Source: Candidatus Kuenenia stuttgartensis (GTDB taxonomy: Bacteria; Planctomycetota; GCA-002687715; CAIWVZ01). Taken from it: DNA of 64,000 nucleotides. The stretch spans positions 37,010 through 101,009 of the forward strand of contig CAMARR010000007.1 of assembly GCA_945860915.1 (NCBI GenBank), written 5' to 3'. Positions 1 to 64,000 of this stretch are shown here, piece by piece. Positions within the stretch are counted from its first letter, which is position 1. Every line of letters begins with the position of its first letter. The notes beneath the pieces are model-generated. The model saw nothing but the letters and a program-made list of their open reading frames with translations. It was not told the DNA's origin and did not search any database. The position numbers and the translations under genes are program-made.

Positions 1-18
1 CGGTGGAATCGGTTTCGG

Positions 19-1083
19 TCATCGTGGAGTTCTGCGGATGCGCTCTGAAAGTTCGTTTGCCTCCGCGGTATGTGTCTGATCCGCCGAAGCGACCTTTGCA
101 AGAAGCTCGACGAGACGGTCCACTATGGCCTTCGGCTGGGTGATTCCGGCCTCTGGAGGGGCGGGGATGCTAAGTGCGACCCGCAGCACGGACAAGCAAC
201 CAGCCACATCCTTGGCTGCAAAACGACTCTCGGCGACATGTGTCAGGCCTGGCAAAGCAGCCTGGAAGAGGGTCGTCTCAAGCGCCCCGGCCTCCCCTAG
301 TGCCTTGGCGTCGCCAAGAAGGGTTCTGAGCCGAGTTCCGGCATCAACAAGGGCCTCTGATGCACCCTTATCCAGCGCGGCATCCAAGCTTGCCCACGCC
401 TCTGCGAGGCTCCGCGCCAAGCTCTTTTCCATTCTGAGGGCCGCATCGGCGGCCTTTCGGAGTGCTTCCGAAGAAAGTCTACGATCACCGTCTCGCGACA
501 AGAGTTCGATTCCCCTCAGTCGCCAGGCCTCGACGGCCCCGACACGAATTTCACCTGACCCCGGCGCACGCCTCATACCCTCGTCCAACCAACGCGCGGC
601 GAACTCAATCGGCGTTGCCTTCAACGAACGCTCGATCCGCGCTGCAACCGCCGGATCAGACACCCAAGGCTCCATAAGGAGAACACCGGCGCTGAGGCAT
701 AGTTCGGGCGCGGTGCTACGTGCGGCTGCGCGTTCGAGGATTCGCAGGGCTTCGACGACACGAATGGCCCTCACCGATGGAGATGATTCGCGGCTTCCGA
801 TGTCATACGCAACGACATGCGCACGGAATGCCGCAGCTCGCCAATCAGCTCCATCTGCCGACTCGAGTTGACGCAATGCAGAAAGGGCATCGAGATACTG
901 ACGCGCCGCAAGTGCGCCTCCGACCTCGATCCAAAGGACGTGGCGCCAGATGGGACGAAATGCGCCCTTCGCCATGTCAATAAGCGATCCACTCATCTCG
1001 CCAGTGGGCAGTTCTTCCGTGTCGTGAGGAATAAAGGCTGCGAAGATGAACGCTGCCGCTCCGACCGTCCATGTTGACTTCAT
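19..1083 (-). CDS. hypothetical secreted protein, last gene of the ABC module (Ala/Leu/Arg-rich, helical)
   Basis: Long minus-strand ORF; an internal Met is followed by a hydrophobic signal-like segment (MKSTWTVGAAAFIFAAF). Co-directional with, and overlapping, the upstream permease ORF. No recognisable family. Confidence 0.4.
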   Translation of the reverse strand: MKSTWTVGAAAFIFAAFIPHDTEELPTGEMSGSLIDMAKGAFRPIWRHVLWIEVGGALAARQYLDALSALRQLESADGADWRAAAFRAHVVAYDIGSRESSPSVRAIRVVEALRILERAAARSTAPELCLSAGVLLMEPWVSDPAVAARIERSLKATPIEFAARWLDEGMRRAPGSGEIRVGAVEAWRLRGIELLSRDGDRRLSSEALRKAADAALRMEKSLARSLAEAWASLDAALDKGASEALVDAGTRLRTLLGDAKALGEAGALETTLFQAALPGLTHVAESRFAAKDVAGCLSVLRVALSIPAPPEAGITQPKAIVDRLVELLAKVASADQTHTAEANELSERIRRTPR

Positions 1084-2243
1084 GCGACGTCCTTCCGACT
1101 GTCGCTGCGCGGAGGGACTCCGATGGCGAGCATGGTCCATAGCATCGCGTGGGCCAACGACTCATTCACCATCCCCCAAGTCGGTGCCAGTCCCGCACGG
1201 AACTCGGTGCTCGGATCGACGGGTGTCGCCCCGGGAAGCCATCTGCCAATCAACTCAATCCACTGTGGAACATCCGCACGATGAGTCATCAGCGCTGAGG
1301 CAAGGGTCGCAACGACGATTCCAGATGTCACCGCTAGAGCGCTATGGACGTGGCCTGACATCAACATGACGAACGAAGCAACGCCGATGCCCATCGCCGC
1401 CATGATCAGGGCACCTCGGAACAAGGCTCCGAAGGTCGGCACGGGAGCTCCCGAGACAACCACGCCGCCGGGAACAGCCAAGAGACTGGCAGAAGTTGCG
1501 GGATCTGTGAATTCCAAGTGCAACTTCGTCGTTTTCTGGGTACAGCTCACGGTCTCGACGAGTCTGCCGATTCCGTCCGGACGCACGATCCGCTCCCGCC
1601 ATGGCGAGTCATCGGTTCGATAGCGCATCGTAAGGGACGGAGGCCCAGAAGGTCCGTCGGTAGCTGCCGTCACCCGAAAAGTTGCTGCAACACGAAGTGT
1701 GCCGGCAACTGTTGCCTCTCGGGCGATGGGAATAGTCAGCCTAATCGGAGACTTCTTTGCGCAACTCAAGCCCTCATGGTTGCGCCACACGGGCGTGTGC
1801 AGGATCGATGCTCCGTGAACTTCGACAGGACCATGCCGCCATCGCAGCCACGACGAAGTCTCTGCAGCACCCGCGGAGGCCACGACTGAAATCAGGAGCC
1901 AAGATGCACCGAGATGTCCAGAAACCGTGATTCGATCGCCCGCGAGACGCGCCTCAGCGCGTCTCGCATGTGCCGCACCTCCCATGATGGGGAGCAACGC
2001 TCCTGCAACTAGCGACACCCACCCAATCACACCCAGCGCGAACGAAGCATCGTCTCGCCAAGCGAGGATGTCCGAACCGATGGCAAGGCTCGGCGGAAGG
2101 GCGAGGAGCGAAAGCCCCAGCACCATGAGAGCCACGATCAAGAGCGGGCCTCGAATCCAGCGCGCAACAGCTACTCGTGCGATTCCGAGCAGAGCTCGCG
2201 TCACGTTGTTGACTCGCGTCTTGGAGCATCCGGATAGAGCCAC
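1080..2243 (-). CDS. membrane protein, putative permease partner of the ABC ATPase
   Basis: Several hydrophobic helices flank a roughly 130-aa soluble insert. Sits directly downstream of the ABC ATPase. The true start may be the in-frame GTG near 2204 that overlaps the ATPase stop. Confidence 0.5.
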   Translation of the reverse strand: MALSGCSKTRVNNVTRALLGIARVAVARWIRGPLLIVALMVLGLSLLALPPSLAIGSDILAWRDDASFALGVIGWVSLVAGALLPIMGGAAHARRAEARLAGDRITVSGHLGASWLLISVVASAGAAETSSWLRWRHGPVEVHGASILHTPVWRNHEGLSCAKKSPIRLTIPIAREATVAGTLRVAATFRVTAATDGPSGPPSLTMRYRTDDSPWRERIVRPDGIGRLVETVSCTQKTTKLHLEFTDPATSASLLAVPGGVVVSGAPVPTFGALFRGALIMAAMGIGVASFVMLMSGHVHSALAVTSGIVVATLASALMTHRADVPQWIELIGRWLPGATPVDPSTEFRAGLAPTWGMVNESLAHAMLWTMLAIGVPPRSDSRKDVA

Positions 2244-3025
2244 GCTTCCAGCTCAACCTCGGGGATTCCACACGGCTCAAGCGACAAGCCAACAGATCTC
2301 GCGCGGTCCTGAATCGCGGCCGAATCGGCACCGTCGCGCACCAAGAATCCATGGACTCCGACGCGCGAGGCGAGTTCCGTCGCATTCCCCTGCCAAGACG
2401 CGTGATGGCCTTCAATCAACAATATCTTGGTTGCAAGCCGCAATGCATGTCCAACGACATGCGTTGCGACAACAAGGCAGCGCCCCTTCAAGCGAGCTTC
2501 CTCTAGGACTGAAAGGAATACGCGGCCGCCCCCGGGATCGATTCCTGAATCGGCTTCGTCGAGAATCCACACGGGCGGGTCAACAGCGACGAGAGCAGCC
2601 AATTCAACTCGGCGGACCTGCCCCTTACTCATATTCGAGACTCGAACTCGCTCGAGTTCTTGAACTCCAGTGCGAAGCAACGCCGCCTTGACGACGTCGT
2701 GGCTCAACTTCTTGCCATGCAAATCGGCGGCATACCGCAGGTACTCAGAAGCCGTAAGGAAGCCGGGTGCCGCGGGGTGTTCGCCGACGAATCCGAGCTT
2801 GCGTCGAACATCCGCGCTCCGAGGATCGCCGCCACATATGCGGATCCGCCCCTCCTTCGGGTTCAATTCCCCTGCCAAGAGTCGAAGAAATGTCGTCTTA
2901 CCAGCGCCGTTCCGTCCGAGCACCGCGACAGCTTCGCCCGGCGCAACGGTCAGAGTCAAACCCTCTAGAACCGGAGCTTTGTACGAGAAGCTCACCGCAT
3001 CGGCGATAATTGAAGCTGCATCCAC
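2201..3025 (-). CDS. ABC transporter ATP-binding protein
   Basis: Walker A GRNGAGKTT, ABC signature SKGQVRRV and Walker B ILDEADSGID are present. Length is 274 aa. Confidence 0.88.
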   Translation of the reverse strand: MDAASIIADAVSFSYKAPVLEGLTLTVAPGEAVAVLGRNGAGKTTFLRLLAGELNPKEGRIRICGGDPRSADVRRKLGFVGEHPAAPGFLTASEYLRYAADLHGKKLSHDVVKAALLRTGVQELERVRVSNMSKGQVRRVELAALVAVDPPVWILDEADSGIDPGGGRVFLSVLEEARLKGRCLVVATHVVGHALRLATKILLIEGHHASWQGNATELASRVGVHGFLVRDGADSAAIQDRARSVGLSLEPCGIPEVELEAWLYPDAPRRESTT

Positions 3026-3076
3026 GCCGCCATGCTAGCGCAAAGGACCTCCTTCCCGTGGAGCGCCTCATCTCAT

Positions 3077-3628
3077 ATGGTGGGGGCAATGGCACGCCTT
3101 GTCGTCATCGCCGGCCCTGACTTGGGCAAGACCTTCGAGCTCTCCGACACCCAGATTCTAGGGCGTGACCGCGATGCCACGTTCCCATTGGCGGACAACG
3201 GCACGTCGCGCAAGCACATCCGCGTCTCGCGCTCCACCGACGGATATTCGGTGATTGATCTGGAGTCGAAGAACGGAACCTGGGTAAACGGTGATCGCAT
3301 CAGCCGTTCTTCGCTCTCCGAAGGCGACGTCATCGTCATCGGAGAGACCCACCTGCGGATCGAAGATGTGCGCGTCACGCCATCCGCCGTCCCGCCCCCC
3401 CGCCCTTCCCCCCAAGGAAGCCAGGGTGTCGAGGTGCGAACGGCAGCCGGCAAGATCGGGGAAAAGGCGCTCACCTCGAAGAAGGCGCCGGGCCATGGCA
3501 CGCTGGACGTTGACCTCAGTCAATACAGTCCTATGGTCCGGTGGCTCGTCATTCTTGGTGTCGCGTCAGTCGTACTTCTCATCGCATGGCTCGCCTGGAA
3601 AGCGGGCGGCGGAACCATGCCCTCCTGA
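3077..3628 (+). CDS. FHA domain protein with C-terminal transmembrane anchor
   Basis: N-terminal FHA fold signature (GRDRDATFPL...SRKHIRVS...NGTWVNG), a Pro-rich linker, then a C-terminal hydrophobic helix. Divergent from the ABC operon. Confidence 0.7.
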   Translation: MVGAMARLVVIAGPDLGKTFELSDTQILGRDRDATFPLADNGTSRKHIRVSRSTDGYSVIDLESKNGTWVNGDRISRSSLSEGDVIVIGETHLRIEDVRVTPSAVPPPRPSPQGSQGVEVRTAAGKIGEKALTSKKAPGHGTLDVDLSQYSPMVRWLVILGVASVVLLIAWLAWKAGGGTMPS

Positions 3629-3631
3629 TAC

Positions 3632-4675
3632 TCAGAGCGCCAGCGTGGCCACCGACGCGCGCAATGCAACGTCGAGAGCTGCTGGACCAAACTTCTCGGC
3701 CTGCTCTCGTGCTTCAAAACACCTTGCCGCCTGTTGGATAGAGCTCGCGTTTATCGCTCTCTCGAGTTCGACCCACGCCTGTTCGACATCGCCAGGGGTG
3801 AAGTACGACGCAGCCATTCCGAGAACTTCGCGATGTGCGGGGATTCCGGAAGCTACGACGAACCCTCCGACCGCCAGCGCTTCGAGCCCGACGAGACCGA
3901 ACCCCTCAAGCCTTGATGGACACAACACTGCCGAAGCTCTCGCAAAAAGGGCATCCCGTAGCGTGTCATTGACCGCTCCAACATCGATCCACGGCCCGTC
4001 AATGCGACCTCGTCCGGCACGCACCATGACCATCGGACTGACGAGTCGTTTGGACACCGCCGCGACTAAATCCCAGTCCTTCCGCGCTTCAGGATGCCCC
4101 ATCGCAACAACGAATCGCGGCGGCAAGTCGGGAAGATCGACGGCCCGAACTTCCTTGAGCGATCGCATCACGACGATATTCGGAACGACATCGATACGGC
4201 CAATGGAATCTGGAATCAGCTCAGCGAGCGAAGTGGCTGTCGCCGCTGTAGGCACGTGAATGCGTCTGGCTGCAACCACAGCGCGGGACGCAGCCCTGTG
4301 CCAAAGCCATCGGGTAACGCCGGGATCGACTTCCTTGCGAAGGTCGTGAATGGTGACGATCGTCGGCACTGTCTCACGTGCCATCCATGGCAACGCCTCC
4401 GTCATGACAAGATCGGCGCGCGAAGTCTTAACTGCCGAGAGAATACGCGTATCCCCCGCCCGCCAACGCGCCCACGGGCCTCGCGGAGGGTTCGGATCCT
4501 GCACCCATTCGACGTCAAGGCCTTTCCAAGTTTCTTGGTCCCGCAATGCAACGCCATGCCACACGACGACGGCGTGGCCGATGCGGTGGAGCGATTTCGC
4601 GACCGCTACGAGCCGAGTGGCACTCCCAGACGGGCCTCCGTCGAGAGCGGTGGCGTCAAGTAGGACTCGACTCAT
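3632..4675 (-). CDS. glycosyltransferase family 4 (GT-B)
   Basis: C-terminal GT4 motif EGFGLVGLEALAVGGFVV. Start taken at internal MSRVLLDAT. Confidence 0.8.
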   Translation of the reverse strand: MSRVLLDATALDGGPSGSATRLVAVAKSLHRIGHAVVVWHGVALRDQETWKGLDVEWVQDPNPPRGPWARWRAGDTRILSAVKTSRADLVMTEALPWMARETVPTIVTIHDLRKEVDPGVTRWLWHRAASRAVVAARRIHVPTAATATSLAELIPDSIGRIDVVPNIVVMRSLKEVRAVDLPDLPPRFVVAMGHPEARKDWDLVAAVSKRLVSPMVMVRAGRGRIDGPWIDVGAVNDTLRDALFARASAVLCPSRLEGFGLVGLEALAVGGFVVASGIPAHREVLGMAASYFTPGDVEQAWVELERAINASSIQQAARCFEAREQAEKFGPAALDVALRASVATLAL

Positions 4676-5823
4676 CAGAACCTCCCAACGCACGAACGAT
4701 ATGCGGCCATTGTCCGTTCGCCACAAAGTCTCCAGGTTGACGCCGCGGCAAAGGCCCGCCCAAACGACTGCGCCAGGATGCGTGCCCTTGGATCATCCAC
4801 TGCAGTCAACAGGGCCTCGACCCAGCGGGACTCGTCATGTGGGTCGCAATACACAGCGTGCGATCCGCCGACCTCGTGCAGAACGGCCAAGTCGGACAGT
4901 ACAACCGGAATCCCGGCGGCCATACCCTCAATCGCCGGCAGCCCATACCCCTCATGAAGCGTCGGGAATGCGAGTGCTGCGGCGTCTTGAACCAGCGCGG
5001 CGCAGACCTCATCGGAGACGTCCCCGAGCCATCTGACGGAATCGCGGGCAGGACTTTGACTAATTTCGTCAAGGACTTCGTGGTGTCGCCAGCCCCGGCG
5101 CCCGAGAAGCACGAGCCCGAGTCCGCCCCGGATGGCCGCCGCCCGCGCATGAGCCCGCACCAACATGCGCACGTTCTTTCGAGGCTCGAGTGTGCCCAAG
5201 TGAATGACGTAGGGCACCGACAATCCATGCAGCAAACGCGCTTGGTCGAGAGTCTCAGCTCTCGCGGGAATGGAAAACAGGGGATCTGGAGCGAGCGGAG
5301 TGACATGAACTCGATCGGGTTGCAGCGACAAGAAATCGATGAGCTCATCTCGCGCAGCCTGGCTAATCGTGATGACTTCCGGCCGGGTCGCGACGAGGTC
5401 TCGCACTGCCAATTCCATTTTCCGTGATTGACCAGAATCGACATGGCCAAGATCCGCGCGCCAGGCGGCGTCGTAGAGTGTCACGACGCGAGGTAACTTC
5501 CTGCACGGCGTCACGAAATAGTCGGTGTCGTGAAACAGCTGAGCGCGGCTCAGCATTCTGTCCGCAGAGAACCCGATCGACGCCAGCGAACCCCAAAGGC
5601 GAGCGGGAAGCGCCATCCCATGCACGGAAACGCGCGGGCTTGCGACGGGTGGATACTTCGCGATGCGCTCCGCTCGGCCACGCATGAAGACGGCGAGAAG
5701 TTCGAGTCGAATTGACGAATCTGCCTCGATGATTCCGGCGACCATGTTGCGAACATAACGACCGATGCCGAAAGCCCGAAACAACGCCGGACGCCAATCA
5801 ATGGCTACGGTGTGAAGCGGCAT
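4675..5823 (-). CDS. glycosyltransferase family 4 (GT-B)
   Basis: Motif EGYGLPAIEGMAAGIPVV. Start taken at MPLHTVAID. Abuts the previous GT4 gene. Confidence 0.8.
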   Translation of the reverse strand: MPLHTVAIDWRPALFRAFGIGRYVRNMVAGIIEADSSIRLELLAVFMRGRAERIAKYPPVASPRVSVHGMALPARLWGSLASIGFSADRMLSRAQLFHDTDYFVTPCRKLPRVVTLYDAAWRADLGHVDSGQSRKMELAVRDLVATRPEVITISQAARDELIDFLSLQPDRVHVTPLAPDPLFSIPARAETLDQARLLHGLSVPYVIHLGTLEPRKNVRMLVRAHARAAAIRGGLGLVLLGRRGWRHHEVLDEISQSPARDSVRWLGDVSDEVCAALVQDAAALAFPTLHEGYGLPAIEGMAAGIPVVLSDLAVLHEVGGSHAVYCDPHDESRWVEALLTAVDDPRARILAQSFGRAFAAASTWRLCGERTMAAYRSCVGRF

Positions 5824-7109
5824 CAGGTGTCTTCTCGTTCCTTCATCGCGGAGAGAAGTGTGACACACGCGACGACCGCCGTCAGGAGCTCGGCCACCAT
5901 GAGTCCCATCGCAGCGCCCCGGGGTCCGACGCTCGGAATAAGCCACCATGCAACGCCGATGTTGGCCAATAGAGCGAAAAGCACGAGATACATAAGTGAC
6001 TTCTCGCGTCCGATGGCAACAAGTGCGGTGGTCGCGGGTGCGCCGACACAGATAGCGCCGAAGGCAACGCCTGCGTAGGCCATGACCGAGGCTGCGTCAC
6101 CGCCCGGCGCGAGATACTTGCCACCGTACAGCCACTCAACGACGAGCCGACCGCAGAGTGATGTCACGAGAACGCCGCCGATTCCCGCGAGAAGTCCCAA
6201 TCCAAGTGCCCGACGAATCAACAGGTCGAACTTCGGCCGGTCCTTGTGCCATGCAGAGGCGAGCGCCGGGAGCAGAGGCTGCGACATTGAGGCAACCAAA
6301 AGACTAAATGGATTGGTCAGTCGGAATGCCGCCCCATACGCGCCGAGTGCGCCGGGCGCCGCAAGAGATTCGACGAGGATCACGCCGATGTGAGTCGACG
6401 CGGTGATTGCGAGCGTGGTGACGGCTTGGGACGAGGTCGCCGACAGTGTGCCGCGTAACTGCGCCGCCGGCCAAGCGCAGGCAGGACCAATCCCATGACG
6501 CAGCGAAGCCCAAGCCCCAAGCATCCATGGGCCAAGTGTCTCGCGAACCATGTGGAGGCACGCGAATGACGCTGGCGGTATTCCAACCGCGAGTCCAACC
6601 CATGCGATCACCAAAAACAACAACTGAGTGAATGAGGAAATCGCCGACACCGGTCCGAGGTCTTGCCGAACGAGAAACACCACTCCCAAAATTGAGGGAG
6701 CCAGCAATGGAAATGTTGCCGCGACTCCGATCAACCACGCCTGCTCTGCGCCCGTTTTACGTACGACTGCGTAGGCTAGGACGGCAAGGCCCACCACCAC
6801 CCCAGCACCCACCCGGTACCCCATCGCTTGCGCCAGGAGCGGGCGCTCCAAACTGGGGTCCCGCGAGACATCGCGGGTCACAATAGTCCCGAGGCCGTGG
6901 TCCATGGCCACTTGACCGAAGGCGTAAATCGATGCCACAAGCGTAATGAAGCCGAACGCTTGCTCGCTGAGCGCCTTCCCCAAAAGGGATGTCGCCACAA
7001 TCGCAAGGAAGAATCGCCATGTCTCGCGGGCGAGGATCCACCCCGAACTGCGGGCGACAGCGGCGGCGCGGGGCGTTGCAACAGGCGAAGATAGGCTCAC
7101 GAGGTCCAT
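5823..7109 (-). CDS. polysaccharide biosynthesis protein / Wzx-like oligosaccharide flippase (MOP superfamily)
   Basis: About 430-aa polytopic membrane protein with roughly 12 predicted helices. Lies upstream of the two GT4 genes. Start taken at MDLVSL. Confidence 0.65.
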   Translation of the reverse strand: MDLVSLSSPVATPRAAAVARSSGWILARETWRFFLAIVATSLLGKALSEQAFGFITLVASIYAFGQVAMDHGLGTIVTRDVSRDPSLERPLLAQAMGYRVGAGVVVGLAVLAYAVVRKTGAEQAWLIGVAATFPLLAPSILGVVFLVRQDLGPVSAISSFTQLLFLVIAWVGLAVGIPPASFACLHMVRETLGPWMLGAWASLRHGIGPACAWPAAQLRGTLSATSSQAVTTLAITASTHIGVILVESLAAPGALGAYGAAFRLTNPFSLLVASMSQPLLPALASAWHKDRPKFDLLIRRALGLGLLAGIGGVLVTSLCGRLVVEWLYGGKYLAPGGDAASVMAYAGVAFGAICVGAPATTALVAIGREKSLMYLVLFALLANIGVAWWLIPSVGPRGAAMGLMVAELLTAVVACVTLLSAMKEREDT

Positions 7110-7171
7110 CGTAGCCGTTTCGCAAGTTCTCCCGGCTTGGGGTCGTGCGACGCACCCCCTACGATCCATAC

Positions 7172-8716
7172 ATGGACTCGACGCTGACGCTCGATGGACT
7201 CTCCCTGAACCTGCGTGCCGCGTGCGCGGCTGCGCGATTAACCCGACCCAAGATTGCGATCTGCCCTGCGGCGCGTGTTCGTGCACGCGCTGCTCGCAGC
7301 CTTGTGGAACGCATCCTCGCAGAGGGGCGAACTGCGTACGGCATCAATACGGGCTTTGGAAAGTTGGCCACCACCCCAATCCCGCGCGAAAGTCTGAAAG
7401 AACTTCAGCACAACCTCCTCATCTCACACGCAGTCGGCGTCGGTCCGGAGAGCGCGCCGGAAGTCGTAAGACTCATGCTCATTCTCCGGCTGCAGAACCT
7501 CCTCGTCGGACACTCAGGAGTTCGTGACGAGACGATCGACCTTCTCGCCGCCATGCTGAGTCGCGATGTCCTTCCGTATGTTCCCGAGCAAGGGTCGGTC
7601 GGCGCCTCAGGCGATCTCGCACCTCTCGCGCATCTCGCCCTCGTTCTCGAAGGCCTCGGTGAAGCCCGCTTCGATGGCGAACGCATGTCCGGCGGAGAGG
7701 CATTGGCCCGCGCGGGATTAAAGCCCATTCGACTCGAAGCGAAAGAAGGACTCGCCCTCATCAACGGCACTCAATTTTCTACGGCCATTGCAGCGCTTGC
7801 GCTTGACCGAGCATCATCGCTCGCCGCCATCGCCGACATTGCGTGTGCCCTTAGCCTCGAGGGCTTCGCCGGCAGTATTCGCCCATTCGATGCCCGCATC
7901 GCAGCCCTCCGCCCTCACCCTGGGCATGGAGCAACAGCGCGCAACATCCGGCTGTTGATGAGTGGCTCCGAAATTCTCAATTCGCACAAGGACTGCGCCC
8001 GGGTACAGGATCCCTATTCCTTCCGCTGTGCTCCGCAGGTTCATGGAGCATGTCGAGACGCCCTGACTCACTTGCGTGGCGTCCTCGAACGAGAGATCAA
8101 CTCGGTCACGGATAATCCTCTCCTTTTCCCAGATGATGGGGATGTCATTTCCGGCGGCAATTTCCATGCTGAGCCCATCGCGCTCCCCTGCGACTACGCG
8201 ACGATCGCCGCCGCCGAGTTCGCTTCGATCTCGGAACGTCGTCTAGAGAATCTGGTCAATCCAGACCTTTCGGGGCTTCCGCCCTTCCTCGCAGGGGGCC
8301 GCCCAGGAGTGAACTCGGGGCTCATGATTATTCAGGTCACAGCCGCGGCTTTGGTTAGCGAGAATAAGTCACTGTCGCACCCAGCGTCTGTGGACTCGAT
8401 TCCGACGTCGGCCAGCAAGGAAGACCACGTCAGCATGGCCCCGATCGCGGCTCGAAAGTTCAGATCCGTCCTCGAGAATTCAGCGCAGGTTCTTGCCGCT
8501 GAACTTCTTGCCGCTCGCTTTGCGCTTCATTGGCGTCAACCCATGCGAGCCGGGCGTGGAGTCCAGCCCGCATTCGAGAAATTGCGCGAGTGCATACTTC
8601 CCCCCGGCGACGACCGCGCCTTTGGGAGGGATCACGCTGCGGCGAAAGCACTCATTGACTCGGGTGAACTTCTCGCCGCGGTTGAGTCTGCCGTGGGCCC
8701 TCTCGAACAACCCTGA
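7172..8716 (+). CDS. hutH: histidine ammonia-lyase
   Basis: MIO-forming Ala-Ser-Gly motif in GSVGASGDLAPLAHL. Full-length aromatic amino-acid lyase fold. Confidence 0.9.
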   Translation: MDSTLTLDGLSLNLRAACAAARLTRPKIAICPAARVRARAARSLVERILAEGRTAYGINTGFGKLATTPIPRESLKELQHNLLISHAVGVGPESAPEVVRLMLILRLQNLLVGHSGVRDETIDLLAAMLSRDVLPYVPEQGSVGASGDLAPLAHLALVLEGLGEARFDGERMSGGEALARAGLKPIRLEAKEGLALINGTQFSTAIAALALDRASSLAAIADIACALSLEGFAGSIRPFDARIAALRPHPGHGATARNIRLLMSGSEILNSHKDCARVQDPYSFRCAPQVHGACRDALTHLRGVLEREINSVTDNPLLFPDDGDVISGGNFHAEPIALPCDYATIAAAEFASISERRLENLVNPDLSGLPPFLAGGRPGVNSGLMIIQVTAAALVSENKSLSHPASVDSIPTSASKEDHVSMAPIAARKFRSVLENSAQVLAAELLAARFALHWRQPMRAGRGVQPAFEKLRECILPPGDDRAFGRDHAAAKALIDSGELLAAVESAVGPLEQP

Positions 8717-8744
8717 CTTCTGAACAAGGCTTAGAACCACGAAC

Positions 8745-10403
8745 ATGGCAACGAGCAAGATTTACCGCGCCCCAACGGGAAACACCCTTTCATGCAAGTC
8801 CTGGCCGATCGAAGCGGCCTATCGCATGATTCAGAACAATCTCGATCCGGACGTCGCTGAAGACCCGGCGAACCTCGTGGTGTATGGGGGGTCGGGCAAA
8901 GCCGCGCGGTCGCCCGAGGCGCTCGAGGCGATCTTGCGAACGCTGCGCACCATGAACGTCGACGACACCCTGCTTGTCCAGTCAGGCAAACCGGTTGGAG
9001 TCTTCAGAACACATGCGGACGCACCACGCGTCCTCATCGCGAATTCCAACCTGGTTGGAAAATGGGCTACATGGGAGCACTTCCGCGATCTAGAGCGTCG
9101 TGGGCTCATCATGTTCGGACAGATGACGGCGGGCTCATGGATTTACATCGGATCTCAAGGCATCGTTCAAGGGACCTATGAGACGTTCGCCGCATGCGCT
9201 GATCGCCACTTCGGTGGATCTCTTAAGCAACGACTCGTGGTCACCGGCGGGCTTGGGGGCATGGGTGGCGCGCAGCCCCTCGCCGCGTGCCTTACGGGCG
9301 CAACGTGTCTCGCAGCCGAGGTTGATCCTAGCCGTGTCGAGAAACGACTGAAGACACGCTATCTCGATGAAGCAACGCCAAGCCTCGACGAAGCCATCGC
9401 CCGTGCGCTGGCATGCAAGGCCAAAGGTGAAGCTCGTTCGATCGCCTACATCGGCAATGTGATTGACCTTCTTCGCGCATTGAAAGACCGGGGCATCACG
9501 CCCGATATTCTCACCGATCAAACGTCCGCCCACGATCCGCTCTTGGGCTACGTGCCTGACGGAACGACTCTAGCGGATGCTGTTTCGATGCGGCAATCCG
9601 ACCCAGTTGGCTACCAGAAGTTGTCCGTCGCCGGCATGGTTCGCCACATTCAGTTGATGCTTGATCTCAAGCGGCGCGGAGCGGTGACTTTTGACTACGG
9701 CAACAACCTACGCGGGCAAGCCGAGGCCGCAGGTGCCACCGAGGCCTTCGAGATTCCCGGATTCATCCCCGAGTACATCCGCCCCTTGTTCTGTGAAGGC
9801 CGAGGTCCATTTCGGTGGGTTGCTCTGTCGGGCGACCCGGCCGATATCCACAAGACGGATGAAGTCATCCTTAACGAGTTCTCGCACTTGACGTCACTCT
9901 GTCGATGGATCCGGCTCGCGCGTGAACGCATTGCGTTCCAAGGGCTGCCAGCTCGCATTTGCTGGCTCGGATACGGCGACCGCGCAAAATTCGGATTGAG
10001 AATAAATGACATGGTGCGCACGGGCGAGCTCAGCGCGCCGATCGTGATTGGCCGCGACCATCTCGACTGCGGATCCGTCGCGTCTCCAAATCGTGAATCG
10101 GAGGCAATGAAAGACGGAACCGATGCGGTGGCAGACTGGCCGATCCTCAACGCGCTCGTCAACACGGCAGGCGGAGCAACCTGGGTTTCATTCCATCACG
10201 GCGGCGGCGTCGGAATCGGCTATTCGTTGCATGCGGGACAGGTCATCGTGGCCGATGGCACCGAGGCCGCTGCCCGCCGAATTGAGCGCGTGTTGACATC
10301 GGACCCGGGAATGGGCGTCATCCGACACGCGGATGCGGGATATGAGGACGCAATCGCATTCGCCGAGAAGGCCGGGGTCCGGATCCCGATGCGAGAGTCG
10401 TAG
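8745..10403 (+). CDS. hutU: urocanate hydratase
   Basis: 552 aa. Urocanase-typical blocks ([36 protein letters not shown]). Follows hutH. Confidence 0.9.
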
Positions 10404-10503
10404 GGCGGCTTACGACCATAACCTGCGTATCTTTACGTAAATAGTTTATATACTTTAGTGCCGATACACCTCCTTGTCGGGATTCCCGGCCCTTGGAGGT
10501 TCT

Positions 10504-11658
10504 GTGAAGTCAGGCTCGATTCCCACTGTTTCTGCGTTCGCCCTTTGCTGTGGCGTCGGAGCGACGTTGGGGCTCGCCCTCTGGGCTTCGAATGCAACCC
10601 CACCTTCGACGCTCTTCGGGACGCCGACCACTCTGGTTCCGGTTGTGTCAGGCGAACGACCCACCGGTTTTCGCAGCACAACGGCGGACTCGAACCCGAA
10701 GGCCCCTGAGACCCGCCCGATCGCCTTGTCGACGGCATCGAGCCCATCGGCCATGGAAGTCGCCACTCTCGTCGCGGGACTGCTGCGGGGCGGGGCCCGT
10801 AACCCCGCCGCGCCGACCCCAGAGGAGGCGTTTCGCCTGCTCCAATCGGATGTCGAGAAATCGATCTTCTTGATTCACTCTACTTTCGCCTATGAATCGA
10901 GGGACCTCGATGGTTCGTGGATTCGTCATACGTCCTCTACCTGGGGCACGGCCTTTGTGGCGCACCGCGACGGCTACCTGATGACGAACAAGCACCTCGT
11001 GGCGCCATGGAAGTTCGACACTGAACTTTGCGCGCTAGTGAGTACCAACGATGTGAAGATCGTGCGCGAATCGACGGTGATATCGGCGTGGCCCGCTGGG
11101 ACCCGCTGTCTTGATGACAAAAAGCAACCACTTCCCGGGACTGGGTTCTCGACGATTGCGGGCACGCTTCATCTAGTGGCAGAAGCCCCGGATTCGTTCG
11201 CACTCAGGACGGGCGACTCGGAACGATCCGATTCCGCCGTCAAAGTCCACGCCCTCGACGACGCAGACTTGGCGATCCTCCGCATCGACAGCCGCGACTA
11301 CCCTGCCCTTCAACTTGCAAGTGAGGCCGACGAAGCCAAGCTCTCGAAGCTCTGCCCCGTCATGACCGTCGGGTTTCCTCGAGGGAACGGCGGGCTTGAG
11401 GGGAATCGTGCGGAAACTTCCGCTTCGACTGGTGCCTTGCGCAAGGCTGAAGCCACCCTTCACGTGACAACGCCGATCATCGCTGGAAATTCGGGAGGCC
11501 CGCTTATCACTCCCGATGGGCGGGTCGTCGGAATCGCGACACGGATCTACTCTGAGACCCTAGGAATCGGCATCAGAATTCGACATGCTCGTGCCCTCCT
11601 TGAGGAGGCGATAGTCGTCGATCGCATCACGTCCGCCGCGATCGTCGCTCCGAAGTAG
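10504..11658 (+). CDS. secreted trypsin-like serine protease (S1 family)
   Basis: Catalytic-triad contexts TNKHLV (His), DDADLAILRI (Asp) and IAGNSGGPL (Ser). Signal-peptide-like N-terminus. A GTG at 10504 is preceded by GGAGG; the ORF track starts at the TTG at 10474. Confidence 0.7.
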   Translation: MKSGSIPTVSAFALCCGVGATLGLALWASNATPPSTLFGTPTTLVPVVSGERPTGFRSTTADSNPKAPETRPIALSTASSPSAMEVATLVAGLLRGGARNPAAPTPEEAFRLLQSDVEKSIFLIHSTFAYESRDLDGSWIRHTSSTWGTAFVAHRDGYLMTNKHLVAPWKFDTELCALVSTNDVKIVRESTVISAWPAGTRCLDDKKQPLPGTGFSTIAGTLHLVAEAPDSFALRTGDSERSDSAVKVHALDDADLAILRIDSRDYPALQLASEADEAKLSKLCPVMTVGFPRGNGGLEGNRAETSASTGALRKAEATLHVTTPIIAGNSGGPLITPDGRVVGIATRIYSETLGIGIRIRHARALLEEAIVVDRITSAAIVAPK

Positions 11659-11672
11659 GACCCCGCCTGCGA

Positions 11673-12425
11673 TCAGCGCCAGGCGGCAAGCAGGATCGCG
11701 ATCGCTGCGCCAACGTTGAGCGACTCGATCTCCGCCTGGAGTGGAATGGTCACCCGGCGCGTTCCCACTTCCCCCTTGGGTACTTGAGTCCCGCCGCCCT
11801 CGTTGCTCGCGAGGAGCACCCACCGCCGACCTGGATTGAGCCGACGATAGTCTTCTCCCTCACGAACGTCCGGAACAATGACCAACCGAGTCGCTGCTCG
11901 TGACGCGTTGAGAACCTCGCTCAGCGTTCCCTCCACATGGGGAATCCGCAACAAGGCCCCGGCGGATGCGCGAAGCGCGCGCACGCCCATCGGATCAGCC
12001 GTCCCGGGTGTCGTGACCAACAAGCCAACGCCCAACGCGGCGGCCGTACGAGCCAGCGTGCCAACATTGCCTGGATCCTGCACCGCCTCGAGCACGAGAA
12101 TTGGTGCCGTTAGCCGGGCAAACATCGAAAGGTCACCCGATCTAGGACGACGAGCGATGGCAGCAACTCCCGTAGGGGTCTTTTGTTCCACGACCCGCGC
12201 CAATTCCGACTCTGTCACTTCGGTCACTCGGACATCTGGCAATCGCATCGACCACGCGCCGGCAATCGCTGGCCCAATTGCCAGAATCTCGGTCAGAAGG
12301 CCTGCCCGCGCGCCCTCCTCAACCAAATGAGGCCCTTCGAGCCGGATCAGTCCCTGCTCTTTCCTTACGCTCGCCTCGTCAAGGGACCTCCAGGCGGCGA
12401 CCACTGATTTACTCAATCGCTCCAT
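11673..12425 (-). CDS. TrmH/SpoU family RNA 2'-O-methyltransferase
   Basis: SPOUT motifs LEAVQDPGNVGTLARTAAALGV, LLASNEGGG and IESLNVGAAIAILL. Confidence 0.8.
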   Translation of the reverse strand: MERLSKSVVAAWRSLDEASVRKEQGLIRLEGPHLVEEGARAGLLTEILAIGPAIAGAWSMRLPDVRVTEVTESELARVVEQKTPTGVAAIARRPRSGDLSMFARLTAPILVLEAVQDPGNVGTLARTAAALGVGLLVTTPGTADPMGVRALRASAGALLRIPHVEGTLSEVLNASRAATRLVIVPDVREGEDYRRLNPGRRWVLLASNEGGGTQVPKGEVGTRRVTIPLQAEIESLNVGAAIAILLAAWR

Positions 12426-12472
12426 GGGTTCACGATACCGTGTTCGTAGCGTTGTCGAGTCGAATATCCATG

Positions 12473-13441
12473 AAGGACCTCTCCAAACCCATTGAGCGCA
12501 TCGAACACACGGTCACCGCAAGTGAATCGGGTGGACGCCTCGATCATGTTCTTGCGGACTGGGTCACATGGAGATCCCGGGCCGACTTGCAGAAGCGCGT
12601 CAAGGCCGGCACCGTCGTCGTCAACGGGAAACCCGCCAAGCCCCGGACCAAGGTTTTCGACGGTGACTTAATTACGGTCTTCGTTGAGAACGATGGCGAT
12701 GTCTCCGTCGATGTCAACCAGATTCCACTGAACATTCTCCACGAAGAAGAGACTTTCGTGGTCCTCGATAAGCCGTCCGGTGTCGTCATGCACCCTGTAG
12801 GCAAACATGTCTATGACACGCTGATGAATGTGCTGCATGCGCACTATCGTCGCGATGATCCGGCATTCGACGTCACCCCGATGGTCGTACATCGACTAGA
12901 TCAAGACACTTCCGGCGTGTTGCTTGTTGCAAAACAGGAGGAAGCGCGCAAACGGTTGGGGGCGGCCTTTGAGGGCCGTGAGGTCTCGAAAGAGTATCTC
13001 GCAATCGTTCACGGAAGAGTGGAGAAGGACGCATTCTCCGTTAATGAATCGATTGGACTTGATCCACGCGGTCTCAACAAGACCATGATGGCATGCATTC
13101 CGACGGGCCGTTCTTCGTTGACGGACTTCAAAGTCGAAAAGCGCTTTGCTAACGCCACGCTCGTCAGGTGCTTCCCCAAGACGGGTCGACAGCATCAGAT
13201 TCGTGTGCACCTAGCCCACGTCGGCCACCCCATTCTCGGTGACTCCCAGTATGGATCGAAGTCTGAGATTACTGCGGGAGACTTGGGGCTCGGTGGCGAT
13301 CCTGACCGCGTGGTGCTCGACCGCCAGGCGCTTCATGCATCACGACTCGTCGTACCGCACCCAGTGACCGGCGAACAAGTCGGATTCGATGCGCCACTTG
13401 CTCCGGATCTCGCGACCCTCTGCGCCGAACTCGACGCCTAG
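12473..13441 (+). CDS. RluA family pseudouridine synthase
   Basis: S4 domain followed by catalytic HRLDQDTSGVLLVAK and HQIRVHLAHVGHPILGD. Confidence 0.85.
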   Translation, partial: KDLSKPIERIEHTVTASESGGRLDHVLADWVTWRSRADLQKRVKAGTVVVNGKPAKPRTKVFDGDLITVFVENDGDVSVDVNQIPLNILHEEETFVVLDKPSGVVMHPVGKHVYDTLMNVLHAHYRRDDPAFDVTPMVVHRLDQDTSGVLLVAKQEEARKRLGAAFEGREVSKEYLAIVHGRVEKDAFSVNESIGLDPRGLNKTMMACIPTGRSSLTDFKVEKRFANATLVRCFPKTGRQHQIRVHLAHVGHPILGDSQYGSKSEITAGDLGLGGDPDRVVLDRQALHASRLVVPHPVTGEQVGFDAPLAPDLATLCAELDA

Positions 13442-13941
13442 GACTCAGACACTCCGAGGTGCTCCGAAACGAGCCGCCCATAGCGCTCGACTGTATCCCG
13501 CATCATGTCGACTTCACTCGACTTGACCGCACGAAACAGGCGCGCCGGATTGCCGACCGCCAGCATTCCATCAGGGACTGTCATTCCGGGAGTGACGACC
13601 GCGCCCGCCGCAACAAGCGCGCCCGCGCCAACTCGTGATCCAGGAAGCAATATCGCGCCCATCCCGATGAGAGCGCGATCCCCGATCGAGATCCCGTGAA
13701 CAATCGCACCATGTCCGATGGTGACTTCGCGGCCGATCGTTACATGCTCATCGTGTTGTGGATGGATGCATGCGAGATCCTGAACGTTGGTGTCCTCGCC
13801 GATCGTGATTGATGCAACATCTCCACGAATGACGACGCCATACCAGACAGACACTCGAGCGTGCAACGTTACGCGTCCAACAACGGTCGCATTGTCCGCA
13901 ATGAAGGCAGGACCAACGGCTTCCAAGTGAGGTTTTCGCAT
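13438..13941 (-). CDS. gamma carbonic anhydrase family protein (hexapeptide repeat)
   Basis: Left-handed beta-helix hexapeptide repeats; gamma-CA/YrdA-like. Confidence 0.8.
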   Translation of the reverse strand: MRKPHLEAVGPAFIADNATVVGRVTLHARVSVWYGVVIRGDVASITIGEDTNVQDLACIHPQHDEHVTIGREVTIGHGAIVHGISIGDRALIGMGAILLPGSRVGAGALVAAGAVVTPGMTVPDGMLAVGNPARLFRAVKSSEVDMMRDTVERYGRLVSEHLGVSES

Positions 13942-13946
13942 GGGAA

Positions 13947-14738
13947 TCAGTGAGGCGTGCCGCCTCTAATCCACGTTTCATAAAGAACAACAACTAAGTT
14001 GTGCATTCCGTGAGCCGCGATCGGGACCAAGAGGCTCCCCGTTCTGGCCGCCGCCAATCCCAAGAGCAAAGACAGCGCCATGACCGAAACCCAGGTCTGA
14101 GGTTCATGCAAAACGGTGAACGCGAGCGAGGAAACCACAACGGCAATTGCTCGGGATCCCGACCATCCCGCAGACGCGATGATGCCCTCGAGGCCCCGTT
14201 GCAGGAACCCTCGAACCATGAGTTCCTCAAACAGCGGAACAGCAAGCGTGACAGCCAAGGCCCTCACCACGAACTCAGCTGTCCCGGCACTCGCGACAAT
14301 CGCCTTGAGCGCATCCTGGGACTTCTGCGCGTCCGGAAACCACCTTAGAGTCAGCGCGTGCAGCGCAAATACAGATGGAATGATGAGCGCGTAGGCCGCG
14401 ACTCCACGGCCCATCTCAGCCGCGAAGCGAGGCCGACGGATCCCGATGAGATCCAAAGCGGGCGGAGATAAGAAGGCCGCCATCGCCAACAGGAACGCGG
14501 CCACCCCAAGGTGCGCCACCAGCAGCGTGAGTGCTTCCATTAGCGGGGCCGCGTTGCGACCCACTACGGTTAGGCTGCCCATCAGAAGCAACGCTAGGAA
14601 TGAACCGGCTACCAGCCGGTATGAACTCCCCGCGGGTGCGGGCGCGCGCTCGGCTGCAGGAAGAACGCGGGCCGCAACCCAGAGCGCGAAAGGCGCGACG
14701 AGGACTCCCAACGCGATGAGTGAGGTGTCGAGGGTCAA
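13947..14738 (-). CDS. CPBP family intramembrane metalloprotease (CAAX protease / Abi)
   Basis: Polytopic membrane protein with EELMVRGF, FTVLHE and HGMHN motifs. Its start overlaps the thiG stop by 4 nt. Confidence 0.7.
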   Translation of the reverse strand: MTLDTSLIALGVLVAPFALWVAARVLPAAERAPAPAGSSYRLVAGSFLALLLMGSLTVVGRNAAPLMEALTLLVAHLGVAAFLLAMAAFLSPPALDLIGIRRPRFAAEMGRGVAAYALIIPSVFALHALTLRWFPDAQKSQDALKAIVASAGTAEFVVRALAVTLAVPLFEELMVRGFLQRGLEGIIASAGWSGSRAIAVVVSSLAFTVLHEPQTWVSVMALSLLLGLAAARTGSLLVPIAAHGMHNLVVVLYETWIRGGTPH

Positions 14739-15535
14739 GGAGATGGCTTGGAGGTCGGGCCGATTGTGCCGGTCGTCGGTGACGATGGCGAGGCGGCGGT
14801 TGACCGCGCAATGCGACCCGCAAGAAACGCCATTCGTCCCGCCTCACACGCCAATCCCATGGCACGCGCCATCGAAACCGAGTCAGAGGCAAGCGCCACC
14901 GCAGTATTGAGTAAGACTCCATCAACGCCGAGTTCCATCGCAATCGCGACGTCCGACGCCGTTCCGACGCCAGCATCGACGATGACCGGGACGCGTCCGG
15001 CGACCGTATCTCGAACTAGTCGGATGTTCAGCGGGTTGAGAATCCCAAGCCCCGATCCAATCGGCGATCCAGCAGGCATCACCGCCGCAACGCCTACGTC
15101 GACGAGTCGTCGGGCGAGAATCGGATCATCAGAGGTGTACGCCATGACGATGAATCCCTCGCGGGCGAGGATTGCCGAGGCTTCAAGAGTTCCAATCGGA
15201 TCGGGTAGCAACGTGACCGGATCACCAAGGACTTCGAGCTTCACCCACGGCGTGGAAAGTGCTTCACGCCCAAGGTGCGCGGTTCGAACCGCATCCTCGA
15301 CGGTGTAGCAGCCCGCTGTATTGGGAAGCAACGAGATCTTCGCCCGGTCAATGTAGTCTAAAATCGATGGGCCTGACTTCCCGGTGAGATCCACGCGGCG
15401 CACCGCCACAGTCACCATTGAGGTCTTCGAGGCTTCGTGGCACGCGCGCATTTCCTCGTGGCTGCGGTACTTCCCAGTCCCAAGAAGCAATCGTGACTGA
15501 AACTCCACGCCGGCGATCTTGAACGGCAAAGACAT
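14735..15535 (-). CDS. thiG: thiazole synthase
   Basis: ThiG signature (FKIAGVEFQSRLLLGTGKY ... VMPAGSPIGSGLG ... VDAGVGTASD). Its start overlaps the thiS stop (TGATG). Confidence 0.9.
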   Translation of the reverse strand: MSLPFKIAGVEFQSRLLLGTGKYRSHEEMRACHEASKTSMVTVAVRRVDLTGKSGPSILDYIDRAKISLLPNTAGCYTVEDAVRTAHLGREALSTPWVKLEVLGDPVTLLPDPIGTLEASAILAREGFIVMAYTSDDPILARRLVDVGVAAVMPAGSPIGSGLGILNPLNIRLVRDTVAGRVPVIVDAGVGTASDVAIAMELGVDGVLLNTAVALASDSVSMARAMGLACEAGRMAFLAGRIARSTAASPSSPTTGTIGPTSKPSP

Positions 15536-15741
15536 CAGCCACCTCCCACCAAGGACACGACCTCGAAAACGTCGCCCGCTCCAACTTTGACTTCGGGCCA
15601 AGTCGAACGAGGCAGGACGCTTCTGTTCCGTTCGATAGCGAGCGCCATTTGCTCAGGAATTCCTAATTGAGAAAGCAGGCTCGCGACAGTAAGTCCGTCG
15701 TCGACATCGCGCGGCGTTCCGTTCACTGTAATAGGGATCAC
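15535..15741 (-). CDS. thiS: sulfur carrier protein ThiS
   Basis: 68 aa ending in Gly-Gly; MoaD/ThiS beta-grasp pattern. Overlaps the stop of the response-regulator gene by 4 nt. Confidence 0.8.
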   Translation of the reverse strand: MIPITVNGTPRDVDDGLTVASLLSQLGIPEQMALAIERNRSVLPRSTWPEVKVGAGDVFEVVSLVGGG

Positions 15742-17135
15742 GATTCGCTCTCCGGCGATGCCTCACGGATTCGCTCCATTCGATATTGAAGCGCGCGACG
15801 TGTGATACCGAGCGCTCGAGCCGTCCGCGAAAAGTTGCCCTCACATCGCCTCAGGGACTCGAGAAGAATTGAGCGCTCGAGTCCATCGAGCGTCATCTTC
15901 CCAGACAGGATCGCCTTGAGGGTCTCCTCGATGGCCGCCGGCTCCGGTGACGACTCAAGTCCTAAGTCCGCCACTTCCAGCACATCTCCGCGCGAAAGGA
16001 CCACGGCGCGTTCGACGGCATTCTCAAGTTCACGAACATTGCCAGGCCATGGAGCTGCGGCAAGTGCCTCATGAGCTGCTTCTGAAAGGCGCATGGTCGG
16101 ACGCCCATCACGCGTGGCGTATCTCGCCAAGAAGGACTCGGCGAGCAATGGGATGTCTCCCCGACGCTCTCGAAGCGCCGGAAGGCGCAACTCGACGACG
16201 TGAAGCCGGTACCTGAGGTCCTCACGAAAAGCACCATCCGCAACCTGTTTCTTGAGGTCGCGATTGGTGGCGGCGATGACTCGGACGTCGACGGGGTGAG
16301 GCCCCTCCGCACCCAACGGCTCGACCTCGTGCTCCTGCAGTACGCGCAGCAATTTTGCCTGAAGATGAAGAGGGATCTCTCCGATCTCATCGAGAAAGAT
16401 CGTGCCCCCATCCGCAAGGTCGAATCGTCCCTTGCGATCCCCTATAGCGCCGGTGAACGCGCCCTTTCGGAAACCGAACAACTCGGATTCGAGTAACGCT
16501 TCAGGCATCGCCGCACAGTTGACTCGAATGTAGGGTCCAGCGCGTCGCGGACTCGAAGCGTGGATGTGGCGTGCGAGCAGTTCTTTGCCGGTCCCCGACT
16601 CTCCCGTCAGCAGCACGTTCGCTCGACTCTGAGCTGCGCGGGTCGCACGGTCGACGATGTCCTTGAGGACCGATGAACGTCCCACGATGTCTGTCGCACC
16701 GCCTTCAGCTTCGACGGACGCGCGCAAGAGCGAGTTCTCACGCTCGAGTGTCCGAAGTCGAAGCGCCTTGCGCAGCTTGATCGCGATCTCTTCGGCATCG
16801 ACGGGCTTCGAAGCGAAATCTGCAATACCGGCCTTCATCGCTTCGACCGCCGTCTCCATCGTCCCAAATGCGGTGACGACGATTCCGACCAAATCTCGCC
16901 GCGATTCCCGCATCGATAGAAACAGTGCCAATCCAGTCATGCCGGGCATGCGCCAGTCCGTCACCAGGGCATCCGGTGGCGTTTCTTTGAACTGCTTCAG
17001 GGCGGCCTCAGGCCCATGTGCCGATCTCGCATCGAAGCCCTCTGCCACGAGAACTTCCGCAAGCAGGTCCGCCTGTGATGCGTCGTCGTCGACGACAAGC
17101 ACGGTCTTTTTTGGGGCTGGAGTGCCTGTTGACAT
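15738..17135 (-). CDS. sigma-54-dependent response regulator (NtrC family)
   Basis: Receiver domain (VVDDD, conserved Asp), AAA+ sigma-54 activator domain with GESGTGKE and GAFTGA, C-terminal Fis-type HTH. Confidence 0.9.
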
Positions 17136-17161
17136 ATGGAAAATCTACCGGGCGCGCTCCC

Positions 17162-18643
17162 CTAGGAAAACCGCTTGGGTAGCCGAACTGCAAGAACCAG
17201 GCCAATCGGGTCCCCTGACGTCACCGTGAAGGTCCCGCCGTGGCATTCGACAACGGTCCTCACCATGGCCAACGCCAGTCCAGCACCATCGCCGCGAGAG
17301 GCTGCGATCGGATCAAGAATTCGTCGTAACTCCATTTCGTCAGGCGCGGTCGCGGAATCCGAAATCGTAATCACCGCGCCATCGGCAGTACCTTCAAGTG
17401 CGACACGAACCTCGCCCCCCCCCGTTTCGACACGACTTCTATCTATTGCGTGGGCCAGCAACGCGGCAACGGCCTCGCCGAGTTTTTCACGGTCACCCTC
17501 GATCGAAAGCGACTTCATGGTTTCGGCCGAGAGCTTCACGTGCGCGTCTTGAGCCGTCGCCTGCGCGGCCTCAATTCTCTCCGTCATGAGATGCCCGATA
17601 TCGATCATGTCTAGCGTGAGGTCGCCAACACGCGTGAATCGAACGAATGAGTCAGCAACCTTGCGGATCTTGCCAACCTCGTTCGAGATGCGCGCGAAGT
17701 CGCGTTCGCGTGGATCAGTTTCCCCTCGCCGGAGCGCCCTTTCGATGACTTGAACCGAGAGGTTGATCGCATTCAACGGGTTGCGGATTTCATGCGCCAA
17801 TCCTGCGGCGACCTGGCCGATGGCATGGAGCCGAACGAATCGCTCGCGTGACCGCCCCTCCGCGTTGAACTGCGCCTCGCGGATGAAATAGGCGATCACG
17901 GCAAGCGCGTAGATCAAAAGGCCAACGACACAAACGGCCAAGATGACGAACCCGTTGAAGCCGTCCCACATGGCTTCGGTCAGGTCGAAAAGCAGAAACA
18001 CCTCGGCATACACTGCTCGCCCGGGCGTCCCACTGCTTGGAACGACGAATGCCGCAGTCACGGGAAGGCGGCTCCCGCTTCGGCGTCCCAATACCACCCC
18101 GACGGTGCCATCGCTCGGGGGCATGACCGGGGCAACGCCGCGCATCGGTGGGCCCACGACAGCCAGCGGCGTCCCGTTTGGGGCCCGAATCGTGATTCCG
18201 TAGAGGTTAGGAAGGCCGAGATAGTGATCCTCGATCTCCGGGTCCAACTCAGACCAGATCGAGGGATCATCCGGCCGAGCCGACCTTCTGAGCTCCGATG
18301 AGAGTTTCTCCCGAAAGGTCTCGCCCATAGATCGAGCCTGTGCCTCGATTTGCGAGTCGACCAATCCCTCGGCCTCCGAACGGACCATGAAGACGAAGGC
18401 AGCAAGAACTACCGCCGCAAGCAGGGCAATGGCCCAGACGAGGGAACTCGAGGCCTTCTTGGTAAGGAAAGTCGGTTTCAGCGGAAAAATCCAATTCGCC
18501 CGGTTCGGCCTGATTTCCGCAGGGAACGGAAATGCTGATGGGCCCGAGGCTTGACGCGGCCCGGGATACGGGTAGGTTACTAGACCTAGCAAGGTGCGTG
18601 CTTTAGGTGCCAGGTGCGAGGCTCGGAACGTGGGTACGCCCAC
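17162..18643 (-). CDS. sensor histidine kinase (partner of the sigma-54 regulator)
   Basis: Two transmembrane helices around a periplasmic domain, HisKA H-box (LAHEIRNPL) and HATPase_c (GAGLALAMV). The N-terminal boundary is uncertain: the ORF extends to 18790; GTG 18643 and TTG 18592 are alternatives. Confidence 0.7.
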   Translation of the reverse strand: MGVPTFRASHLAPKARTLLGLVTYPYPGPRQASGPSAFPFPAEIRPNRANWIFPLKPTFLTKKASSSLVWAIALLAAVVLAAFVFMVRSEAEGLVDSQIEAQARSMGETFREKLSSELRRSARPDDPSIWSELDPEIEDHYLGLPNLYGITIRAPNGTPLAVVGPPMRGVAPVMPPSDGTVGVVLGRRSGSRLPVTAAFVVPSSGTPGRAVYAEVFLLFDLTEAMWDGFNGFVILAVCVVGLLIYALAVIAYFIREAQFNAEGRSRERFVRLHAIGQVAAGLAHEIRNPLNAINLSVQVIERALRRGETDPRERDFARISNEVGKIRKVADSFVRFTRVGDLTLDMIDIGHLMTERIEAAQATAQDAHVKLSAETMKSLSIEGDREKLGEAVAALLAHAIDRSRVETGGGEVRVALEGTADGAVITISDSATAPDEMELRRILDPIAASRGDGAGLALAMVRTVVECHGGTFTVTSGDPIGLVLAVRLPKRFS

Positions 18644-18658
18644 GTCTCTTTTTTTTCT
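18628..18658 (+). terminator. intrinsic-terminator-like hairpin plus U-tract in the nusA leader
   Basis: ACGTGGG-TACG-CCCACGT stem-loop followed by TCTCTTTTTTTTCT, about 70 nt upstream of the nusA start. Confidence 0.45.
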
Positions 18659-18726
18659 GCGCGGCAGCGGGTCGTGCAGGGGGCCCAACTCCGGGGGTAC
18701 CCCACGTTCGCATCCAAGGACGTGCC

Positions 18727-19764
18727 ATGGCCGGCAATGCGGAACTACTTCGACTCGTGGAGGCGCTCCACAAGGAGAAGGGGATCTCAACCGAGAGGCT
18801 CCTATTCGCTCTCGAGTCCGCTATCGCTGCGGCTGTCCACAAGAAGTACTCGGAAGAAGACGACGTCCGCGTTCAGATTGATCGTACCTCGGGCGACATC
18901 CGAGCATGGCGCAACGGCCTCCTCCTCCCGATGAATTCCGGGGAGCTCGGCCGTATCGCCGCTCAGACCGCAAAGCAGGTCATCATTCAACAGATTCGTG
19001 ACGCGGAACAAGAAGCCGTCATCAGCGAGTACCAGGACCGCATTGGCGAGCTCGTGACTGGAACAATCGTCCGCTTCGAACGCGATGACGTAGTGATCGA
19101 CTTGGGTAGCGGCGGCGAAGCCGTCCTCCCCCGCACCGATCGTGTGCGTGGCGAGAATTACCACGTCGGCGATCACATTAATTGCGTCATCATTAACGTT
19201 TCGAAATACGGGCCACGCGTACGGATCATCCTCTCGCGTACAACGCCAGATTTGGTTCGTCGGCTGTTCGAACGTGAAGTTCCAGAAGTATCCGAAGGCA
19301 TCATTCAGATCGTAGCGTTGGCTCGTGAACCAGGCTATCGCTCGAAGATCGGTGTGACGTCTAGCGACCCACGCATCGACTGTGTCGGTGCTTGCGTTGG
19401 CGTTCGTGGCTCGCGCATCCGCAAGGTGACGGACGAGCTCGGCGGCGAGAAGATCGACATCATTCCTTGGAATGACTCCGCTGAAGTTCTAGTGATGAAT
19501 GCCCTGAAACCCGCCGACATCAAGAGCATCACGCTCTTTGAAGAAGAGGGTAAGGCTGAAGTCGTAGTCGACGATGAGCAACTCTCGCTCGCCATCGGCC
19601 GTCGAGGACAGAATGTTCGGCTCGCAGCGAAACTGACGGGATGGGACATCAACATCGTTTCGGGTTCGGATGACTCGGTGCAGGCTCAGGCCGCAGCAGC
19701 CGACGAGTTCGACAACGCAACAGGCTCCAATGATGAAAATCAAGGCGGGAGCCCGGGGGGCTGA
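18727..19764 (+). CDS. nusA: transcription termination/antitermination factor NusA
   Basis: NusA N-terminal domain, S1 and tandem KH domains; an acidic C-terminus is retained. Confidence 0.9.
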   Translation: MAGNAELLRLVEALHKEKGISTERLLFALESAIAAAVHKKYSEEDDVRVQIDRTSGDIRAWRNGLLLPMNSGELGRIAAQTAKQVIIQQIRDAEQEAVISEYQDRIGELVTGTIVRFERDDVVIDLGSGGEAVLPRTDRVRGENYHVGDHINCVIINVSKYGPRVRIILSRTTPDLVRRLFEREVPEVSEGIIQIVALAREPGYRSKIGVTSSDPRIDCVGACVGVRGSRIRKVTDELGGEKIDIIPWNDSAEVLVMNALKPADIKSITLFEEEGKAEVVVDDEQLSLAIGRRGQNVRLAAKLTGWDINIVSGSDDSVQAQAAAADEFDNATGSNDENQGGSPGG

Positions 19765-19828
19765 CCGCAAGGTCGGCCCTTAGTCGATCGGATCTCCCGG
19801 TCGATTCGGTTCGAACAAAGAAGAACAC

Positions 19829-22567
19829 ATGGCAACACCCAAAGTCAGGATCTCTGCGATCGCAAAAGAGCACGGCCTCACCTCCAAGGAGGTGTTGGAA
19901 CTCGCGCAGAGCCTGGGCTTCGAAGCGAAGAGCGCCTCCTCCGGTATTGAGGACTATCAGGCGGTCGAAGTCAAGGCGTATATCCAAGAACGCCTAAAGT
20001 CTCAGACGCCTGCAGCTGCCGCGCCGGTAGCGGTCGAACCGCCATCGGCTCCGCCCATGTCGGCAACCCGCGCCCCAGGCAAGGAATCCCGTACGCCGCC
20101 GCCTTTGATTGAAGTCGAAGTGCCCGCGGAGGTCGATGTCATCGAGGATGTCGCGCCGGAACCCGAGTACGTACCGGAACCTGCAACGGTCGAGCTTGAG
20201 CCCATCGCGGTGCAGCCCGCCACGGAACTCCATCCGATCCCGGCTGCGCCGGCGCCGGTGGCTCCTGCTGCCGAACAGGCCCCAGTTTCTCCACCACCGC
20301 CTCCGATCACCACGGCTCCCCCTGCGCGTCCCGCCGGTCGCACGGTGGTGGCCCGTCCTCTTGGGACTCCATCTACCCCTGCCGCCCGCGCACAGCCACC
20401 GGTTGCAACGCCGCCCCCGGAAGTTCGCGTCACGCGAACCGCGACTGCGAGCCCGATTCGCCCAGGCGACGTTCGTGTGGTGTCGCGAGATCCGATCGCG
20501 CCCGCCCCACGCCGAACAGGCGAGATCCTCGGACGCAAAGAAATCACAGTCACCCGTCCACCCGCCGGTACACCGCCGGGTCGTAGTGCTGCCGGAACTG
20601 GCGGCTCCGGTCTGATCCCAACCCGTATGGAAGGCGGTCGCCGGACGTTCATCATGACCGGACGAGGCCGCACGGGCCCCGGTTTCCCAGGTGGCGGCGG
20701 CTTTGCAGGTCGTGGCGCGCCGAATCAGGGCCCTCCAGGGGCTTCTCGCGGCCACGGATCTCGTGGCCCTGGTGGATCTCGCGAGTCAACTCCAGTCACT
20801 CCCAAGAAGCTCGAGATCGAGCTTCCGATCACCGTCAAGTCTTTCGCCGAGGCGCTCGGAGTCAAGGCCAACGTCCTCATTCAAAAGCTCTTCGTGGAGC
20901 ACAAGCGTGCGGCGAAGATCAACGACATCCTCGATCAAGACACCGTTGAACTTCTCGGTCTCGAGTTCCACTGCGAAATCACCTTCCGTGAGCCGCCGGA
21001 CGTCGAAGCCGAGGCATTTGCGGAGATGGAGAAGGGGTTCGTCGACAATCCGGCTGACCTCACGACGCGCTCTCCGATCGTCACCGTGCTTGGGCATGTT
21101 GACCACGGCAAGACCTCCTTGCTCGACGCGATCCGCACGACCGTCGTTGCCTCGAAGGAACACGGCGGAATCACCCAGCATATCGGCGCAAGCCTGGTCA
21201 AGGTCGGCAATCGCTCGGTTGTTTTCCTTGATACGCCAGGTCACAAGGCCTTCACCGAAATGCGCGCCCGTGGCGCTCAGGTGACGGACGTTGTGGTGTT
21301 GGTGGTCGCGGCCGACGACGGTGTCATGCCTCAGACCAAAGAAGCCATCGCGCACGCTCGTGCAGCGAAGGTGCCGATCGTCGTCGCAATGAACAAATGC
21401 GACCTCCACCAAGCCAACACTCAAAAGGTCAAACAGGAACTCACCAACGAGGGACTGCAGCCTGAAGAATGGGGTGGCGACACAGGCGTCTATGAAGTTT
21501 CAGCCCTCACCAAGCAGGGCATTCCCGAACTTCTTGAGCGTCTTGCCCTCGAAAGCGATGTGCTCGAACTCAAGGCCAACCCGAAGCGCTCTGCCTTCGG
21601 AACTTGTCTCGAGGCAGAACAAAGCCGCGGCGAAGGCAATGCGGCGCGCATCCTCATTCAGAATGGAACCCTCAGGAAGGGCGACATCTTCGTTTGCGGC
21701 GTGGCCTACGGACGCGTCCGCGCGATCAAGGGTGACAGCGGCAAGTTCATTCCTGAGTCAGGGCCGGCAACACCAGTTGAAATCACAGGACTGAACGAGC
21801 TCCCCCGCGCTGGCGACCGCTTCTTCGTTCTCCAGTCTCTCGAAAAAGCCAAGGAAATCGCGGACGCGCGCACACGGCAACTTCGCGAACAGGAATTGGC
21901 AAAGCAGAGCCATGTGTCGCTCGAGAATCTCTTCGAGAAGCTCAAGGGCGACACGCTCAAGATCATCCTCAAAACCGACGTCACAGGTTCGCTCGAAGTT
22001 CTCAAGAAAGAGATCATCGGTCTCGCGCATCCAGAAATTCGCCCCGAAATCATTCACGCGGCGGTCGGTGGCATCACCGAAACCGACGTGACGCTCGCTG
22101 ACGCATCGGATGCGGTCATACTTGGCTTCCACGTTTCTGCCGACCTCGCGTCGCGCCGACTCGCGGAAGAGAAGAAGGTCGAAATTCGGCTCTATCAAGT
22201 CATCTACAAGCTCACCGATGAGCTTCGCGATGCGATGGAAGGCCGGCTTGCGCCGGAGTCTCGCGAAAAGATCACAGGTCGCGTCGAAGTCCGTCAGACT
22301 TGGAAAGTTACACGGCTTGGCGTCATCGCAGGTTGCATGGTCATTCAAGGCGTCATTAAGCGCGCGAGCAAGGTTCGTGTCTCTCGTGGCGGCATCGTCA
22401 TCCACGACGGCACGCTCGCTTCGCTCAAGCGATTCAAGGATGACGCCAAGGAAGTCGTTGAAGGCTTCGATTGCGGCGTCATGATCGAGCGATTCGACAA
22501 CCTCGAACCGAACGACACCATTGAGGCCTACGAAATCGAGTCCATCAAGCGAACGTTCGAGAGCTGA
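19829..22567 (+). CDS. infB: translation initiation factor IF-2
   Basis: 912 aa. Pro/Ala-rich N-terminal region, G-domain GHVDHGKTSLLD, DTPGH, NKCD. Confidence 0.95.
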   Translation: MATPKVRISAIAKEHGLTSKEVLELAQSLGFEAKSASSGIEDYQAVEVKAYIQERLKSQTPAAAAPVAVEPPSAPPMSATRAPGKESRTPPPLIEVEVPAEVDVIEDVAPEPEYVPEPATVELEPIAVQPATELHPIPAAPAPVAPAAEQAPVSPPPPPITTAPPARPAGRTVVARPLGTPSTPAARAQPPVATPPPEVRVTRTATASPIRPGDVRVVSRDPIAPAPRRTGEILGRKEITVTRPPAGTPPGRSAAGTGGSGLIPTRMEGGRRTFIMTGRGRTGPGFPGGGGFAGRGAPNQGPPGASRGHGSRGPGGSRESTPVTPKKLEIELPITVKSFAEALGVKANVLIQKLFVEHKRAAKINDILDQDTVELLGLEFHCEITFREPPDVEAEAFAEMEKGFVDNPADLTTRSPIVTVLGHVDHGKTSLLDAIRTTVVASKEHGGITQHIGASLVKVGNRSVVFLDTPGHKAFTEMRARGAQVTDVVVLVVAADDGVMPQTKEAIAHARAAKVPIVVAMNKCDLHQANTQKVKQELTNEGLQPEEWGGDTGVYEVSALTKQGIPELLERLALESDVLELKANPKRSAFGTCLEAEQSRGEGNAARILIQNGTLRKGDIFVCGVAYGRVRAIKGDSGKFIPESGPATPVEITGLNELPRAGDRFFVLQSLEKAKEIADARTRQLREQELAKQSHVSLENLFEKLKGDTLKIILKTDVTGSLEVLKKEIIGLAHPEIRPEIIHAAVGGITETDVTLADASDAVILGFHVSADLASRRLAEEKKVEIRLYQVIYKLTDELRDAMEGRLAPESREKITGRVEVRQTWKVTRLGVIAGCMVIQGVIKRASKVRVSRGGIVIHDGTLASLKRFKDDAKEVVEGFDCGVMIERFDNLEPNDTIEAYEIESIKRTFES

Positions 22568-22569
22568 TT

Positions 22570-22968
22570 GTGGCCCACGGCGCCGAGAGGATTCAGGAGT
22601 CGATCCGCAAGAAGGTAGCTACCATGCTCCTCCGGGATCTTGCGGATCCCCGTTTGGGCTTCGTCACAATTACTAAGGTGCGCATTTCGGGCGACTTCTC
22701 TCACTGTGAGATTCACTGGTCGTGTCTTGAGGAGGGCGGCGCTCGCAGCCGCACACAACACGCTCTCGAAGCAGCTCGTGGATACGTCCAGCGAGAAGTC
22801 GCTGCGTTCGTACACACCCGCAAAGCGCCACACGTCGAATGGGTTTTCGACGAGTCGATCTCGGGGTCCACACGGGTTGACGCACTCATCAAACAAGCTC
22901 GTGCCGATGACGAAGCGCGCCGCGTGCCCCCCCCAACCGACACCCCGCCTACAACAGAGGGCGGTTGA
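22570..22968 (+). CDS. rbfA: ribosome-binding factor A
   Basis: RbfA pattern (RIQESIRKKVATMLLRDLADPRLGFVTITKVRIS). GTG start 2 nt after the infB stop. Confidence 0.85.
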   Translation: MAHGAERIQESIRKKVATMLLRDLADPRLGFVTITKVRISGDFSHCEIHWSCLEEGGARSRTQHALEAARGYVQREVAAFVHTRKAPHVEWVFDESISGSTRVDALIKQARADDEARRVPPPTDTPPTTEGG

Positions 22969-23731
22969 TTTCGGCGGAGAACGGCCCATACAGCGATGGA
23001 TTTGCAGCGACGATTGTCCCGCCCATCAGCCAGTCATCGCCTCCCTTGAAATCTGTAACGTACCCGCCGGCTTCCATGACAATGAGCCCGCCCGCAGCAA
23101 CGTCCCATGGGGACAGATGCAGCTCCCAGAATCCGTCGTAGCGTCCATCCGCGACGTAGCATAGATCGAGCGCAGCTGACCCTAACCGTCGCAACCCTCT
23201 GACCTGGCGCGCCAAGTTCACGAAGTGTTGCAGGTTGTCGTCGTCCTTCTGCTCCATCCGATAATGGAATCCGGTTGCGAGGAGTGCCTCTTTCAGTTCG
23301 TGAGTTGTAGACACGCGCAATCGAGTTTTTCCGAGATACGCGCCGTTGCCCGCAACCGCCGTGAAGCACTCCCCCATGATTGGGTTGAACACACAGGCTG
23401 CGCTCGGCTTGCGGTTCTCCCAGTAAGCAAGCGAGACGGCAACGTGAGGAATTCGGTGAACGAAGTTTGTAGTCCCATCAAGTGGATCGAGAATCCACAA
23501 ACGATCGGTCATGGCTTGTTCAGAGAGAGTTTCTTCAGCGAGGATCGACTCGCCTGGAAATGCAGCGCGGATTCGTTCGATGACGAGCGCCTCCGCCTCG
23601 CGATCCGCCACGGTGACAAGGTCCCTCACCCCTTTGCGACCAACCTCGGTGAGCCGCCCGTAGTGGCGAATAATGACCTCGCCGGCTTCGCGCGCAACGT
23701 CTTCGAGAAATCGGATCCTGTCAGACCCCAT
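22949..23731 (-). CDS. inositol monophosphatase family protein (SuhB-like)
   Basis: IMPase motifs WILDPLDGTTNF and WDVAAG. Start taken at MGSDRIRFLEDV. Confidence 0.8.
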   Translation of the reverse strand: MGSDRIRFLEDVAREAGEVIIRHYGRLTEVGRKGVRDLVTVADREAEALVIERIRAAFPGESILAEETLSEQAMTDRLWILDPLDGTTNFVHRIPHVAVSLAYWENRKPSAACVFNPIMGECFTAVAGNGAYLGKTRLRVSTTHELKEALLATGFHYRMEQKDDDNLQHFVNLARQVRGLRRLGSAALDLCYVADGRYDGFWELHLSPWDVAAGGLIVMEAGGYVTDFKGGDDWLMGGTIVAANPSLYGPFSAEINRPLL

Positions 23732-23733
23732 CA

Positions 23734-25083
23734 TCAGCCTCCACCCTCTTCGCGCATTCGACGGCGCAAGTCGATCCACCAAGCCATGCGCTTCGCCACT
23801 TCCTTTTCGTGCCCAAATGGCGACGGCTGGTACCACGTCTGACTCGAAAGTCTGTCTGGAAGGTAGGTCTGCTCCGACACGGCATTCGGCAACTCGTGAG
23901 GGTACTGGTAGCCCTCACCGTGCCCCATCGACTTTGCGAGTGCGGTCGGAGCATTACGAAGGTGTGGCGGAACCGGATCGACGGCACCCCGTTGAATATC
24001 TTCACGAATTCTCGTGAGTGCTGTGTACACCGACGCACTCTTGGGTGCGGTAGCGAGGTAGGTGGTTGCGACTGCTAATGCGAGCTCGCCTTCAGGGGTG
24101 CCAAGAAAACGGTAGGCCTCAAGCGCATCCAATGCGACGCGCAAAGCATTCGGATCCGCCAATCCGACATCCTCAGAGGCCGTGCGAACGAGTCGACGTG
24201 CAATGAAGAGCGGATCTTCGCCTCCCTCGAGCATTCTCGCCAGCCAATAGAGGGATGCCTGAGGGTCGCCACCTCGAATTGACTTCTGAAAGGCTGACGC
24301 GAGGTCGTAGTGCGAATCCCCGCGACGATCATGCGCCAACTTCTTGTCAGCGAGGAGCCGCGCCGCCTCCTCAAGCGGAAGTCTACGATCACGACCAAAC
24401 GCCGACGCAGCAACAACAAGCGACTCTAGTCGATTGAGCATCGAACGCACATCACCATGGCTCGTCGCCACCAGACTGGCGAGTGTGATGGCATCAAGTT
24501 CGATGCCTAACTTTCCGAGACCTCGATCCTGATCTTTAAGGGCGTTCATCGCAATGCGCGCCATCACGACATCAGGGACTCCGTGCAGCGGAATCACGGT
24601 ACATCGAGACATGAGGGCCGCGTTCACATGGAAAGACGGATTCTCTGTGGTTGCACCGACGAGCGTAACGAGCCCCGACTCGACGTGCGGCAGAAGCGCA
24701 TCTTGTTGGCTTTTAGAGAAGTGGTGAATTTCATCGACAAAAAGCAAGGCGCGGACACCCGTGCGAAGAAGATGCCGAGCCTCTTCGATGCGCTCTCGTA
24801 ACTCTTTCACCCCTCCGAGCACCGCGGAAAACGGGAGAAAATGCAGCGCGGTCTGGTCGGCGAGTAATCGTGCGACCGTCGTCTTGCCGCAACCAGGCGG
24901 CCCCCAAAGGATGACGGACGGAACACGGCCCGCGTGGAGAAGTGATCGGAGGAGGCTCCCTGGTGCGAGCGCCTCCTGTCCTAGAACTTCGTCGAGCGTG
25001 CCTGGACGCATTCTTTCTGCGAGCGGCGCCGACTCGCGAGGTGGAGATGACTCCGGCGGTAGATCGAACAAGCCTTGGCTCAC
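23734..25083 (-). CDS. rarA: replication-associated recombination protein A (AAA+ ATPase)
   Basis: Walker [10 protein letters not shown], Walker [10 protein letters not shown], MgsA C-terminal domain. Confidence 0.9.
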
Positions 25084-26528
25084 GAGCCGCTCGCTCCCGC
25101 GATCGCCTGAACGATGTCGTCTTGAAGGCTACCGCCCTTGTTGTCTGCCTCGGGTCCATTGCAAAGGACCGCGAACGGAATCCACTTGTTATCACGGTTT
25201 AGGACATAGCCCGAAAGCGCTTTGACCCCGTTGAGCGTCCCGGTCTTCGCCGCAAGCTTGTTCTTCAGTGCGGGCAGGCGACGTTTCAAGGTGCCATCTT
25301 CGCCAGGCTCCGCCAACATGTCGCGATATGCAGAGAACTCAGGCCTAGAGGCAACGGCTGAAAGTGACTCCCACAGGGCGCGAACCGTGACTCGATTCGA
25401 TCGCGACAGTCCAGAACCGTCCATGATCGAGCACTTGTCTAGATTGACGCCGAGAGCCAAAAGACTCATTCGGACTGCGTGGCCACCGCCGACGAAGGTC
25501 CCTCCGCTTCCCAACGCAGACCCGAGGTGCTTGAAGACCATCTCGGCACGATGGTTCTGGCTCTCTTTGAGCATGGCGGGAAGGACTCGCTCAAGAGGCG
25601 TCGCAATCGTCAGCAGCTCAGTTCCGCCAGATCGCCCGCCTAACGACGGACGCCTTACGGAGCCCGACACAGTAATCCCCTCCTGTTTGAGGGCAAGCAA
25701 CATGCACCTTCCGAAATGTAGCGTGGGGTCATGGACAGCAACCTCATGGATTTGTGGTGCCGCGCCAAAGATCCCGCCCTTCACTGTGATGTCGTTTGTG
25801 CCAATCGCACGATCAAACGTCACACCGGCGTCCTGTCGCTTACTGACGACGCGCAGATTGACTTGAAGAAACTTCACCGTTCCCACGTCCGGCACTGCCC
25901 CTACCTTCGGGGGGCCACCATCCTTCGACGGTGTCAGCACAATGCGGGATAGACCCTCGTCGATCGAGAGCGCCGCCACGCCGGCGAGGTATGACGTCGT
26001 AGGGAGAGCCTTCGGCCAATCCGGCCCCGTGAAGTCCTGATCAAATGCGCTGTCGTCGACCAGCAGATCACCATCGATCTGATGAACACCCAAACCTCGC
26101 AGACGTTCTGCGATGATTCGGAATCCGGCCAACGTTTCGCCATGATCCCGCAAGCCAAACGAAGGATCCCCGTCCCCGATGACGCGCAATGAGCCCTTCA
26201 ACACGCCCTGAGCAACAGGCCCCTCCGCGATGATCCTCGTAAGAAACTCATGTTTCAGTCCAAGCCGGGTCACCGCCGCAATCGAAGTGAGGACCTTTTG
26301 GTTGCTCGCCGGTACCATTCCACCGATGTCACCGTGAAGCAGCGAAGGCACCGCCCCCGGTTCGCCGTAGGCAACTCCAACTTGCATCTTCGAAGTCGTC
26401 GCGGTATCGACAAGTTTCTTGATACGTGCTGCGAGCGCAACTCGTCCGTCCTGGGCACTGATCGACGTTGCCAGGATGAAAGCTGCGATCCACACGGCGC
26501 CGCACCGCGCGCGTGAAGCCGATGTCAT
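25080..26528 (-). CDS. dacB: D-alanyl-D-alanine carboxypeptidase/endopeptidase (PBP4, peptidase S13)
   Basis: Signal peptide and SxxK active-site motif (PASNQKVLT). S13 fold, about 480 aa. Confidence 0.85.
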   Translation of the reverse strand: MTSASRARCGAVWIAAFILATSISAQDGRVALAARIKKLVDTATTSKMQVGVAYGEPGAVPSLLHGDIGGMVPASNQKVLTSIAAVTRLGLKHEFLTRIIAEGPVAQGVLKGSLRVIGDGDPSFGLRDHGETLAGFRIIAERLRGLGVHQIDGDLLVDDSAFDQDFTGPDWPKALPTTSYLAGVAALSIDEGLSRIVLTPSKDGGPPKVGAVPDVGTVKFLQVNLRVVSKRQDAGVTFDRAIGTNDITVKGGIFGAAPQIHEVAVHDPTLHFGRCMLLALKQEGITVSGSVRRPSLGGRSGGTELLTIATPLERVLPAMLKESQNHRAEMVFKHLGSALGSGGTFVGGGHAVRMSLLALGVNLDKCSIMDGSGLSRSNRVTVRALWESLSAVASRPEFSAYRDMLAEPGEDGTLKRRLPALKNKLAAKTGTLNGVKALSGYVLNRDNKWIPFAVLCNGPEADNKGGSLQDDIVQAIAGASGS

Positions 26529-26541
26529 GACGTTCCCCTTA

Positions 26542-27537
26542 TCAGTCGCCGTAGCCCGACGGATGAGCCTTGTGCCAGTGCCATGCGGTCTCAAGAATCG
26601 TCTTGAGATCGCCAAATCGTTGTTTCCAACCTAGGACATCTTGAGCCCGTCGGCACTGGCCGACAAGACGGGCAGGGTCGCCTTCGCGGCGTGCGCCAAG
26701 TTCGTAGGCGACCTTCTTCCCGGTCACGACCTCCGCCTCACGGATGACATCGAGCACGGAGTATCCCGCCCCGTTCCCGAGATTAAATGCCGTGCTCTCG
26801 CCACCTCGGTCGAGGTAATTCATCGCGAGCCGATGAGCTTCCGCAAGATCCAGAATATGGATGTAGTCTCTAATACACGTCCCATCCGGCGTCGGATAGT
26901 CATTACCATAAACCATGAGGCCCTTGCGCGTACCGTTCGCGACTTGAAGGACGATCGGAATCAAATGTGTTTCCGGGTCATGGTCTTCACCAATTTTTCC
27001 GTCAGGGTGCGCACCGGCTGCGTTAAAATAGCGAAGCGCGACATAACGTAGCCCATAGGCATGTGCAAAGTCGGCGAGCATTCGCTCCACCATCAGCTTG
27101 GTCCATCCATAGGGATTGATGGGACTTTGCGGATGCGTTTCGTCCATGTAATCCTGGACCGGATTCCCATAGGTGGCGCATGTCGACGAGAAGATAAATG
27201 TCTTCACTCCTGCCTCGCGCATCGCTGAGAGGAGTTCGAGCGTCGTGGCTACATTGTTGCGGTAATAGGCCTCGGGGTCTTTTACCGACACTCCGACATA
27301 GCAGGACGCGGCGAAGTGGAACACCGCGCGCACCTTGCGTTCGCGCATGACTTCGACGAGGCGGCTGCGGTCGGAAAGTTCGCCTTCAACAAACGGCGCG
27401 TCGAGCACCGCACCACGATGGCCTTCCGACAAGTTGTCGTAAGCAAACGCGTCGATCCCGTGTTCACGCAGATGTCGGAGGCAATGGCTTCCGATGTAAC
27501 CCGCGCCGCCTGCGACCATGATGGATCCGTCTGTCAC
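26542..27537 (-). CDS. galE: UDP-glucose 4-epimerase
   Basis: Rossmann GGAGYIGSH and the YGxxK catalytic pair context. Typical GalE length. Confidence 0.9.
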   Translation of the reverse strand: MTDGSIMVAGGAGYIGSHCLRHLREHGIDAFAYDNLSEGHRGAVLDAPFVEGELSDRSRLVEVMRERKVRAVFHFAASCYVGVSVKDPEAYYRNNVATTLELLSAMREAGVKTFIFSSTCATYGNPVQDYMDETHPQSPINPYGWTKLMVERMLADFAHAYGLRYVALRYFNAAGAHPDGKIGEDHDPETHLIPIVLQVANGTRKGLMVYGNDYPTPDGTCIRDYIHILDLAEAHRLAMNYLDRGGESTAFNLGNGAGYSVLDVIREAEVVTGKKVAYELGARREGDPARLVGQCRRAQDVLGWKQRFGDLKTILETAWHWHKAHPSGYGD

Positions 27538-29024
27538 CTGCCATTCTCCTTGTTCTCAAACTTCCGGTAACGGTCACGGTTTGCTTCGTACCAGGTCTTC
27601 CATGCCAGTCTAGTCTTCACCATCATTTCAATCGTCAATGGTTGGGTAAGAACAGCATCTACCATCGCGGGTGTTGAGACGACCAATGCCTGATGCGCCT
27701 CGCGGAAAACGTAGGGGTCAGATTCGTCGATGGCCCGCATGAGATGTGGCACTGCCGATGGCTCTCGGGCTTCGCCCAAAGCACGGACGGCAAATGCCCT
27801 TACGTTGCGATCCTTGTCGTCGATGAACAGTGCGAGCAGCGGGACTAATTCGCCAATGGCCGGACCATACCTATCGACCAAAGTTCGAATGGCGAGAGTC
27901 CTGACCTTTCCACTTGGGTTCTTCAGACTTCGGAGAAGCGTCTTGTGCACGTCCTCATCGATTTGCGTGTAGGCCGCCAAGACTCGGATAGCCTCAAGGC
28001 ATCGCTCCTCTTCCGTAGAATTCAGAAGAATATCGCACCATTCACGAGGAGTCTTCGCCTTGGGATTCCGCTTCTGCCTAGAAGGCCGGTCGCGAAGTTC
28101 GCTCGCATGGCGCAGAAGGTCCTCGCTGTCGGATGCTGCGCCCGCCGGCGCGAGCTCGGCAGCCTTTTCGAAAGAACTCGCAGCCGACGCATTCTCGCCC
28201 ATTCTCTCCAGGACTTCACCAAGCGCGATGTGTAACGTGTAGTCTTTAGAATTTGCAGACAATAGTTGGTCGTAGATTGCCTTTGCTCGATCTAGGCGGT
28301 CGCCCTTGCGGCACGCGAATCCGAGGAGGCGGAGCGCTTCCTCGTTCCCTGGACGAAGCTCAACCGCCTTGTCGAATGCTGCAATGGCATCGGAGTACTT
28401 CGTCCGAAATGCCTCTAGTTTTCCGAGCGTGATCCAGGCCGAGGCCTCTTCCGGGCGGGCAACGACCAATTTGCGGAGCAATGGTTCCGCTTCGCCGGCC
28501 CTGCCGATGCGCATGAGGACTCCAGCGTACGGCTCGTAGGAGCGCCAGAAATCAGGGTTGAGATCCAACGCTCGGCGATAAGCCTTCGCCGCATCCTCAT
28601 GCCGTTCGCTTGTAGCAAGGCATGTCGCAAGGCCGTGGTGGGCCCATGGCAGGAAAGGATCGACGCGCAATGCCGCTTCGAATCGTGTCCGCGCTTCATC
28701 AACCCGGCCGGCGAGCCCGAGCGCGCGACCAAGAAGGTAAAGCGAGGTCCCCGACTCCTTGACTTCAACCCGATTTTCGTAAAAGGCAATGGACTTGTTG
28801 AGTTCGGCTTCGCCACGCCCGCGTGCAAGGTCTTGTGCCGCGATCCCGTCTTCAACCTCCCGGTTCTGAGCGGGCCAACGTTGTTTCGCGCGCGAGAGGT
28901 CTTCGGAACCTTGGATTGGCCCGCCTAATTCTCTGAGCGTGTCCTCGCGCAGCCGCGACGGATCACTCTGGGCTGTCAGACTCGTGGCGACGATCCAAGA
29001 GACTATGGCGACGCGAAGCTTCAT
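27534..29024 (-). CDS. secreted TPR-repeat / HEAT-repeat protein (paralog A)
   Basis: Signal peptide, multiple TPR units, C-terminal HEAT/PBS-lyase-like repeats and a W-rich tail (AWKTWYEANRDRYRKF). Confidence 0.7.
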   Translation of the reverse strand: MKLRVAIVSWIVATSLTAQSDPSRLREDTLRELGGPIQGSEDLSRAKQRWPAQNREVEDGIAAQDLARGRGEAELNKSIAFYENRVEVKESGTSLYLLGRALGLAGRVDEARTRFEAALRVDPFLPWAHHGLATCLATSERHEDAAKAYRRALDLNPDFWRSYEPYAGVLMRIGRAGEAEPLLRKLVVARPEEASAWITLGKLEAFRTKYSDAIAAFDKAVELRPGNEEALRLLGFACRKGDRLDRAKAIYDQLLSANSKDYTLHIALGEVLERMGENASAASSFEKAAELAPAGAASDSEDLLRHASELRDRPSRQKRNPKAKTPREWCDILLNSTEEERCLEAIRVLAAYTQIDEDVHKTLLRSLKNPSGKVRTLAIRTLVDRYGPAIGELVPLLALFIDDKDRNVRAFAVRALGEAREPSAVPHLMRAIDESDPYVFREAHQALVVSTPAMVDAVLTQPLTIEMMVKTRLAWKTWYEANRDRYRKFENKENGR

Positions 29025-29108
29025 GCGGGAACTCCCCGAGCCTGACGACGCGTAGAAGCAGGCAGTGCCTAAGTTTAGCAGTCACCGAACACTGCGAGAA
29101 GCGAGGCG

Positions 29109-30518
29109 CTAGCGGAGGAATCGCCGGTAGCGATCAGAGTTCTCTGTCCACCATGCGTCCCATTCCTTGGCTATGCGTGTCATGGCCGTCCCCTCTTCGG
29201 ATCCCGTGGGCAAGATTGGGGATACGAATGCCGGAGCGCAGCGGTACAGCGCCCCGTGAACCTCGCGGAACACGTAAGGGTCCTTCTCGGCCAATAGTGG
29301 AATCAGCGCCGGCACGACCTCATCGGTTCCGATCTCACCCAGCGCGCGAATTGCCATGGCACGGACGCCACGATCGGCGTCACGCGAGAGGATTCGGAAG
29401 ATGGTGAAGAAGTCCACGGAACCCGGAAAGCGGGTCGATAGTGTTCTGATTGCAAGGACTCGGACCGCTGGAACCGGATGCCGCAATCCGGCAAGCATCG
29501 CCTTGGTTGATTCCGGCACCGAAATAGGCATCGCAGCGAGACGCATGGCGGCTTCCTGAGCGATCTTCGGATCTCTCGTGGTTGCGAGGAGCTCGGCCCA
29601 TTGCGCGGGCGTTCGTCGCATGGCCGACGTGGCATCCTGCTGGGGAAGGGAGTCGAGATCACCCGCCTTGGTGAGGCATGTCTCGCGATCTTCGGGCGAA
29701 GGCGCGAGGTCGGCGGCGGCCCTGAAGCGCTCCGCGGCAGCGCCGTTACGGCCTTGCCATTCCTCCAAATAGGCCAACTGTAAGTGAGCCCGGAAATCCA
29801 ACGGCCGAAGCGCAATTTCCGCCTCAAAAGCCTTGCGAGCCTCGTCGTAACGGCCAGCCCGCCGGCAAGCGATTCCGAAAGCCCGTCGAAGGTTGGAATC
29901 GCCCGGGCGCAGGGCAAGGGCGCGACCATAGGCATCGGCGGACGAGCCGGCCTGCCCAATCAGAAGTCGAAGTTGACCGAGCGCTGCAAATGCGCCCGAA
30001 TCATCCGCTCGAACTTTCACCAAGGACGAGAGCATTCGTTCTGCATCAACAGGCCGACCGGTCTTCAGATAAAGGCCGGACAGCGGCTCAAACGATCTCC
30101 ACCAGGCCGGGTCGAGATGCAATGTCTCTTCGAACAGGGAAATGGCTGCCGCAACTTCGCCCCCGAGGGCTTTGCATGTGGCAATTCCAAAAACGGGCCA
30201 CGGAGATGCGGGCTCGAGACTCCGGGCATCATTGAACCGAACCTCGGCGTCCGCGATTGCACCCGCCAACGCCAAGATTCGCGCATGAAGAACAACATCA
30301 GAGAATGCGCCTGTGGATTGGGCCTTGCTGGCATATTCGGGAATTGCCGCGATGATATGACCCTTACCGTCGTTTCGTAGCTCGTCCTGACGCCCGATTC
30401 CCTTATCGACCGCGATCGCCGCCATCCGCGCCCGTGCCACGAGTTCGGGCGGCGGTGCCGCCCTCTGTCCCAGCAGAAGGGCACAAAACGCGAGGAGTGT
30501 CAGCAGGGTCCTTGGCAT
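29109..30518 (-). CDS. secreted TPR-repeat / HEAT-repeat protein (paralog B)
   Basis: Same architecture as the neighbouring gene, with matching C-terminal tail (WDAWWTENSDRYRRF). Confidence 0.7.
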   Translation of the reverse strand: MPRTLLTLLAFCALLLGQRAAPPPELVARARMAAIAVDKGIGRQDELRNDGKGHIIAAIPEYASKAQSTGAFSDVVLHARILALAGAIADAEVRFNDARSLEPASPWPVFGIATCKALGGEVAAAISLFEETLHLDPAWWRSFEPLSGLYLKTGRPVDAERMLSSLVKVRADDSGAFAALGQLRLLIGQAGSSADAYGRALALRPGDSNLRRAFGIACRRAGRYDEARKAFEAEIALRPLDFRAHLQLAYLEEWQGRNGAAAERFRAAADLAPSPEDRETCLTKAGDLDSLPQQDATSAMRRTPAQWAELLATTRDPKIAQEAAMRLAAMPISVPESTKAMLAGLRHPVPAVRVLAIRTLSTRFPGSVDFFTIFRILSRDADRGVRAMAIRALGEIGTDEVVPALIPLLAEKDPYVFREVHGALYRCAPAFVSPILPTGSEEGTAMTRIAKEWDAWWTENSDRYRRFLR

Positions 30519-30611
30519 CGGAGGGAGGCTAACCGACCCGTAAACCCGCCGAAAGGCGATCGTTCACATGGACGGCGCTTAAGAAGAACGGCGGGCGCGT
30601 CGATAGCCTCC

Positions 30612-30971
30612 ATGAGGTTTCCTCATCGCATGATGCCCTACGACCGACGCAGTGCCCCCCGCCAAGACTCAGGAAATCTGATCGTCGATTCAGATCCTGT
30701 GGCATCGGATCGGTTCGCTTGTCTCGGAATGGGTGTCACTCTCGACCTCAACGAGCACGGTGTCCGGATGCAATACGCCAAGCCGTTCTCCATGGGAGAA
30801 CGCTGGCGGTTCAGCATCGCCCTTGGCGAGGCGGTAGTGGACGTCGTCGGGCGTGTAGTCCACGTGAGCCAGACGCTGAACGGCACCTACGAAGCGGGCG
30901 TCGAGTTTCTTGAGATCAGCGGGTCTGATATCCGCAAGATCCGAGACCACCTTTCGCGCAAGGCTTCCTAA
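30612..30971 (+). CDS. PilZ domain protein (putative c-di-GMP receptor)
   Basis: N-terminal RxxxR (DRRSAPR) and downstream D-x-N-x-x-G (DLNEHGV) motifs typical of PilZ. Stand-alone, about 115 aa. Confidence 0.5.
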   Translation: MRFPHRMMPYDRRSAPRQDSGNLIVDSDPVASDRFACLGMGVTLDLNEHGVRMQYAKPFSMGERWRFSIALGEAVVDVVGRVVHVSQTLNGTYEAGVEFLEISGSDIRKIRDHLSRKAS

Positions 30972-31018
30972 GCCCACGAGAGGTCAGGACGCGGCGACGC
31001 TGGTAGCATGCGCACATC

Positions 31019-31930
31019 GTGCAAGCCCTTGCAACCACCCAACTGGACGGACTGAAGCCCTTTCACCGCGGCAAGGTACGCGACGTCTACGAAGTCGACG
31101 CCGACCACCTCTTGCTTGTTGCCACCGATCGAATCTCGGCCTTCGATCACATTCTTCCGGATCCGGTCCCAGGTAAGGGCATCGTTCTCACACAGCTCTC
31201 GTTGTTCTGGTTCGCCTACCTTGGAAGTTCAATCCAACATCAGGTCGTCGAAACCGATCCGAATTCGATGCCCGCGTCCGTGCGTCGCCATGCCGATGTC
31301 CTGCGCGGGCGTTCTGTGCTAGTGAAGCGGACTCAGGTGTACCCATTTGAGTGCATTGTCAGGGGCTTCCTACTCGGGAGCGGATGGAAAGACTATTCCG
31401 CCACCGGGAAGGTCTGTGGAATCAACCTTGATGCCGGCCTAAAGAAGAACGCCGCGCTCAGGCCTCCGCTCTTTACACCATCGACAAAAGCTAAAGAGGG
31501 GCATGACGAGAACGTCAGCTTTGCACGGATGGAATCCGAGCTGGGCTCGGCTCGCGCTGCAGAGCTGAGAGACCAGTCGCTTTTCGTCTACTCTCGATGT
31601 GCGGATCATGCCAAATCACGCGGCATCATCATTTGCGACACTAAACTCGAGTGGGGTAACCTCAACGGTCGCACGCTCCTCGTCGACGAAGTTTTGACTC
31701 CGGACTCAAGCCGGTTCTGGAAAGCGGATGACGCCGCCCGGTATCTGCCAGACGGTGATCCGCCGTCGTACGACAAGCAAGTGGTGCGGAACTGGCTCGA
31801 AACGCAGCCTTGGGACAAGCAATCTCCCCCCCCGCGCATCCCGACCGACGTACAAGCGCTCGCACAGGCTCGGTATGTGGAGATTTACGAGACGATCGTC
31901 GGAAGGCCGGTGCCGGAGCTGCGAGGGTGA
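31019..31930 (+). CDS. purC: phosphoribosylaminoimidazole-succinocarboxamide synthase
   Basis: SAICAR synthetase motifs (RGKVRDVY, VATDRISAFD). Confidence 0.9.
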   Translation: MQALATTQLDGLKPFHRGKVRDVYEVDADHLLLVATDRISAFDHILPDPVPGKGIVLTQLSLFWFAYLGSSIQHQVVETDPNSMPASVRRHADVLRGRSVLVKRTQVYPFECIVRGFLLGSGWKDYSATGKVCGINLDAGLKKNAALRPPLFTPSTKAKEGHDENVSFARMESELGSARAAELRDQSLFVYSRCADHAKSRGIIICDTKLEWGNLNGRTLLVDEVLTPDSSRFWKADDAARYLPDGDPPSYDKQVVRNWLETQPWDKQSPPPRIPTDVQALAQARYVEIYETIVGRPVPELRG

Positions 31931-32955
31931 ACGAACTCCCGCACGCAGTTCAGCTCCTGTCGAACACGCTGCGAATCATCGACCAGACTGCGCTCCCGGA
32001 CGTTGAACGATGGTTGACACTCGGTTCGTCAACCGAAGTGATTGAGGCAATCCAACGCCTAGCTGTACGCGGAGCCCCGGCAATCGGGGTGGCGGGGGCC
32101 GGGGCTGCGTGGCTTGCCGCCATGGAATGCCGGGATTCGACGTTCGCTGAGGACTTTGAACTCAGATGTAGGACTATAGCCAACGCCCGGCCCACGGCGG
32201 TCAACTTGCGGTACGCAGTCGATCGTGTTCGCGCTTCCGTCGCAGGTGCCGCCTCGCCCAACGAAGCCCGCGCACTCGCACGCAAGACAGCAGAGGATCT
32301 CATTCGTCAAGAAGCGCTCGCTTCGGAATCCATGGGACGCATTGGCGGAGCACTGATCGAGGCGAATGAGCAACTTCTGACTTATTGCAACACGGGCTGG
32401 CTTGCGACGACAGGTGATGGCACGGCCCTCTCCGTGATCTATTCAGCGCATCGCGCGGGGAAGAACATCTCCGTCTACTCTTGCGAGTCAAGGCCACTCT
32501 TGCAGGGCGCACGCCTCACCGCATGGGAGCTGACGCGAGCAGGGATTCCGGTCACGGTCATTTGTGACAACACTGTCGGAATTGCCATGGCTATGGGACG
32601 GGTCAATCGCGTTCTCGTGGGTGCCGATAGGATCGCAGCAAACGGCGATACGGCGAACAAGATCGGGACCTACATGGTTGCCGTACTGGCCAAACGCCAC
32701 GGCGTGCCATTTCATGTTGTTGCTCCGACAACCACCTTTGACCTGACCACGCCTGATGGAACCGCAATACCCATCGAGGAACGCGACGAAAGCGAAGTCC
32801 TTTGCATGGCAGGTCGACGGGTCGCCGCGGCCGGTGCCCGAGCATTCGCCCCGGCTTTCGACGTCACACCCGCATCTCTCATCACAAGCATCGTCACCGA
32901 ACGTGGTGTGATTGAAGATATCAGCGAGCGCGGCGTTCGAGCACATTTGGCCTAG
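31927..32955 (+). CDS. mtnA: S-methyl-5-thioribose-1-phosphate isomerase (eIF-2B alpha/beta/delta family)
   Basis: VRGAPAIGVAGAGAAWLAA and the conserved C-terminal Cys/Asp region. GTG start overlaps the purC stop. Confidence 0.8.
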   Translation: MNELPHAVQLLSNTLRIIDQTALPDVERWLTLGSSTEVIEAIQRLAVRGAPAIGVAGAGAAWLAAMECRDSTFAEDFELRCRTIANARPTAVNLRYAVDRVRASVAGAASPNEARALARKTAEDLIRQEALASESMGRIGGALIEANEQLLTYCNTGWLATTGDGTALSVIYSAHRAGKNISVYSCESRPLLQGARLTAWELTRAGIPVTVICDNTVGIAMAMGRVNRVLVGADRIAANGDTANKIGTYMVAVLAKRHGVPFHVVAPTTTFDLTTPDGTAIPIEERDESEVLCMAGRRVAAAGARAFAPAFDVTPASLITSIVTERGVIEDISERGVRAHLA

Positions 32956-33041
32956 CTCCCCAAATTCCCAAAGGCACGCGAAAGTGACTCAAAACCTCGC
33001 GAGCACTTCTCTCCGATAGATCCTGTCGGAGTACCCCCGAA

Positions 33042-33233
33042 ATGCGCCCACGGAAAACGCCAGACAAGATCGAAAAGCCCGAACGCGTGTCCCAATTCAC
33101 GACTGCCGTCGATGATGAGACACTTGAGTTCATCCGGGCAATCGAGGCATTCAAGGCATCCAAGCGCCGGCCGTTCCCGTCTTGGGGCGAAATCCTGCAA
33201 GTCGTGAAGGACATGGGATACAAGAAAGTCTGA
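33042..33233 (+). CDS. small hypothetical protein (63 aa, charged/helical)
   Basis: ORF only; no recognisable family. Confidence 0.35.
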   Translation: MRPRKTPDKIEKPERVSQFTTAVDDETLEFIRAIEAFKASKRRPFPSWGEILQVVKDMGYKKV

Positions 33234-33275
33234 TCGACTTTCATCCACGTGCCCCCGGCGCTAACACCGGGGAGC

Positions 33276-34046
33276 ATGAAGGTCCTGATTGCTCTCGCTG
33301 TACTCTCAATCTTCGCCTCCGCACAAAAGCCCGAGGTGACGGCGGAATCACGTCCCGCGCCCCGCGGATCGTTACGAGTCAGCATATCGTGGGTTGGAGA
33401 CGCACCTGCCACACGACCAGCCTCCATCCCGAAGGATTGGAAGGCTCGCAACCCCGACGACGCGAAAGTCTGCGAATCCTGCGAGACACGAGGGACGCTC
33501 ATCGACGAGTCTCTCCTCGTTGACCCAAAATCCAAGGGAGTTGAGGGCATCGTTGTTTCACTGTCCCAACTCGTGGACGGTGTTCAGGATCTCCCCGCCA
33601 TTCCGGCGAAGCCCGTTGTTCGCAACGAAGGGTGTCGATTCTCGCCGCACATCGTGCTCTCCACACCATCAGATCCGTTGACTGTCACCAACGAGGACCC
33701 ATTCACGCACGCCATTTCGGTTGCGGGACTCGGCGGTGCATCGCTCACCTCGGAAGTCATTCAGCCGAAGGGCAAGGTTGAAATCGGCAAGCTCTCAGCG
33801 CGTGGCATCTACGTGCTCACCTGCCCGCTGCACGGTTGGATGCGTGGATATGTCGTTGTCCTCAAACAGGGAGCCGCCGGCGTGACATCGCGCGACGGGA
33901 CTACCTTGCTCAGCGGCCTAGCGACCGGTCGAAGGACGGTCTCGATCTGGCATGAGACCCTCGGTTCCAAGCGTGTGGAAGTGGATGTGTCTGTCGACAA
34001 GGAAACCGTGCTTTCCTTGACGCAAAAGGACTTCCCCGCACGCTAG
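33276..34046 (+). CDS. secreted cupredoxin-like (type-1 copper-like) protein
   Basis: Signal peptide, beta-rich sequence, and a C-terminal C-P-L-H-G-W-M block resembling the Cys/His/Met ligand loop of plastocyanin/azurin. Confidence 0.5.
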   Translation: MKVLIALAVLSIFASAQKPEVTAESRPAPRGSLRVSISWVGDAPATRPASIPKDWKARNPDDAKVCESCETRGTLIDESLLVDPKSKGVEGIVVSLSQLVDGVQDLPAIPAKPVVRNEGCRFSPHIVLSTPSDPLTVTNEDPFTHAISVAGLGGASLTSEVIQPKGKVEIGKLSARGIYVLTCPLHGWMRGYVVVLKQGAAGVTSRDGTTLLSGLATGRRTVSIWHETLGSKRVEVDVSVDKETVLSLTQKDFPAR

Positions 34047-34100
34047 AAATGCTGCAATCGCGTCCGGCGTCGGGTTGATCGTCACCAAGCAGACCCGTAA

Positions 34101-35507
<1,407 letters not shown>

Positions 35508-35522
35508 ACGACAAGGAAACCC

Positions 35523-38042
35523 GTGACAAACCCCAACGTGGCGACACCCGACGCTCCCGCCCGCAAGGGCGGCCTGATTGACGCGGGGCCACGCACCCTG
35601 TCACCAGTTTTTGCGATATTGATCGCTTTCCTTGCGATCGATACCGCGGTGATTGTCCTGCCTTGGTTCCTCAATCGTGCAACCGACGGCCCGTGGGCGT
35701 CGCCGGATCGTTTGGGCTTCCTAGCGAAGTCGATGGCCACCTCCCTTGCCTTTGGCGTCGTAGCCGCGCTGGGTGCAGAGACACGTGGCCGCTCACCTTG
35801 GTGGTTCCTAGGTGGCCATCTGGGGTTCTTCGTGGCGATTGCCCTCGCGATGCTCGGGATCGATCGCGACCAAAGCACGACCTCGATGCTGGCGTCGATT
35901 GCAACCGGATTTGCCGGAACCATGTCAGCACTGTGGGCCTCAGGCAGCCCAGCCATCACACCATGGAGAGTTGGGCCTTTAACTCGAACGCTCGGGCGGT
36001 GGACCTATTCGATCGGCAATCTCTGGTTCGGCATTCTACTCTTGGCGTCACTCACTGCGATATCTGCCTACGGCACATTCTACGAAGAGAACTACGGCAC
36101 CAAGGCAGTTCAACACACCGTCTATCGATCATGGTGGTTCGGCACCCTGTTCTTCGCAACAGGAATGGCGATGCTCGCGGCGACATTCCGCAAGTGGCCC
36201 TTCCGTCTCGAGCAGGTTGGTTGGCTTGTTGTGCACACGGGACTCGCCCTGCTGACTATTGGCTCGATGATGTCACTCCTCCTCGGGATGGAAGGATCAG
36301 TCGCGATCAAGGAGGGCTCAACCGCTCGATCGATCGGCCTCGCCACGAGATCTCAGATCGTCGTTGAGGAGAGGTCCCTCACCCCAGAGGGCCGCATCGA
36401 TTCAAAACGGGTCCTCGTGGCGACTCCGTCCTTCGATCTCAACCCTGCCAAACGCGAGGTATCGGAGCGATTCACCATTCAGAATGAAGGCGGAGAGCCG
36501 TTCCAACTGGTCTTCGACCGATACTTTGGCACGGGGCAATATCGTCAGGACTGGAACGGCACGGGGGACCGTCGCCGCCTCGGCATCGAGGCCCAGATGA
36601 CGATGACCAACTCCGGACGGTCCGAGCAGATTCGTCTAGACGAAGTTGACAACCCTGCTGCGAATCTTGGCTTTGGCAGCATCCGCATGGAGGCTTACCT
36701 CCTCGCTGCGCCGCCCCCAATGTTTCAGGCGCTTTCTCGTACCGAGCCCTCGGAATGGCCTGCGAAGCTCGACATCATCGATGAAGCCGGCAAAGTCCTC
36801 ATCACGATCGACATCCCAGAGCAGTCGGACAATCGATCAGAAGGCGACGCCGCACCGTTAGCTCTTTCAGGCCGAGTGCCCGGAACAGACATCGACGTCG
36901 CATTGACCGCATGGGCCGATAACCTCGCGCCTTCCGAAGACGCCACGTCATTCAAGGATTCTTCCCCAGGCAATCCCTCGAATCCTGGGGTCTCTGTCGT
37001 CCTGCGTTCACCTAAGGGCGAGGATCGCATGCAAGCGATGTCGTTCTTCCCGCAGTCCGCTCCTGAGATCCCCACCAAGCATCCCTATACCGCCAGATTA
37101 CGCTTCAACCCAAGGATCGTTGTTCCACCGTCGACATTGCTTTTTGTGGATGTCGACGGAGCCATGAAATGGATATGGGCGTCATCTTCAGGCGAACGGC
37201 CGAATGGCAATGTCACGCCGGGCGAACCTCTTCCGCTACCGATGCCCGCGTTCAAGATCACTCCGACGGCAATTCACCGGAAGCTAGCGATCGAAGAGTC
37301 TTTTGACTTCGTCGGCTACAAGGCCGACCTTCAAGCCACCCGCTTTCGCGTGGAACGCGACGGCAAGGAAGTCGCGCCCTCAAGATGGCTCAGCCTAGAC
37401 AAGCCGGACCTCCAGACTCGTGGATTCGCGCTCGGCAACCGTGTTTATCGCGTCACGTGGTCCGCAAAGCCAGTTGATCTTGGGTTCTCATTAACATTGA
37501 CCGACTTCCACCGTGACTTCTACCCAGGATCAACCCAGGCGAAGACCTATGAGTCGTATTGCGTCCTGACCCACCCGTCCAAGTTCCCGTCAGGAGCGGA
37601 TATTAAGATCGACATGAATCACCCGCTGCGAATCGACGGTTGGAGGCTATACCAAGCTCGCTACGCAGGCGAAGGGACGATGACGATCTTGCAAGTCAAT
37701 CGTGACCCAGGTTTGGCACTAATTTACCCTGCAACCGCTGTGGTTTTCTTGGGATTCATCGTGGTGTTCTTCATGAAGCGGCCGTTGACTAGGCTCCGAC
37801 TCGATCTCGAAGCACGTAAGGCCACGACTGCTTCTCATGTCGCGCACGCACTCGCTACCATCGGTTTGGTGGGATCCGGTCCAATGGTCTTCGGAATCGC
37901 AGTCGCATTCGACATTAGCCCGTCCGGAACAATTGGTTTCGCTGCGGGATTAGGTCTACTCGTGGTCGCGCCCATTTTGGCGATCCTTCGAACCCATCGC
38001 CGATGGCCGGCCCCACCGCTGGCGCAAGGGAGCACCGCATGA
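35523..38042 (+). CDS. cytochrome c biogenesis protein, ResB/CcsB family (system II), unusually long
   Basis: N-terminal transmembrane helices, large periplasmic domain, and the ResB C-terminal signature (MNHPLRIDGWRLYQARY ... NRDPGL ... final transmembrane helix). 839 aa. Confidence 0.8.
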   Translation: MTNPNVATPDAPARKGGLIDAGPRTLSPVFAILIAFLAIDTAVIVLPWFLNRATDGPWASPDRLGFLAKSMATSLAFGVVAALGAETRGRSPWWFLGGHLGFFVAIALAMLGIDRDQSTTSMLASIATGFAGTMSALWASGSPAITPWRVGPLTRTLGRWTYSIGNLWFGILLLASLTAISAYGTFYEENYGTKAVQHTVYRSWWFGTLFFATGMAMLAATFRKWPFRLEQVGWLVVHTGLALLTIGSMMSLLLGMEGSVAIKEGSTARSIGLATRSQIVVEERSLTPEGRIDSKRVLVATPSFDLNPAKREVSERFTIQNEGGEPFQLVFDRYFGTGQYRQDWNGTGDRRRLGIEAQMTMTNSGRSEQIRLDEVDNPAANLGFGSIRMEAYLLAAPPPMFQALSRTEPSEWPAKLDIIDEAGKVLITIDIPEQSDNRSEGDAAPLALSGRVPGTDIDVALTAWADNLAPSEDATSFKDSSPGNPSNPGVSVVLRSPKGEDRMQAMSFFPQSAPEIPTKHPYTARLRFNPRIVVPPSTLLFVDVDGAMKWIWASSSGERPNGNVTPGEPLPLPMPAFKITPTAIHRKLAIEESFDFVGYKADLQATRFRVERDGKEVAPSRWLSLDKPDLQTRGFALGNRVYRVTWSAKPVDLGFSLTLTDFHRDFYPGSTQAKTYESYCVLTHPSKFPSGADIKIDMNHPLRIDGWRLYQARYAGEGTMTILQVNRDPGLALIYPATAVVFLGFIVVFFMKRPLTRLRLDLEARKATTASHVAHALATIGLVGSGPMVFGIAVAFDISPSGTIGFAAGLGLLVVAPILAILRTHRRWPAPPLAQGSTA

Positions 38043-39784
38043 TCCGTCCGCTTGTACTACTCGCCATCGCCCTCGGATTTGTGGTCCCTGCTGTAGGCCA
38101 GATACCGCAGGCTCAATTGGACTTAACTGAAATCAAGAGATTGCCTGTTCTTGACGGCAATCGCTTCAAACCATTTGATGCTTTCGCGCGGGATTGGGTT
38201 GTGACGATCACCGGTGAACTCTCACCGAAAAAGCAGGTCGCTGGCGCCGCCCCCATCAAGATCGACCCCATGTTGGTCTATCTCGAGTGGATGTTTGAAC
38301 CGGAAGTAGCGAGGCAAGATCCGTGCATCCTCGTCGATACTCCGGGTGCTCGAAAGATGCTCGGGTTGCCACCGGACAAGATCGAGAGCCAAAAAGTCTC
38401 ATTCGGTTGGCTAGAGCAGAGCTCCGACTATTTAAGGGTCACAATGTCCTTGCGAGGCCGACCCATGGCCTCGTTGAGCAAGGATGAGTCTGAGGTCCGT
38501 CAGGTAACCGATCGCAAGAACCGCCTCGGCGAGGTCGCCGGGATCAATCCAGGTTGGGACAGCACACCAATCGAGTTCCGCGGCGGGCCCACCTTTGTTG
38601 CCCCGAAGGGCGCGCCTGTACCGGGAGAAGAGTACCACTGGGCCACCATCGCTTCGCTGCCGTCGCTTGAATACGGCGAAGCACAGTCCACCGCTCTCCT
38701 CGAGTCATGGCGAAGTCTTCGCGCCGCTTGGAAGGCCAACGACCAAGCTGGTTTCACTAAGGCGTCAATCGCCCTCAGACAATCAGCGGCTGCTCTTGGA
38801 AGCGCTGGATTCGAACAGTCGAAACTCGATCGCGAGGTCCGTTATCTCGCCGCCAATCCCTTTAGTCATGCGTCTTGGCTCTACACGTTGACCGGCATTC
38901 TCGCGATCATCGCGCTCGCGTGGCGAGTCAGATGGTTTCATTTCGTCGCAGCAATTCCTGCAGTCGCTGGCCTTGCCTATCACGCATGGGGTCTCGCAGA
39001 GCGCACGGCGATCTCTGACCGCGCTATGATCGGAAACATCTACGAATCGCTGATCTACGTTGCTGCAGTCGTGGTCCTTATTTCCGTCCTTGCCGAGGCG
39101 TACTTCAAGTCCCGTTGGTTCCTAGTCTTTGGCAGCCTGCTCGGGATGTTAGCCCTCAAAGTCGCTCTCGAACATCCGACGTTCATGCCTCCCGGCATCA
39201 CGACCCTACAGCCAGTCCTCATCAACAACTTTTGGATCCACATTCATGTCCCTGTGATTGTTGCATCCTACGCGCCGCTCGCGCTCGCCGCCGTGCTCGC
39301 GAATGTGTGGTTAGTCATGAGTACCTTCCGGCCTGAGTCGTCTCCGGGTCTCAAGGAGGTCGCGCGAATCCAGACTTTCATTGTGGCCCCGGGCGTAATC
39401 CTGTTGTTCGCCGGGCTGATTCTTGGAGGAATTTGGGCCGATGCCTCGTGGGGTCGCTTCTGGGGTTGGGATCCCAAGGAGACCTGGGGCCTCATCACGA
39501 TGTTGATTTTCGTTATCGTCATCCATGGCAAATGGGTCGGATGGCTCCGAGATTTTGGCGCCTCCGTTGGCAATGTGATCGGAGGAGCGTCGCTCCTGTT
39601 CACCTACTATGGCGTCAACTTCTTCCTCTCCGGACTTCACTCGTACGCAGGTGCCGGTGATGGCGCGTCTTCCGTTCCGATTTGGCAGAAGGTCCCAACG
39701 TGGATGTGGATTTACGTAGTAATCCAGTTAGTCATTCTGGCCACGGCATCACTTCGTTCGAAACTCGCGCCTGCATCACCATGA
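38039..39784 (+). CDS. cytochrome c assembly protein CcsA/ResC family with N-terminal periplasmic extension
   Basis: Trp-rich WWD motif WGRFWGWDPKETWG and conserved His residues in the C-terminal 280 aa. Signal peptide plus about 300-aa extra N-terminal domain. ATG overlaps the ccsB stop. Confidence 0.85.
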   Translation: MIRPLVLLAIALGFVVPAVGQIPQAQLDLTEIKRLPVLDGNRFKPFDAFARDWVVTITGELSPKKQVAGAAPIKIDPMLVYLEWMFEPEVARQDPCILVDTPGARKMLGLPPDKIESQKVSFGWLEQSSDYLRVTMSLRGRPMASLSKDESEVRQVTDRKNRLGEVAGINPGWDSTPIEFRGGPTFVAPKGAPVPGEEYHWATIASLPSLEYGEAQSTALLESWRSLRAAWKANDQAGFTKASIALRQSAAALGSAGFEQSKLDREVRYLAANPFSHASWLYTLTGILAIIALAWRVRWFHFVAAIPAVAGLAYHAWGLAERTAISDRAMIGNIYESLIYVAAVVVLISVLAEAYFKSRWFLVFGSLLGMLALKVALEHPTFMPPGITTLQPVLINNFWIHIHVPVIVASYAPLALAAVLANVWLVMSTFRPESSPGLKEVARIQTFIVAPGVILLFAGLILGGIWADASWGRFWGWDPKETWGLITMLIFVIVIHGKWVGWLRDFGASVGNVIGGASLLFTYYGVNFFLSGLHSYAGAGDGASSVPIWQKVPTWMWIYVVIQLVILATASLRSKLAPASP

Positions 39785-40188
39785 TGTTCATCAGTCGCAG
39801 GGTCCGATTTTCGGCCAGCCACAGACTTAACAACTCTGAACTTTCGGCAGAGGAAAACAGAACTCTATTCGGCGCCTGCAATAACCCTCATGGCCATGGA
39901 CATGACTATGAAGTTGAAGTGGTTGTTCGCGGCTCGCCCGATCCACGAACCGGTATGTTTCTGAATCTTCGGCAATTGAAGGAGATCCTGGCGATACATG
40001 TCGTCGCCCCGGCGGATCGACGGAGCCTCGACCATGAGGTACCCTTCATGCGTGGGAGGATCTCGACCACCGAGAACCTTGCCGTGGCGATCTGGGACGA
40101 GGTAGCGCCGCGCCTCCCGGGTGGGACGCTTCACCTCGTTCGCGTTCGTGAATCCGAAAACAACGTTGTGGAGTACACCGGACCATGA
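39781..40188 (+). CDS. queD: 6-carboxy-5,6,7,8-tetrahydropterin synthase (6-pyruvoyl-tetrahydropterin synthase family)
   Basis: CxxxHGH zinc motif ([15 protein letters not shown]). ATGA overlap with the ccsA stop. Confidence 0.85.
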
Positions 40189-40757
40189 GCGAGCAAGATC
40201 CTCTAGTTGAAATGTCTAGTCTTGTGCGTCGACAACTTGAACTGCTCGGAGAAGACACCGAGCGCGAGGGCCTCAAGAAGACGCCAGACCGCGTCGCGAA
40301 GTCTCTCGCGTTCCTAACCTCGGGCTACAAGGCCGATATCACGAAGATTGTCAATCAGGCAGTCTTTCGTGAGGGTGGCGACGAAATGGTCGTCGTCAGG
40401 GACATTGAGGTCTACAGCATGTGCGAGCATCACATGCTCCCATTCTTCGGCAAGGCGCACGTGGCCTACCTTCCCGATGGCAAAGTCATCGGACTCTCCA
40501 AGATCCCTCGACTCGTCGACGCCTTCGCCAGGCGGCTTCAGGTTCAAGAGCGACTGACGAATCAGATCGCACAGGCGCTCGAATGCGCGCTCAAGCCCAA
40601 GGGCGTAGGCGTGATTATCGAGGCCAACCACCTCTGCATGATGATGCGAGGCGTAGAGAAGCAGAACTCGTCGGCCTCGACCTCCGCGATGCTCGGGCTA
40701 TTTCGAACCGATTCCAAGACACGCTCAGAGTTCTTGAGTTTGGTCCACCGTCGGTGA
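40185..40757 (+). CDS. folE: GTP cyclohydrolase I
   Basis: FolE signature [10 protein letters not shown] and [12 protein letters not shown]. 4-nt overlap with queD. Confidence 0.9.
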
Positions 40758-40767
40758 GTTCCTGAGA

Positions 40768-41466
40768 GTGGGAGTTACTCGAAAAACTTCTGCCGTTGCG
40801 GACGCGACCCGAAGGCTTGACGTGCTTGCGCGGCTGAGCAAGGCTTATCCCAACGCGCATTGCGCGTTGGACCATAAGACGCCATTCGAACTTCTCGTAG
40901 CGACGGTTCTGTCTGCACAATGCACCGATGTTCGCGTCAACAAGGTGACGCCTGCGTTGTTCGCGGAGGCGCCAACGGCTGTCGCACTCGACGCCATGGC
41001 GGACGACCGTTTGCGACATCTGATCCGCTCGATCAACTTCTTCAACAACAAAACAAAGGCGCTCAAGGGACTCGCTCGACGCCTTGTTCTTGAATTCGGA
41101 GGCGAAGTCCCCCGAGACATGAAATCGCTTCTTACCCTCAGAGGCGTGGCAAGGAAGACCGCAAACGTCGTGCTCGGCAACGCATTCGGAATTGCCTCGG
41201 GGGTCGTCGTTGACACCCACGTCGGGCGACTGTCTGGGCGTCTCGGTCTCTCGAATGAGAAAGACCCAAAGAAAATCGAGGCAGATCTCACGGCCTGGGT
41301 GCCGCAAGACGCATGGATCCGGTTGTCCCACGAACTCATCGATCACGGCAGGGCCATCTGTTCGGCCCGGAAGCCTGATTGCGCTTCCTGCTTTCTCTTC
41401 GACCTCTGCCCATCGGCCCAAGCCCTCACGAAGCCCTCGAAGACGCGGAGTGCGGGGGGCAGCTAG
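40768..41466 (+). CDS. nth: endonuclease III (DNA glycosylase/AP lyase)
   Basis: HhH-GPD motif (LRGVARKTANVVLGNAFG) and C-terminal 4Fe-4S loop Cx6CxxCx5C. Confidence 0.9.
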   Translation: MGVTRKTSAVADATRRLDVLARLSKAYPNAHCALDHKTPFELLVATVLSAQCTDVRVNKVTPALFAEAPTAVALDAMADDRLRHLIRSINFFNNKTKALKGLARRLVLEFGGEVPRDMKSLLTLRGVARKTANVVLGNAFGIASGVVVDTHVGRLSGRLGLSNEKDPKKIEADLTAWVPQDAWIRLSHELIDHGRAICSARKPDCASCFLFDLCPSAQALTKPSKTRSAGGS

Positions 41467-41541
41467 GCCTCGTCGTTCTTACTTAGACGGGCGGGCGACG
41501 ACCACGGAGTGCTTGGAGTCTCTTCTCCGGAGACCACTTAA

Positions 41542-41949
41542 ATGCAAGCACATCCCATCATGGCCCTCGTTCTGGCTAGCCTTCTCTTGTCCGTGCCTGT
41601 TCATTCGCAAATGCCATCCGACATCAAAGTCGAGGGAACTCGACTCGTCGAGTTCAAGCGCTCGAAGGGTGCTTCCCTCGCAGGCAACGACATTTCGTGG
41701 AATGTTCCTGCAAGGACATTCGAACGCCCGTTATGGACTCGACGAGGATTCACTCTCTATCTGAGCGATGGGATCGGAGTTCTCGTGCCAGCAGGGCACG
41801 ACGCACTCGCCGAACTGCGTCGCCGGGGAGGGGTCGCTCTAGTCCGCGGAACGGTAAAACCTCATTCGGATGCAAAACCCGGCGAACCCGCGTACGTCGT
41901 GATCGTGCGCGATCTTAACCGCAGAAAGCTGCCGAAGCGCAAGTCCTAG
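41542..41949 (+). CDS. hypothetical secreted protein
   Basis: Signal peptide (MQAHPIMALVLASLLLSVPVHSQ). No family recognised. Confidence 0.4.
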   Translation: MQAHPIMALVLASLLLSVPVHSQMPSDIKVEGTRLVEFKRSKGASLAGNDISWNVPARTFERPLWTRRGFTLYLSDGIGVLVPAGHDALAELRRRGGVALVRGTVKPHSDAKPGEPAYVVIVRDLNRRKLPKRKS

Positions 41950-43322
41950 ACCTCCTCATATAGAGGGCCTGTGTCGACATGATGAGCACTGAGCGCCGCG
42001 GCAAGAACGTCACGGCCAACAAGCAGAGATGCTTTGTCTGGAGCCTCGAAACGCACGGTGAGGTTCGGGGTCGTATTGCTTGCGCGCACAAGAAACCAAC
42101 CTCCCGCAACACGCACGCGGGCGCCATCGATCTCCACGACTTCGTGCCTACGTTTCAGCTCCGAGCACAGCGCATCAACAATTCCAAATTTCACATCGTC
42201 TGCGCAGGGAACTTTGATTTCTGCAGTCGAAACCGACCTCGGGATGTCGTTGAAGAGGTCACTGCAATGTACGCCGGGCGAGTCCATCAGCTTGAGAACC
42301 ATCAACGCTCCATAGAGCGAATCGTCTATCGGGAGATAATCGCGGTTGAAAACGATGTGGCCGGAGAGTTCGCCCCCGAGCACGGCGTCAAGCTCCTTGA
42401 TATCACGCTTCAGAAGCGAGTGTCCAGTCTTCCCCATGACGGGTATCCCGCCGCACTTTCGCACCCAGTCTTCGAGAAAGTCGCCGCATTTCACATCGTA
42501 TCGAATGACGCCAGCGGGATACGTTTTCAGCATGGCCTTAGCAAATATCGCGACGAGCCAATCCGCGGAGATCTTCTGGCCGCGCTCATCGATGACCCCG
42601 ACACGATCTCCATCGCCATCAAATCCAAGACCAAGATCCGCCCGCGTCTCGACGACCTTCGACATGAGGTCTTTCATGTATTTCGGGACCTCGGGATCCG
42701 GCAGATGATTCGGGAAATCTCCGTCCGGATTGCAGTACAAGGGAATCGTGTCGATGCCAAGTCGGTTGAAGGCATCAAGAACCGTCGGTCCCATCACGCC
42801 ATTTCCGCAATCAACGGCTACGCGGAATTTCCTCGTGAATCGGAAGCGCGAGCAAACATCCTCGAGGTAACGATCCATGTAAGCGACCGCGTCGACACGC
42901 CCAGTACCCGCAAGGAGATCACGCCCGTGTGCCTCAAGGTTCAGACTCCGTATCGCATCTCCGTGGAGACCGCTGGTACCTAGGCAACATTTCAATCCGT
43001 TGTCGGGCTTGGGATTGTGGCTTCCAGTCACCATCACGCAACCACCCGCACGGAGCCTGTGAACCGCGTGGTACGTCACCGGTGTGGGCGCCACCCCGAT
43101 GTCGAACACTGTCAGCCCCGTTGAAGCGAGGCCTTCGGCAACGGCATGAGCAAGCATCGGCGATGTATGGCGCACATCTCGACCAACCACTGCATTCGTG
43201 GCGCCGCCACGGACAATTCGACTTCCGAGTGCCTTGCCTACGCCGCGAGCCACTTCCGCGGAAAGTGGCACCGGTGACTTGCCTCGAATGTCGTACTCTC
43301 GGAAAAGATTCGGGTCGAACAT
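41946..43322 (-). CDS. phosphomannomutase/phosphoglucomutase
   Basis: Alpha-D-phosphohexomutase active-site loop TGSHNP plus Mg-binding and sugar-binding domains. Confidence 0.9.
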   Translation of the reverse strand: MFDPNLFREYDIRGKSPVPLSAEVARGVGKALGSRIVRGGATNAVVGRDVRHTSPMLAHAVAEGLASTGLTVFDIGVAPTPVTYHAVHRLRAGGCVMVTGSHNPKPDNGLKCCLGTSGLHGDAIRSLNLEAHGRDLLAGTGRVDAVAYMDRYLEDVCSRFRFTRKFRVAVDCGNGVMGPTVLDAFNRLGIDTIPLYCNPDGDFPNHLPDPEVPKYMKDLMSKVVETRADLGLGFDGDGDRVGVIDERGQKISADWLVAIFAKAMLKTYPAGVIRYDVKCGDFLEDWVRKCGGIPVMGKTGHSLLKRDIKELDAVLGGELSGHIVFNRDYLPIDDSLYGALMVLKLMDSPGVHCSDLFNDIPRSVSTAEIKVPCADDVKFGIVDALCSELKRRHEVVEIDGARVRVAGGWFLVRASNTTPNLTVRFEAPDKASLLVGRDVLAAALSAHHVDTGPLYEEV

Positions 43323-43369
43323 GCCTCAACCATAGCGACACGCCGACCGTTCGTCGCTAGAATCAGGCC

Positions 43370-44938
43370 ATGAGCATGCCGTTTTCTATCGCCTTCGTGA
43401 TTCTCTTTGCCGGGGTCCCCCTCGTCGCCCAAGACAGTCGCCCTGCTTCACATCCATCGACCGTGAGAGAGGTCGCGATCCTGCACACGAACGACATCCA
43501 TGGAACAATCAGGGCAATGCCTGATCCCCGCTCGCGCGAGGGTACCCCCAAGTTGGTGGGCGGCATTCAAGAACTCTGCGCGGCAATCGATGACGAACGG
43601 TTCAAGTCCCCGAACAACCTGCTCCTCGACGCCGGCGATTGGTACCAGGGCACGCCCGAAGGGACCCTGTCAAAAGGGCTTTGCTCCGTCGAGCTCATGA
43701 ATGCCATCGGATTCGATGCGGCTGTCTTGGGAAATCACGATTTCGACAATGGGGCATCCAATGTCGACACCCTCCTAGGGGTAGCCAGGTTCCCCGTGTT
43801 TGGGGTCAACATCATGGTCCCACCCGGTGCAAGTAAGCCTCCGTACCTCGAGCGCATCACACCAGGGAAGTTATTCATTACAAACGGAGTGAAGATCTTC
43901 GTAGACGGCATTCTGACGGAAGAAGCGCCACGACTCCTGAATCCTGGCGCAATGGGTGGAGCGCTTGTGGAGGCGGAAATCACCGGCGCGCAGCGTGCGG
44001 TTTCCCGCGCGCGGCAGGCGGGTGCCGAGGCACTTGTGCTTGTCAACCACGTTGGAAAAGACCGGCACTTGGTGATTGGTCGTGACGTTCAAGGCATCGA
44101 CGTCCTCATTGGCGGACACAACCACCGAGACGTTATGGATGAGCCCGTGATCATCCCCTCCACTGGGACCTTGATTGCTCAAGCTGCACCCAACGCCGGC
44201 GCGCTCGGAGTCGTTACCTTCGGCTTCGACACGGTCACCCGCAAAGTCGCCTGGAAAAAGAGCCGCCTTCGCCGAGTCGTTGGCGACCCGAGTCTGTCCA
44301 TTCCACGGCTTAAGCCCATCATCGACCTACACGAGAAGGCGGTCGCCGAGAACATGGATCGTCGGGTAGCCGAAGCCCCCGTAGCCATTCTCCGCAGTTC
44401 CGACCTCCGGCGGCCAACGCCTCTCGGCAACCTGCTTACAGAACAAATGCTGGCTGTTTCTGAAGCAGATATCGCTGTTCACAACATCAACGGGATTCGT
44501 GCAGATCTTCCAGCCGGGACGATCCGAGTCCGAGATCTTTTCATGGTCTCCCCATTCGGAAACACGGTCGTCACCGTGAAACTCCCTGGAAAGCACATTC
44601 GAGCACTCGTGGAACGTCACCTCGCCAATCCATCGCGGGGATTTGTTTTCCGGGGCATCACTACGGTATGGCGAGAGTCCGATGGACGCCGCGAGATCGT
44701 CTCGATCATGCACGATGGCAAGGACCTCGACGACGAGCGTCAGTATTCAGTCGTAACAACTGACTATTTGGCGAACGCAGCTGACGGCGCCTCGCCATTT
44801 TCTGCGGCCAGAGAGCGACGTGACCTCGGTATGACGCTGTTGGATGTTTCGATACGCAAGTGTCAGGAGGCTGGACGGCTGAACATTGACCTCGATGCGC
44901 AATGGGTGGAAGCGCCGAAGAAGCCCACTCAGCCGTGA
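43370..44938 (+). CDS. secreted bifunctional metallophosphatase/5'-nucleotidase (UshA-like)
   Basis: Signal peptide, calcineurin-like motifs (ILHTNDIHG, GNHDFDNG), 5'-nucleotidase C-terminal domain. Confidence 0.85.
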   Translation: MSMPFSIAFVILFAGVPLVAQDSRPASHPSTVREVAILHTNDIHGTIRAMPDPRSREGTPKLVGGIQELCAAIDDERFKSPNNLLLDAGDWYQGTPEGTLSKGLCSVELMNAIGFDAAVLGNHDFDNGASNVDTLLGVARFPVFGVNIMVPPGASKPPYLERITPGKLFITNGVKIFVDGILTEEAPRLLNPGAMGGALVEAEITGAQRAVSRARQAGAEALVLVNHVGKDRHLVIGRDVQGIDVLIGGHNHRDVMDEPVIIPSTGTLIAQAAPNAGALGVVTFGFDTVTRKVAWKKSRLRRVVGDPSLSIPRLKPIIDLHEKAVAENMDRRVAEAPVAILRSSDLRRPTPLGNLLTEQMLAVSEADIAVHNINGIRADLPAGTIRVRDLFMVSPFGNTVVTVKLPGKHIRALVERHLANPSRGFVFRGITTVWRESDGRREIVSIMHDGKDLDDERQYSVVTTDYLANAADGASPFSAARERRDLGMTLLDVSIRKCQEAGRLNIDLDAQWVEAPKKPTQP

Positions 44939-46221
44939 TGGAGCGACTCCACTCGTTCCTCGGCACCCTAGCCATCCTAGGGATCGCTTGGGCACTATGT
45001 CCGAAATCACGTCGGCGTCACGTCAACTATCGAACGCTGTTGTTCGGCCTCGGCCTGCTTTGGGTTTGCGCGTTGCTCGTGCTTATGACGCCGATCAAGA
45101 GCGTGTTCCAGTCGGCTCAACATGGCGTTGATACGCTCATGAGTTTCTGTGATGCAGGAACGGAGTTCGTCTTCGGCAAGGAACTGGTCAACCCCAATGG
45201 AAAACTGGGATTCGTATTCTTAGTGCGAGCACTGCCGCCGATCCTCTTTTTTTCCGCGATCATGTCGGTGCTCTACTACCTCCGTGTTCTGCCCATGATC
45301 GTTCGGTTCCTTGGCCGCACTCTCTCGTCAGTACTTGGCACAAGCGGCGCAGAGTCATTCTCCACGGCTGCGGACATTTTCGTTGGTCAAACGGAGGCTC
45401 CGCTCACCATCCGCCCCTACCTAGCGAAGGCGACACGATCCGAGATTCATGCGTGCATGACCGCAGGATTCGCAACAACGGCGGGCGCAGTGCTTGTTAC
45501 CTACGCGACGATGCTGAAGTCTCTTGTCCCTGGCATCGCAGGGCATCTGATCGTATGCAGCGTACTCTGTGCTCCGGCCTCACTGATCATTGCAAAACTG
45601 ATGTACCCTGAAGATTCAACGCCTGAAACCGCTGGCAAGACGGATCTCGAGTTGCCTCGAACGTCCGTCAACCTCGTCGATGCCATCACATCAGGGACAA
45701 CTGACGGGCTTCGTCTAGCCGTCAACGTTGCGGCCATGTTGATCGTTTTCATCGCGATGACTGCGCTCCTTGATGCGGGACTCATGGGCCTGTCAAAGTG
45801 GTTGGCGTCGCTAGTTGGAGACGGGGGTGGCTTGATACCTCCCGAAGGATGGTCGCTCGCAGGACTCCTTGGGATCATTTTCCGCCCACTCGTCTGGTTG
45901 CTTGGCATCGCCCCCGGCGACGTGCCCCTCGCCGCAAGTCTCATCGGGAAAAAGACTGTTCTCAACGAGTGGATCGCATACCGCGATATGGCCACCACTC
46001 TCGCCGACAATCCGAGCGCCCTATCCGAGCGAGGCCGACTCATCATGTCCTACGCCCTATGCGGCTTCGCCAACTTTGCCAGCATCGGAATTCAGATCGG
46101 TGGTTACTCTGCTCTCGAGCCTTCGCGGAGAAGTGACTTCGCGTCCCTTGCCGTTCGAGCCATGTTCGGTGGACTCCTAACCACTTGTTTGGTTGCCGCC
46201 GTCGTCGGCGTTCTGACGTGA
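44938..46221 (+). CDS. nupC: NupC/NupG family concentrative nucleoside transporter
   Basis: CNT-family polytopic membrane protein, 427 aa. ATG overlaps the ushA-like stop. Confidence 0.85.
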   Translation: MERLHSFLGTLAILGIAWALCPKSRRRHVNYRTLLFGLGLLWVCALLVLMTPIKSVFQSAQHGVDTLMSFCDAGTEFVFGKELVNPNGKLGFVFLVRALPPILFFSAIMSVLYYLRVLPMIVRFLGRTLSSVLGTSGAESFSTAADIFVGQTEAPLTIRPYLAKATRSEIHACMTAGFATTAGAVLVTYATMLKSLVPGIAGHLIVCSVLCAPASLIIAKLMYPEDSTPETAGKTDLELPRTSVNLVDAITSGTTDGLRLAVNVAAMLIVFIAMTALLDAGLMGLSKWLASLVGDGGGLIPPEGWSLAGLLGIIFRPLVWLLGIAPGDVPLAASLIGKKTVLNEWIAYRDMATTLADNPSALSERGRLIMSYALCGFANFASIGIQIGGYSALEPSRRSDFASLAVRAMFGGLLTTCLVAAVVGVLT

Positions 46222-47222
46222 GCTCCTTCGATTCCCATCCGAAGGTGGAGCTTCACCTTCACCTAGATGGCGCCCTTCGGACGGCAACACTCTTCGACAT
46301 GGCAACCACCTTCGGCCTGTCCATGCCTCATGGCGGGATTGAGGCCTTTGACTCATTGGTTCGCGCAAGTCCCGACTGCACCTCACTTGAGCAGTTTCTG
46401 AAGCCATTTGACGTGATCGCGCCCATCCTCTCGCACCCGGACACGCTGATTCGGGCCACGAGGGAGGTCATCGAAGACTTGCATGCGCAACACGTTATCC
46501 ATGCTGAGCTTCGATTTGCGGCTAGCCTCATGACGGGACCAAAGCGCCCTCTCGAAGCCGTCGTCGAGGAAGCTCTGACCGGCCTTCATCAAGGAACTTC
46601 GCAAACCGGGATGTCCGCCGGCATCATCCTGTGCGTGTTTCGAATTGGAAGTGTAGACGAGGCACTCCACACCGCGCGGGTCGCTGCGCGTTATCGAGAT
46701 CGTGGCGTTGTCGGAATCGACCTTGCCGGCCCCGAGGCGGCCCCTGCACGACCCTACTATGAAGCATTCCGTCTCGCACGAGATGCGGGGCTTGGCATCA
46801 CGTTGCATGCTGGAGAAGCATGTGGCCCCGAGAACATCCGTGAGGCTATTGACCTGTTCGGTGCCACTCGAATCGGTCACGGGCTAACGCTCGAGCGAGA
46901 CTTAAGACTCATGCGCCAAGTCATAGATCAAGACATCGCCATCGAGTCCTGTCCCACCAGCAATATTCACACCGGCCAAATTCGATCACTCGCCGAGCAT
47001 CCATTTCGTCGCTATTTAGATGCAGGCGTTGCAATCACGCTTTCCACCGACGACCCGTCGCTCTCTCGCATCACACTCAACGGTGAATGGGAGAATTGCA
47101 GGCGCGCGTTTGGACTTGACGCAATGGACTTCGATAGAATCAATGAGAATGCGATTCGTCATGCCTTCATCCCTGCATCCGAGAAAGCGCGCTTCGCCAA
47201 GCGCCTTGAAAGACGCCCATGA
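46218..47222 (+). CDS. add: adenosine deaminase
   Basis: Metal-binding HxH (VELHLHLDG) and SLSTDDP motif. GTG start overlaps the nupC stop. Confidence 0.85.
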   Translation: MSSFDSHPKVELHLHLDGALRTATLFDMATTFGLSMPHGGIEAFDSLVRASPDCTSLEQFLKPFDVIAPILSHPDTLIRATREVIEDLHAQHVIHAELRFAASLMTGPKRPLEAVVEEALTGLHQGTSQTGMSAGIILCVFRIGSVDEALHTARVAARYRDRGVVGIDLAGPEAAPARPYYEAFRLARDAGLGITLHAGEACGPENIREAIDLFGATRIGHGLTLERDLRLMRQVIDQDIAIESCPTSNIHTGQIRSLAEHPFRRYLDAGVAITLSTDDPSLSRITLNGEWENCRRAFGLDAMDFDRINENAIRHAFIPASEKARFAKRLERRP

Positions 47223-47605
47223 CTCCTGATGAACTTGTCCAGCTCGCAGCCAAGGCTCGAAAGTTGGCGTACGCGCCATACTCCCACTACAAAGTGGGTG
47301 CCGCCATCCTGGCAAACGATGGACGTGTTTTCACCGGCTGCAATGTTGAAAACGCTTCATTTGGCCTCACCTGCTGTGCAGAACGAACGGCCGTGTTCTC
47401 CGCAGTTGCTGCAGGAGCGAAGAAATTCGCAGCGATTGCCATTGTGACTTCCAACGGTGGATCACCGTGCGGAGCGTGTCGACAAGTGCTCCGCGAATTC
47501 GGAACGTCTACGCTCGTCATCATGTCCCGACCAAAAGGACGACCAACCGCAGCCTTGCTCGGGGACCTGCTTCCGGGATCTTTCGGACCGGAGCAACTGC
47601 GATGA
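47219..47605 (+). CDS. cdd: cytidine deaminase
   Basis: Zinc motif CAERTA ... PCGACRQ. 128 aa. Confidence 0.9.
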   Translation: MTPDELVQLAAKARKLAYAPYSHYKVGAAILANDGRVFTGCNVENASFGLTCCAERTAVFSAVAAGAKKFAAIAIVTSNGGSPCGACRQVLREFGTSTLVIMSRPKGRPTAALLGDLLPGSFGPEQLR

Positions 47606-49179
47606 AGGCCGCACTGTTTATCGTGCTGATGCTCATCGGAGCCGTCTCGCAGGCTCAGGAGACGCTTCCGGCGCGACCCGAAATCCCCGAATTCCCCACA
47701 GAATCCGTGTGGATCAACACCCCCCGCCCCTTGACGCTCCACGGCGACCTCAAGGGCCACGTCGTACTCCTCGACTTCTGGACCTACTGCTGCATCAACT
47801 GTCTCCACATTCTTCCCGATCTCGAGGACCTAGAGACTCGCTTCCGCGACGTTCCATTCGTCGTCGTCGGAGTTCATAGCGCGAAGTTCGACAACGAGAA
47901 TGTGCCGGAGAACGTCCGGGCAGCAGTCCGTCGTCACCACATCTCACATCCGGTCGTCGTCGATACGAAGCAAGACTTGTGGCAACGACTGGGAGTTCGC
48001 GCATGGCCGACTCTCATTCTCATTGACACCGAGGGGCGTGGATTCCGCGCCTGGTCCGGCGAAGGCAACAAGGAGTCCATCGCGGAGGCGATCACAAAGC
48101 TGGTTGCGGAAGGCCGAGCCCGCGGAACACTTGCCGACAAGGCGTGGAAATCCGAGTCTCTGCCTCCACTTGAAACTGCGACTGGCTTGTCCTTCCCCGG
48201 AAAAGTGATCGGATCACCCACCAGCGATAGGATTTTTGTTGCGGATTCAAGCGCCAACCGAATCATTGAGGCAACCTGGCCCAATAAGGAAGGAAGGTCA
48301 AAACTGGTGCGCATCTTCGGGACGGGTTCCCCGGGCTACGCCGACGGGGATCAGCTGCGCGCCCAGTTCCGCTTTCCACAAGGGCTTGCGCAAGTAGGCA
48401 ATGATCTATGGGTCGCGGACACGGACAACCACGCAGTCCGACATATTGATCTCGCGTCGGGAGTTGTCTCCACGCTTGTAGGCAATGGAACGATGGGCAA
48501 CGATCGTTCCGGCGGAAAGCGAGGCCGAGAACAATCGTTAAATTCCCCATGGGATCTCGCTGCGTCACCTGGGTCCTTGGCCGTCGCGATGGCAGGGACG
48601 CACCAACTCTGGAAGGTCGATACGACGAATGCGCTCGCCCGCAGGTTCTCCGGCTCAGGCCGCGAGAACATCAAAGATGGGGCGCCCGATGTAGCGAATT
48701 TTGCGCAACCATCTGGTCTCGCGTGGCTCGGGGTTGATTTATTGGTCGCCGACAGCGAAACCAGTTCCATTCGTCGAGTTTCACCGGATGGTCGTGCAAG
48801 CACTTTAGTTGGAGAAGGCCTGTTCGAATTTGGAGATACCGACGGACCCTTAGGCAGCGCACGACTTCAACATGCACTCGGTGTTGCTGTTCTCGGCAAG
48901 TCGATCATCATCGCGGATACGTACAACTCTAAACTCAAACTCATCGATACCGGCTTAACTCGCGTTGACACGTTGCCTCTCACATTCGCCAGCGAGCCCA
49001 AGTCGTTAGCGGAGCCAGGCGGAGTCTCTTCAGCCGGAGATAGGTGGCTTGTCGCAGACACAAACCACCACCGCATTCTCCAAGTCTTCGAAGATGGGAG
49101 AGCTATCGAGGTTCAAATTGCTGGGATTCGCAAGCAGGACTCGCGCCCCGCTCCGGCGCCTGAATCCCGCCCTCGTTAA
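47602..49179 (+). CDS. secreted thioredoxin-like (TlpA/redoxin) domain fused to NHL-repeat beta-propeller
   Basis: Signal peptide, a CINC redox motif in a thioredoxin fold, then at least 5 NHL repeats (VADTDNHAVRHID, VADSETSSIRRV, IADTYNSKLKLID, VADTNHHRILQV). ATG overlaps the cdd stop. Confidence 0.8.
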   Translation: MKAALFIVLMLIGAVSQAQETLPARPEIPEFPTESVWINTPRPLTLHGDLKGHVVLLDFWTYCCINCLHILPDLEDLETRFRDVPFVVVGVHSAKFDNENVPENVRAAVRRHHISHPVVVDTKQDLWQRLGVRAWPTLILIDTEGRGFRAWSGEGNKESIAEAITKLVAEGRARGTLADKAWKSESLPPLETATGLSFPGKVIGSPTSDRIFVADSSANRIIEATWPNKEGRSKLVRIFGTGSPGYADGDQLRAQFRFPQGLAQVGNDLWVADTDNHAVRHIDLASGVVSTLVGNGTMGNDRSGGKRGREQSLNSPWDLAASPGSLAVAMAGTHQLWKVDTTNALARRFSGSGRENIKDGAPDVANFAQPSGLAWLGVDLLVADSETSSIRRVSPDGRASTLVGEGLFEFGDTDGPLGSARLQHALGVAVLGKSIIIADTYNSKLKLIDTGLTRVDTLPLTFASEPKSLAEPGGVSSAGDRWLVADTNHHRILQVFEDGRAIEVQIAGIRKQDSRPAPAPESRPR

Positions 49180-50642
49180 AGGACAATCGTCGCGCGAACA
49201 ACGGCGCTGCGTCCAAGGTAACCGGCGTAGCCGATGCTCGGATTAAACGCGATCGAGACAATGTCGAAAGTGAAGGTGCCAAAAGATCCAGCACTCGGAA
49301 TCGTCACGCTAAAGTCACCTGATCCGTCCACCATGACGTGAAAGGGTGCCACTCCCACAGGCAAGGTGAAGGGGAAGAACAGGTCTCCTGACCCAGCACC
49401 CGCCCCGAGCCCAAAGAAGGGACCTGTCCCCAATGGCTGCGTCGTGACGAACGACAGCGCATTGACCACTTCGCTAAATGGCGGCGCGTCCGTCACGGCA
49501 ACCGTAATCGGATTTCCTGCCGCACCAATTTGGGACACGGAAACCTGATGAATTCCGGGAACCTGAATGATGGTTGCAAGGTGCGCTTGGAGGCCGGAAT
49601 TCAAAATGGAAGTTCCCGAGTTTGCACCTCCCGAAGCCGTGCATCCGGCATTGGTATGGATCCCGAAGACCAACTGCGAAGCCTCGTTGACGACGCAAGA
49701 ACCGGAATTTCCGCCAGTGGTATCGACGGTGTATTCCAAGCGTGTTCCAGAGACTAAGGATAAACCACCCGTGTGTGTCGTTGGAGCCTGATTCTGAACG
49801 CCCGCGCCGGTTCCAAATCCTGAGATTCTGGTGGTCGAACCGATGAGCGGGATCGATGTTGCGCGATTGTAGAATCCCTGAACCGAGGGCGCTGAAAGTC
49901 CCGACGTGGTGTTTGAGAATAGTCGAAATGCTGCCCAGTCATTGCCGATTCCACCATTGGTGTACGCGAGTGACGCGGAATCCGCGGGGTACTGATTAAT
50001 GGGCGAAGGGTGCACGACTGCGCCCGATACGGTCGACGGCGGACAGTTGAATTCGACTGTGTACTGATTCCCACCGATGCAGTGACCGGCTGTCATGAAA
50101 ACACCGTTTGCGCTGATCAATCCCCCGGAACAAATCGCGCTTCCTCCGCTATTGAGAAGCCTTCCGATTCTGGTTTCGGCCGTAGGAACGCGATCGTCTG
50201 TTGCGCCGCATATCGAGTCAATGCCAACCACCGACGGGAACCCGGCGTCGACACCGCTGATCGTCACGAACCCGGTTGAAAATGGTGGAAGTTGGAGGCT
50301 AACTCGGACAGAATCACCGTTGAAGTAGCAAGACGTCCCCTCCCACTTCTCATAAGCATCCACATCCAAGTCCTGATGAAAACCATCTAATATGCCCTCA
50401 ACGCGCACGAATGATCCGTTGGGTAAGTCAGCCCCACCAAACCACACCTTCATCCAAGCAGACCCTGGCATGGTGAGAGTAATCGGGGGCGTCGACATGG
50501 AGAGGCTCGATGCATTCACCACCTGTCCGGTTGTCACGAATTGCGGTACATGGGCGCCGTAGGCAGGCCCTACCTGTCCGAATGCAAACGCAGATCCGAA
50601 GATCGCAAGGACAATTCCGAAGGTCGCGTGCTGTAGTTTCAT
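49176..50642 (-). CDS. secreted trypsin-like serine protease with large C-terminal beta-rich domain
   Basis: Signal peptide; His context TAGHC and Ser context GGNSGS; Gly/Thr/Ser-rich C-terminal half. Confidence 0.6.
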   Translation of the reverse strand: MKLQHATFGIVLAIFGSAFAFGQVGPAYGAHVPQFVTTGQVVNASSLSMSTPPITLTMPGSAWMKVWFGGADLPNGSFVRVEGILDGFHQDLDVDAYEKWEGTSCYFNGDSVRVSLQLPPFSTGFVTISGVDAGFPSVVGIDSICGATDDRVPTAETRIGRLLNSGGSAICSGGLISANGVFMTAGHCIGGNQYTVEFNCPPSTVSGAVVHPSPINQYPADSASLAYTNGGIGNDWAAFRLFSNTTSGLSAPSVQGFYNRATSIPLIGSTTRISGFGTGAGVQNQAPTTHTGGLSLVSGTRLEYTVDTTGGNSGSCVVNEASQLVFGIHTNAGCTASGGANSGTSILNSGLQAHLATIIQVPGIHQVSVSQIGAAGNPITVAVTDAPPFSEVVNALSFVTTQPLGTGPFFGLGAGAGSGDLFFPFTLPVGVAPFHVMVDGSGDFSVTIPSAGSFGTFTFDIVSIAFNPSIGYAGYLGRSAVVRATIVL

Positions 50643-50704
50643 GATGCCCTCTATTCTAACCCTCTCTGATCGTAGTATGCGGAACTCTGTACGCTGCAAA
50701 GAAC

Positions 50705-52351
50705 ATGACCCAGCCCGTCTCTAGGTTGCTCATAACGTTCGCGCTCCTTGTTGCACAAATTGGCGCTCAGATTGCGTTCCCGTATCCACCCCCAAGTCCC
50801 GGCAACACAACACCATGCGACATCCTCATCGCCGGGGGCACATTTGGCGGCGTTGCTGCGGCAGTCGGCGCATCGGGTCTCGACACCTGGGTCATCGAAG
50901 ACTCGGATTGGATTGGCGGACAGGTAACCTCGCAGGGCGTCTCCCCTCTCGACGAACACCGCTTTATCGAGACGTTCGGGGGCACATTCGCCTACGACAC
51001 GTTTCGAAAGCGTATTCGAGACCATTACGGCGAAAAGAACCCGGGGCGAGGATGGGTCAGCCGCCTTTGTTTCGAGCCTCGAATCGGCCTGAAGGTCCTT
51101 GAGCAACTCGCTCGGGAGTCACGTACCAAGGTCCTGCTCAACGCTCGGGTGACTGCAATCACCCGTCAGGCCGAGAAAATCACGTCTGCGACCGTGACCC
51201 TCAAAGACGGCAGCACGCGCGTGTTTAAACCGAAATTCATTCTCGATGCAACCGACCTCGGTGATATCTACCCACTCGCTGGCATTCCCTTCCGCATCGG
51301 CAGCGATGCAAAGGCCGACACCGGAGAGCCACACGCAGACACCGTTGCTAATCCGCGCCGAACTCAGAGCTTCACTTACTGTTTCGCGGTCGACTTCGTC
51401 AAGGGCAACAAGGAACTGATCAACAAACCACGCGACTACGAACGCAACCGTGACAATCAGCCCTATTCTTTGAGCATCGGCGGAGCTGAGCGGCCTCAGG
51501 TTTATCGAGTGTTCGAACACGCGAAGGGCACCGGAGGACCATTCTGGACCTATCGCACGCTGACTCCTGACATTGCGATGATCAACTGGCCCGGCAACGA
51601 CTATCGAGGAACGGAGGTTCTTCTTGCCAACCACGACGACGCAAAAAACCTCGCCTTGGGATTCTTGTACTGGCTTCAGAACGAATGCCCCCGCGATGAC
51701 GGTGGCCGTGGCTATCCTGAGATGCGGCTCCGAAAAGATGTCATGGGTACCGAGGATGGGCTCTCCATGCGCCCATACTACCGTGAAGGTCGTCGACTCA
51801 AGGCAATGACGACCATTGTCGAGCAAGACATCGTCGCAGGGGCGCATTCTAGTTCAGGGAGTTCTGCCCGAGCGGCCCTATTCGCCGATTCCGTTGGAGT
51901 CGGGTACTACCCCATTGATATTCACGTATGCCATGGGGACACCAAGGAAGAACACAGCTCTGGACTGCCCACAAAGCCGTTTCAAATTCCGCTTGGGTCC
52001 TTGATACCTATCGGTGTCACGAACGTACTTGCTGCAGGAAAATCGCTCGGTGTTACGCACGTTACAAACGGCTCATATCGCCTACACCCCGTTGAATGGA
52101 ACACAGGAGAATCAGCAGGCCGCACTGCTCGATTTTGCATCGATAAGCAGAAATCACCAATCGAAGTACGCGCGAACCCCGCCCTCATGCAAGAACTTCA
52201 ACGAAGCCTGCTCACGGATGGCGTACCAATCTTCTGGTATGTCGACTTGAAGCGCGATTCGGCGGACTGGATCGAGGCTCAGATGACAGCCGTCAAATCA
52301 GGAACTGCAGTTGATCCGACATCACTTGGACTCAAGGCGAAGGTGCAATGA
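50705..52351 (+). CDS. secreted FAD-dependent oxidoreductase (FAD_oxidored-like)
   Basis: Signal peptide followed by a dinucleotide-binding motif (ILIAGGTFGGVAAA). Confidence 0.65.
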   Translation: MTQPVSRLLITFALLVAQIGAQIAFPYPPPSPGNTTPCDILIAGGTFGGVAAAVGASGLDTWVIEDSDWIGGQVTSQGVSPLDEHRFIETFGGTFAYDTFRKRIRDHYGEKNPGRGWVSRLCFEPRIGLKVLEQLARESRTKVLLNARVTAITRQAEKITSATVTLKDGSTRVFKPKFILDATDLGDIYPLAGIPFRIGSDAKADTGEPHADTVANPRRTQSFTYCFAVDFVKGNKELINKPRDYERNRDNQPYSLSIGGAERPQVYRVFEHAKGTGGPFWTYRTLTPDIAMINWPGNDYRGTEVLLANHDDAKNLALGFLYWLQNECPRDDGGRGYPEMRLRKDVMGTEDGLSMRPYYREGRRLKAMTTIVEQDIVAGAHSSSGSSARAALFADSVGVGYYPIDIHVCHGDTKEEHSSGLPTKPFQIPLGSLIPIGVTNVLAAGKSLGVTHVTNGSYRLHPVEWNTGESAGRTARFCIDKQKSPIEVRANPALMQELQRSLLTDGVPIFWYVDLKRDSADWIEAQMTAVKSGTAVDPTSLGLKAKVQ

Positions 52352-53171
52352 CCCATCGGGGCGCCTTACCACGTTCCTTGTCCATTCTGGCGAGGAACTG
52401 CAACGCCCCAAGTCCGACATCAATTGCGTGAGATTCAGCCTTGGCGCGTTGTCCGGCTTCGAGAAAGACGTCCGTCGCCCGATTCGCGAAAACCGCGCAA
52501 ACAGCGCCTGCGCGGCACCCGAGGAGATGCGCTAACACGAGAAGGGACGATGCCTCCATCTCAAGATTGAGGACCCCCTGATCGGCTAATTGTTTTGGCA
52601 GTTCCGAGAACCGCCCCTTGAGCACTTCATGGTCACGCCCCTGCCAGCCGTAGAAACCTGGTGCGGTCGCAGTAAGACCTACGTGGTGCCGGTGGCCGCA
52701 AGACGCGGCTGCAGACGACAACGCGAGGACAACCTCATGGTTCGCGACAGCCGGAAACCCTGGCTCGACGAAGGCTGCTGTCGTGTTCTCAAGGCGAACT
52801 GCTCCCGTTGTGATCACGAGATCGCCTGGCTTCATGTCCGCGCGCAACGCGCCGCATGTCCCGACCCTGATGATGTCCGGCGTTTCAACGCATCGGAGAA
52901 GTTCAACAACCGCGATTTCTGTGTTGTCGGGGCCCATTCCCGTCGCCATGACTGTGACGTCAAGCCCCTTCCAAATGCCCGTGAAGGTCACAAACTCACG
53001 GTGGGTTTTGGGGAACCCAGGGCGAATGGAATCGAAGCGCTTGGCAATCGCGGCCGCGCGGGCCGGGTCGCCAACAAGCAGAATCCGACGAGCCACATCT
53101 TTGGGCTTCAGGCCGATGTGATATTGCTCACCGGCAGGACCCTTCGGTCGATTGGCACGTTGCTGGCTCAT
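52332..53171 (-). CDS. nucleoside phosphorylase (PNP/UDP family; DeoD/Udp-like)
   Basis: PNP_UDP_1 fold ([26 protein letters not shown] ... [15 protein letters not shown]). Overlaps the deoC stop by 4 nt. Confidence 0.8.
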
Positions 53172-53938
53172 CCTTCTCCCCTAACGATCTTCACTCCGGC
53201 ACTCGCGCCGACGCGCGTTGCGCCGGCGGCGACCATGCGCTCGAGCGTCGCGCGATCCTTGACGCCTCCGGAAGCCTTCACGCCGAGAGAAGGACCCACT
53301 TCGGAGCGCATGAGAGCGATATCAGCAACGGTCGCACCGCCGGTTGAAAACCCGGTGGAAGTCTTGACGAAATCAGCGCCGGCCTTGACAGAGAGTCGAC
53401 ACGCACGGCGTTTCTCATCATCAGTCAGAAGGCACGTTTCCAAAATCACTTTGACTGTGATTCCCGCACGGCGCGCTGCGGTAACGGCCTCGATATCCCT
53501 AAGGACATCGTCATCCCGATTGGACTTGAGTAGGCCGATGGCGATGACCATGTCAATCTCGGTCGCCCCAAGTTCAATAGCCAATCGTGTCTCAGTGGCC
53601 TTCACGGCCGCCAATGTCGCGCCCAACGGGAATCCAACGACGGTGCACGTTTTAACGCCTGTGCCCGTGAGGCGGCGGGCGCATCGCTCAACCCAGATGG
53701 GATTAACACACACCGACGCAAATCGATGTTCCGCAGCCTCATCGCAAAGCCGGTCAATCTCATACTGCATAGCGTCGGGCTTGAGAATCGTGTGATCGAT
53801 CAGCGCCGCTACACTTGGAATTGCGTTCTTGGGCGATGGAGTAGTTCCGATGCGATCAGCACCCGCAACCACAAGCGCGTCGGTGACCGCATCAACCAAG
53901 CGCTCAAATGCGGCCGGATCCATGGCTCGACGGGTCAT
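53168..53938 (-). CDS. deoC: deoxyribose-phosphate aldolase
   Basis: Class I DERA. Schiff-base Lys context (FVKTSTGF) and catalytic Lys (VGVKASGG). Collinear with Thermotoga-type DERA, with about 12 extra N-terminal residues. Confidence 0.9.
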
Positions 53939-54216
53939 GTTGGTCGGCTCTCCATGTCGAGCCCGTCAACCACGGCAACGATGACTGCTTGGACAGGTGT
54001 CGACTCACTCCCGATCATCATGCGCGCGCTGCCGCCTTCCTTCAGGATGACGACGAGATCTCCTTCGCCCGAGTCCACATGATCCACGGCCACTAACGCG
54101 CGTCCCGTGGGTGTGCCATCAGGATTTACAGGCTGGGCCAAGAGCAAACGCGCCCCCGCCAATTCACCATCGGCGATGGTGGCGTATACGGCACTCTGAA
54201 TGCGCGCAAGAATCAC
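53935..54216 (-). CDS. bacterial microcompartment vertex protein, EutN/CcmL/PduN family (BMC-P), copy 3
   Basis: [30 protein letters not shown] ... [17 protein letters not shown] ... SARMMIG ... AVIVAVVD matches the Pfam PF03319 pattern. GTG start overlaps the previous stop (GTGA). Confidence 0.78.
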
Positions 54217-54503
54217 CGAACGTCTCCGGGTAGAGGAAGTCGGTCTAGGATCGCAATGACTGACGCATCCGTCGCCACGAGATCCGTGGCATAGAGCCGC
54301 TTCCATGGAATCGCAGCCTCGCTTGCTGTCACATAAAGGACAATTTGCCCGGGACCTGCTCCAACTGTGTCAGTGGCGGCGATGACAGCACCATGCGGCG
54401 CTCCGGCTGCATTGAGAGGCTGCAGCATCAACATGCGACCGCGTTCAAGCGCTGCTTGCTTGGCCGTTGCCCAAACGGAACCAACGACACGAGCAATTTC
54501 CAT
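54213..54503 (-). CDS. bacterial microcompartment vertex protein, EutN/CcmL/PduN family (BMC-P), copy 2
   Basis: MEIARVVGSVWATAKQAALERGRMLMLQPLN ... ATDTVGAGPGQIVLYVTASEAA ... ASVIAILD is the canonical BMC-P pattern. 96 aa. Confidence 0.85.
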   Translation of the reverse strand: MEIARVVGSVWATAKQAALERGRMLMLQPLNAAGAPHGAVIAATDTVGAGPGQIVLYVTASEAAIPWKRLYATDLVATDASVIAILDRLPLPGDVR

Positions 54504-55207
54504 CAGGAACCTTCGATGAGCGCCACACGTCGGGTGTGGCGTCCCCCTTCAAAGGCCGTGTCGAGGAATGCGTCGACGATAGCCACCATCTCTTGCTCTT
54601 TCACGATTCTCGAACCAAGGCACAGGACGTTCGCGTCATTGTGGCTTCGAGCGGAGATGGCCTCGGCTACGACGGCGCAAGGCGCCGCGCGGACACCAGC
54701 ATGCCGGTTGCATGCCATCGCCGAAGCGACACCGGACCCATCAATGACAACAGCGCGTGCAACTCTTCCGGAAACTACCGCAAAGGCCGCTTGGTGGGCA
54801 AAGTCCGGCCAATCGACGGCTTCCGTCGAATGTGTTCCAAGATCGATGACCGTAATTCCTTTTGAAACAAGCAGAGGCTTCAGCGCCTCCTTGGCAGCGA
54901 ATCCTCCGTGATCTGATGCCACGGCAAGCAGATTCTTCACGGGCAATGGCCCGGCCTTCATGGCGACGCCGAGACGGTCAGCCGTCTCCCGCGCCAGCGG
55001 CGTCACCAATGAACCATCCGGCACTATTACAGGACTTCGAGCGGTGTACGCCGCCAAGACATCGGCCTCTGTTACGAGTAGACGTTGACGCCTATCTGCG
55101 GCGTCATCGAAACGCCTCCATCCGGCCACGCTCGCGGGCATCGAGGTCGGAGCGAACTTCTCGACAAGCGCGTCGCGGACGGCACGGCGGATCGCTTCAC
55201 GATCCAT
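54503..55207 (-). CDS. ribose-5-phosphate isomerase B (RpiB/LacA/LacB family) with about 85-aa N-terminal extension
   Basis: The C-terminal 149 aa align along the whole of E. coli RpiB (SDHGGF ... VIDGSGVASAMACN ... SHNDANVL ... FEGGRH). The N-terminal 85 aa have no RpiB counterpart and begin with an amphipathic helix. Confidence 0.8.
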   Translation of the reverse strand: MDREAIRRAVRDALVEKFAPTSMPASVAGWRRFDDAADRRQRLLVTEADVLAAYTARSPVIVPDGSLVTPLARETADRLGVAMKAGPLPVKNLLAVASDHGGFAAKEALKPLLVSKGITVIDLGTHSTEAVDWPDFAHQAAFAVVSGRVARAVVIDGSGVASAMACNRHAGVRAAPCAVVAEAISARSHNDANVLCLGSRIVKEQEMVAIVDAFLDTAFEGGRHTRRVALIEGS

Positions 55208-55529
55208 CCGGCTGTACTCCTAGATCAGTAACGCCCATCCTGTCAAACACTGCCCAATCACGGTCGACGATTTCTAGATCATCGACGATCGCAACGATCA
55301 CGGCATCAACCGCCTTATCCTTGGTGGCCTCCGTCTGACGTGCGCTCGACCCCTGAGTGACGAGCACAGTTTCACCCATCCCCGCGCCAATGACGTCGAC
55401 GGCGATCACGAACCCATCCCCCAGCGTTCGATCGGGCTTCAGCGCGCGTACAATCATCCACTTGAACCCCGAGACACGGGGATCTTTGCGGGTGGCCCAC
55501 ACGGTTCCTACAACTCTTCCAAGCAGCAT
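55197..55529 (-). CDS. bacterial microcompartment vertex protein, EutN/CcmL/PduN family (BMC-P), copy 1
   Basis: MLLGRVVGTVWATRKDPRVSGFKWMIVRAL ... VDVIGAGMGETVLVTQGSSARQ ... AVIVAIVDDLE. Start taken at the internal Met. Confidence 0.8.
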   Translation of the reverse strand: MLLGRVVGTVWATRKDPRVSGFKWMIVRALKPDRTLGDGFVIAVDVIGAGMGETVLVTQGSSARQTEATKDKAVDAVIVAIVDDLEIVDRDWAVFDRMGVTDLGVQPDGS

Positions 55530-55594
55530 GTTGTTTGACGGCTTGCGCCGGCCTTCCAAAGATAGAGGATAGTGCACGGTCCGCAAGCGTCCCC

Positions 55595-56287
55595 ATGAAG
55601 TCATTCCCCCGCGATCTTCTCGGTTCCTCTCGGCTCATCCTCCTCGCGATGGCCGTCTTCGCGTGGCTTTGCAAGGGGGTGCCCAACTTCATGCAAGGCG
55701 CCCCAGAAATCGTCGTGGATATGGCTGATTACTGCGGTGAGTTTGCGCCTCGGCTCCTAGCTGGGTCAGCAACCGTAGCCGGCGTCATTCACTTGCGCGG
55801 CGTTGAGCGATGGCAGTCACTGATCATCCCTTTGACGTTGCTCTTGGCCCTATTCGGGCTGCATCTTCGCGCCATTAACGCTCCAAACGATGTGGGCCAG
55901 CTCGAAGACCTTGCGACCACGGTCCTTACTCTGGCTTTCCCTTTCGCTGTTCTGATTCCTCTCGCCCGACGGGGCCCCGGATGGATAGGTTCCTTCGTCG
56001 TTTCTGCCCTTTGCTTTGGCATCGGACTGGCAATGGCATTCACTCGGCCGAACCGAGCAGCGTCGTACCTGAGTTCCGGCCTGGGCCTTCCCCCAACCGG
56101 AATCTACGCGCCACTGGCGGTCGCGATTTTGGCCGCGTTACTCCCGCTGGCACTCTCTCGAAGGTACGGACTCACGGTCGCAATTGCGACGTTTGCGTCG
56201 GCGCTACTGCCCCCTCTATGGGGCGACGGAGTTCGGCTTGCAATCTGCGTTATAGGAATGGCGCTCAGCTCAGCGCCGACGATCTAG
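55595..56287 (+). CDS. hypothetical polytopic membrane protein
   Basis: About 6 hydrophobic helices. It is the only long ORF in an otherwise gene-free 0.7-kb segment between the BMC-P operon and the BFN gene. Start taken at MKSFPRD. Could be an antisense artefact. Confidence 0.4.
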   Translation: MKSFPRDLLGSSRLILLAMAVFAWLCKGVPNFMQGAPEIVVDMADYCGEFAPRLLAGSATVAGVIHLRGVERWQSLIIPLTLLLALFGLHLRAINAPNDVGQLEDLATTVLTLAFPFAVLIPLARRGPGWIGSFVVSALCFGIGLAMAFTRPNRAASYLSSGLGLPPTGIYAPLAVAILAALLPLALSRRYGLTVAIATFASALLPPLWGDGVRLAICVIGMALSSAPTI

Positions 56288-56850
56288 GATTTCTCGTCGT
56301 CTGACGACTCATCAGAGAATTCGTCGTCGTCGAGCTCATCATCATCATCTTCGTCGTCGCTTTCCGCTCCGTCATCTTCCTCGTCCGCCTCGTCTCCATC
56401 CTTACTGTCAAGCATCGCCAGTTGCTCAGTGAAATCCTCCACGGTCTCAAGAACGCTCGTTGTGACCATAAGAGGAACTCCCCACTTCAACGCGAAAACC
56501 ATAGCGTCAGAAGCACGGGTATCGAGTCTTACCTCATTGCGATGCGAGTCAAGCTGTTGGCTCAGAATCAACGACGCACAATAGACTCCATTGTGAACAC
56601 TTGAGATCACAGCCCGCGTTACTCCGATGTCGAAACCGCGCAGAGCAAATTCCATAAGATCATGGGTCATCGGTCGATCTGCTCTGACTTTTCTGAGCTC
56701 ACGATCGATTGCCGCCCCTTCTACCTGACCGACGAAGATGACGAAGAGTTTGGTCGGATGCTTGATTGCAACGCCCACGGTCCCGCTTTCGCGAAAAACC
56801 AGAACGCGGTCGATCGATACCTCGACTGGTACGTTGGGATCAGTTGCCAT
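56284..56850 (-). CDS. bifunctional nuclease (BFN/DUF151) domain protein with poly-acidic C-terminal tail
   Basis: BFN-domain pattern (RPMTHDLMEFAL ... RASDAMVFAL) followed by about 45 residues of almost only Asp/Glu/Ser. Confidence 0.65.
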   Translation of the reverse strand: MATDPNVPVEVSIDRVLVFRESGTVGVAIKHPTKLFVIFVGQVEGAAIDRELRKVRADRPMTHDLMEFALRGFDIGVTRAVISSVHNGVYCASLILSQQLDSHRNEVRLDTRASDAMVFALKWGVPLMVTTSVLETVEDFTEQLAMLDSKDGDEADEEDDGAESDDEDDDDELDDDEFSDESSDDEKS

Positions 56851-56890
56851 GGCCTATGATGGTGACGCTAGCGAGGCCTCGAATCAAACC

Positions 56891-57508
56891 TCAAGGGACA
56901 ATCGAGACGGCCGTGCCGATTGGCGCATGTCTCCACAACTCAATGACATCGGCATTAGAGAGCGCGATACTGCCATCGGTGCAATGAGACGTCGAGACAG
57001 GAAAGAAGTTCCCCTGAATGCCAAACGGGCCGCCAATCTCCGGGGGGCATTTAGGGCGTTCCCCTCGTCGACGAGCGCGAATAATGCCGTCAAATGTCTC
57101 GCGATCGATGAGCCCGTGGTCGAATGCCCGGATGGCGTCGTCTTCTGATGGGAAGTCGATCTCCATCCACCGCGAGCCGCGCGCCAGAATCTCCTCGTGC
57201 ACGGCCACACGCGTGATGACATAATCCCCAAGTGGAGTGCTATCCCGTCCCACCCCGAGCATCCCGGGCACCCTCGCACGGCCGAATCCGGCAGGATAAC
57301 GCTTTACAAGGGTTTCGCCGTCGTAGAGTTCAACGACTCCGCGCGAAATCGTCGCAACGATTCGAGGTTCGCCGAGAGGCACCATGAGTCCTGCGACGGC
57401 TGCCGCCTCGGGAAGCGTGTCATCGGCGCCTTCTCGAAGCCATGCGCTTGTAACAAGCACGTAGCCGATCACGCTGAGAATCGAAGCTTGTATTAGGAAT
57501 CGAATCAT
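56891..57508 (-). CDS. L,D-transpeptidase (YkuD) family protein
   Basis: N-terminal membrane anchor. The C-terminal catalytic region contains a His ... SHCTDGSIALSNADVIELW stretch resembling the YkuD active site. Confidence 0.55.
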   Translation of the reverse strand: MIRFLIQASILSVIGYVLVTSAWLREGADDTLPEAAAVAGLMVPLGEPRIVATISRGVVELYDGETLVKRYPAGFGRARVPGMLGVGRDSTPLGDYVITRVAVHEEILARGSRWMEIDFPSEDDAIRAFDHGLIDRETFDGIIRARRRGERPKCPPEIGGPFGIQGNFFPVSTSHCTDGSIALSNADVIELWRHAPIGTAVSIVP

Positions 57509-57575
57509 GGCCTATCGAACGGATCGACACGATAGGCATCGGGCTAAAGTTGCATGCGATCTACGGATTAAATAT

Positions 57576-58724
57576 CTAGCCGCCGGGGTTCAACGAACGC
57601 AATTTCGCGACAGCCCTGCGCGTGATATCGACGGCAAAATCAACTTCCTCCGATGTGTTTTCAGCGCAAAGCGAATAGCGAACTGCGCCGAGAAGACGCT
57701 CGTATCGAAAGCCCATGGCCTCGAGAACATGGCTGCCGCCAAACTGTGCAGCGCTGCAGGCAGACCCCGCAGAGAGGCAAAGCCCCTCACGCGCCGCAGT
57801 CAACACAACGGACGACCCCTCAATCCTAGGGAACGACACGTTGACGGTACCAGGCATCCGTCCATCACCGCGACCGTTGACCACGCAACCTTCAATGGTC
57901 AACAGGGACTCTTCTAGTCTGGCTCCAATTCGAACAAGAGCTGCATTCCGCGATTCGATGTCCGTCGAGGCGATTCTGGCTGCGACCCCCATTCCGACAA
58001 CTCCGGGAACATTCTCTGTACCTGCGCGACGGCCCGATTCGTGTGGAGCGCCGTGGAGCAGCCTCCGGAATCGAGCGTCGCGTCGGACAAAAAGTGCACC
58101 CACACCCTTCGGGCCGTGAAACTTGTGCGCTGAGATCGAGAGAAATTCACAACCGATGGTAGTGACATCCAGCGGAACCTTGCCTGGCGCTTGAGTCGCG
58201 TCGATGTGGAAGGGCACGCCATAATGTTGGCAGAGGCTTGCGACCTTGCCGACCGGGAGAATCGTCCCGGTTTCGTTGTTGGACCACATGATCGAACACA
58301 ACGACGCCCCCTTCGCGAGCTCTGAATTGAGCACCTCGAGGTCTAGTCGACCTTCTCCGTCCACAGGAATGGAAACAGGTTCCACGCCTTCGCGACGAAG
58401 CGCAGCAGCCGTCTCAATCACGCATTCGTGTTCGATTGCCGAGTAGATCACCCGACGCGTACCGCTCCGGTCCGCCGCGACCGCCGCTCGCATCGCGGTG
58501 TTGACGGATTCCGTCGCACCGGACGTGAAAACGACCTCGGTTTCCCGGCAATTCAGAAGGCGCGCGACATCCAATCGGCTCGACTCAACGAGGACCCTCG
58601 CCCTAGCACCGGCGCCGTGAAGTGAGCTCGGATTCCCCCACGATTCCGACAGCACCATGTGAACCGCACGCACAACTTCGTCGCGAGGCCGTGTCGTTGC
58701 ATTCGAATCGAAATAAATTTCACG
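57576..58724 (-). CDS. iscS: cysteine desulfurase (class V aminotransferase, IscS/NifS-like)
   Basis: PLP Lys context (SISAHKFHGPKG) and active-site Cys loop (LSAGSACS). Confidence 0.9.
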   Translation of the reverse strand, partial: REIYFDSNATTRPRDEVVRAVHMVLSESWGNPSSLHGAGARARVLVESSRLDVARLLNCRETEVVFTSGATESVNTAMRAAVAADRSGTRRVIYSAIEHECVIETAAALRREGVEPVSIPVDGEGRLDLEVLNSELAKGASLCSIMWSNNETGTILPVGKVASLCQHYGVPFHIDATQAPGKVPLDVTTIGCEFLSISAHKFHGPKGVGALFVRRDARFRRLLHGAPHESGRRAGTENVPGVVGMGVAARIASTDIESRNAALVRIGARLEESLLTIEGCVVNGRGDGRMPGTVNVSFPRIEGSSVVLTAAREGLCLSAGSACSAAQFGGSHVLEAMGFRYERLLGAVRYSLCAENTSEEVDFAVDITRRAVAKLRSLNPGG

Positions 58725-58983
58725 CATGCGAGTTTCCCACGAGGCGACGCCACAAACGGATGAGCACATGCGGCCTTAGGGCTCGCTCTTGCTGAAGAAC
58801 CGTCGCGATGTCGGGAAGACAAGACTTGCATCCGGTCCCGGCCTTGCAGGCGCGCGAAACTGCCTCTAGCGAATCAGCACCTGACGCTCGGATGATCTCT
58901 CTGACACGACCGGCGCTCACATTGTGGCAATGGCACAACGTTCGAGTTGGATCATTCCACTCCTCAGCGCTAGGGGCATTCAT
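58720..58983 (-). CDS. BFD-like [2Fe-2S]-binding domain protein
   Basis: CxC ... CKAGTGCKSC four-cysteine pattern typical of Bfd/NifU-N-type 2Fe-2S domains. Overlaps the iscS start. Confidence 0.6.
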   Translation of the reverse strand: MNAPSAEEWNDPTRTLCHCHNVSAGRVREIIRASGADSLEAVSRACKAGTGCKSCLPDIATVLQQERALRPHVLIRLWRRLVGNSHA

Positions 58984-58987
58984 GGCA

Positions 58988-60046
58988 TCAGATTATCAGC
59001 GGTGATCTAGCAAGCACTGCCGCGACCTGGAGGGGAACATGCACTACCTGCCGACCTCGCGAGGCTCTGGTTCCGAGAATCTTGGGGATGGAAACGACCC
59101 CTCCCTCACGGAGCACCTCGGCGCGGAAGAGCATGGACTCGAGCGGAGTACCATCAATCGCAAGTCCACCATCGTCCGGCCGCCAACCCACAGCAGCCAA
59201 TGCCGCTGCGCGACGTTCCAGCGCAAGCCCAAGCACTGCATGGGCGTTCGGGCCAAGTCGTGCGCCGGTACGAACGATCGCCACGAGCGGCGCTGCAACG
59301 CCGCCGATCGCGTCATTGATCGCGGTTATGGCCTTCTTTCGCCGCTTCGGGAAGAGCGCAACTTTGGTGAGCGAAGAAGGCCGAATTCCAAAGAGATTGG
59401 TGGGCAATTTGGAGGAAAGCGGTGCTCCGTCAAGGACAAGCACCTCCATCGGAGGAAGCCACGGTCTTGCTAGGATGTCTACTAAAGTCTCGGCAGCGTA
59501 GTCAAGCGAAGTCGCTGCATCATGCCAGACGACGACGGAGACAGGCAATGGTCCTGGCGGACTCTCGGTGGCCGGCATGGGCTCACCCTGTCGGCGTCGA
59601 CCTAGGAGAGATAGTCTTCCTGTTTCGCTTCCGTCGATGACTCCAGGCAGACATGCGGCCTCGATGAATCGGCGCGCCCGGCGCGCTTCGGGCAGGGATG
59701 GCATAGGGACGTCGAGCAGGAACAGTCCCTCGCGACAGACTCGGCGAAGCACGGTTTCAATACGGTCGATCGCGTCTGTTCCAATTTCCGAGAGTATGGC
59801 CAGTGAAACGATATCGCCCTTGTCGCGAGCGACGGGCACGGGAGTCTTGCGCGCCAACGAGCGCAGGACGTCCGGTGGCACGTCCTCTGCGACCCAGACT
59901 TCGGACGCCGACACGGCCACGTTGTCAGAAACATCCGGCGCGGGATTCCCAGCGAGACGGGCCGGTCCGACGTGCTCGCCAAATGAGATCGTCTGCAACA
60001 ATCCCGCCCGCGGCATGAGGACAAAGTTCGGTGAATCAGAAGACAT
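58988..60046 (-). CDS. hypothetical protein, possible GT-A (family 2-like) glycosyltransferase fold
   Basis: Weak GT-A-like blocks (VSVVVWHD ... VLVLDGAP). The start is uncertain: the ORF extends to 60118, overlapping uppP. Confidence 0.4.
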   Translation of the reverse strand: MSSDSPNFVLMPRAGLLQTISFGEHVGPARLAGNPAPDVSDNVAVSASEVWVAEDVPPDVLRSLARKTPVPVARDKGDIVSLAILSEIGTDAIDRIETVLRRVCREGLFLLDVPMPSLPEARRARRFIEAACLPGVIDGSETGRLSLLGRRRQGEPMPATESPPGPLPVSVVVWHDAATSLDYAAETLVDILARPWLPPMEVLVLDGAPLSSKLPTNLFGIRPSSLTKVALFPKRRKKAITAINDAIGGVAAPLVAIVRTGARLGPNAHAVLGLALERRAAALAAVGWRPDDGGLAIDGTPLESMLFRAEVLREGGVVSIPKILGTRASRGRQVVHVPLQVAAVLARSPLII

Positions 60047-60866
60047 GCAAGACCAAATGACACGTTGAGACGAGTCCCAGTGCCAAGCAGTAGAAGCCAA
60101 AAGGACGCAAGCTTCCACGTCGCACGAATGGGAGCAGCCACCTAAGTGCTGCCACTCCCACGGCGAACGCCACGGCGCTTCCGATGATCACCGCTGTGTA
60201 ATTGACGACATTTCCCTCTGCATTGAATACGTCTTTTCCCTTGAGAGCAGCAGCACCAAGATTTGGGGGAAGTGACATGAGGAACGCGAACGGACCGACG
60301 ATTTCTCGCCGAACACCGCAAAGAAGCCCAGTTCCAATCGTGGCACCCGATCGGGAAAAACCTGGGAAAAACACGGATACCGACTGCGCAAAACCCATTG
60401 CGATCGCTTCTCGCACCCCAGCGTCTCTAGGTCCTGGTCGAAATCGGCTGGCAACTAACAACCAAATTCCCGTCCCAATCAAAACGACCGAAACGACGTC
60501 AGGCCGTTCGCGAAACCCCTCGAGGAATCGTTTAAAAATCACTCCAACAAGAACGGCCGGAATCGCGCTCATTGCGACGAGCACCAACATCCGAAAATCG
60601 TGGTTTTCGGACATGGATTTACGCCACCGCATCGGTTTGAGCAGGACCGGCACGCCTCTGACCATTGAGAGGACCTCTCGCCGAAACACCACAATCACGG
60701 AAAGAGATGTTGCGAGGTGAAGCAGGGCATCGAACGCCAAATTCTGCGGAACTCGATCCCCGCCGAGCCAAGCGCGGGCCAGCACGAGGTGCCCCGACGA
60801 GGATATCGGGAGGAACTCTCCGACACCTTGGATGAGTCCAAGCAGGGCAGCGTCGATCCATTGCAT
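60036..60866 (-). CDS. uppP: undecaprenyl-diphosphatase
   Basis: BacA motifs (GVGEFLPISSSGHL and FPGFSRSGATI). Start taken at MQWIDAAL. Confidence 0.85.
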   Translation of the reverse strand: MQWIDAALLGLIQGVGEFLPISSSGHLVLARAWLGGDRVPQNLAFDALLHLATSLSVIVVFRREVLSMVRGVPVLLKPMRWRKSMSENHDFRMLVLVAMSAIPAVLVGVIFKRFLEGFRERPDVVSVVLIGTGIWLLVASRFRPGPRDAGVREAIAMGFAQSVSVFFPGFSRSGATIGTGLLCGVRREIVGPFAFLMSLPPNLGAAALKGKDVFNAEGNVVNYTAVIIGSAVAFAVGVAALRWLLPFVRRGSLRPFGFYCLALGLVSTCHLVLHVF

Positions 60867-60899
60867 GAGGAATGCTAGCGAACGGGGTAGGATGCCCCC

Positions 60900-62285
60900 A
60901 TGAGTTCTGCCCCCCGCCCTGTCATGAAACCCGTCAACAGCGTCCTCGAGCTCATTGGGTGCACCCCCATGGTGCGTCTCCGACGAGTCGCCGACGGCAT
61001 AAGAACTCAAGTAATCGCGAAATGCGAGATGTTCAACCCTGGAGCAAGCGTCAAAGACCGAATCGGCCTTTCGATGATTGAAGCGGCCGAGCGTGATGGC
61101 CGTTTACGTCCAGGTGGTCTTGTCGTCGAGGCAACATCCGGCAATACCGGGGTTGGATTGGCCTTGGCTGCAGCGATCAAGGGATATCGAACGCTATTCA
61201 CGATTCCCGACAAGATGTCCATGGAGAAGATCAAGCTTCTCAAAGCCCTCGGAGCCGAGGTTATCGTAACGCCGACGGTTGCCGCCACACATCCCGAGTA
61301 CTACGTCACCGTTGGGCGCCGCATCGCGTCAGAACACACCAACGCGATCTTCATTGACCAGTTCTACAACGAGGTCAACCCCGCGACGCATGAGCGCTCC
61401 ACCGGTCCCGAGATATGGGAGCAAACGGATGGCCGCATCACGGCACTCGTCGGAGGAATGGGCACGGGTGGCACCATGACGGGATGCAGTCGTTATCTGA
61501 AATCCAAGAACCCGGCGATCCGAATCATCGGCTCCGATCCCGACGGCTCGACATTTAAACATGTGAAGGACACCGGACATTGCGGTACCGGGCAGCCCTA
61601 TAAGATCGAAGGCATCGGCGGAGACAAAGTCCCTGGCACTCTCGATCTAAAGTCGATCGATGAGATTCGCAGAGTCAACGACAAGGACTCGTTTCTCATG
61701 GCCCGCCGTTTGGCTCGGGAAGAAGGACTTTTCGTTGGTGGTTCGTCGGGAATGGCAGCCGTTGTTGCACTCGACGTAGCGCGAGAAATTGACGATCCCG
61801 CGGCAATTGTCGTTGTCCTGCTCACCGACACGGGCGAACGCTATTTATCGAAGCTTCACAGCGACGAGTGGATGACAGAAAATCGATTCCTCGATCCGAC
61901 GGACGTGAGGGTTCGTGACCTTTTGGGAAAGAAGCGCGGGGGCGCACTGATTTCTGTGACTCCCGAGAAGACTGCAAAGCAAGTACTGTCAATCTTTACT
62001 CAAAACAACATCTCGCAAATGCCTGTCGTGGACGGGGATCGATGCGTCGGCTCCGTGAAGGAAGGCGACCTGATGGCGCGCATCATCGAAGTCCCAGCAA
62101 CCCTCGATGTTTCCATCAGCCGATTAATGGGCCCTCCGTACCCCGTGGTCACGGAGTCTGATCCCGTGGATCATGTCGCCCGGCTCTTCACGCGAGAGAA
62201 CGAGGCTGTCGTTGTCCAATCGGCAGGAGCGCTCAATGGCATCCTGACTCGTTACGACCTCATCCAACATCTGACGGGTCGCTAG
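60900..62285 (+). CDS. cystathionine beta-synthase (PLP fold-II domain plus tandem CBS domains)
   Basis: PLP Lys in GASVKDR, TSGNTG glycine loop, C-terminal CBS pair. Confidence 0.85.
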   Translation: MSSAPRPVMKPVNSVLELIGCTPMVRLRRVADGIRTQVIAKCEMFNPGASVKDRIGLSMIEAAERDGRLRPGGLVVEATSGNTGVGLALAAAIKGYRTLFTIPDKMSMEKIKLLKALGAEVIVTPTVAATHPEYYVTVGRRIASEHTNAIFIDQFYNEVNPATHERSTGPEIWEQTDGRITALVGGMGTGGTMTGCSRYLKSKNPAIRIIGSDPDGSTFKHVKDTGHCGTGQPYKIEGIGGDKVPGTLDLKSIDEIRRVNDKDSFLMARRLAREEGLFVGGSSGMAAVVALDVAREIDDPAAIVVVLLTDTGERYLSKLHSDEWMTENRFLDPTDVRVRDLLGKKRGGALISVTPEKTAKQVLSIFTQNNISQMPVVDGDRCVGSVKEGDLMARIIEVPATLDVSISRLMGPPYPVVTESDPVDHVARLFTRENEAVVVQSAGALNGILTRYDLIQHLTGR

Positions 62286-62307
62286 TCTCCCAGTCGCGAA
62301 ATGAAAT

Positions 62308-62347
62308 AGGCCGCGTCTTCCGTCGAAGGCGCGGCCTGCTTTTGTGT
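62308..62347 (+). terminator. intrinsic terminator downstream of the cystathionine beta-synthase gene
   Basis: AGGCCGCG ... CGCGGCCT perfect 8-bp stem (inner CTTC/GAAG pairing) followed by GCTTTTGTGT. Lies between convergent genes. Confidence 0.45.
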
Positions 62348-62363
62348 ACTCAACTCGCGATTG

Positions 62364-62567
62364 TCACATCGCGTCGCGAGCGCGCGAAGCAAGTCGAATA
62401 GTCTTGATGCGTTCCTTTTCCTTGCGGCGACGACGCTCGCTCGGCTTTTCATAGTGCGACTTGAGCTTCATCCCGCGGTCGAGGCCTTCAGCATTGCAAA
62501 GGCGCTTGAGACGGCGCATGGCCTTCTCGACGGGCTCGTTATCACGAACTTGGACGCGAATTCCCAA
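62364..62567 (-). CDS. rpsU: 30S ribosomal protein S21
   Basis: 67 aa, basic, S21 pattern (VRDNEPVEKAMRRLKR ... YEKPSERRRRK). Confidence 0.85.
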   Translation of the reverse strand: MGIRVQVRDNEPVEKAMRRLKRLCNAEGLDRGMKLKSHYEKPSERRRRKEKERIKTIRLASRARDAM

Positions 62568-62645
62568 ACGGCTTCTCCGAAATGTTCGATTTGACCATTC
62601 CCCGTATGAGAATGGACCGCCATGTTGGCACGTCTTTCGATGAGT

Positions 62646-63017
62646 TCAACCGCCTGCCGCATTCTCCATCGGACGCGGAGCAACGACGGCGGGCGCCTGG
62701 GGTGCCTTCGCGGGAGCCTTTGCCCCAAGCAGGTGCTTCTGTGCCAAGTCCTTCATCATGCGACCGGCTTTGAAGTGAACGACCACTTTCGCGGGCACGT
62801 CAACCCGAACGCCGCTTTTGGGGTTACGAGCTTTTCTTGCAGCACGTGTCTTGATCTCGAAGACACCGAACTCGCGAAACTCAAGGCGATTACCGCGAGC
62901 GAGTTCGCTAATAATCTCCGAGATAAACTGTTGAATCACTCTCTTAACGATGACTTTCTTCTGGCCTGTCCGCTCGGCAATGCGGTAGGCGAGTTCCTTC
63001 TTGGTGACCGTATCCAT
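62646..63017 (-). CDS. HU/IHF family DNA-binding protein with Ala/Pro/Lys-rich C-terminal tail
   Basis: HU fold motifs (GFGVFEIKTRAARKARNPKSG), 123 aa. Confidence 0.8.
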   Translation of the reverse strand: MDTVTKKELAYRIAERTGQKKVIVKRVIQQFISEIISELARGNRLEFREFGVFEIKTRAARKARNPKSGVRVDVPAKVVVHFKAGRMMKDLAQKHLLGAKAPAKAPQAPAVVAPRPMENAAGG

Positions 63018-63190
63018 CGCAGCATCTCCACAATATCCACAAGAGCAGTCATCTGCCCCCGCATGGATCGTAATGCTAGACCAAATAGGGATCTAGGGCA
63101 AATTTGCGATATCAATTCCGAACATTCCCAACGTCACAAGTCGTGATTCTCCACAGCCAGCGCGTAGCCGTTCCGAGCACGAGGATTCCC

Positions 63191-63658
63191 CTACTGGACG
63201 CTCCATGCCGAAATGAGGTCGTCGGGAGTCGTCGCTTCCATAACCATCTGGCGCACTTGGGGTTGCATCCATGCCTCTGCAAGCTGCGCAAGAAAACCCA
63301 GGTGCCGCGACCTTGCCTCGGGCGTTGAAGGCTCAACCAAGACGACAGCGCAAACCGTGGGTTGCCCATCCATGGCTTCGAAATCAACGGGGTGCATCAA
63401 GGTCACAACAGCGGCAACCGGCTCACTAAGGCCGACGCAAAACCCGTGCGGCACCGCTAGCCCATGCTCCAGCCCTGTGGCGAGGTCCCTCTCCCGTTCA
63501 AGGACTGCCTGCAGGGCAATTGTTCTTAGTTCCTCGGAAATCGCGCCCGCCTTGCATAGCTGCGCAACCGCCTGAGTAGCGACATCAAAACGATCCACCG
63601 CAGTTACATGCAAAAGGGCATGTTTGGGGACGAGAATATCCGCGAGCGACGTGGGCAT
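63191..63658 (-). CDS. ptsN: PTS EIIA type-2 protein (nitrogen-regulatory PtsN-like)
   Basis: EIIA-2 fold with the conserved His in GLAVPHG. 155 aa. Confidence 0.7.
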   Translation of the reverse strand: MPTSLADILVPKHALLHVTAVDRFDVATQAVAQLCKAGAISEELRTIALQAVLERERDLATGLEHGLAVPHGFCVGLSEPVAAVVTLMHPVDFEAMDGQPTVCAVVLVEPSTPEARSRHLGFLAQLAEAWMQPQVRQMVMEATTPDDLISAWSVQ

Positions 63659-63831
63659 GGTTGGAACCTAGCGGATGGGGTACCGCATCCAAGGGTGTTG
63701 ATCGAACCGGGAAGTCTACGAGGTCAAGTGACGTAGATGCACAAATCGGCCTCGACGAACCCTGCTCCAACACGCACAATCCAAACCGCTGCAACTTCGA
63801 GATTATGCCTGAGCTAGGCAAGTTGACGTTG

Positions 63832-64000
63832 ATGCCGCTTCGAGGAGACATCGTGGTCCAACGCTTGCGTATCCCCGTATCTGCCAAGGCACTTGTGACT
63901 GTTTTGTGCATCGCATTTTCTGCGTTTGCGCAATCACGTCCTGCCGAAGACACCTATACCTATTCGATCAGCGCCGAGGGCATCCCCCTCGAAACGCTCG
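63832..64000 (+). CDS. 5' fragment of a secreted protein (runs off the window)
   Basis: ATG followed by a signal-peptide-like sequence (ALVTVLCIAFSAFAQS). No stop codon before the window end. Confidence 0.3.
   Translation, partial: MPLRGDIVVQRLRIPVSAKALVTVLCIAFSAFAQSRPAEDTYTYSISAEGIPLETL

Follow-up and report, generated by a model that had tools for sequence, protein, structure and literature searches.

A conserved operon of BMC-P, DeoC and RpiB genes in an uncultured planctomycete, probably one piece of a dispersed SPU-like microcompartment

The stretch of DNA analysed here (64,000 nucleotides; the window) carries a minus-strand operon of six genes in the order P1, RpiB, P2, P3, DeoC aldolase and nucleoside phosphorylase, in which P1, P2 and P3 are paralogs of the vertex protein BMC-P (Table 1). 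An earlier, sequence-only reading of the window had recognised vertex genes here, and rightly so: three genes, all on the minus strand, match PF03319 (EutN/CcmL) with E = 5e-27 to 1e-19. The operon is translationally coupled, with adjacent genes overlapping by 1–11 nt according to the gene calls and junction sequences. The P2 start codon overlaps the RpiB stop (TGATG), the GTG start of P3 overlaps the P2 stop by 4 nt (GTGA), and the nucleoside phosphorylase is joined to the aldolase by an ATGA overlap. Scanning for promoters and terminators gave fewer matches than in shuffled sequences.

P1 was called as a 126-aa protein from a GTG at 55577. The ATG at 55529 (MLLGRVVGTVWAT, 110 aa; span 55197–55529) is the start kept in all orthologs. 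P1 is 42% identical to PduN and 40% identical to CcmL, and its orthologs in five related loci (L011, L018, L019, L023 and L027) share 63–79% identity with it over aligned codons. RpiB sets P1 apart from P2 and P3, which adjoin each other like the 'grey/orange' pair described in BMC-P triplets. Pairwise identity among the three paralogs is 29–34%, and P3, being this distant from both P1 and P2, is an old paralog.

Table 1. Genes and clusters of the window, with positions, strands and the Pfam evidence for each.
Feature	Position	Strand	Evidence
Nucleoside-scavenging cluster	41946–47605	.	Pfam
PGM/PMM-family mutase, candidate phosphopentomutase	41946–43322	-	Pfam
5'-nucleotidase	43370–44938	+	Pfam
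CNT nucleoside transporter	44938–46221	+	Pfam
Adenosine deaminase	46218–47222	+	Pfam
Cytidine deaminase	47219–47605	+	Pfam
Six-gene operon	52332–55577	-	
Nucleoside phosphorylase, purine/uridine-type, last operon gene	52332–53171	-	PF01048 E = 7e-38
Deoxyribose-phosphate aldolase (DeoC/DERA)	53168–53938	-	PF01791 E = 9e-18 at residues 44–250
BMC-P paralog 3 (P3)	53935–54216	-	PF03319 E = 1e-19; called as 93 aa on the parent contig
BMC-P paralog 2 (P2)	54213–54503	-	PF03319 E = 2e-22
Ribose-5-phosphate isomerase B (RpiB)	54503–55207	-	PF02502 E = 7e-47 at residues 95–231
BMC-P paralog 1 (P1, vertex pentamer)	55197–55577	-	PF03319 E = 5e-27
Bifunctional-nuclease-domain protein, upstream of the operon	56284–56850	-	PF02577 E = 7e-25

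RpiB and DeoC both carry N-terminal extensions, in which Pfam recognised no family. The RpiB extension of 93 aa consists of a helix (residues 3–18), a disordered Pro/Ala linker and a conserved module of ~40 aa (residues 44–85). In the AF2 model of the protein (mean pLDDT 89), the helix is predicted with pLDDT 85–91, the linker (residues 19–43) with ~50–58 and the module with ~90. Alignment of RpiB sequences showed the helix to be conserved and the Pro/Ala linker to be variable. The identical RpiB sequence is present in NCBI, ENA and Logan. The DeoC extension is ~43 aa long and contains a helix resembling an encapsulation peptide (EP), and DeoC orthologs keep the same N-terminal hydrophobic pattern. 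Both extensions thus look like putative EPs. We base this on pattern, position and the AF2 model, because a hydrophobic-moment test did not separate the putative EPs of RpiB and DeoC from the negative control. The nucleoside phosphorylase has no EP-like extension; it occupies the same operon position in the five related loci and in the P0016 contig.

The surroundings of the operon are rich in genes for nucleoside scavenging. The cluster of mutase, nucleotidase, transporter and deaminase genes listed in Table 1 shows conserved synteny: in L011, L015 and the P0016 contig, too, these genes flank the operon. The bifunctional-nuclease-domain gene, on the same strand as the operon, has a counterpart at the corresponding place in both L011 and the P0016 contig, and its product is possibly a nucleic-acid-scavenging accessory.

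The absence of BMC-H and BMC-T facet genes, aldehyde dehydrogenase (AldDH) and phosphotransacylase (PTAC) from the window, as claimed by the earlier reading, was borne out by two kinds of search. Six-frame translation gave 385 ORFs of 60 aa or more, those running off either end of the window included, and all of them were compared with Pfam-A. This was done in three batches, to each of which four positive controls for every family had been added (EutM/K/L/S, EutE and EutD from E. coli, PduL from S. enterica). This exhaustive scan replaced GC3-based gene calling, which is not discriminating at this composition. At E ≤ 0.01, no window ORF matched PF00936, PF00171, PF06130 or PF01515, and in every batch these families matched exactly the four controls. 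The raw window DNA was also searched by tblastn with 14 BMC-H, BMC-T, permuted BMC, AldDH, Pta and PduL queries, and nothing was obtained below E = 0.4. This indicates that frameshifted remnants of facet or core genes are absent as well. The same queries did detect these genes in the classical loci L021, L022, L028 and L033. With neither the ORF scan nor tblastn turning up a BMC-H or BMC-T gene that the earlier reading had missed, and with working controls throughout, there is next to no chance that divergent, short or frameshifted facet or core genes lie overlooked in the window.

Independent gene calls with precomputed Pfam annotations were available for the parent contig (ENA ERZ27280294:k141_3162940; 157,433 bp), of which record positions 46,767–130,406 correspond to the window extended by 10 kb at either end, 84 kb in all. 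None of the four families is annotated in those 84 kb, nor is an alternative aldehyde-consuming enzyme (alcohol dehydrogenase, DmpF-type). The right end of the window is just 8.4 kb from the operon, so the flank shown to be free of facet genes extends over ~18 kb on that side and over ~62 kb on the other.

The six-gene operon without facet genes recurs in no fewer than six diverged lineages, including two named Planctomycetota MAGs (Planctomycetia F1-140-MAGs146, SXUL01, and Planctomycetota ARS1434/CMJ83, NZBC01). The facet-less layout was found in the window, the five related loci and the P0016 contig. The locus search with a narrow alignment of the RpiB extension returned 5 loci in species-representative genomes, a set that does not include the window's own MAG; a first, broader alignment had been too diverse for this purpose. 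On saturated dS, dN/dS was 0.08–0.13 for P1, 0.10–0.19 for P2, 0.14–0.18 for P3 and 0.05–0.28 for the operon genes overall, with the lowest of these values, 0.05, seen for DeoC in L011 (85% identical). In six lineages none of the six ORFs is disrupted, and both the start contexts and the overlapping junctions are preserved. The operon genes are thus under purifying selection and are not degenerate. In the distant lineage L033, RpiB with the same extension, DeoC, BMC-H and three BMC-P genes stand in one operon, so the module does co-occur with a hexamer gene.

These features are close to those of a catalogued system. SPU loci are defined by PF01791 and PF02502 together with at least three BMC-P genes, two of them always adjacent (Sutter et al. 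2021, Supplementary Data 2), and the window has the same combination in its DeoC aldolase, RpiB and BMC-P triplet with one adjacent pair. SPU main loci (SPU1–7) hold BMC-H, often BMC-T, AldDH and usually PTAC (Axen et al. 2014; Sutter et al. 2021), whereas no BMC-H, BMC-T, AldDH or PTAC gene lies within the 84 kb around the window operon. A closer counterpart is FRAG5, a type known from 3 loci, all in Planctomycetes (Sutter et al. 2021, Nat Commun 12:3809, Supplementary Data 2). FRAG5 combines SPU signature enzymes with a BMC-P triplet and has its components at several genomic places: elsewhere in the genome are two BMC-H, two CcmP-like BMC-Tdp, one BMC-Ts and an AldDH that bears its EP at the C-terminus (Sutter et al. 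2021). The window shares with it a Planctomycetota host, the signature enzymes PF01791 and PF02502 and three distinct BMC-P genes, and the 84 kb free of facet and core genes would be consistent with a spread over several genomic places like that of FRAG5. Differences are the nucleoside phosphorylase within the operon and the setting of the operon among nucleoside-scavenging genes. Judged from IF-2, nearly all named matches of which are from Planctomycetota (best named match 53% identical, nearest unnamed match 70%), the host belongs to this phylum.

We therefore consider it probable that the window holds one piece of a dispersed SPU-like BMC matching FRAG5, in an uncultured, deep-branching Planctomycetota host. 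The likeness to FRAG5 is one of description, as the published text gives no arrangement of the FRAG5 pieces for a comparison of gene order. Neither a FRAG5 label nor the locus tag CMJ83 was found in the searched portions of the supplementary trees of Sutter et al. (2021), some of which use reduced sets, and we infer the assignment from gene content rather than from an operon-bearing relative tied directly to a FRAG5 entry. Among the three explanations that the sequence-only reading had offered for the missing partners, a distant locus for them is the best supported, and is suggested by the SPU enzymes with EP-like extensions, the conserved facet-less layout and the description of FRAG5; a reduced or degenerate system is contradicted for the genes present, and recruitment of BMC-P to another role found no positive evidence.

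The other readings differ in where the missing shell would come from, or in whether there is one. The operon could be a cargo-plus-vertex module plugged into a different, complete main locus, for example one of PVM type supplying BMC-H/T, AldDH and PTAC, so that the deoxyribose pathway would bring an extra substrate to a shell whose own purpose is a different one. Add-on satellite modules are on record (EUT modules for HO, SPU3 and SPU6), PVM loci are widespread in Planctomycetes (Sutter 2021), and the window is without any core component, all of which would suit such an arrangement. A PVM locus, however, already has a BMC-P triplet, which would make a second one redundant; the published FRAG5 is a dispersed type that stands alone and brings along BMC-H, BMC-T and AldDH (Sutter 2021); and there are no PVM genes within the 84 kb. 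We regard a plug-in module as rather unlikely, though the most plausible of the alternatives. Less plausible still, and to our minds improbable, is a genome without hexamer genes, in which the three BMC-P and the tagged DeoC and RpiB form a facet-less assembly or serve a non-shell role. The lack of PF00936 in 84 kb and the conservation and selection of the facet-less operon in several lineages are compatible with this, but catalogued planctomycete genomes with this gene set carry BMC-H and BMC-T elsewhere (FRAG5), the homologous L033 operon includes BMC-H, and we found no BMC-P-only system in the literature consulted. There is a similarly slim prospect that a whole lineage has no BMC-H or BMC-T anywhere and uses the BMC-P triplet as a pentamer-based scaffold or minimal cage for tagged DeoC and RpiB. 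If true, a facet-less BMC-P assembly would put the PF03319 fold to a new use.

Decay of the system, with shell and core genes already lost and the rest heading to pseudogenisation, draws its sole support from the absence of partner genes in the window. The intact ORFs and preserved junctions in six lineages, together with the low dN/dS on saturated dS, speak strongly against it, and we consider it very unlikely. The BMC-P genes themselves, whose possible pseudogenisation the earlier reading had raised, are intact, with dN/dS of 0.08–0.19 on saturated dS.

In the dispersed SPU-like BMC that we favour, environmental nucleotides and nucleosides would be dephosphorylated, imported and deaminated by the products of the neighbouring genes. 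The operon phosphorylase would then split nucleosides to give (deoxy)ribose-1-phosphate, which a mutase may convert from the 1-phosphate to the 5-phosphate. DeoC aldolase and RpiB, each with a putative N-terminal amphipathic helix on a flexible linker, would be targeted into a protein shell whose vertices are capped by the three BMC-P paralogs. The hexameric and trimeric facet proteins and the acetaldehyde-consuming AldDH would be encoded elsewhere, no closer to the operon than ~18 kb in one direction and ~62 kb in the other. SPU compartments are proposed to act on deoxyribose-5-phosphate released when DNA or nucleosides are broken down (Axen et al. 2014; Sutter et al. 2021). The nucleoside phosphorylase, with the 5'-nucleotidase, nucleoside transporter, two deaminases, mutase and nuclease-domain protein as neighbours, provides independent genomic-context support for this proposed processing of scavenged deoxyribose in SPU-type compartments. 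The generic aldehyde-detoxifying frame in which the window had been read overlooks that the operon itself names the substrate pathway through DeoC, RpiB and the phosphorylase. It also overlooks that FRAG5, as catalogued, is described with no PduL/Pta core.

The finding is largely ordinary, since its layout is already catalogued in Planctomycetes as a 'fragmented' locus, and it leaves the current picture of BMC biology unchanged. Dispersed BMC loci with BMC-P triplets being a described category, the alternatives held less novelty than the sequence-only reading had assumed. What the window with its flanks adds is an uninterrupted stretch of 84 kb devoid of facet genes, which argues that FRAG-type gene dispersal is real rather than produced by the fragmentation of MAG assemblies. 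The vertex triplet and signature enzymes are moreover shown to form an operon that is conserved and under selection in a deep clade of planctomycetes.

Partial likenesses extend to other dispersed loci. A satellite locus consists of shell proteins, with or without enzymes, lacks BMC-H or BMC-P and is distal from the main locus (Sutter et al. 2021); the content of the window operon, BMC-P and enzymes with no BMC-H, agrees with this. The satellite of HO, the Haliangium ochraceum type (HO type I), has two BMC-P and an aldolase away from the main locus. It resembles the window operon in keeping vertex genes and aldolase together, in belonging to a system with a BMC-P triplet and in lying far from the hexamer and AldDH genes. 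Its aldolase, however, is of class II (PF00596) and not DeoC, and the BMC-P of HO are split between main locus and satellite. FRAG8, mostly from Gemmatimonadetes, likewise has a BMC-P triplet, PF01791 and sometimes PF02502, and the gene for its AldDH, which ends in a C-terminal EP, is often missing from the locus, as AldDH is from the window. It comes from a different phylum, and RpiB homologs from Gemmatimonadales lack the N-terminal helix but share the conserved N-terminal module.

Three BMC-P (vertex pentamer) genes were located by tblastn with EutN, PduN and CcmL queries on the minus strand of the window near 54-55.5 kb. Pfam confirmed three PF03319 proteins, P1 to P3, and the intervening and downstream genes were identified likewise. 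Gene calls on the parent contig gave the order P1, RpiB, P2, P3, DeoC, PNP, with overlaps of 1-11 nt at all operon junctions (TGATG, GTGA, ATGA, ATGA), and these genes form a translationally coupled six-gene operon. With a pairwise identity of only 29-34%, P1, P2 and P3 are long-diverged paralogs rather than products of a recent duplication.

Table. Coordinates of the operon, its neighbours and comparison features (window numbering unless a locus or contig is named).
Feature	Position	Strand	Basis or context
P1, BMC-P	55197-55577	-	PF03319; gene calls on parent contig
RpiB isomerase, 93-aa N-terminal extension	54503-55207	-	PF02502
RpiB module, residues 44-85	54950-55078		
P2, BMC-P	54213-54503	-	PF03319; gene calls on parent contig
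P3, BMC-P	53935-54216	-	PF03319; gene calls on parent contig
DeoC deoxyribose-phosphate aldolase, ~43-aa N-terminal extension	53168-53938	-	PF01791
PNP/UDP-family nucleoside phosphorylase	52332-53171	-	Pfam; downstream of DeoC
PGM/PMM-family mutase	41946-43322		Pfam
5'-nucleotidase	43370-44938		Pfam
CNT nucleoside transporter	44938-46221		Pfam
Adenosine deaminase	46218-47222		Pfam
Cytidine deaminase	47219-47605		Pfam
FAD-dependent oxidoreductase, 548 aa	50705-52351	+	PF12831
~230-aa protein	55595-56287	+	No Pfam match
Bifunctional-nuclease-domain protein	56284-56850		Pfam; upstream of operon
YkuD L,D-transpeptidase	56891-57508	-	Upstream block
Class-V aminotransferase/cysteine desulfurase	57576-58769	-	Upstream block
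BFD-like [2Fe-2S] protein	58720-58983	-	Upstream block
Conserved upstream block	57576-61010	-	
Histidine ammonia-lyase and urocanase (hut)	7172-10403	+	
Secretin/T2SS genes	Parent contig 46,767-56,400; L008:1-9806		Past right window end
Compact operon	L033:8379-11257		
RpiB/DeoC loci	L016:8699-11604; L020:6758-8335		
Module-bearing C-termini	L021:10001-10123; L022:10001-10114; L028:7953-8105		
Cys-insert DeoC	L018:7011-7877; L019:11195-12055; L023 ~8150-9061; L027 ~11320-12187		

The sequence-only reading had claimed that the window holds no facet (BMC-H/BMC-T), AldDH or PduL/Pta gene, and this observation is correct, as the Pfam scan, tblastn and flanking annotation revealed none of the four families. 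All 385 six-frame ORFs of at least 60 aa (55,070 residues), including those open at the window ends, were divided into three batches for a Pfam-A scan. Four positive controls for each family were added to every batch; they came from E. coli (EutM/K/L/S, EutE and EutD) and S. enterica (PduL, which scored E = 1e-72). PF00936, PF00171, PF06130 and PF01515 each gave exactly four matches per batch, all to controls and none to the 385 window ORFs; PF03319 matched three window genes in the same scan. A tblastn search of the raw window DNA, in which 14 queries represented shell proteins, AldDH, Pta and PduL, yielded nothing better than E = 0.4, and the same query set readily detected these genes in classical BMC loci. 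No overlooked BMC-H or BMC-T gene emerged from either search. The window corresponds, in reverse complement, to a segment of ENA contig ERZ27280294:k141_3162940 (157,433 bp), whose precomputed Pfam annotation shows housekeeping, T2SS and similar genes and none of the four families in the window or in 10 kb to its left and right. Measured from the operon, the DNA is free of facet genes for at least ~62 kb in one direction and ~18 kb in the other.

The host is, judged by sequence, a planctomycete; nearly all named matches of its IF-2 are Planctomycetota (best named 53% identical, nearest unnamed 70%). The exact RpiB fusion was found in assemblies from NCBI, ENA and Logan; after these, identity falls to only 63-66% in the nearest relatives. 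The same operon occurs in the MAGs 'Planctomycetia bacterium F1-140-MAGs146' and 'Planctomycetota bacterium ARS1434' (locus tag CMJ83, which does not appear in the part of the published BMC trees covered). The six genes keep their order in the relatives' loci L011 (50-kb contig), L018 (54 kb), L019 (65 kb), L023 and L027 (57 kb), and in the Pfam gene list of a relative's JGI contig (P0016; 93 kb). BMC-H, AldDH and PduL were absent from 6-10 kb on each side of the operon in all of these, and wider synteny is also preserved in L011 and the P0016 contig. Comparison of the window with five of the relatives' loci gave dN/dS of 0.08-0.13 for P1, 0.10-0.19 for P2, 0.14-0.18 for P3 and 0.05-0.28 for the operon enzymes, with dS saturated (>1.5 or beyond the method's range). 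All operon ORFs are intact with conserved N-termini, and the operon genes are under purifying selection.

The RpiB extension aligns in three parts across 19-28 homologs: a conserved helix (M-DRExIRxxVRxAL), a Pro/Ala linker of variable length and a conserved ~40-aa module (LVTEADV...IVTPLARETAxRLGV). The AlphaFold2 model (mean pLDDT 89) places a helix at residues 3-18 (pLDDT 85-91) and a small alpha/beta module at 44-85, joined by a linker of low confidence (19-43) and followed by the RpiB fold. This layout is the one seen in known encapsulation peptides (EPs), for example on PduP and EutE. DeoC and its orthologs begin with a hydrophobic-periodic helix resembling that of RpiB. The hydrophobic moment of these helices could not be told apart statistically from that of a negative control, so both N-termini are assigned as putative EPs by inference from pattern, position and model.

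The RpiB module (LVTEADV...IVTPLARE..GV), which no Pfam model detects, recurs as the C-terminal part of proteins encoded in three classical BMC loci, from a Thermincola MAG (L021), a Desulfobulbaceae MAG (L022) and a metagenome contig (L028). These proteins may have in common a module associated with the shell or its vertices. In L022 and L028 the module protein is encoded directly upstream of the BMC-P gene. Among the module proteins, one is PF02441 flavoprotein-like and another weakly matches the C-terminal end of PduM (PF15953, E = 0.45); identity to the L028 protein is 47% over 51 aa (E = 9e-9, pairwise BLASTP). In the DeoC orthologs of four planctomycetal relatives, the EP-like helix is separated from the aldolase domain by a Cys-rich insert, VCxxCxGxCxRxCxFKxDDF; the proteins of the window and L011 lack it.

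Sugar-phosphate utilisation (SPU) microcompartments have as their published signature DeoC, RpiB and three or more BMC-P, of which two are neighbours (Axen 2014; Sutter 2021, main text and Supplementary Data 2). The window operon shares this signature, whereas the BMC-H, AldDH and, usually, PTAC of SPU main loci are all missing from the window. The 'fragmented' types of Sutter et al. 2021 have components at up to six genomic places and the BMC-P triplet in common. As presented in the sections of that paper dealing with FRAG5, this type comprises three loci, all from Planctomycetes, with the SPU signature enzymes, the BMC-P triplet, two BMC-H, two CcmP-like BMC-Tdp, one BMC-Ts and an AldDH bearing a C-terminal EP; PTAC goes unmentioned in that description. 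The window arrangement is probably a further member of this catalogued kind, a dispersed BMC similar to SPU and FRAG5. What it contributes is mainly a clean contiguous stretch as evidence that the dispersal is genuine, together with its nucleoside-scavenging surroundings.

A more distant lineage (L033; 51% GC), whose RpiB is 43% identical with the same extension, has a compact operon of RpiB (EP and module), DeoC, BMC-H (PF00936, 101 aa) and three BMC-P genes, with AldDH and PTAC absent from 8-10 kb on either side. This operon is a minimal shell and signature-enzyme unit, and because it includes BMC-H, it shows that the cargo-and-vertex unit does occur in physical linkage with a hexamer gene in another organism. 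Extension-bearing RpiB and DeoC also occur with no BMC-P detected nearby in MAGs of Planctomycetota (L016, GCA_040219065.1; order PNP, 114-aa protein without Pfam match, RpiB, DeoC) and Acidobacteriota (L020), so the cargo genes are separable from the vertex genes.

Of the three explanations offered by the sequence-only reading, a distant locus encoding BMC-H, BMC-T and AldDH appears most likely, given that FRAG5 sets a precedent, that the enzymes bear EP-like tags, that the vertex genes are under selection and that L033 pairs the unit with BMC-H. In a variant, the operon unit would serve a different main locus, for example of the PVM type. A system free of hexamers is regarded as very improbable. 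The degenerate reading fails because the operon genes are under purifying selection; decay of these genes is contradicted by the intact ORFs and by the low dN/dS, obtained on saturated dS. Recruitment of the BMC-P proteins to a new role is unsupported.

The nucleoside-related genes of the window are syntenic in relatives. Together with the in-operon phosphorylase they would cover every step by which external nucleotides are turned into (deoxy)ribose-5-phosphate, the presumed substrate of DeoC and RpiB. This gene context supports the proposal that SPU compartments serve in DNA/nucleoside degradation.

The ~230-aa protein divergent from P1 is possibly a regulator or accessory protein; L011 and the P0016 contig have an opposite-strand gene at the matching position. 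The upstream block conserved in relatives also encodes BacA and a ~350-aa protein without Pfam match. Past the right window end lie two tandem secretin genes, then T2SS E and F and pseudopilins, an arrangement that L011 and the P0016 contig also keep beside the operon block. The FAD-dependent oxidoreductase gene is convergent with the operon and runs 20 nt into its end; it is syntenic in L011 and another comparison locus, L015, and the P0016 contig lacks it. The hut genes, unrelated to the operon, lie beside a glycosyltransferase/polysaccharide-export cluster.

Follow-up and report, generated by a model that had tools for sequence, protein, structure and literature searches.

A nucleoside uptake operon linked to a BMC-P, aldolase and uridine phosphorylase operon in a clade of uncultured Planctomycetota

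Introduction

The idea that microcompartments of the SPU (sugar-phosphate-utilising) type catabolize the sugar of DNA has been in print since 2014 (Axen 2014, PMC4207490; Sutter 2021, PMC8217296; Dwyer, Sutter & Kerfeld 2024, PMC11585597). A 2025 preprint already writes out a route from 5'-nucleotidase through uridine phosphorylase and a mutase to deoxyribose-5-phosphate aldolase (DERA; PMC12747264), and an SPU-type RpiB homologue (RPI) with a Cys-to-Asp change was reported to have little or no ribose-5-phosphate isomerase activity (Dwyer 2024, PMC11585597). Satellite loci encode shell proteins, with or without enzymes, off the main locus, and FRAG types have been reported in Planctomycetes (PMC8217296).

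Here we describe a 64-kb window (the whole stretch of DNA that was analysed) from a clade in which an operon for nucleotide-to-nucleoside uptake stands back-to-back with one for three BMC-P vertex proteins, DERA and uridine phosphorylase. New are this physical linkage and an SPU module that lacks hexamers and aldehyde dehydrogenase (AldDH) and is fused to a nucleoside phosphorylase.

Results

Gene identities were assigned with Pfam and NCBIfam, and junctions were read straight off the sequence. The genes of the original prediction are present and tightly coupled. The plus strand carries the uptake operon:

43370..44938, plus strand: secreted UshA-like 5'-nucleotidase, first gene of the operon (Metallophos and 5_nucleotid_C)
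44938..46221 (alternative start 44935), plus strand: NupC/CNT concentrative nucleoside transporter (Nucleos_tra2_N, Gate and Nucleos_tra2_C)
46218..47222, plus strand: adenosine deaminase, ADA (TIGR01430, 288 bits against a cut-off of 217)
47219..47605, plus strand: cytidine deaminase, CDA, of the homotetrameric type (NF004064 and TIGR01354, both above their cut-offs)
47602..49179, plus strand: secreted thioredoxin-like/NHL-repeat protein (Thioredoxin_8, Redoxin and NHL domains)

The translated N terminus of the 5'-nucleotidase is signal-like (MSMPFSIAFVILFAGVPLVAQ), and the protein matched the UshA and multifunctional-nucleotidase models of NCBIfam with scores under their cut-offs. The start of the transporter gene (TIGR00804, 367 bits) overlaps the nucleotidase stop (GTGATG), and the junctions that follow are a GTGA overlap with ADA and an ATGA overlap between ADA and CDA. 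In relatives, a PunA-type purine nucleoside phosphorylase (PNP) occupies the exact position of ADA. The thioredoxin-like/NHL gene had previously gone unmentioned; its true start is at 47602, where the product opens with a signal-like segment (MKAALFIVLMLIGAVSQAQE), and its ATGA overlap with CDA makes this an operon of five genes.

The second operon runs on the minus strand:

55529..55197, minus strand: BMC-P vertex protein 1, first gene of the operon (PF03319, 95 bits)
55207..54503, minus strand: SPU-type RpiB homologue, RPI (PF02502)
54503..54213, minus strand: BMC-P vertex protein 2 (PF03319)
54216..53935, minus strand: BMC-P (EutN/CcmL) vertex protein 3 (PF03319)
53938..53168, minus strand: DERA, DeoC (TIGR00126, 274 bits against a cut-off of 117)
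53171..52332, minus strand: uridine-phosphorylase-type nucleoside phosphorylase, UP, last gene of the operon (PNP_UDP_1)

Neighbouring genes overlap by 1-11 nt, including a GTGA between BMC-P 2 and BMC-P 3 and ATGA overlaps at the BMC-P 3/DERA and DERA/UP junctions. The order P1-RPI-P2-P3-DERA is collinear with that of complete Elusimicrobiota SPU loci (H-P1-AldDH-H/T-RPI-P2-P3-DERA-H). Compared with the BMC-Ps of complete SPU loci, BMC-P 1 is closest to the one after BMC-H and BMC-P 3 to the third; BMC-P 2 is collinear with the one after RPI in the Elusimicrobiota loci. The 64-kb window holds no BMC-H, SPU-type AldDH, PTAC, TIM or PunA-type PNP, and no BMC-H, BMC-T, AldDH or PTAC was found in the ~10 kb around the operon (shorter at contig ends) at nine related Planctomycetota loci; a microcompartment in this clade is therefore putative.

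The phosphorylase had been predicted as PNP-family; the PNP_UDP_1 domain bears this out, but the type is uridine phosphorylase. Its best NCBIfam match is TIGR01718 (201 bits, under the cut-off of 280), the top 12 PDB matches, and 18 of the top 19, are uridine phosphorylases, and the residues that bind uracil, Gln/Arg in FYGWQGR and Arg in ANR, are retained. Distant homologues adjoin CDA or thymidine kinase. Uridine phosphorylases generally favour ribonucleosides, so a DNA-specific role of the locus is putative. In DERA the catalytic Asp/Lys/Lys is intact, with D102, K167 and K201 (E. coli numbering) invariant in the alignment. Its N-terminal extension of 42 aa shares homology with helix 1 of the extension in SPU DERAs, lacks the Cys-rich (4-Cys) segment and is ~30 residues shorter than the SPU type.

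RPI is an RpiB homologue, as predicted, but belongs to the SPU-type variant: Asp stands where the catalytic Cys would be, and the N terminus carries an encapsulation-type helix. All 55 clade members have the Cys66-to-Asp change, and T69, P70 and A72 are likewise invariant among them; D9, H10, H99, R133, H134 and R137, which serve phosphate binding and ring opening, are retained. An AF2 model (mean pLDDT 87.7) places a helix at 3-18, disorder at 22-40, a small conserved TPLARE module at 44-85 and the RpiB fold at 93-233. As modelled, the helix and linker appear typical of encapsulation peptides, as in the SPU RPIs of PMC11585597. The helix is amphipathic, and the predicted fold matches RpiB structures (Foldseek). 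Conversion of ribose-1-phosphate to ribose-5-phosphate, previously described as an isomerisation, is a phosphomutase reaction. Aldose-ketose isomerases need a 2-OH, and an RpiB-type enzyme of this kind acting on 2-deoxyribose-5-phosphate is ruled out because the substrate has none.

E. coli-type deoA and deoB are missing from the window, as originally stated (phmmer against all six frames). Neither a phosphopentomutase nor a PNP was found in the 64 kb, and the inosine or deoxyinosine made by ADA has no matching PNP there. With acetaldehyde dehydrogenase and shell hexamer also missing from the window, the scavenging route encoded here is not the complete one that had been claimed.

Five further genes lie between or around the two clusters:

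41946..43322, minus strand: AlgC-like PGM/PMM-family phosphosugar mutase (all four PGM_PMM domains)
49176..50699, minus strand: secreted trypsin-like serine protease (Trypsin and Trypsin_2)
50705..52351, plus strand: secreted FAD-dependent oxidoreductase (PF12831)
55535..56287, plus strand: polytopic membrane protein of low conservation, transcribed divergently from the BMC-P operon
56284..56850, minus strand: bifunctional-nuclease-domain protein with an acidic tail (PF02577), upstream of the BMC-P operon on the same strand

The mutase gene is divergent from the 5'-nucleotidase, with 47 bp between them, and keeps its position at the related loci L069, L070, L071 and L073. Its product best matches P. 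aeruginosa PMM/PGM in the PDB (350 bits), with only 140 bits to 9ix8, a phosphohexomutase-fold entry named 'phosphopentomutase'. By sequence it resembles a standard AlgC-type hexose-phosphate mutase, and its candidacy for the missing (deoxy)ribose-1-phosphate to 5-phosphate mutase is weak. The protease gene sits between the clusters wherever both are present (the window, L001, L060/L069, L070, L071 and L073). The oxidoreductase gene, found in L001 and L060 and missing in L070, L071 and L073, is a lineage-specific insertion. With two or three unrelated genes between them, the clusters are convergent transcription units and not a single operon. The membrane protein has no Pfam match; its position is kept in all versions of the block, with positional homologues in L060, L061, L071 and L073 that are 20-24% identical. 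The bifunctional-nuclease gene is kept in L060 and L061 and does not adjoin the operon in L073; its relation to the operon is possibly thematic, or one of synteny alone.

The linkage between nucleoside cluster and BMC-P/DERA operon proved real and goes beyond chance. The block, which reads PGM/PMM; 5'-nucleotidase-NupC-ADA or PunA-CDA; protease; UP-DERA-BMC-P-BMC-P-RPI-BMC-P, recurs in at least five diverged Planctomycetota lineages, down to 42% RPI identity. All three BMC-P paralogues are preserved, intact and tightly coupled, at RPI identities as low as 39-42%, and the P1-RPI-P2-P3-DERA-UP operon is common to L001, L060, L061/62, L071, L073 and L098; the L070 locus ends after one BMC-P. The phosphorylase gene is translationally coupled to DERA in all Planctomycetota versions, and in L061/L062 a CDA orthologue lies within the operon, directly after UP. 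The two operons are convergent, with the protease gene among those between them, in the window, L001, L070, L071 and L073. They are ~14 kb apart in one relative, L060/L069 (GCA_044222185.1), and L061 and L098 have the BMC-P operon with no uptake cluster nearby. Synteny is clade-wide on the PGM flank (ResB, Cyt_c_asm, GTP cyclohydrolase, HhH-GPD, PGM) and on the other (BFN, YkuD, NifS, BFD, CBS), so that adjacency may partly be inherited gene order; L073 retains the block despite a different flank on the BMC-P side.

The linkage is echoed, independently, in Elusimicrobiota, Acidobacteriota and other lineages. Elusimicrobiota SPU loci begin with acid phosphatase and 5'-nucleotidase genes on the same strand, Acidobacteriota L010 has the order deoB-(PRTase)-RPI-DERA, L099 has DeoB-5'NT-RPI-DERA, and further independent loci have RPI-ADA and PunA-RPI pairs. 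Among RPI-anchored loci only, all from other phyla, nucleoside or nucleotide genes were present at 26 of 74 Asp-type RPI loci versus 1 of 63 Cys-type RpiB loci (Fisher 1.7e-7) or, per sequence cluster, 7 of 12 versus 1 of 41 (3.7e-5).

Discussion

The 12-kb region of the window is one copy of a block kept in a clade of uncultured Planctomycetota, and we favour, with moderate confidence, a reading in which this block couples the import and trimming of products of nucleic-acid breakdown to a dispersed SPU-type microcompartment. External nucleotides would be dephosphorylated by the secreted UshA-like 5'-nucleotidase and the nucleosides imported through the CNT/NupC carrier. CDA would then turn (deoxy)cytidine into (deoxy)uridine and ADA (deoxy)adenosine into (deoxy)inosine, and the UP-type enzyme would free uracil and (deoxy)ribose-1-phosphate. 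[quoted passage not shown] The two convergent units may be co-regulated. Shell hexamers and acetaldehyde dehydrogenase would be encoded elsewhere in the genome in a satellite or FRAG-like organisation; given the N-terminal helices of DERA and RPI and their interleaving with three BMC-P genes in SPU order, both enzymes are most likely cargo of such a shell. The conserved neighbourhood supports the published idea, also put forward in the original prediction, that SPU-type compartments consume deoxyribose-5-phosphate from scavenged DNA.

Inherited gene order alone could account for the adjacency, with 5'-nucleotidase-NupC-ADA-CDA serving ordinary nucleoside or base salvage or phosphate scavenging and having no dedicated functional link to the BMC-P/DERA operon. 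The convergent units with their two or three unrelated intervening genes, the synteny of both flanks, the ~14-kb separation in L060/L069 and the lone BMC-P operons of L061 and L098 all fit this explanation. We nevertheless consider it unlikely, because the phosphorylase is coupled to DERA in every version, CDA has entered the operon in L061/62, L073 keeps the block behind a changed outer flank, and unrelated phyla have independently put 5'-nucleotidase, deoB, ADA or PunA beside Asp-type RPI/DERA, which canonical RpiB loci do not. The absence of BMC-H, BMC-T and AldDH from the 64 kb and the nine related loci, together with the shortened DERA extension, could instead mean that there is no microcompartment: hexamers were lost, the three BMC-P genes would be remnants or serve another purpose, and UP-DERA, together with RPI, would act in the cytosol as a simple deo-like operon for nucleoside catabolism. 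Three intact, coupled BMC-P paralogues conserved over such divergence, the confidently predicted RPI helix and linker, and the dispersed FRAG compartments with separate BMC-P triplets documented in Planctomycetes (PMC8217296) make this quite improbable.

The block might also serve mainly ribonucleosides, with UP yielding ribose-1-phosphate, a mutase ribose-5-phosphate and RPI feeding the pentose-phosphate pathway, while DERA clears only the deoxy fraction. Consistent with this are the closeness of the phosphorylase to uridine phosphorylases and the retained RPI residues; ADA, CDA, NupC and UshA take ribo and deoxy forms alike. Yet the universally conserved partner, DERA, is deoxy-specific, and only acetaldehyde production would explain shell proteins. 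The near absence of ribose-5-phosphate isomerase activity in an SPU RPI with the same Cys-to-Asp change (PMC11585597) also speaks against a mainly ribonucleoside role, which we hold to be rather improbable.

Several known systems resemble the block. Like SPU loci, it encodes a DERA that is extended at its N terminus and keeps its catalytic residues, an RpiB homologue that lacks the catalytic Cys and begins with an encapsulation helix, and a BMC-P triplet in collinear P1-RPI-P2-P3-DERA order. Unlike in those loci, BMC-H, BMC-T, aldehyde dehydrogenase, PTAC, PduS and TPI are all missing across 64 kb, its DERA extension is cut to 42 aa without the 4-Cys segment, and its operon includes uridine phosphorylase, plus CDA in some relatives; the curated SPU definition calls for AldDH in the locus, which the block lacks. 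As in FRAG and satellite loci (Sutter 2021, PMC8217296), the triplet is encoded apart from hexamer genes, but FRAG shell genes are mostly remote from known enzymes, whereas this triplet is interleaved with SPU signature enzymes and a nucleoside phosphorylase. The steps of import, deamination, phosphorolysis and DeoC cleavage to acetaldehyde and glyceraldehyde-3-phosphate recall E. coli deo/nupC/cdd/add/udp; however, the window has no DeoA, DeoB or DeoD homologues, the phosphorylase is Udp-like, and the genes are arranged around microcompartment vertex proteins. The SPU-type archaeal microcompartments of Asgard (Hodarchaeales) were likewise proposed to draw on 5'-nucleotidase, uridine phosphorylase and phosphodeoxyribomutase for deoxyribose-5-phosphate (PMC12747264). 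That proposal deduced the supply enzymes from their presence across the genome; in the present block their genes are linked on the DNA to those of the compartment and in part share an operon with them.

A nucleoside operon beside a vertex-protein operon

Gene calls in the window, made by open-reading-frame listing, translation, and Pfam and NCBIfam scans, bore out every gene identity named in the original prediction, which had linked the microcompartment operon to a complete nucleoside-scavenging route and read it as DNA or deoxynucleoside catabolism. The genes form a plus-strand nucleoside operon and a minus-strand operon encoding BMC-P vertex proteins, and G+C content is about 59% all along the window.

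Genes of the two clusters and their neighbours (window coordinates)
41946-43322, minus: PGM/PMM-family mutase, divergent from the 5'-nucleotidase gene across a 47-bp gap
43370-44938, plus: UshA-like 5'-nucleotidase (5'NT), N terminus signal-like
44935/44938-46221, plus: CNT/NupC nucleoside carrier
46218-47222, plus: adenosine deaminase (ADA), exceeds the TIGR01430 cut-off
47219-47605, plus: cytidine deaminase (CDA), exceeds its cut-offs
47602-49179 (real start 47602), plus: secreted thioredoxin-like/NHL-repeat protein, ATGA-coupled to CDA
49176-50699, minus: secreted trypsin-like protease
Between protease and phosphorylase, plus: FAD oxidoreductase
53171-52332, minus: PNP_UDP_1 phosphorylase
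53938-53168, minus: DERA (DeoC)
54216-53935, minus: BMC-P (P3)
54503-54213, minus: BMC-P (P2)
55207-54503, minus: RpiB homologue (RPI)
55529-55197, minus: BMC-P (P1)
55535-56287, plus: hydrophobic polytopic membrane protein, divergent from the first BMC-P gene
56284-56850, minus: bifunctional-nuclease-domain protein (PF02577) with a long acidic C-terminal tail

The junctions from 5'NT through NupC and ADA to CDA read GTGATG, GTGA and ATGA, so the description of these genes as 4-nt coupled is valid. The thioredoxin-like/NHL-repeat gene is the fifth of this operon; a role for it in nucleoside metabolism is not obvious. Its end overlaps that of the protease gene by 4 nt, and the oxidoreductase and phosphorylase genes overlap by 20 nt. 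Genes of the minus-strand operon overlap by 1-11 nt at each junction. Housekeeping genes fill the remainder of the window: hut and thiamine genes, NusA/IF2, cytochrome c assembly, SAICAR synthase and an IF-2B-family protein.

We compared the minus-strand operon with the curated definition of sugar-phosphate-utilising (SPU) microcompartment loci (Dwyer 2024, PMC11585597; Sutter 2021, PMC8217296). Its three PF03319 genes form the expected BMC-P triplet; each has its best match in a separate BMC-P of complete SPU loci, with the order preserved, and P1-RPI-P2-P3-DERA runs collinear with the Elusimicrobiota SPU order H-P1-AldDH-H/T-RPI-P2-P3-DERA-H. RPI lacks the catalytic cysteine, as SPU RPIs do, and carries Asp at the position of E. 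coli RpiB Cys66; all 55 clade members share this residue (D156). An AF2 model built on the 55-sequence alignment (pLDDT 87.7) has an N-terminal helix at residues 3-18 (82-89), a disordered linker at 22-40, a confident small alpha/beta module at 44-85 and an RpiB fold at 93-233, the last upheld by Foldseek, which gives the RpiB homologue with N-terminal encapsulation peptide and linker of the SPU definition. Helix, linker and Cys-less RpiB are described as SPU RPI features in Dwyer et al. 2024 (PMC11585597). DERA scores 274 bits against TIGR00126 (cut-off 117), and its catalytic D102, K167 and K201 are invariant in the alignment. These features and the collinear order thus identify the operon as an SPU cargo and vertex module, minus hexamers, trimers and AldDH and plus a nucleoside phosphorylase.

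Residues 44-85 of RPI (window 55075-54953), which separate the encapsulation helix from the RpiB fold, contain an invariant Thr-Pro-x-Ala (TPLARE); the literature treats this stretch as an unstructured linker. The N-terminal 92 residues gave zero Pfam matches at E values up to 1.

The phosphorylase was closest to uridine phosphorylases. TIGR01718 was its best NCBIfam model (201 bits, below the cut-off of 280), and uridine phosphorylases made up the first 12 PDB matches and 18 of the top 19. Its FYGWQGR and ANR motifs align with the Gln, Arg and Arg of uridine phosphorylase at Gln166, Arg168 and Arg223 (E. coli numbering), the uracil-binding residues, and more distant homologues adjoin CDA or thymidine kinase genes. 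Matches, aligned residues and neighbours all point to a predicted pyrimidine-nucleoside enzyme, the natural partner of CDA.

Conservation in Planctomycetota

The linkage of the nucleoside cluster to the BMC-P/DERA operon recurs across Planctomycetota. Locus L001 (73% RPI identity) shows full synteny with the window. Genome GCA_044222185.1 has the order BFN-hyp-P1-RPI-P2-P3-DERA-UP (UP, uridine-phosphorylase-type enzyme) at locus L060 and, some 14 kb along the same contig (L069), PGM(-)|5'NT-NupC-PunA-CDA. On two ENA contigs (L061/62), the BMC-P operon has CDA fused right behind UP, and the uptake cluster is not nearby. Three JGI contigs (L070, L071 and L073), with RPI identity down to 42%, share the order PGM | 5'NT-NupC-PunA-(Na/Ca exchanger)-CDA | protease | UP-DERA, followed by BMC-P/RPI genes; the series P3-P2-RPI-P1 is complete in L071 and L073, and the L070 contig ends after one BMC-P. 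L098 has P1-RPI-P2-P3-DERA-UP alone. A Gemmatimonadales RPI homologue, at L072, has neither DERA nor a BMC context, and the context of L074 is cut by a contig end.

Inherited gene order may account for part of the adjacency, since most of these genomes also share synteny on both outer flanks. In L073 the block is retained despite a different outer flank on the BMC-P side. The strongest signals of linkage are the phosphorylase, which is invariably co-operonic, and CDA, which is found both inside and beside the operon.

Features at loci in other genomes (coordinates of each locus)
L069 11278-12102; L070 11245-12105; L071 4172-5038; L073 16793-17677: PunA-type gene in the ADA slot
L070 12493-13965; L071 6759-8198; L073 13172-14623: protease homologue
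L060 9136-9996; L061 9141-10001: DERA with Cys-bearing extension
L022 2894-5283 (13 similar loci): acid phosphatase and 5'-nucleotidase at the start of an Elusimicrobiota SPU locus
L099 6158-8403; L081 277-2324; L109 1-1945; L146 12-2038: split 5'NT

Several neighbours were also kept. The slot that ADA occupies in the window (46218-47222) and in L001 holds a trimeric PunA-type purine nucleoside phosphorylase in relatives, a gene replacement within one operon slot. A trypsin-like protease gene lies between phosphorylase and CDA in all versions of the block that hold both clusters; in L073 it runs in the same direction as the BMC-P operon, immediately after UP. The membrane protein at 55535-56287 keeps its position in L060, L061, L071 and L073 at 20-24% identity and gave zero Pfam matches at E values up to 1. 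The PF02577 gene, which lies shortly before the BMC-P operon and in the same orientation, is kept in L060 and L061; in L073 it does not adjoin the operon.

The N-terminal extension of DERA is 42 residues long in the window versus about 70 (an amphipathic helix and two strands) in the SPU definition. Its first helix (16 residues) aligns with that of relatives, and about 30 residues with a CX2CX3CX3C motif are deleted. Single-sequence AF2 gave a pLDDT of 47, too low for use, and a hydrophobic-moment test did not separate encapsulation-helix candidates from controls. SPU-type DERA extensions elsewhere (L060, L061, L070, L071, L073, L009, L010 and L022) carry four cysteines, as CxDCTGxCAxRC in Planctomycetota and with different spacing in Acidobacteriota and Elusimicrobiota; the deletion removes them in the lineage of the window and L001. 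The residue pattern suggests a metal or Fe-S site, of which the available portions of Dwyer 2024 (PMC11585597) make no mention.

Nucleoside genes near SPU-type RPI in other phyla

The linkage is echoed in other phyla. Fourteen complete SPU loci of Elusimicrobiota open with genes for a class-B acid phosphatase and a UshA-like 5'-nucleotidase, co-stranded with TIM-PTAC-shell-AldDH-RPI-DERA. The acidobacterial locus L010 has amidohydrolase-DeoB-(PRTase)-RPI-DERA and the metagenomic L099 has DeoB-5'NT-RPI-DERA; shorter combinations are 5'NT-RPI (L081, L109 and L146), RPI-ADA (L086, L101 and L139) and PunA-RPI (L132). On four independent contigs of one lineage, the 5'NT homologue directly upstream of RPI is consistently split into two overlapping reading frames matching its N-terminal and C-terminal parts, which could be two genes or a conserved frameshift.

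As a control, loci retrieved by RPI similarity only were divided according to which residue stands in the place of Cys66. Of the 74 Asp-type loci, 26 had nucleoside or nucleotide genes, versus 1 of the 63 canonical Cys-type ones (Fisher 1.7e-7); for clusters at 65% identity the counts were 7/12 versus 1/41 (3.7e-5). The association thus recurs, and it is specific to SPU-type RPI/DERA.

Genes missing from the window

The recurrence of the linkage supports the interpretation in part; the route as encoded in the window is incomplete, with no purine nucleoside phosphorylase or pentomutase found there. The reported absence of deoB and thymidine phosphorylase was confirmed, as E. coli DeoA and DeoB had no phmmer match in six-frame ORFs of the 64 kb, and neither did E. 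coli DeoD, acidobacterial DeoB or PunA-type PNP. A deo-type pathway of DeoB with DeoA, DeoD or PunA is thus not encoded in the window, and a purine nucleoside phosphorylase for the ADA product is likewise missing.

The original prediction had also invoked an isomerisation step towards deoxyribose-5-P. Conversion of (deoxy)ribose 1-P to 5-P is a mutase reaction, and an aldose-ketose isomerase needs a 2-OH, which 2-deoxyribose-5-P lacks; RPI is ruled out for this step because of both. SPU RPIs bind DERA and were nearly inactive on ribose-5-P, according to Dwyer et al. 2024 (PMC11585597). For the missing phosphopentomutase, the PGM/PMM-family gene was considered and then downgraded. Its product scores 350 bits with P. 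aeruginosa PMM/PGM versus 140 bits with the "phosphopentomutase" PDB 9ix8, far nearer hexose-phosphate mutases than pentomutases, and its best NCBIfam matches, PgmG and Arch_GlmM, are both below cut-offs. Phosphopentomutases of the phosphohexomutase fold include the archaeal and human PGM2 type. By these scores the AlgC-like protein is a weak candidate, and simple synteny may explain why its position is conserved. Ten kilobases away, adjoining SAICAR synthase, an IF-2B-family gene (31810-32955, plus; MtnA / ribose-1,5-bisphosphate-isomerase family) could bear on pentose-1-phosphate metabolism and probably belongs to methionine salvage.

The SPU definition also includes AldDH (PF00171) in the locus, and BMC-H (PF00936) and BMC-P in the main locus plus BMC-T. 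No BMC-H-like ORF was found in the whole 64-kb window, and phmmer against its six-frame translation found no SPU AldDH (L022 query), PTAC or TIM. AldDH is missing from the related loci too, and nine Planctomycetota-type loci had no BMC-H, AldDH or PTAC within flanks of about 10 kb around the matched genes. One reading of this uniform absence is a clade without any hexamers, in which the three BMC-Ps, the Asp-type RPI with its encapsulation helix and conserved TPLARE module, and DERA would form a hexamer-free assembly channelling deoxyribose-5-P and acetaldehyde, directly downstream of the co-operonic UP. If true, this would be a new BMC-derived enzyme scaffold and not a closed compartment; we consider it very improbable. 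FRAG BMCs have BMC-P triplets at dispersed sites, Planctomycetes included (Sutter 2021, PMC8217296). Hexamers and AldDH encoded elsewhere in the genome, with DERA and the RPI scaffold packaged in the shell, would be the better-supported arrangement.

A proposed route and its relation to known systems

In the best-supported reading, the secreted nucleotidase would convert nucleotide to nucleoside, the CNT carrier would import it, and CDA and ADA would deaminate it. The co-operonic uridine phosphorylase would then yield (deoxy)ribose-1-P, a mutase not found in the window would form deoxyribose-5-P, and DERA would cleave this to glyceraldehyde-3-P and acetaldehyde.

SPU microcompartments are among the most widespread types, yet no study has demonstrated which substrate they use in vivo; the "DNA sugar" hypothesis was based on the presence of DERA. 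The conserved block, in which vertex, DERA and RPI genes are co-operonic with UP beside a nucleotidase-transporter-deaminase operon, is direct guilt-by-association evidence for such a substrate, and the 5'-nucleotidase, deoB, ADA and PunA links in other phyla add independent support. It also provides concrete substrates for testing, namely deoxycytidine and deoxyuridine with the corresponding nucleotides. The block further shows SPU cargo modules occurring without nearby hexamer and AldDH genes, which matters for the detection and classification of BMC loci.

The hypothesis itself is not new. Axen 2014 (PMC4207490) had already assigned the SPU enzymes to DNA catabolism, products of DNA degradation were what Sutter 2021 (PMC8217296) suggested SPU BMCs to metabolise, deoxyribose-5-P is the predicted SPU entry metabolite in Dwyer 2024 (PMC11585597), and a 2025 preprint on an Asgard SPU-type system (PMC12747264) describes 5'-nucleotidase, uridine phosphorylase and phosphodeoxyribomutase in sequence. 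The words "nucleoside" and "nucleotidase" do not occur in the main texts of Sutter 2021 (PMC8217296) and Dwyer 2024 (PMC11585597), nor do "phosphorylase" and "phosphopentomutase" in that of the latter. Against this literature, two details appear to be new, namely the linkage itself, which is physical and in part co-operonic, and a module that has neither hexamers nor AldDH; they overturn nothing, and they strengthen a standing hypothesis on a very common uncharacterised organelle and make it testable.

What the first reader, a model, noticed from the sequence alone, without database searches (positions are those of the whole stretch)
52332..55529. Three EutN/CcmL-type microcompartment vertex genes coupled to RpiB, deoxyribose-phosphate aldolase and a nucleoside phosphorylase in one operon
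Six minus-strand genes are chained by 1-11 nt start/stop overlaps: BMC-P, RpiB fusion, BMC-P, BMC-P, deoC, PNP-family phosphorylase. BMC-P pentamers have no known role outside bacterial microcompartment shells. Their translational coupling to deoC and rpiB marks this as a sugar-phosphate-utilising (SPU-like) microcompartment locus, a class with little experimental characterisation. DERA releases acetaldehyde, the kind of volatile and toxic aldehyde that microcompartments typically sequester. Three divergent BMC-P paralogs in one operon, together with a deo-type phosphorylase, is an unusual composition.
Basis: partly seen in the sequence, partly recalled or inferred. Interest (0 to 1): 0.85.

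Follow-up and report, generated by a model that had tools for sequence, protein, structure and literature searches.

The report
Deoxyribose microcompartment satellite operon, Planctomycetota
This is a real six-gene operon for the corner proteins and two cargo enzymes of a known kind of bacterial protein organelle that breaks down deoxyribose phosphate; its one uncommon feature is a directly coupled nucleoside-splitting enzyme, and the wall-forming genes of the organelle lie somewhere else.

Summary
Six minus-strand genes (55529..52332) are chained by 11, 1, 4, 4 and 4 nt overlaps: BMC-P, RpiB with an N-terminal extension, BMC-P, BMC-P, DeoC, and a uridine-phosphorylase-like enzyme.

This is the cargo-plus-vertex module of a sugar-phosphate-utilising (SPU) microcompartment. 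A BMC-P triplet is the published hallmark of SPU, HO, ACI and FRAG types, so it is not unusual.

The 64 kb window has no BMC-H, BMC-T or aldehyde dehydrogenase gene, and neither does the 10 kb beyond its right end. It is therefore a satellite-type fragment. The closest catalogued type is FRAG5 of Sutter 2021: Planctomycetes, scattered components, SPU enzymes and a BMC-P triplet.

What is less ordinary:
- The phosphorylase follows DeoC in the same order in eight divergent Planctomycetota lineages, but in none of 80 RPI loci from other genomes.
- A nucleoside-scavenging operon and a PGM/PMM-family mutase lie next to the module in four lineages, including the window.

This is genomic support for deoxynucleosides as the source of deoxyribose 5-phosphate.

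I could not test whether shell hexamers are encoded elsewhere in the genome.

Verdict: new member of a known kind, modest interest.

The parts
55197..55529 (-). BMC-P paralog 1 (vertex pentamer), 110 aa, with a short conserved C-terminal tail (RDWAxFD)
   Evidence: PF03319 E 2.8e-27, full-length. It falls in similarity cluster 1, which takes the first position in every complete triplet. The tail is conserved in the L093 and L094 orthologs.
54503..55207 (-). RpiB-family protein, 234 aa: N-terminal amphipathic helix (res 3-18), disordered linker (20-39), folded mini-domain (44-85), then the RpiB domain with the catalytic Cys replaced by Asp156
   Evidence: PF02502 E 7e-47 on residues 95-231. Asp156 is invariant in 16 homologs and aligns with the Cys of T. 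maritima and C. thermocellum RpiB. AF2 model, mean pLDDT 84. Hydrophobic moment of residues 1-16 is 0.52-0.57, at or above the protein's 95th percentile.
54213..54503 (-). BMC-P paralog 2, 96 aa, with an AIPWK insertion typical of the middle paralog
   Evidence: PF03319 E 2.3e-22. It belongs to the Planctomycetota-specific cluster 4, which sits in the middle position of the triplet.
53935..54216 (-). BMC-P paralog 3, 93 aa, GTG start
   Evidence: PF03319 E 1.1e-19. Cluster 2, the last position of the triplet. Called as 93 aa on independent contigs.
53168..53938 (-). Deoxyribose-phosphate aldolase (DERA), 256 aa, with a 41-aa N-terminal extension carrying an amphipathic helix
   Evidence: TIGR00126 at 273.9 bits against a cut-off of 117.3. 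Best solved homolog is DERA 8qps, E 1.3e-77, aligned from residue 42. The EIDMV, VKVILET and FVKTSTG motifs are present. Hydrophobic moment of [14 protein letters not shown] is 0.577, above the 95th percentile.
52332..53171 (-). Uridine-phosphorylase-like nucleoside phosphorylase (NP-I family), 279 aa, with no encapsulation-peptide-like extension
   Evidence: PF01048 E 7e-38. Best NCBIfam match is TIGR01718 uridine phosphorylase at 200.9 bits, below the 280.3 cut-off. Best PDB matches are uridine phosphorylases, 3qpb at E 1e-41. The [26 protein letters not shown] and NR motifs align with UP.
43376..49179 (+). Neighbouring five-gene operon chained by 1-4 nt overlaps: 5'-nucleotidase, CNT-family nucleoside transporter, adenosine deaminase, cytidine deaminase, thioredoxin/NHL protein
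   Evidence: Pfam. Adenosine deaminase TIGR01430 at 288 bits against a cut-off of 216.6. Gene boundaries come from gene calls on an identical contig. A related nucleoside gene set (CNT transporter and a PGM/PMM mutase, with a second PNP_UDP_1 in place of adenosine deaminase) lies beside the module in three relatives.
41946..43271 (-). PGM/PMM-family (alpha-D-phosphohexomutase) protein, divergent from the nucleoside operon; a candidate phosphopentomutase
   Evidence: Four PGM_PMM domains. No NCBIfam equivalog cut-off is reached. It is conserved next to the nucleoside genes in three relatives. The phosphopentomutase role is an inference.
56284..56850 (-). Bifunctional-nuclease-domain (BFN) protein with an acidic tail; a conserved upstream neighbour, probably a separate transcript
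   Evidence: PF02577 E 7e-25. It is adjacent to the module in P0016's contig, L094, L102, L163 and L164.
55595..56287 (+). Divergently oriented hydrophobic ORF with no family match, positionally conserved next to BMC-P1
   Evidence: Called on independent contigs. No Pfam or NCBIfam hit. Only 18-32% identity among positional counterparts. Coding-like GC1/2/3 pattern.

Best explanation
The six genes form one operon. It supplies part of a fragmented, SPU-type (FRAG5-like) catabolic microcompartment in a Planctomycetota bacterium.

Shown:
- There are three vertex-pentamer paralogs of the canonical triplet.
- There is a DERA with intact catalytic motifs and an N-terminal amphipathic helix.
- There is an RpiB homolog with an N-terminal amphipathic helix whose catalytic Cys is replaced by Asp.
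- There is a uridine-phosphorylase-like enzyme with no such extension.
- All six genes are translationally coupled.
- The same gene order is kept in eight divergent lineages.

Inferred mechanism:
1. A 5'-nucleotidase and a CNT transporter, encoded next door, bring in nucleosides.
2. Cytidine and adenosine deaminases convert them.
3. The cytosolic Udp-like phosphorylase releases (deoxy)ribose 1-phosphate.
4. The adjacent PGM/PMM-family mutase converts this to (deoxy)ribose 5-phosphate.
5. Deoxyribose 5-phosphate enters a shell built from hexamers and trimers encoded elsewhere and capped by the three pentamers.
6. Inside the shell, DERA is held by its own helix and by the RPI partner. Published work found that partner to be nearly inactive on ribose 5-phosphate and to bind DERA.
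7. DERA releases glyceraldehyde 3-phosphate and acetaldehyde.
8. An aldehyde dehydrogenase encoded elsewhere converts the acetaldehyde to acetyl-CoA.
For: - Gene identities and overlaps.
- BMC-P triplet in the canonical order. Literature says the triplet is universal in SPU and in FRAG types.
- The N-terminal extensions of DERA and RPI match those described for all SPU DERA and RPI. Evidence here.
- The RPI Cys-to-Asp change matches the published SPU6 RPI, which was nearly inactive and formed a complex with DERA.
- Planctomycetota origin. FRAG5 is described as Planctomycetes with scattered components, SPU enzymes and a BMC-P triplet.
- The order P-RPI-P-P-DERA-PNP is conserved at 41-49% RPI identity in the window, P0016's contig, L093, L094, L102, L144, L163 and L164.
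- A nucleoside gene set (CNT transporter plus PGM/PMM mutase) is adjacent in four of these lineages. Cytidine deaminase abuts or overlaps the phosphorylase in three others.
- The route 5'-nucleotidase, uridine phosphorylase, mutase, deoxyribose 5-phosphate, SPU shell was proposed independently for archaeal SPU compartments (PMC12747264).
Against: - No BMC-H, BMC-T, AldDH or PTAC gene lies in the 64 kb window or the 10 kb beyond its right end, and none lies within 10 kb of the module in any relative. The existence of a shell in this organism is therefore inferred, not shown.
- The window's DERA extension is only 41 aa. It lacks the roughly 40-aa Cys-rich segment that its relatives carry.
- The phosphorylase and the mutase do not reach any NCBIfam equivalog cut-off, so their substrates are inferred.
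- There are no expression data.
Confidence: 0.7

Rival explanations
1. The module is an add-on to another microcompartment type of the same genome, such as the fucose/rhamnose PVM organelle common in Planctomycetes. It would lend that shell a second substrate, much as EUT modules do for SPU and HO shells, rather than being part of a dedicated FRAG5/SPU-type organelle.
For: Sutter 2021 describes satellite modules that extend a main BMC to another substrate, and reports that PVM is widespread in Planctomycetes. No dedicated shell hexamer or AldDH gene is near the module in any lineage.
Against: The module carries its own complete pentamer triplet, which would be redundant for a shell that already has vertices. 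SPU BMCs tend not to co-occur with other BMC types. FRAG5 genomes were reported with their own BMC-H, BMC-T and AldDH genes.
Confidence: 0.15
2. This clade has no hexamer shell. The three pentamer paralogs, the inactive-looking RPI and DERA form a hexamer-free assembly or scaffold that channels deoxyribose 5-phosphate and limits escape of acetaldehyde.
For: BMC-H is absent from every flank examined in eight lineages, over about 20 kb each, and from 74 kb around the window locus. The reason for BMC-P triplets is acknowledged as unknown.
Against: No BMC-P function without BMC-H is known. FRAG-type genomes scatter shell genes over as many as six sites, so absence from the flanks is expected. I could not scan whole genomes.
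Confidence: 0.05
3. The operon is a decaying remnant of a former SPU locus. The pentamer and RPI genes are no longer functional, and only deoC and the phosphorylase still do ordinary cytosolic deoxynucleoside catabolism.
For: The RPI lacks the catalytic Cys. The window's DERA has lost a roughly 40-aa segment of the extension that its relatives keep. Shell hexamer genes are not nearby.
Against: All six ORFs are intact, and their order and tight coupling are kept across lineages whose IF-2 is only 53-70% identical. Each pentamer paralog is 42-77% identical to its counterpart in relatives that carry the module, against 28-33% between the three window paralogs. The Cys-to-Asp change is invariant in the family and is shared with the characterised SPU RPI.
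Confidence: 0.05

Closest known systems
FRAG5 fragmented BMC type (Sutter et al. 2021, Supplementary Data 2)
   Same: Found in Planctomycetes. The SPU signature enzymes PF01791 and PF02502 occur together with a BMC-P triplet, and the components are not gathered in one locus.
   Different: Only three loci were catalogued, and the text names no phosphorylase. I could not confirm the other FRAG5 components for this genome: two BMC-H, two CcmP-like BMC-Tdp, one BMC-Ts, and an AldDH with a C-terminal EP.
SPU (sugar phosphate utilising) BMC, subtypes SPU1-7 (Axen 2014; Sutter 2021; Dwyer, Sutter and Kerfeld 2024)
   Same: DERA with an N-terminal helical extension. RPI with an N-terminal encapsulation peptide and without the catalytic Cys. 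DERA and RPI genes close together. A BMC-P triplet.
   Different: Curated SPU loci all contain an AldDH and BMC-H/BMC-T genes, and this region has none. The RPI gene sits between pentamer genes. A Udp-like phosphorylase is part of the operon, whereas none was found next to 80 other RPI loci.
[quoted passage not shown]
   Same: Pentamer genes are split off from the main locus together with an aldolase. An EP-like extension sits on a distal DERA homolog.
   Different: The HO satellite aldolase is a class II PF00596 enzyme, the taxon is Myxococcota, and the satellite holds two rather than three pentamer genes.
E. coli deo/udp nucleoside catabolism (deoC, deoA, deoB, deoD, udp, cdd, nupC)
   Same: The same chemistry: a nucleoside transporter of the NupC/CNT family, cytidine deaminase, phosphorolysis, a mutase and DERA. 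The comparison with E. coli rests on general knowledge.
   Different: No DeoB-type mutase and no DeoA. The phosphorylase is Udp-like. DERA carries a targeting-type extension and is flanked by shell vertex genes.
Hodarchaeales SPU-type archaeal microcompartments (bioRxiv 2025, PMC12747264)
   Same: The proposed supply route is 5'-nucleotidase, uridine phosphorylase, phosphodeoxyribomutase, then deoxyribose 5-phosphate into a DERA/AldDH shell with three pentamer paralogs.
   Different: There the supply enzymes were found genome-wide and not in the operon. Those loci are complete, DERA is fused to a flavoprotein domain, and one pentamer carries a DNA-binding disordered tail.

Membership tests
SPU BMC locus | DeoC-family aldolase (PF01791) as signature enzyme, with catalytic residues intact | tested here: met
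   PF01791. TIGR00126 at 273.9 bits against a cut-off of 117.3. The Asp and two Lys motifs align with solved DERAs.
SPU BMC locus | N-terminal amphipathic-helix extension on DERA, absent from non-BMC DERA | tested here: met
   The 41 aa before the DERA core have no counterpart in PDB DERAs. Helix moment 0.577, above the 95th percentile. The extension is shorter than the roughly 85 aa of relatives.
SPU BMC locus | RpiB-type isomerase (PF02502) with an N-terminal encapsulation peptide | tested here: met
   PF02502 on residues 95-231. Predicted helix at residues 3-18 followed by a disordered linker. Amphipathic.
SPU BMC locus | Triplet of BMC-P paralogs | tested here: met
   Three PF03319 genes in three similarity groups that keep the order seen in other phyla; the middle one forms a separate Planctomycetota cluster. 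I did not test assignment to the published colour clades.
SPU BMC locus | Aldehyde dehydrogenase (PF00171) in the locus (inclusion criterion of Dwyer et al. 2024) | tested here: not met
   Every ORF of 400 aa or more in the 64 kb window was scanned against Pfam, and none is PF00171. Gene calls within 10 kb beyond the right end show none.
SPU BMC locus | At least one BMC-H (PF00936) together with BMC-P (definition of a 'main locus', Sutter 2021) | tested here: not met
   tblastn with four BMC-H seeds and PduB found nothing in the window at E of 10 or lower beyond chance-level fragments. The same BMC-H seeds did detect BMC-H in other SPU loci.
Satellite BMC locus (Axen 2014 / Sutter 2021) | Only one class of shell protein present, with or without enzymes | tested here: met
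   PF03319 only, together with DERA and RPI.
Satellite BMC locus (Axen 2014 / Sutter 2021) | A main locus or further shell loci elsewhere in the same genome | not testable with these tools
   Only the window and 10 kb flanks could be read.
FRAG5 | Found in Planctomycetes | tested here: met
   The top named IF-2 relatives are Planctomycetota/Planctomycetes MAGs, at 43-53% identity over the full length. Named RPI, DERA and PNP relatives are also Planctomycetota.
FRAG5 | Two standard BMC-H, two CcmP-clade BMC-Tdp, one BMC-Ts and an AldDH with a C-terminal EP at other genomic sites | not testable with these tools
   Whole-genome access would be needed.
Uridine phosphorylase (TIGR01718 equivalog) | Score above the curated cut-off | tested here: not met
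   200.9 bits against a cut-off of 280.3. It is still the best-scoring family. The residues that bind phosphate and uracil in E. coli and V. cholerae UP align (the residue roles are from general knowledge).
Ribose-5-phosphate isomerase B (TIGR01120 equivalog) | Score above the cut-off and a catalytic Cys | tested here: not met
   131.2 bits against 138.65, while the subfamily model NF004051 is passed at 146.9 against 135. Asp replaces the Cys.

The most novel reading that the evidence does not exclude
The clade that carries this module has no BMC-H or BMC-T genes at all. The conserved pentamer triplet, the catalytically altered RPI and DERA would then build a hexamer-free assembly. That would be the first role for BMC-P proteins outside a conventional shell.
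Probability: 0.05. Interest if true: 0.85.

Novelty: new member of a known kind. Interest (0 to 1): 0.35.

Why it matters
The physiological substrate of SPU-type microcompartments has only been inferred. They are among the most widespread kinds and are still poorly characterised.

In this Planctomycetota clade, the cargo and vertex genes are translationally coupled to a Udp-like phosphorylase. In some lineages they are also coupled to cytidine deaminase. In four lineages the module lies beside a nucleoside-uptake gene set and a candidate pentose-phosphate mutase.

This gene linkage points to nucleosides, probably pyrimidine deoxynucleosides, as the feedstock. It gives a concrete set of genes to test.

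The locus also shows that the pentamer triplet and the cargo can be kept apart from the hexamer genes over long evolutionary distances. That bears on how fragmented BMC loci are regulated.

None of this changes the known picture of BMC biology.

Tried and rejected
1. Looking for the rest of the organelle.
- tblastn with BMC-H and PduB seeds, plus Pfam on all large ORFs, found nothing in the window.
- A look-up at the right edge added 10 kb of type II secretion genes only.
- The look-up at the left edge failed because that exact protein is not on record.
- Proteins from outside the window cannot be looked up, so I could not walk further along the 157-158 kb contig.

It returned only relatives at 36-53% identity, mostly from other phyla, and did not return the window's own genome. 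It did serve as a comparison set.

3. The single metagenome scan used a back-translated VTPLARETA pattern. It gave 68 loci, of which 64 were chance matches and 4 were true.

5. The conserved mini-domain of RPI.
- Pfam gave weak PDU_like (PF15953) hits for 3 of 14 members.
- A PDB profile search gave nothing.
- Foldseek gave only a local resemblance to part of IF2/eIF5B domain III, with E of 0.13 or higher.
- I assign no family.

6. I considered and rejected two ideas.
- The 114-aa gene between PNP and RPI in MAG GCA_040219065.1 is not a divergent BMC-P. It reads as a lipoprotein-like sequence.
- No riboswitch or other RNA family controls the operon. Rfam and tRNA scans of the window were empty.

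7. The promoter scan is uninformative: 2 sites found against an expected 1.9, and neither lies upstream of the operon.

Full report
**1. What is in the sequence**

The minus strand between 55529 and 52332 carries six ORFs. By Pfam they are:

| Coordinates | Family | E-value | Note |
|---|---|---|---|
| 55529..55197 | EutN_CcmL | 2.8e-27 | |
| 55207..54503 | LacAB_rpiB | 7e-47 | residues 95-231 of 234 |
| 54503..54213 | EutN_CcmL | 2.3e-22 | |
| 54216..53935 | EutN_CcmL | 1.1e-19 | GTG start |
| 53938..53168 | DeoC | 9e-18 | |
| 53171..52332 | PNP_UDP_1 | 7e-38 | |

The junctions read from the DNA are ATGGATCGTGA (11 nt shared), TGATG (1 nt), GTGA (4), ATGA (4) and ATGA (4).

Gene calls on identical contigs from independent assemblies give the same six genes, including the 93-aa form of the third pentamer gene. 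The 3' end of the phosphorylase gene overlaps the 3' end of a convergent FAD-oxidoreductase gene by 20 nt, so the operon ends there. Terminator-like hairpins inside the chain do not exceed the shuffled expectation.

**2. What the proteins are**

*DERA.* The aldolase passes the NCBIfam deoC equivalog model with a wide margin: 273.9 bits against a cut-off of 117.3. It aligns from residue 42 onward with solved DERAs (8qps, E 1.3e-77), and the Asp and two Lys motifs are kept.

The first 41 residues have no counterpart in ordinary DERAs. They contain an amphipathic stretch, [14 protein letters not shown], with a moment of 0.577, above the protein's 95th percentile.

*RPI.* The RpiB homolog has a 94-residue extension. 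An AlphaFold2 model built on 16 homologs has a mean pLDDT of 84 and predicts four parts:
- a helix at residues 3-18;
- a disordered stretch at 20-39;
- a confidently folded 40-residue beta-alpha unit at 44-85;
- the RpiB fold.

The first helix is amphipathic. The catalytic Cys of RpiB is replaced by Asp156. This residue is invariant in the 16 homologs and aligns with the Cys of the T. maritima and C. thermocellum enzymes.

*Phosphorylase.* It scores best against uridine phosphorylase models: TIGR01718 at 200.9 bits, below the 280.3 cut-off, and PDB 3qpb at E 1e-41. It keeps the motifs [26 protein letters not shown] and NR. In E. coli and V. cholerae UP these carry the phosphate-, uracil- and ribose-binding residues; those roles are from general knowledge, and the alignment is.

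It has no amphipathic terminal extension. I therefore take it to be cytosolic.

**3. Surroundings**

I annotated the whole window.

A plus-strand operon at 43376..49179 is chained by 1-4 nt overlaps. It encodes:
- a 5'-nucleotidase;
- a CNT-family nucleoside transporter;
- adenosine deaminase (TIGR01430, 288 bits against a cut-off of 216.6);
- cytidine deaminase;
- a thioredoxin/NHL protein.

Divergent from this operon is a PGM/PMM-family mutase (41946..43271).

Upstream of the pentamer operon lie a hydrophobic ORF on the other strand and a bifunctional-nuclease-domain protein.

The rest of the window is housekeeping: IF-2, ThiC, cytochrome c biogenesis, histidine utilisation, glycosyltransferases and a two-component system.

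No ORF matches PF00171 or PF06130, and Pfam reported no PF00936 on any ORF scanned. tblastn with four BMC-H seeds and PduB found nothing, although the BMC-H seeds readily detected BMC-H in other SPU loci. Ten further kilobases beyond the right end encode type II secretion genes. Rfam and tRNA scans of the window were empty.

**4. Organism**

The named relatives of the window's IF-2 are Planctomycetota MAGs. The nearest other sequence is 70% identical. The window therefore comes from a thinly sampled Planctomycetota lineage.

**5. Comparison with relatives**

The order BMC-P1, RPI, BMC-P2, BMC-P3, DERA, phosphorylase recurs in seven further lineages:

| Locus | Source | RPI identity to window |
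|---|---|---|
| P0016's contig | 93 kb JGI contig | 49% |
| L093 | JGI contig | 42% |
| L094 | Logan contig | 47% |
| L102 | metagenome contig | 43% |
| L144 | metagenome contig | 41% |
| L163 | GCA_044222185.1, 2.26 Mb contig | 47% |
| L164 | ERZ25072999, 4.30 Mb contig | 41% |

Several further observations come from these loci:
- The short overlaps between genes are kept.
- In L164, cytidine deaminase joins the chain as a seventh gene with a 4-nt overlap. In L102 and L144 it abuts the phosphorylase convergently.
- In P0016's contig, L093 and L164, a CNT transporter, a second PNP_UDP_1 gene and the PGM/PMM mutase lie within 10 kb. P0016's contig and L093 also carry the 5'-nucleotidase. In L093 the upstream synteny is otherwise broken.
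- Two other Planctomycetota MAGs (L089, L036) carry the first five genes. L089 has no phosphorylase after DERA and sits among unrelated genes; the L036 contig ends before DERA.
- One MAG has phosphorylase, RPI and DERA with no pentamer genes nearby.
- None of these loci has BMC-H or AldDH within the 10 kb flanks.
- In 80 RPI loci drawn mostly from other phyla, the phosphorylase was adjacent in none.
- Orthologs of the phosphorylase at 53-54% identity in two other genomes sit next to thymidine kinase or cytidine deaminase, with no BMC genes.

The phosphorylase thus belongs to a general pyrimidine-nucleoside enzyme family. One Planctomycetota clade has recruited it into the module.

**6. The pentamer triplet**

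The three window paralogs are 28-33% identical to each other. In contrast, P1 is 58-77% and P2 and P3 are 42-57% identical to their counterparts in relatives that carry the module.

I clustered 50 BMC-P sequences from all retrieved loci into four groups. Every complete triplet was ordered group 1, then group 3 or 4, then group 2. This held in Chloroflexota, Gemmatimonadota, Acidobacteriota and Planctomycetota alike. The triplet here is the canonical, ancient one and not a local expansion.

**7. What is known**

- Axen 2014 defined SPU from DeoC and RpiB genes next to shell genes, and defined satellite loci.
- Sutter 2021 found 280 SPU loci in 26 phyla. It described BMC-P triplets as a recurrent feature, described satellite loci that carry pentamers plus an aldolase, and catalogued fragmented types.
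- Their Supplementary Data 2 lists FRAG5 with three loci, all in Planctomycetes. These have the SPU signature enzymes, a BMC-P triplet, two BMC-H, two BMC-Tdp and one BMC-Ts, and an AldDH with a C-terminal encapsulation peptide, scattered over the genome.
- Dwyer, Sutter and Kerfeld 2024 state that all SPU loci have at least a BMC-P triplet, that all SPU DERAs have an N-terminal helical extension, and that SPU RPI has an N-terminal encapsulation peptide. They also report that the SPU6 RPI lacks the catalytic Cys, is nearly inactive on ribose 5-phosphate, and forms a complex with DERA. That paper does not contain the words nucleoside or phosphorylase.
- A 2025 preprint on archaeal SPU-type compartments proposes 5'-nucleotidase, uridine phosphorylase and a mutase as the cytosolic supply route. 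It is based on genome-wide gene presence.
- Full-text searches found no paper that reports a nucleoside phosphorylase within a BMC operon.

**8. Interpretation**

The region is the cargo-plus-vertex satellite operon of a fragmented SPU-type organelle, closest to FRAG5. The steps shown and the steps inferred are separated in the Best explanation section.

The main open point is whether hexamer, trimer and AldDH genes exist elsewhere in this genome. The FRAG5 description makes it likely that they do.

I consider three rivals:
- an add-on to another BMC type (0.15);
- a hexamer-free assembly (0.05);
- a decaying remnant (0.05).

Conservation of intact, tightly coupled genes across lineages whose IF-2 is only 53-70% identical argues against decay.

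**9. Verdict**

- The SPU-like reading is right in kind.
- The claim that the triplet is unusual is wrong.
- 'Locus' overstates what is present.
- The phosphorylase coupling is real, conserved within a clade, and not described in the searchable literature. It fits a supply route that has already been proposed.

I rate this a new member of a known kind, with interest 0.35.

Noticed in passing
window 54953-55078 (RPI residues 44-85): The part of the SPU-type RPI extension that the literature calls an unstructured linker contains a conserved unit of about 40 residues (xLVTEADVxxA...GAIVTPLARETAxRxGV; E47, T69, P70 and A72 invariant in 16 homologs). AlphaFold2 folds it with pLDDT 83-96 in context and 95 on its own. 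Family assignment failed: weak PF15953 PDU_like hits for 3 of 14 members, and only a local Foldseek resemblance to part of IF2/eIF5B domain III with E of 0.13 or higher.
   Followed up: yes
L093:11401-12261, L094:11306-12172, L089:11171-12076, L008:10750-11604 versus window 53168-53938: Most DERAs of related Planctomycetota modules carry an extra segment of about 40 aa between the N-terminal helix and the catalytic core. In three of the four aligned relatives it holds four regularly spaced Cys (CxDx3-4Cx3CxTxC), which looks like a metal-binding motif. The window's DERA lacks the whole segment.
   Followed up: partly
L031, L040, L047, L048, L050, L057, L064, L067, L072, L073, L085 and other Acidobacteriota loci: Many Pyrinomonadaceae and other Acidobacteriota MAGs have an RPI adjacent to a DERA with no BMC-H or BMC-P gene within 10 kb. 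In several of them the RPI carries the full N-terminal extension. This suggests that distal SPU-type cargo pairs are common outside Planctomycetota.
   Followed up: partly
window 47602-49179 (+): A 525-aa thioredoxin-like/AhpC-TSA protein with NHL repeats is the last gene of the nucleoside-scavenging operon and overlaps cytidine deaminase by 4 nt. That is an unexpected partner for nucleoside catabolism. It is absent from the equivalent position in relatives.
   Followed up: no
window 56284-56850 (-): A bifunctional-nuclease-domain (PF02577) protein with a long Asp/Glu-rich C-terminal tail sits upstream of the module in the window and at least five relatives. It might feed nucleic-acid breakdown, but it also lies within a block of conserved housekeeping synteny.
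   Followed up: partly
window 55595-56287 (+): A hydrophobic ORF with no family match is divergently oriented from BMC-P1, leaving only about 65 bp between the two starts. A no-family ORF occupies the same position in every relative, but the sequences are only 18-32% identical.
   Followed up: partly
L164:10825-11193: In the 4.30 Mb contig of ERZ25072999, cytidine deaminase is appended to the module as a seventh translationally coupled gene, directly linking pyrimidine deamination to the BMC operon.
   Followed up: partly
window 55197-55277 (BMC-P1 C-terminus): BMC-P paralog 1 has a C-terminal tail of about 25 aa beyond the Pfam domain, with a motif RDWA(A/V)FD conserved in the L093 and L094 orthologs. 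The other two paralogs lack it.
   Followed up: partly
window 7145-10403 (+): Histidine ammonia-lyase and urocanase genes lie side by side. This is an ordinary hut pair unrelated to the finding.
   Followed up: no
L090:5379-9806 (beyond the right end of the window): Two tandem secretin genes are followed by T2SS E, F, G and pseudopilin genes just outside the window. The tandem secretin pair also recurs in P0016's contig, a 49%-identity relative.
   Followed up: no
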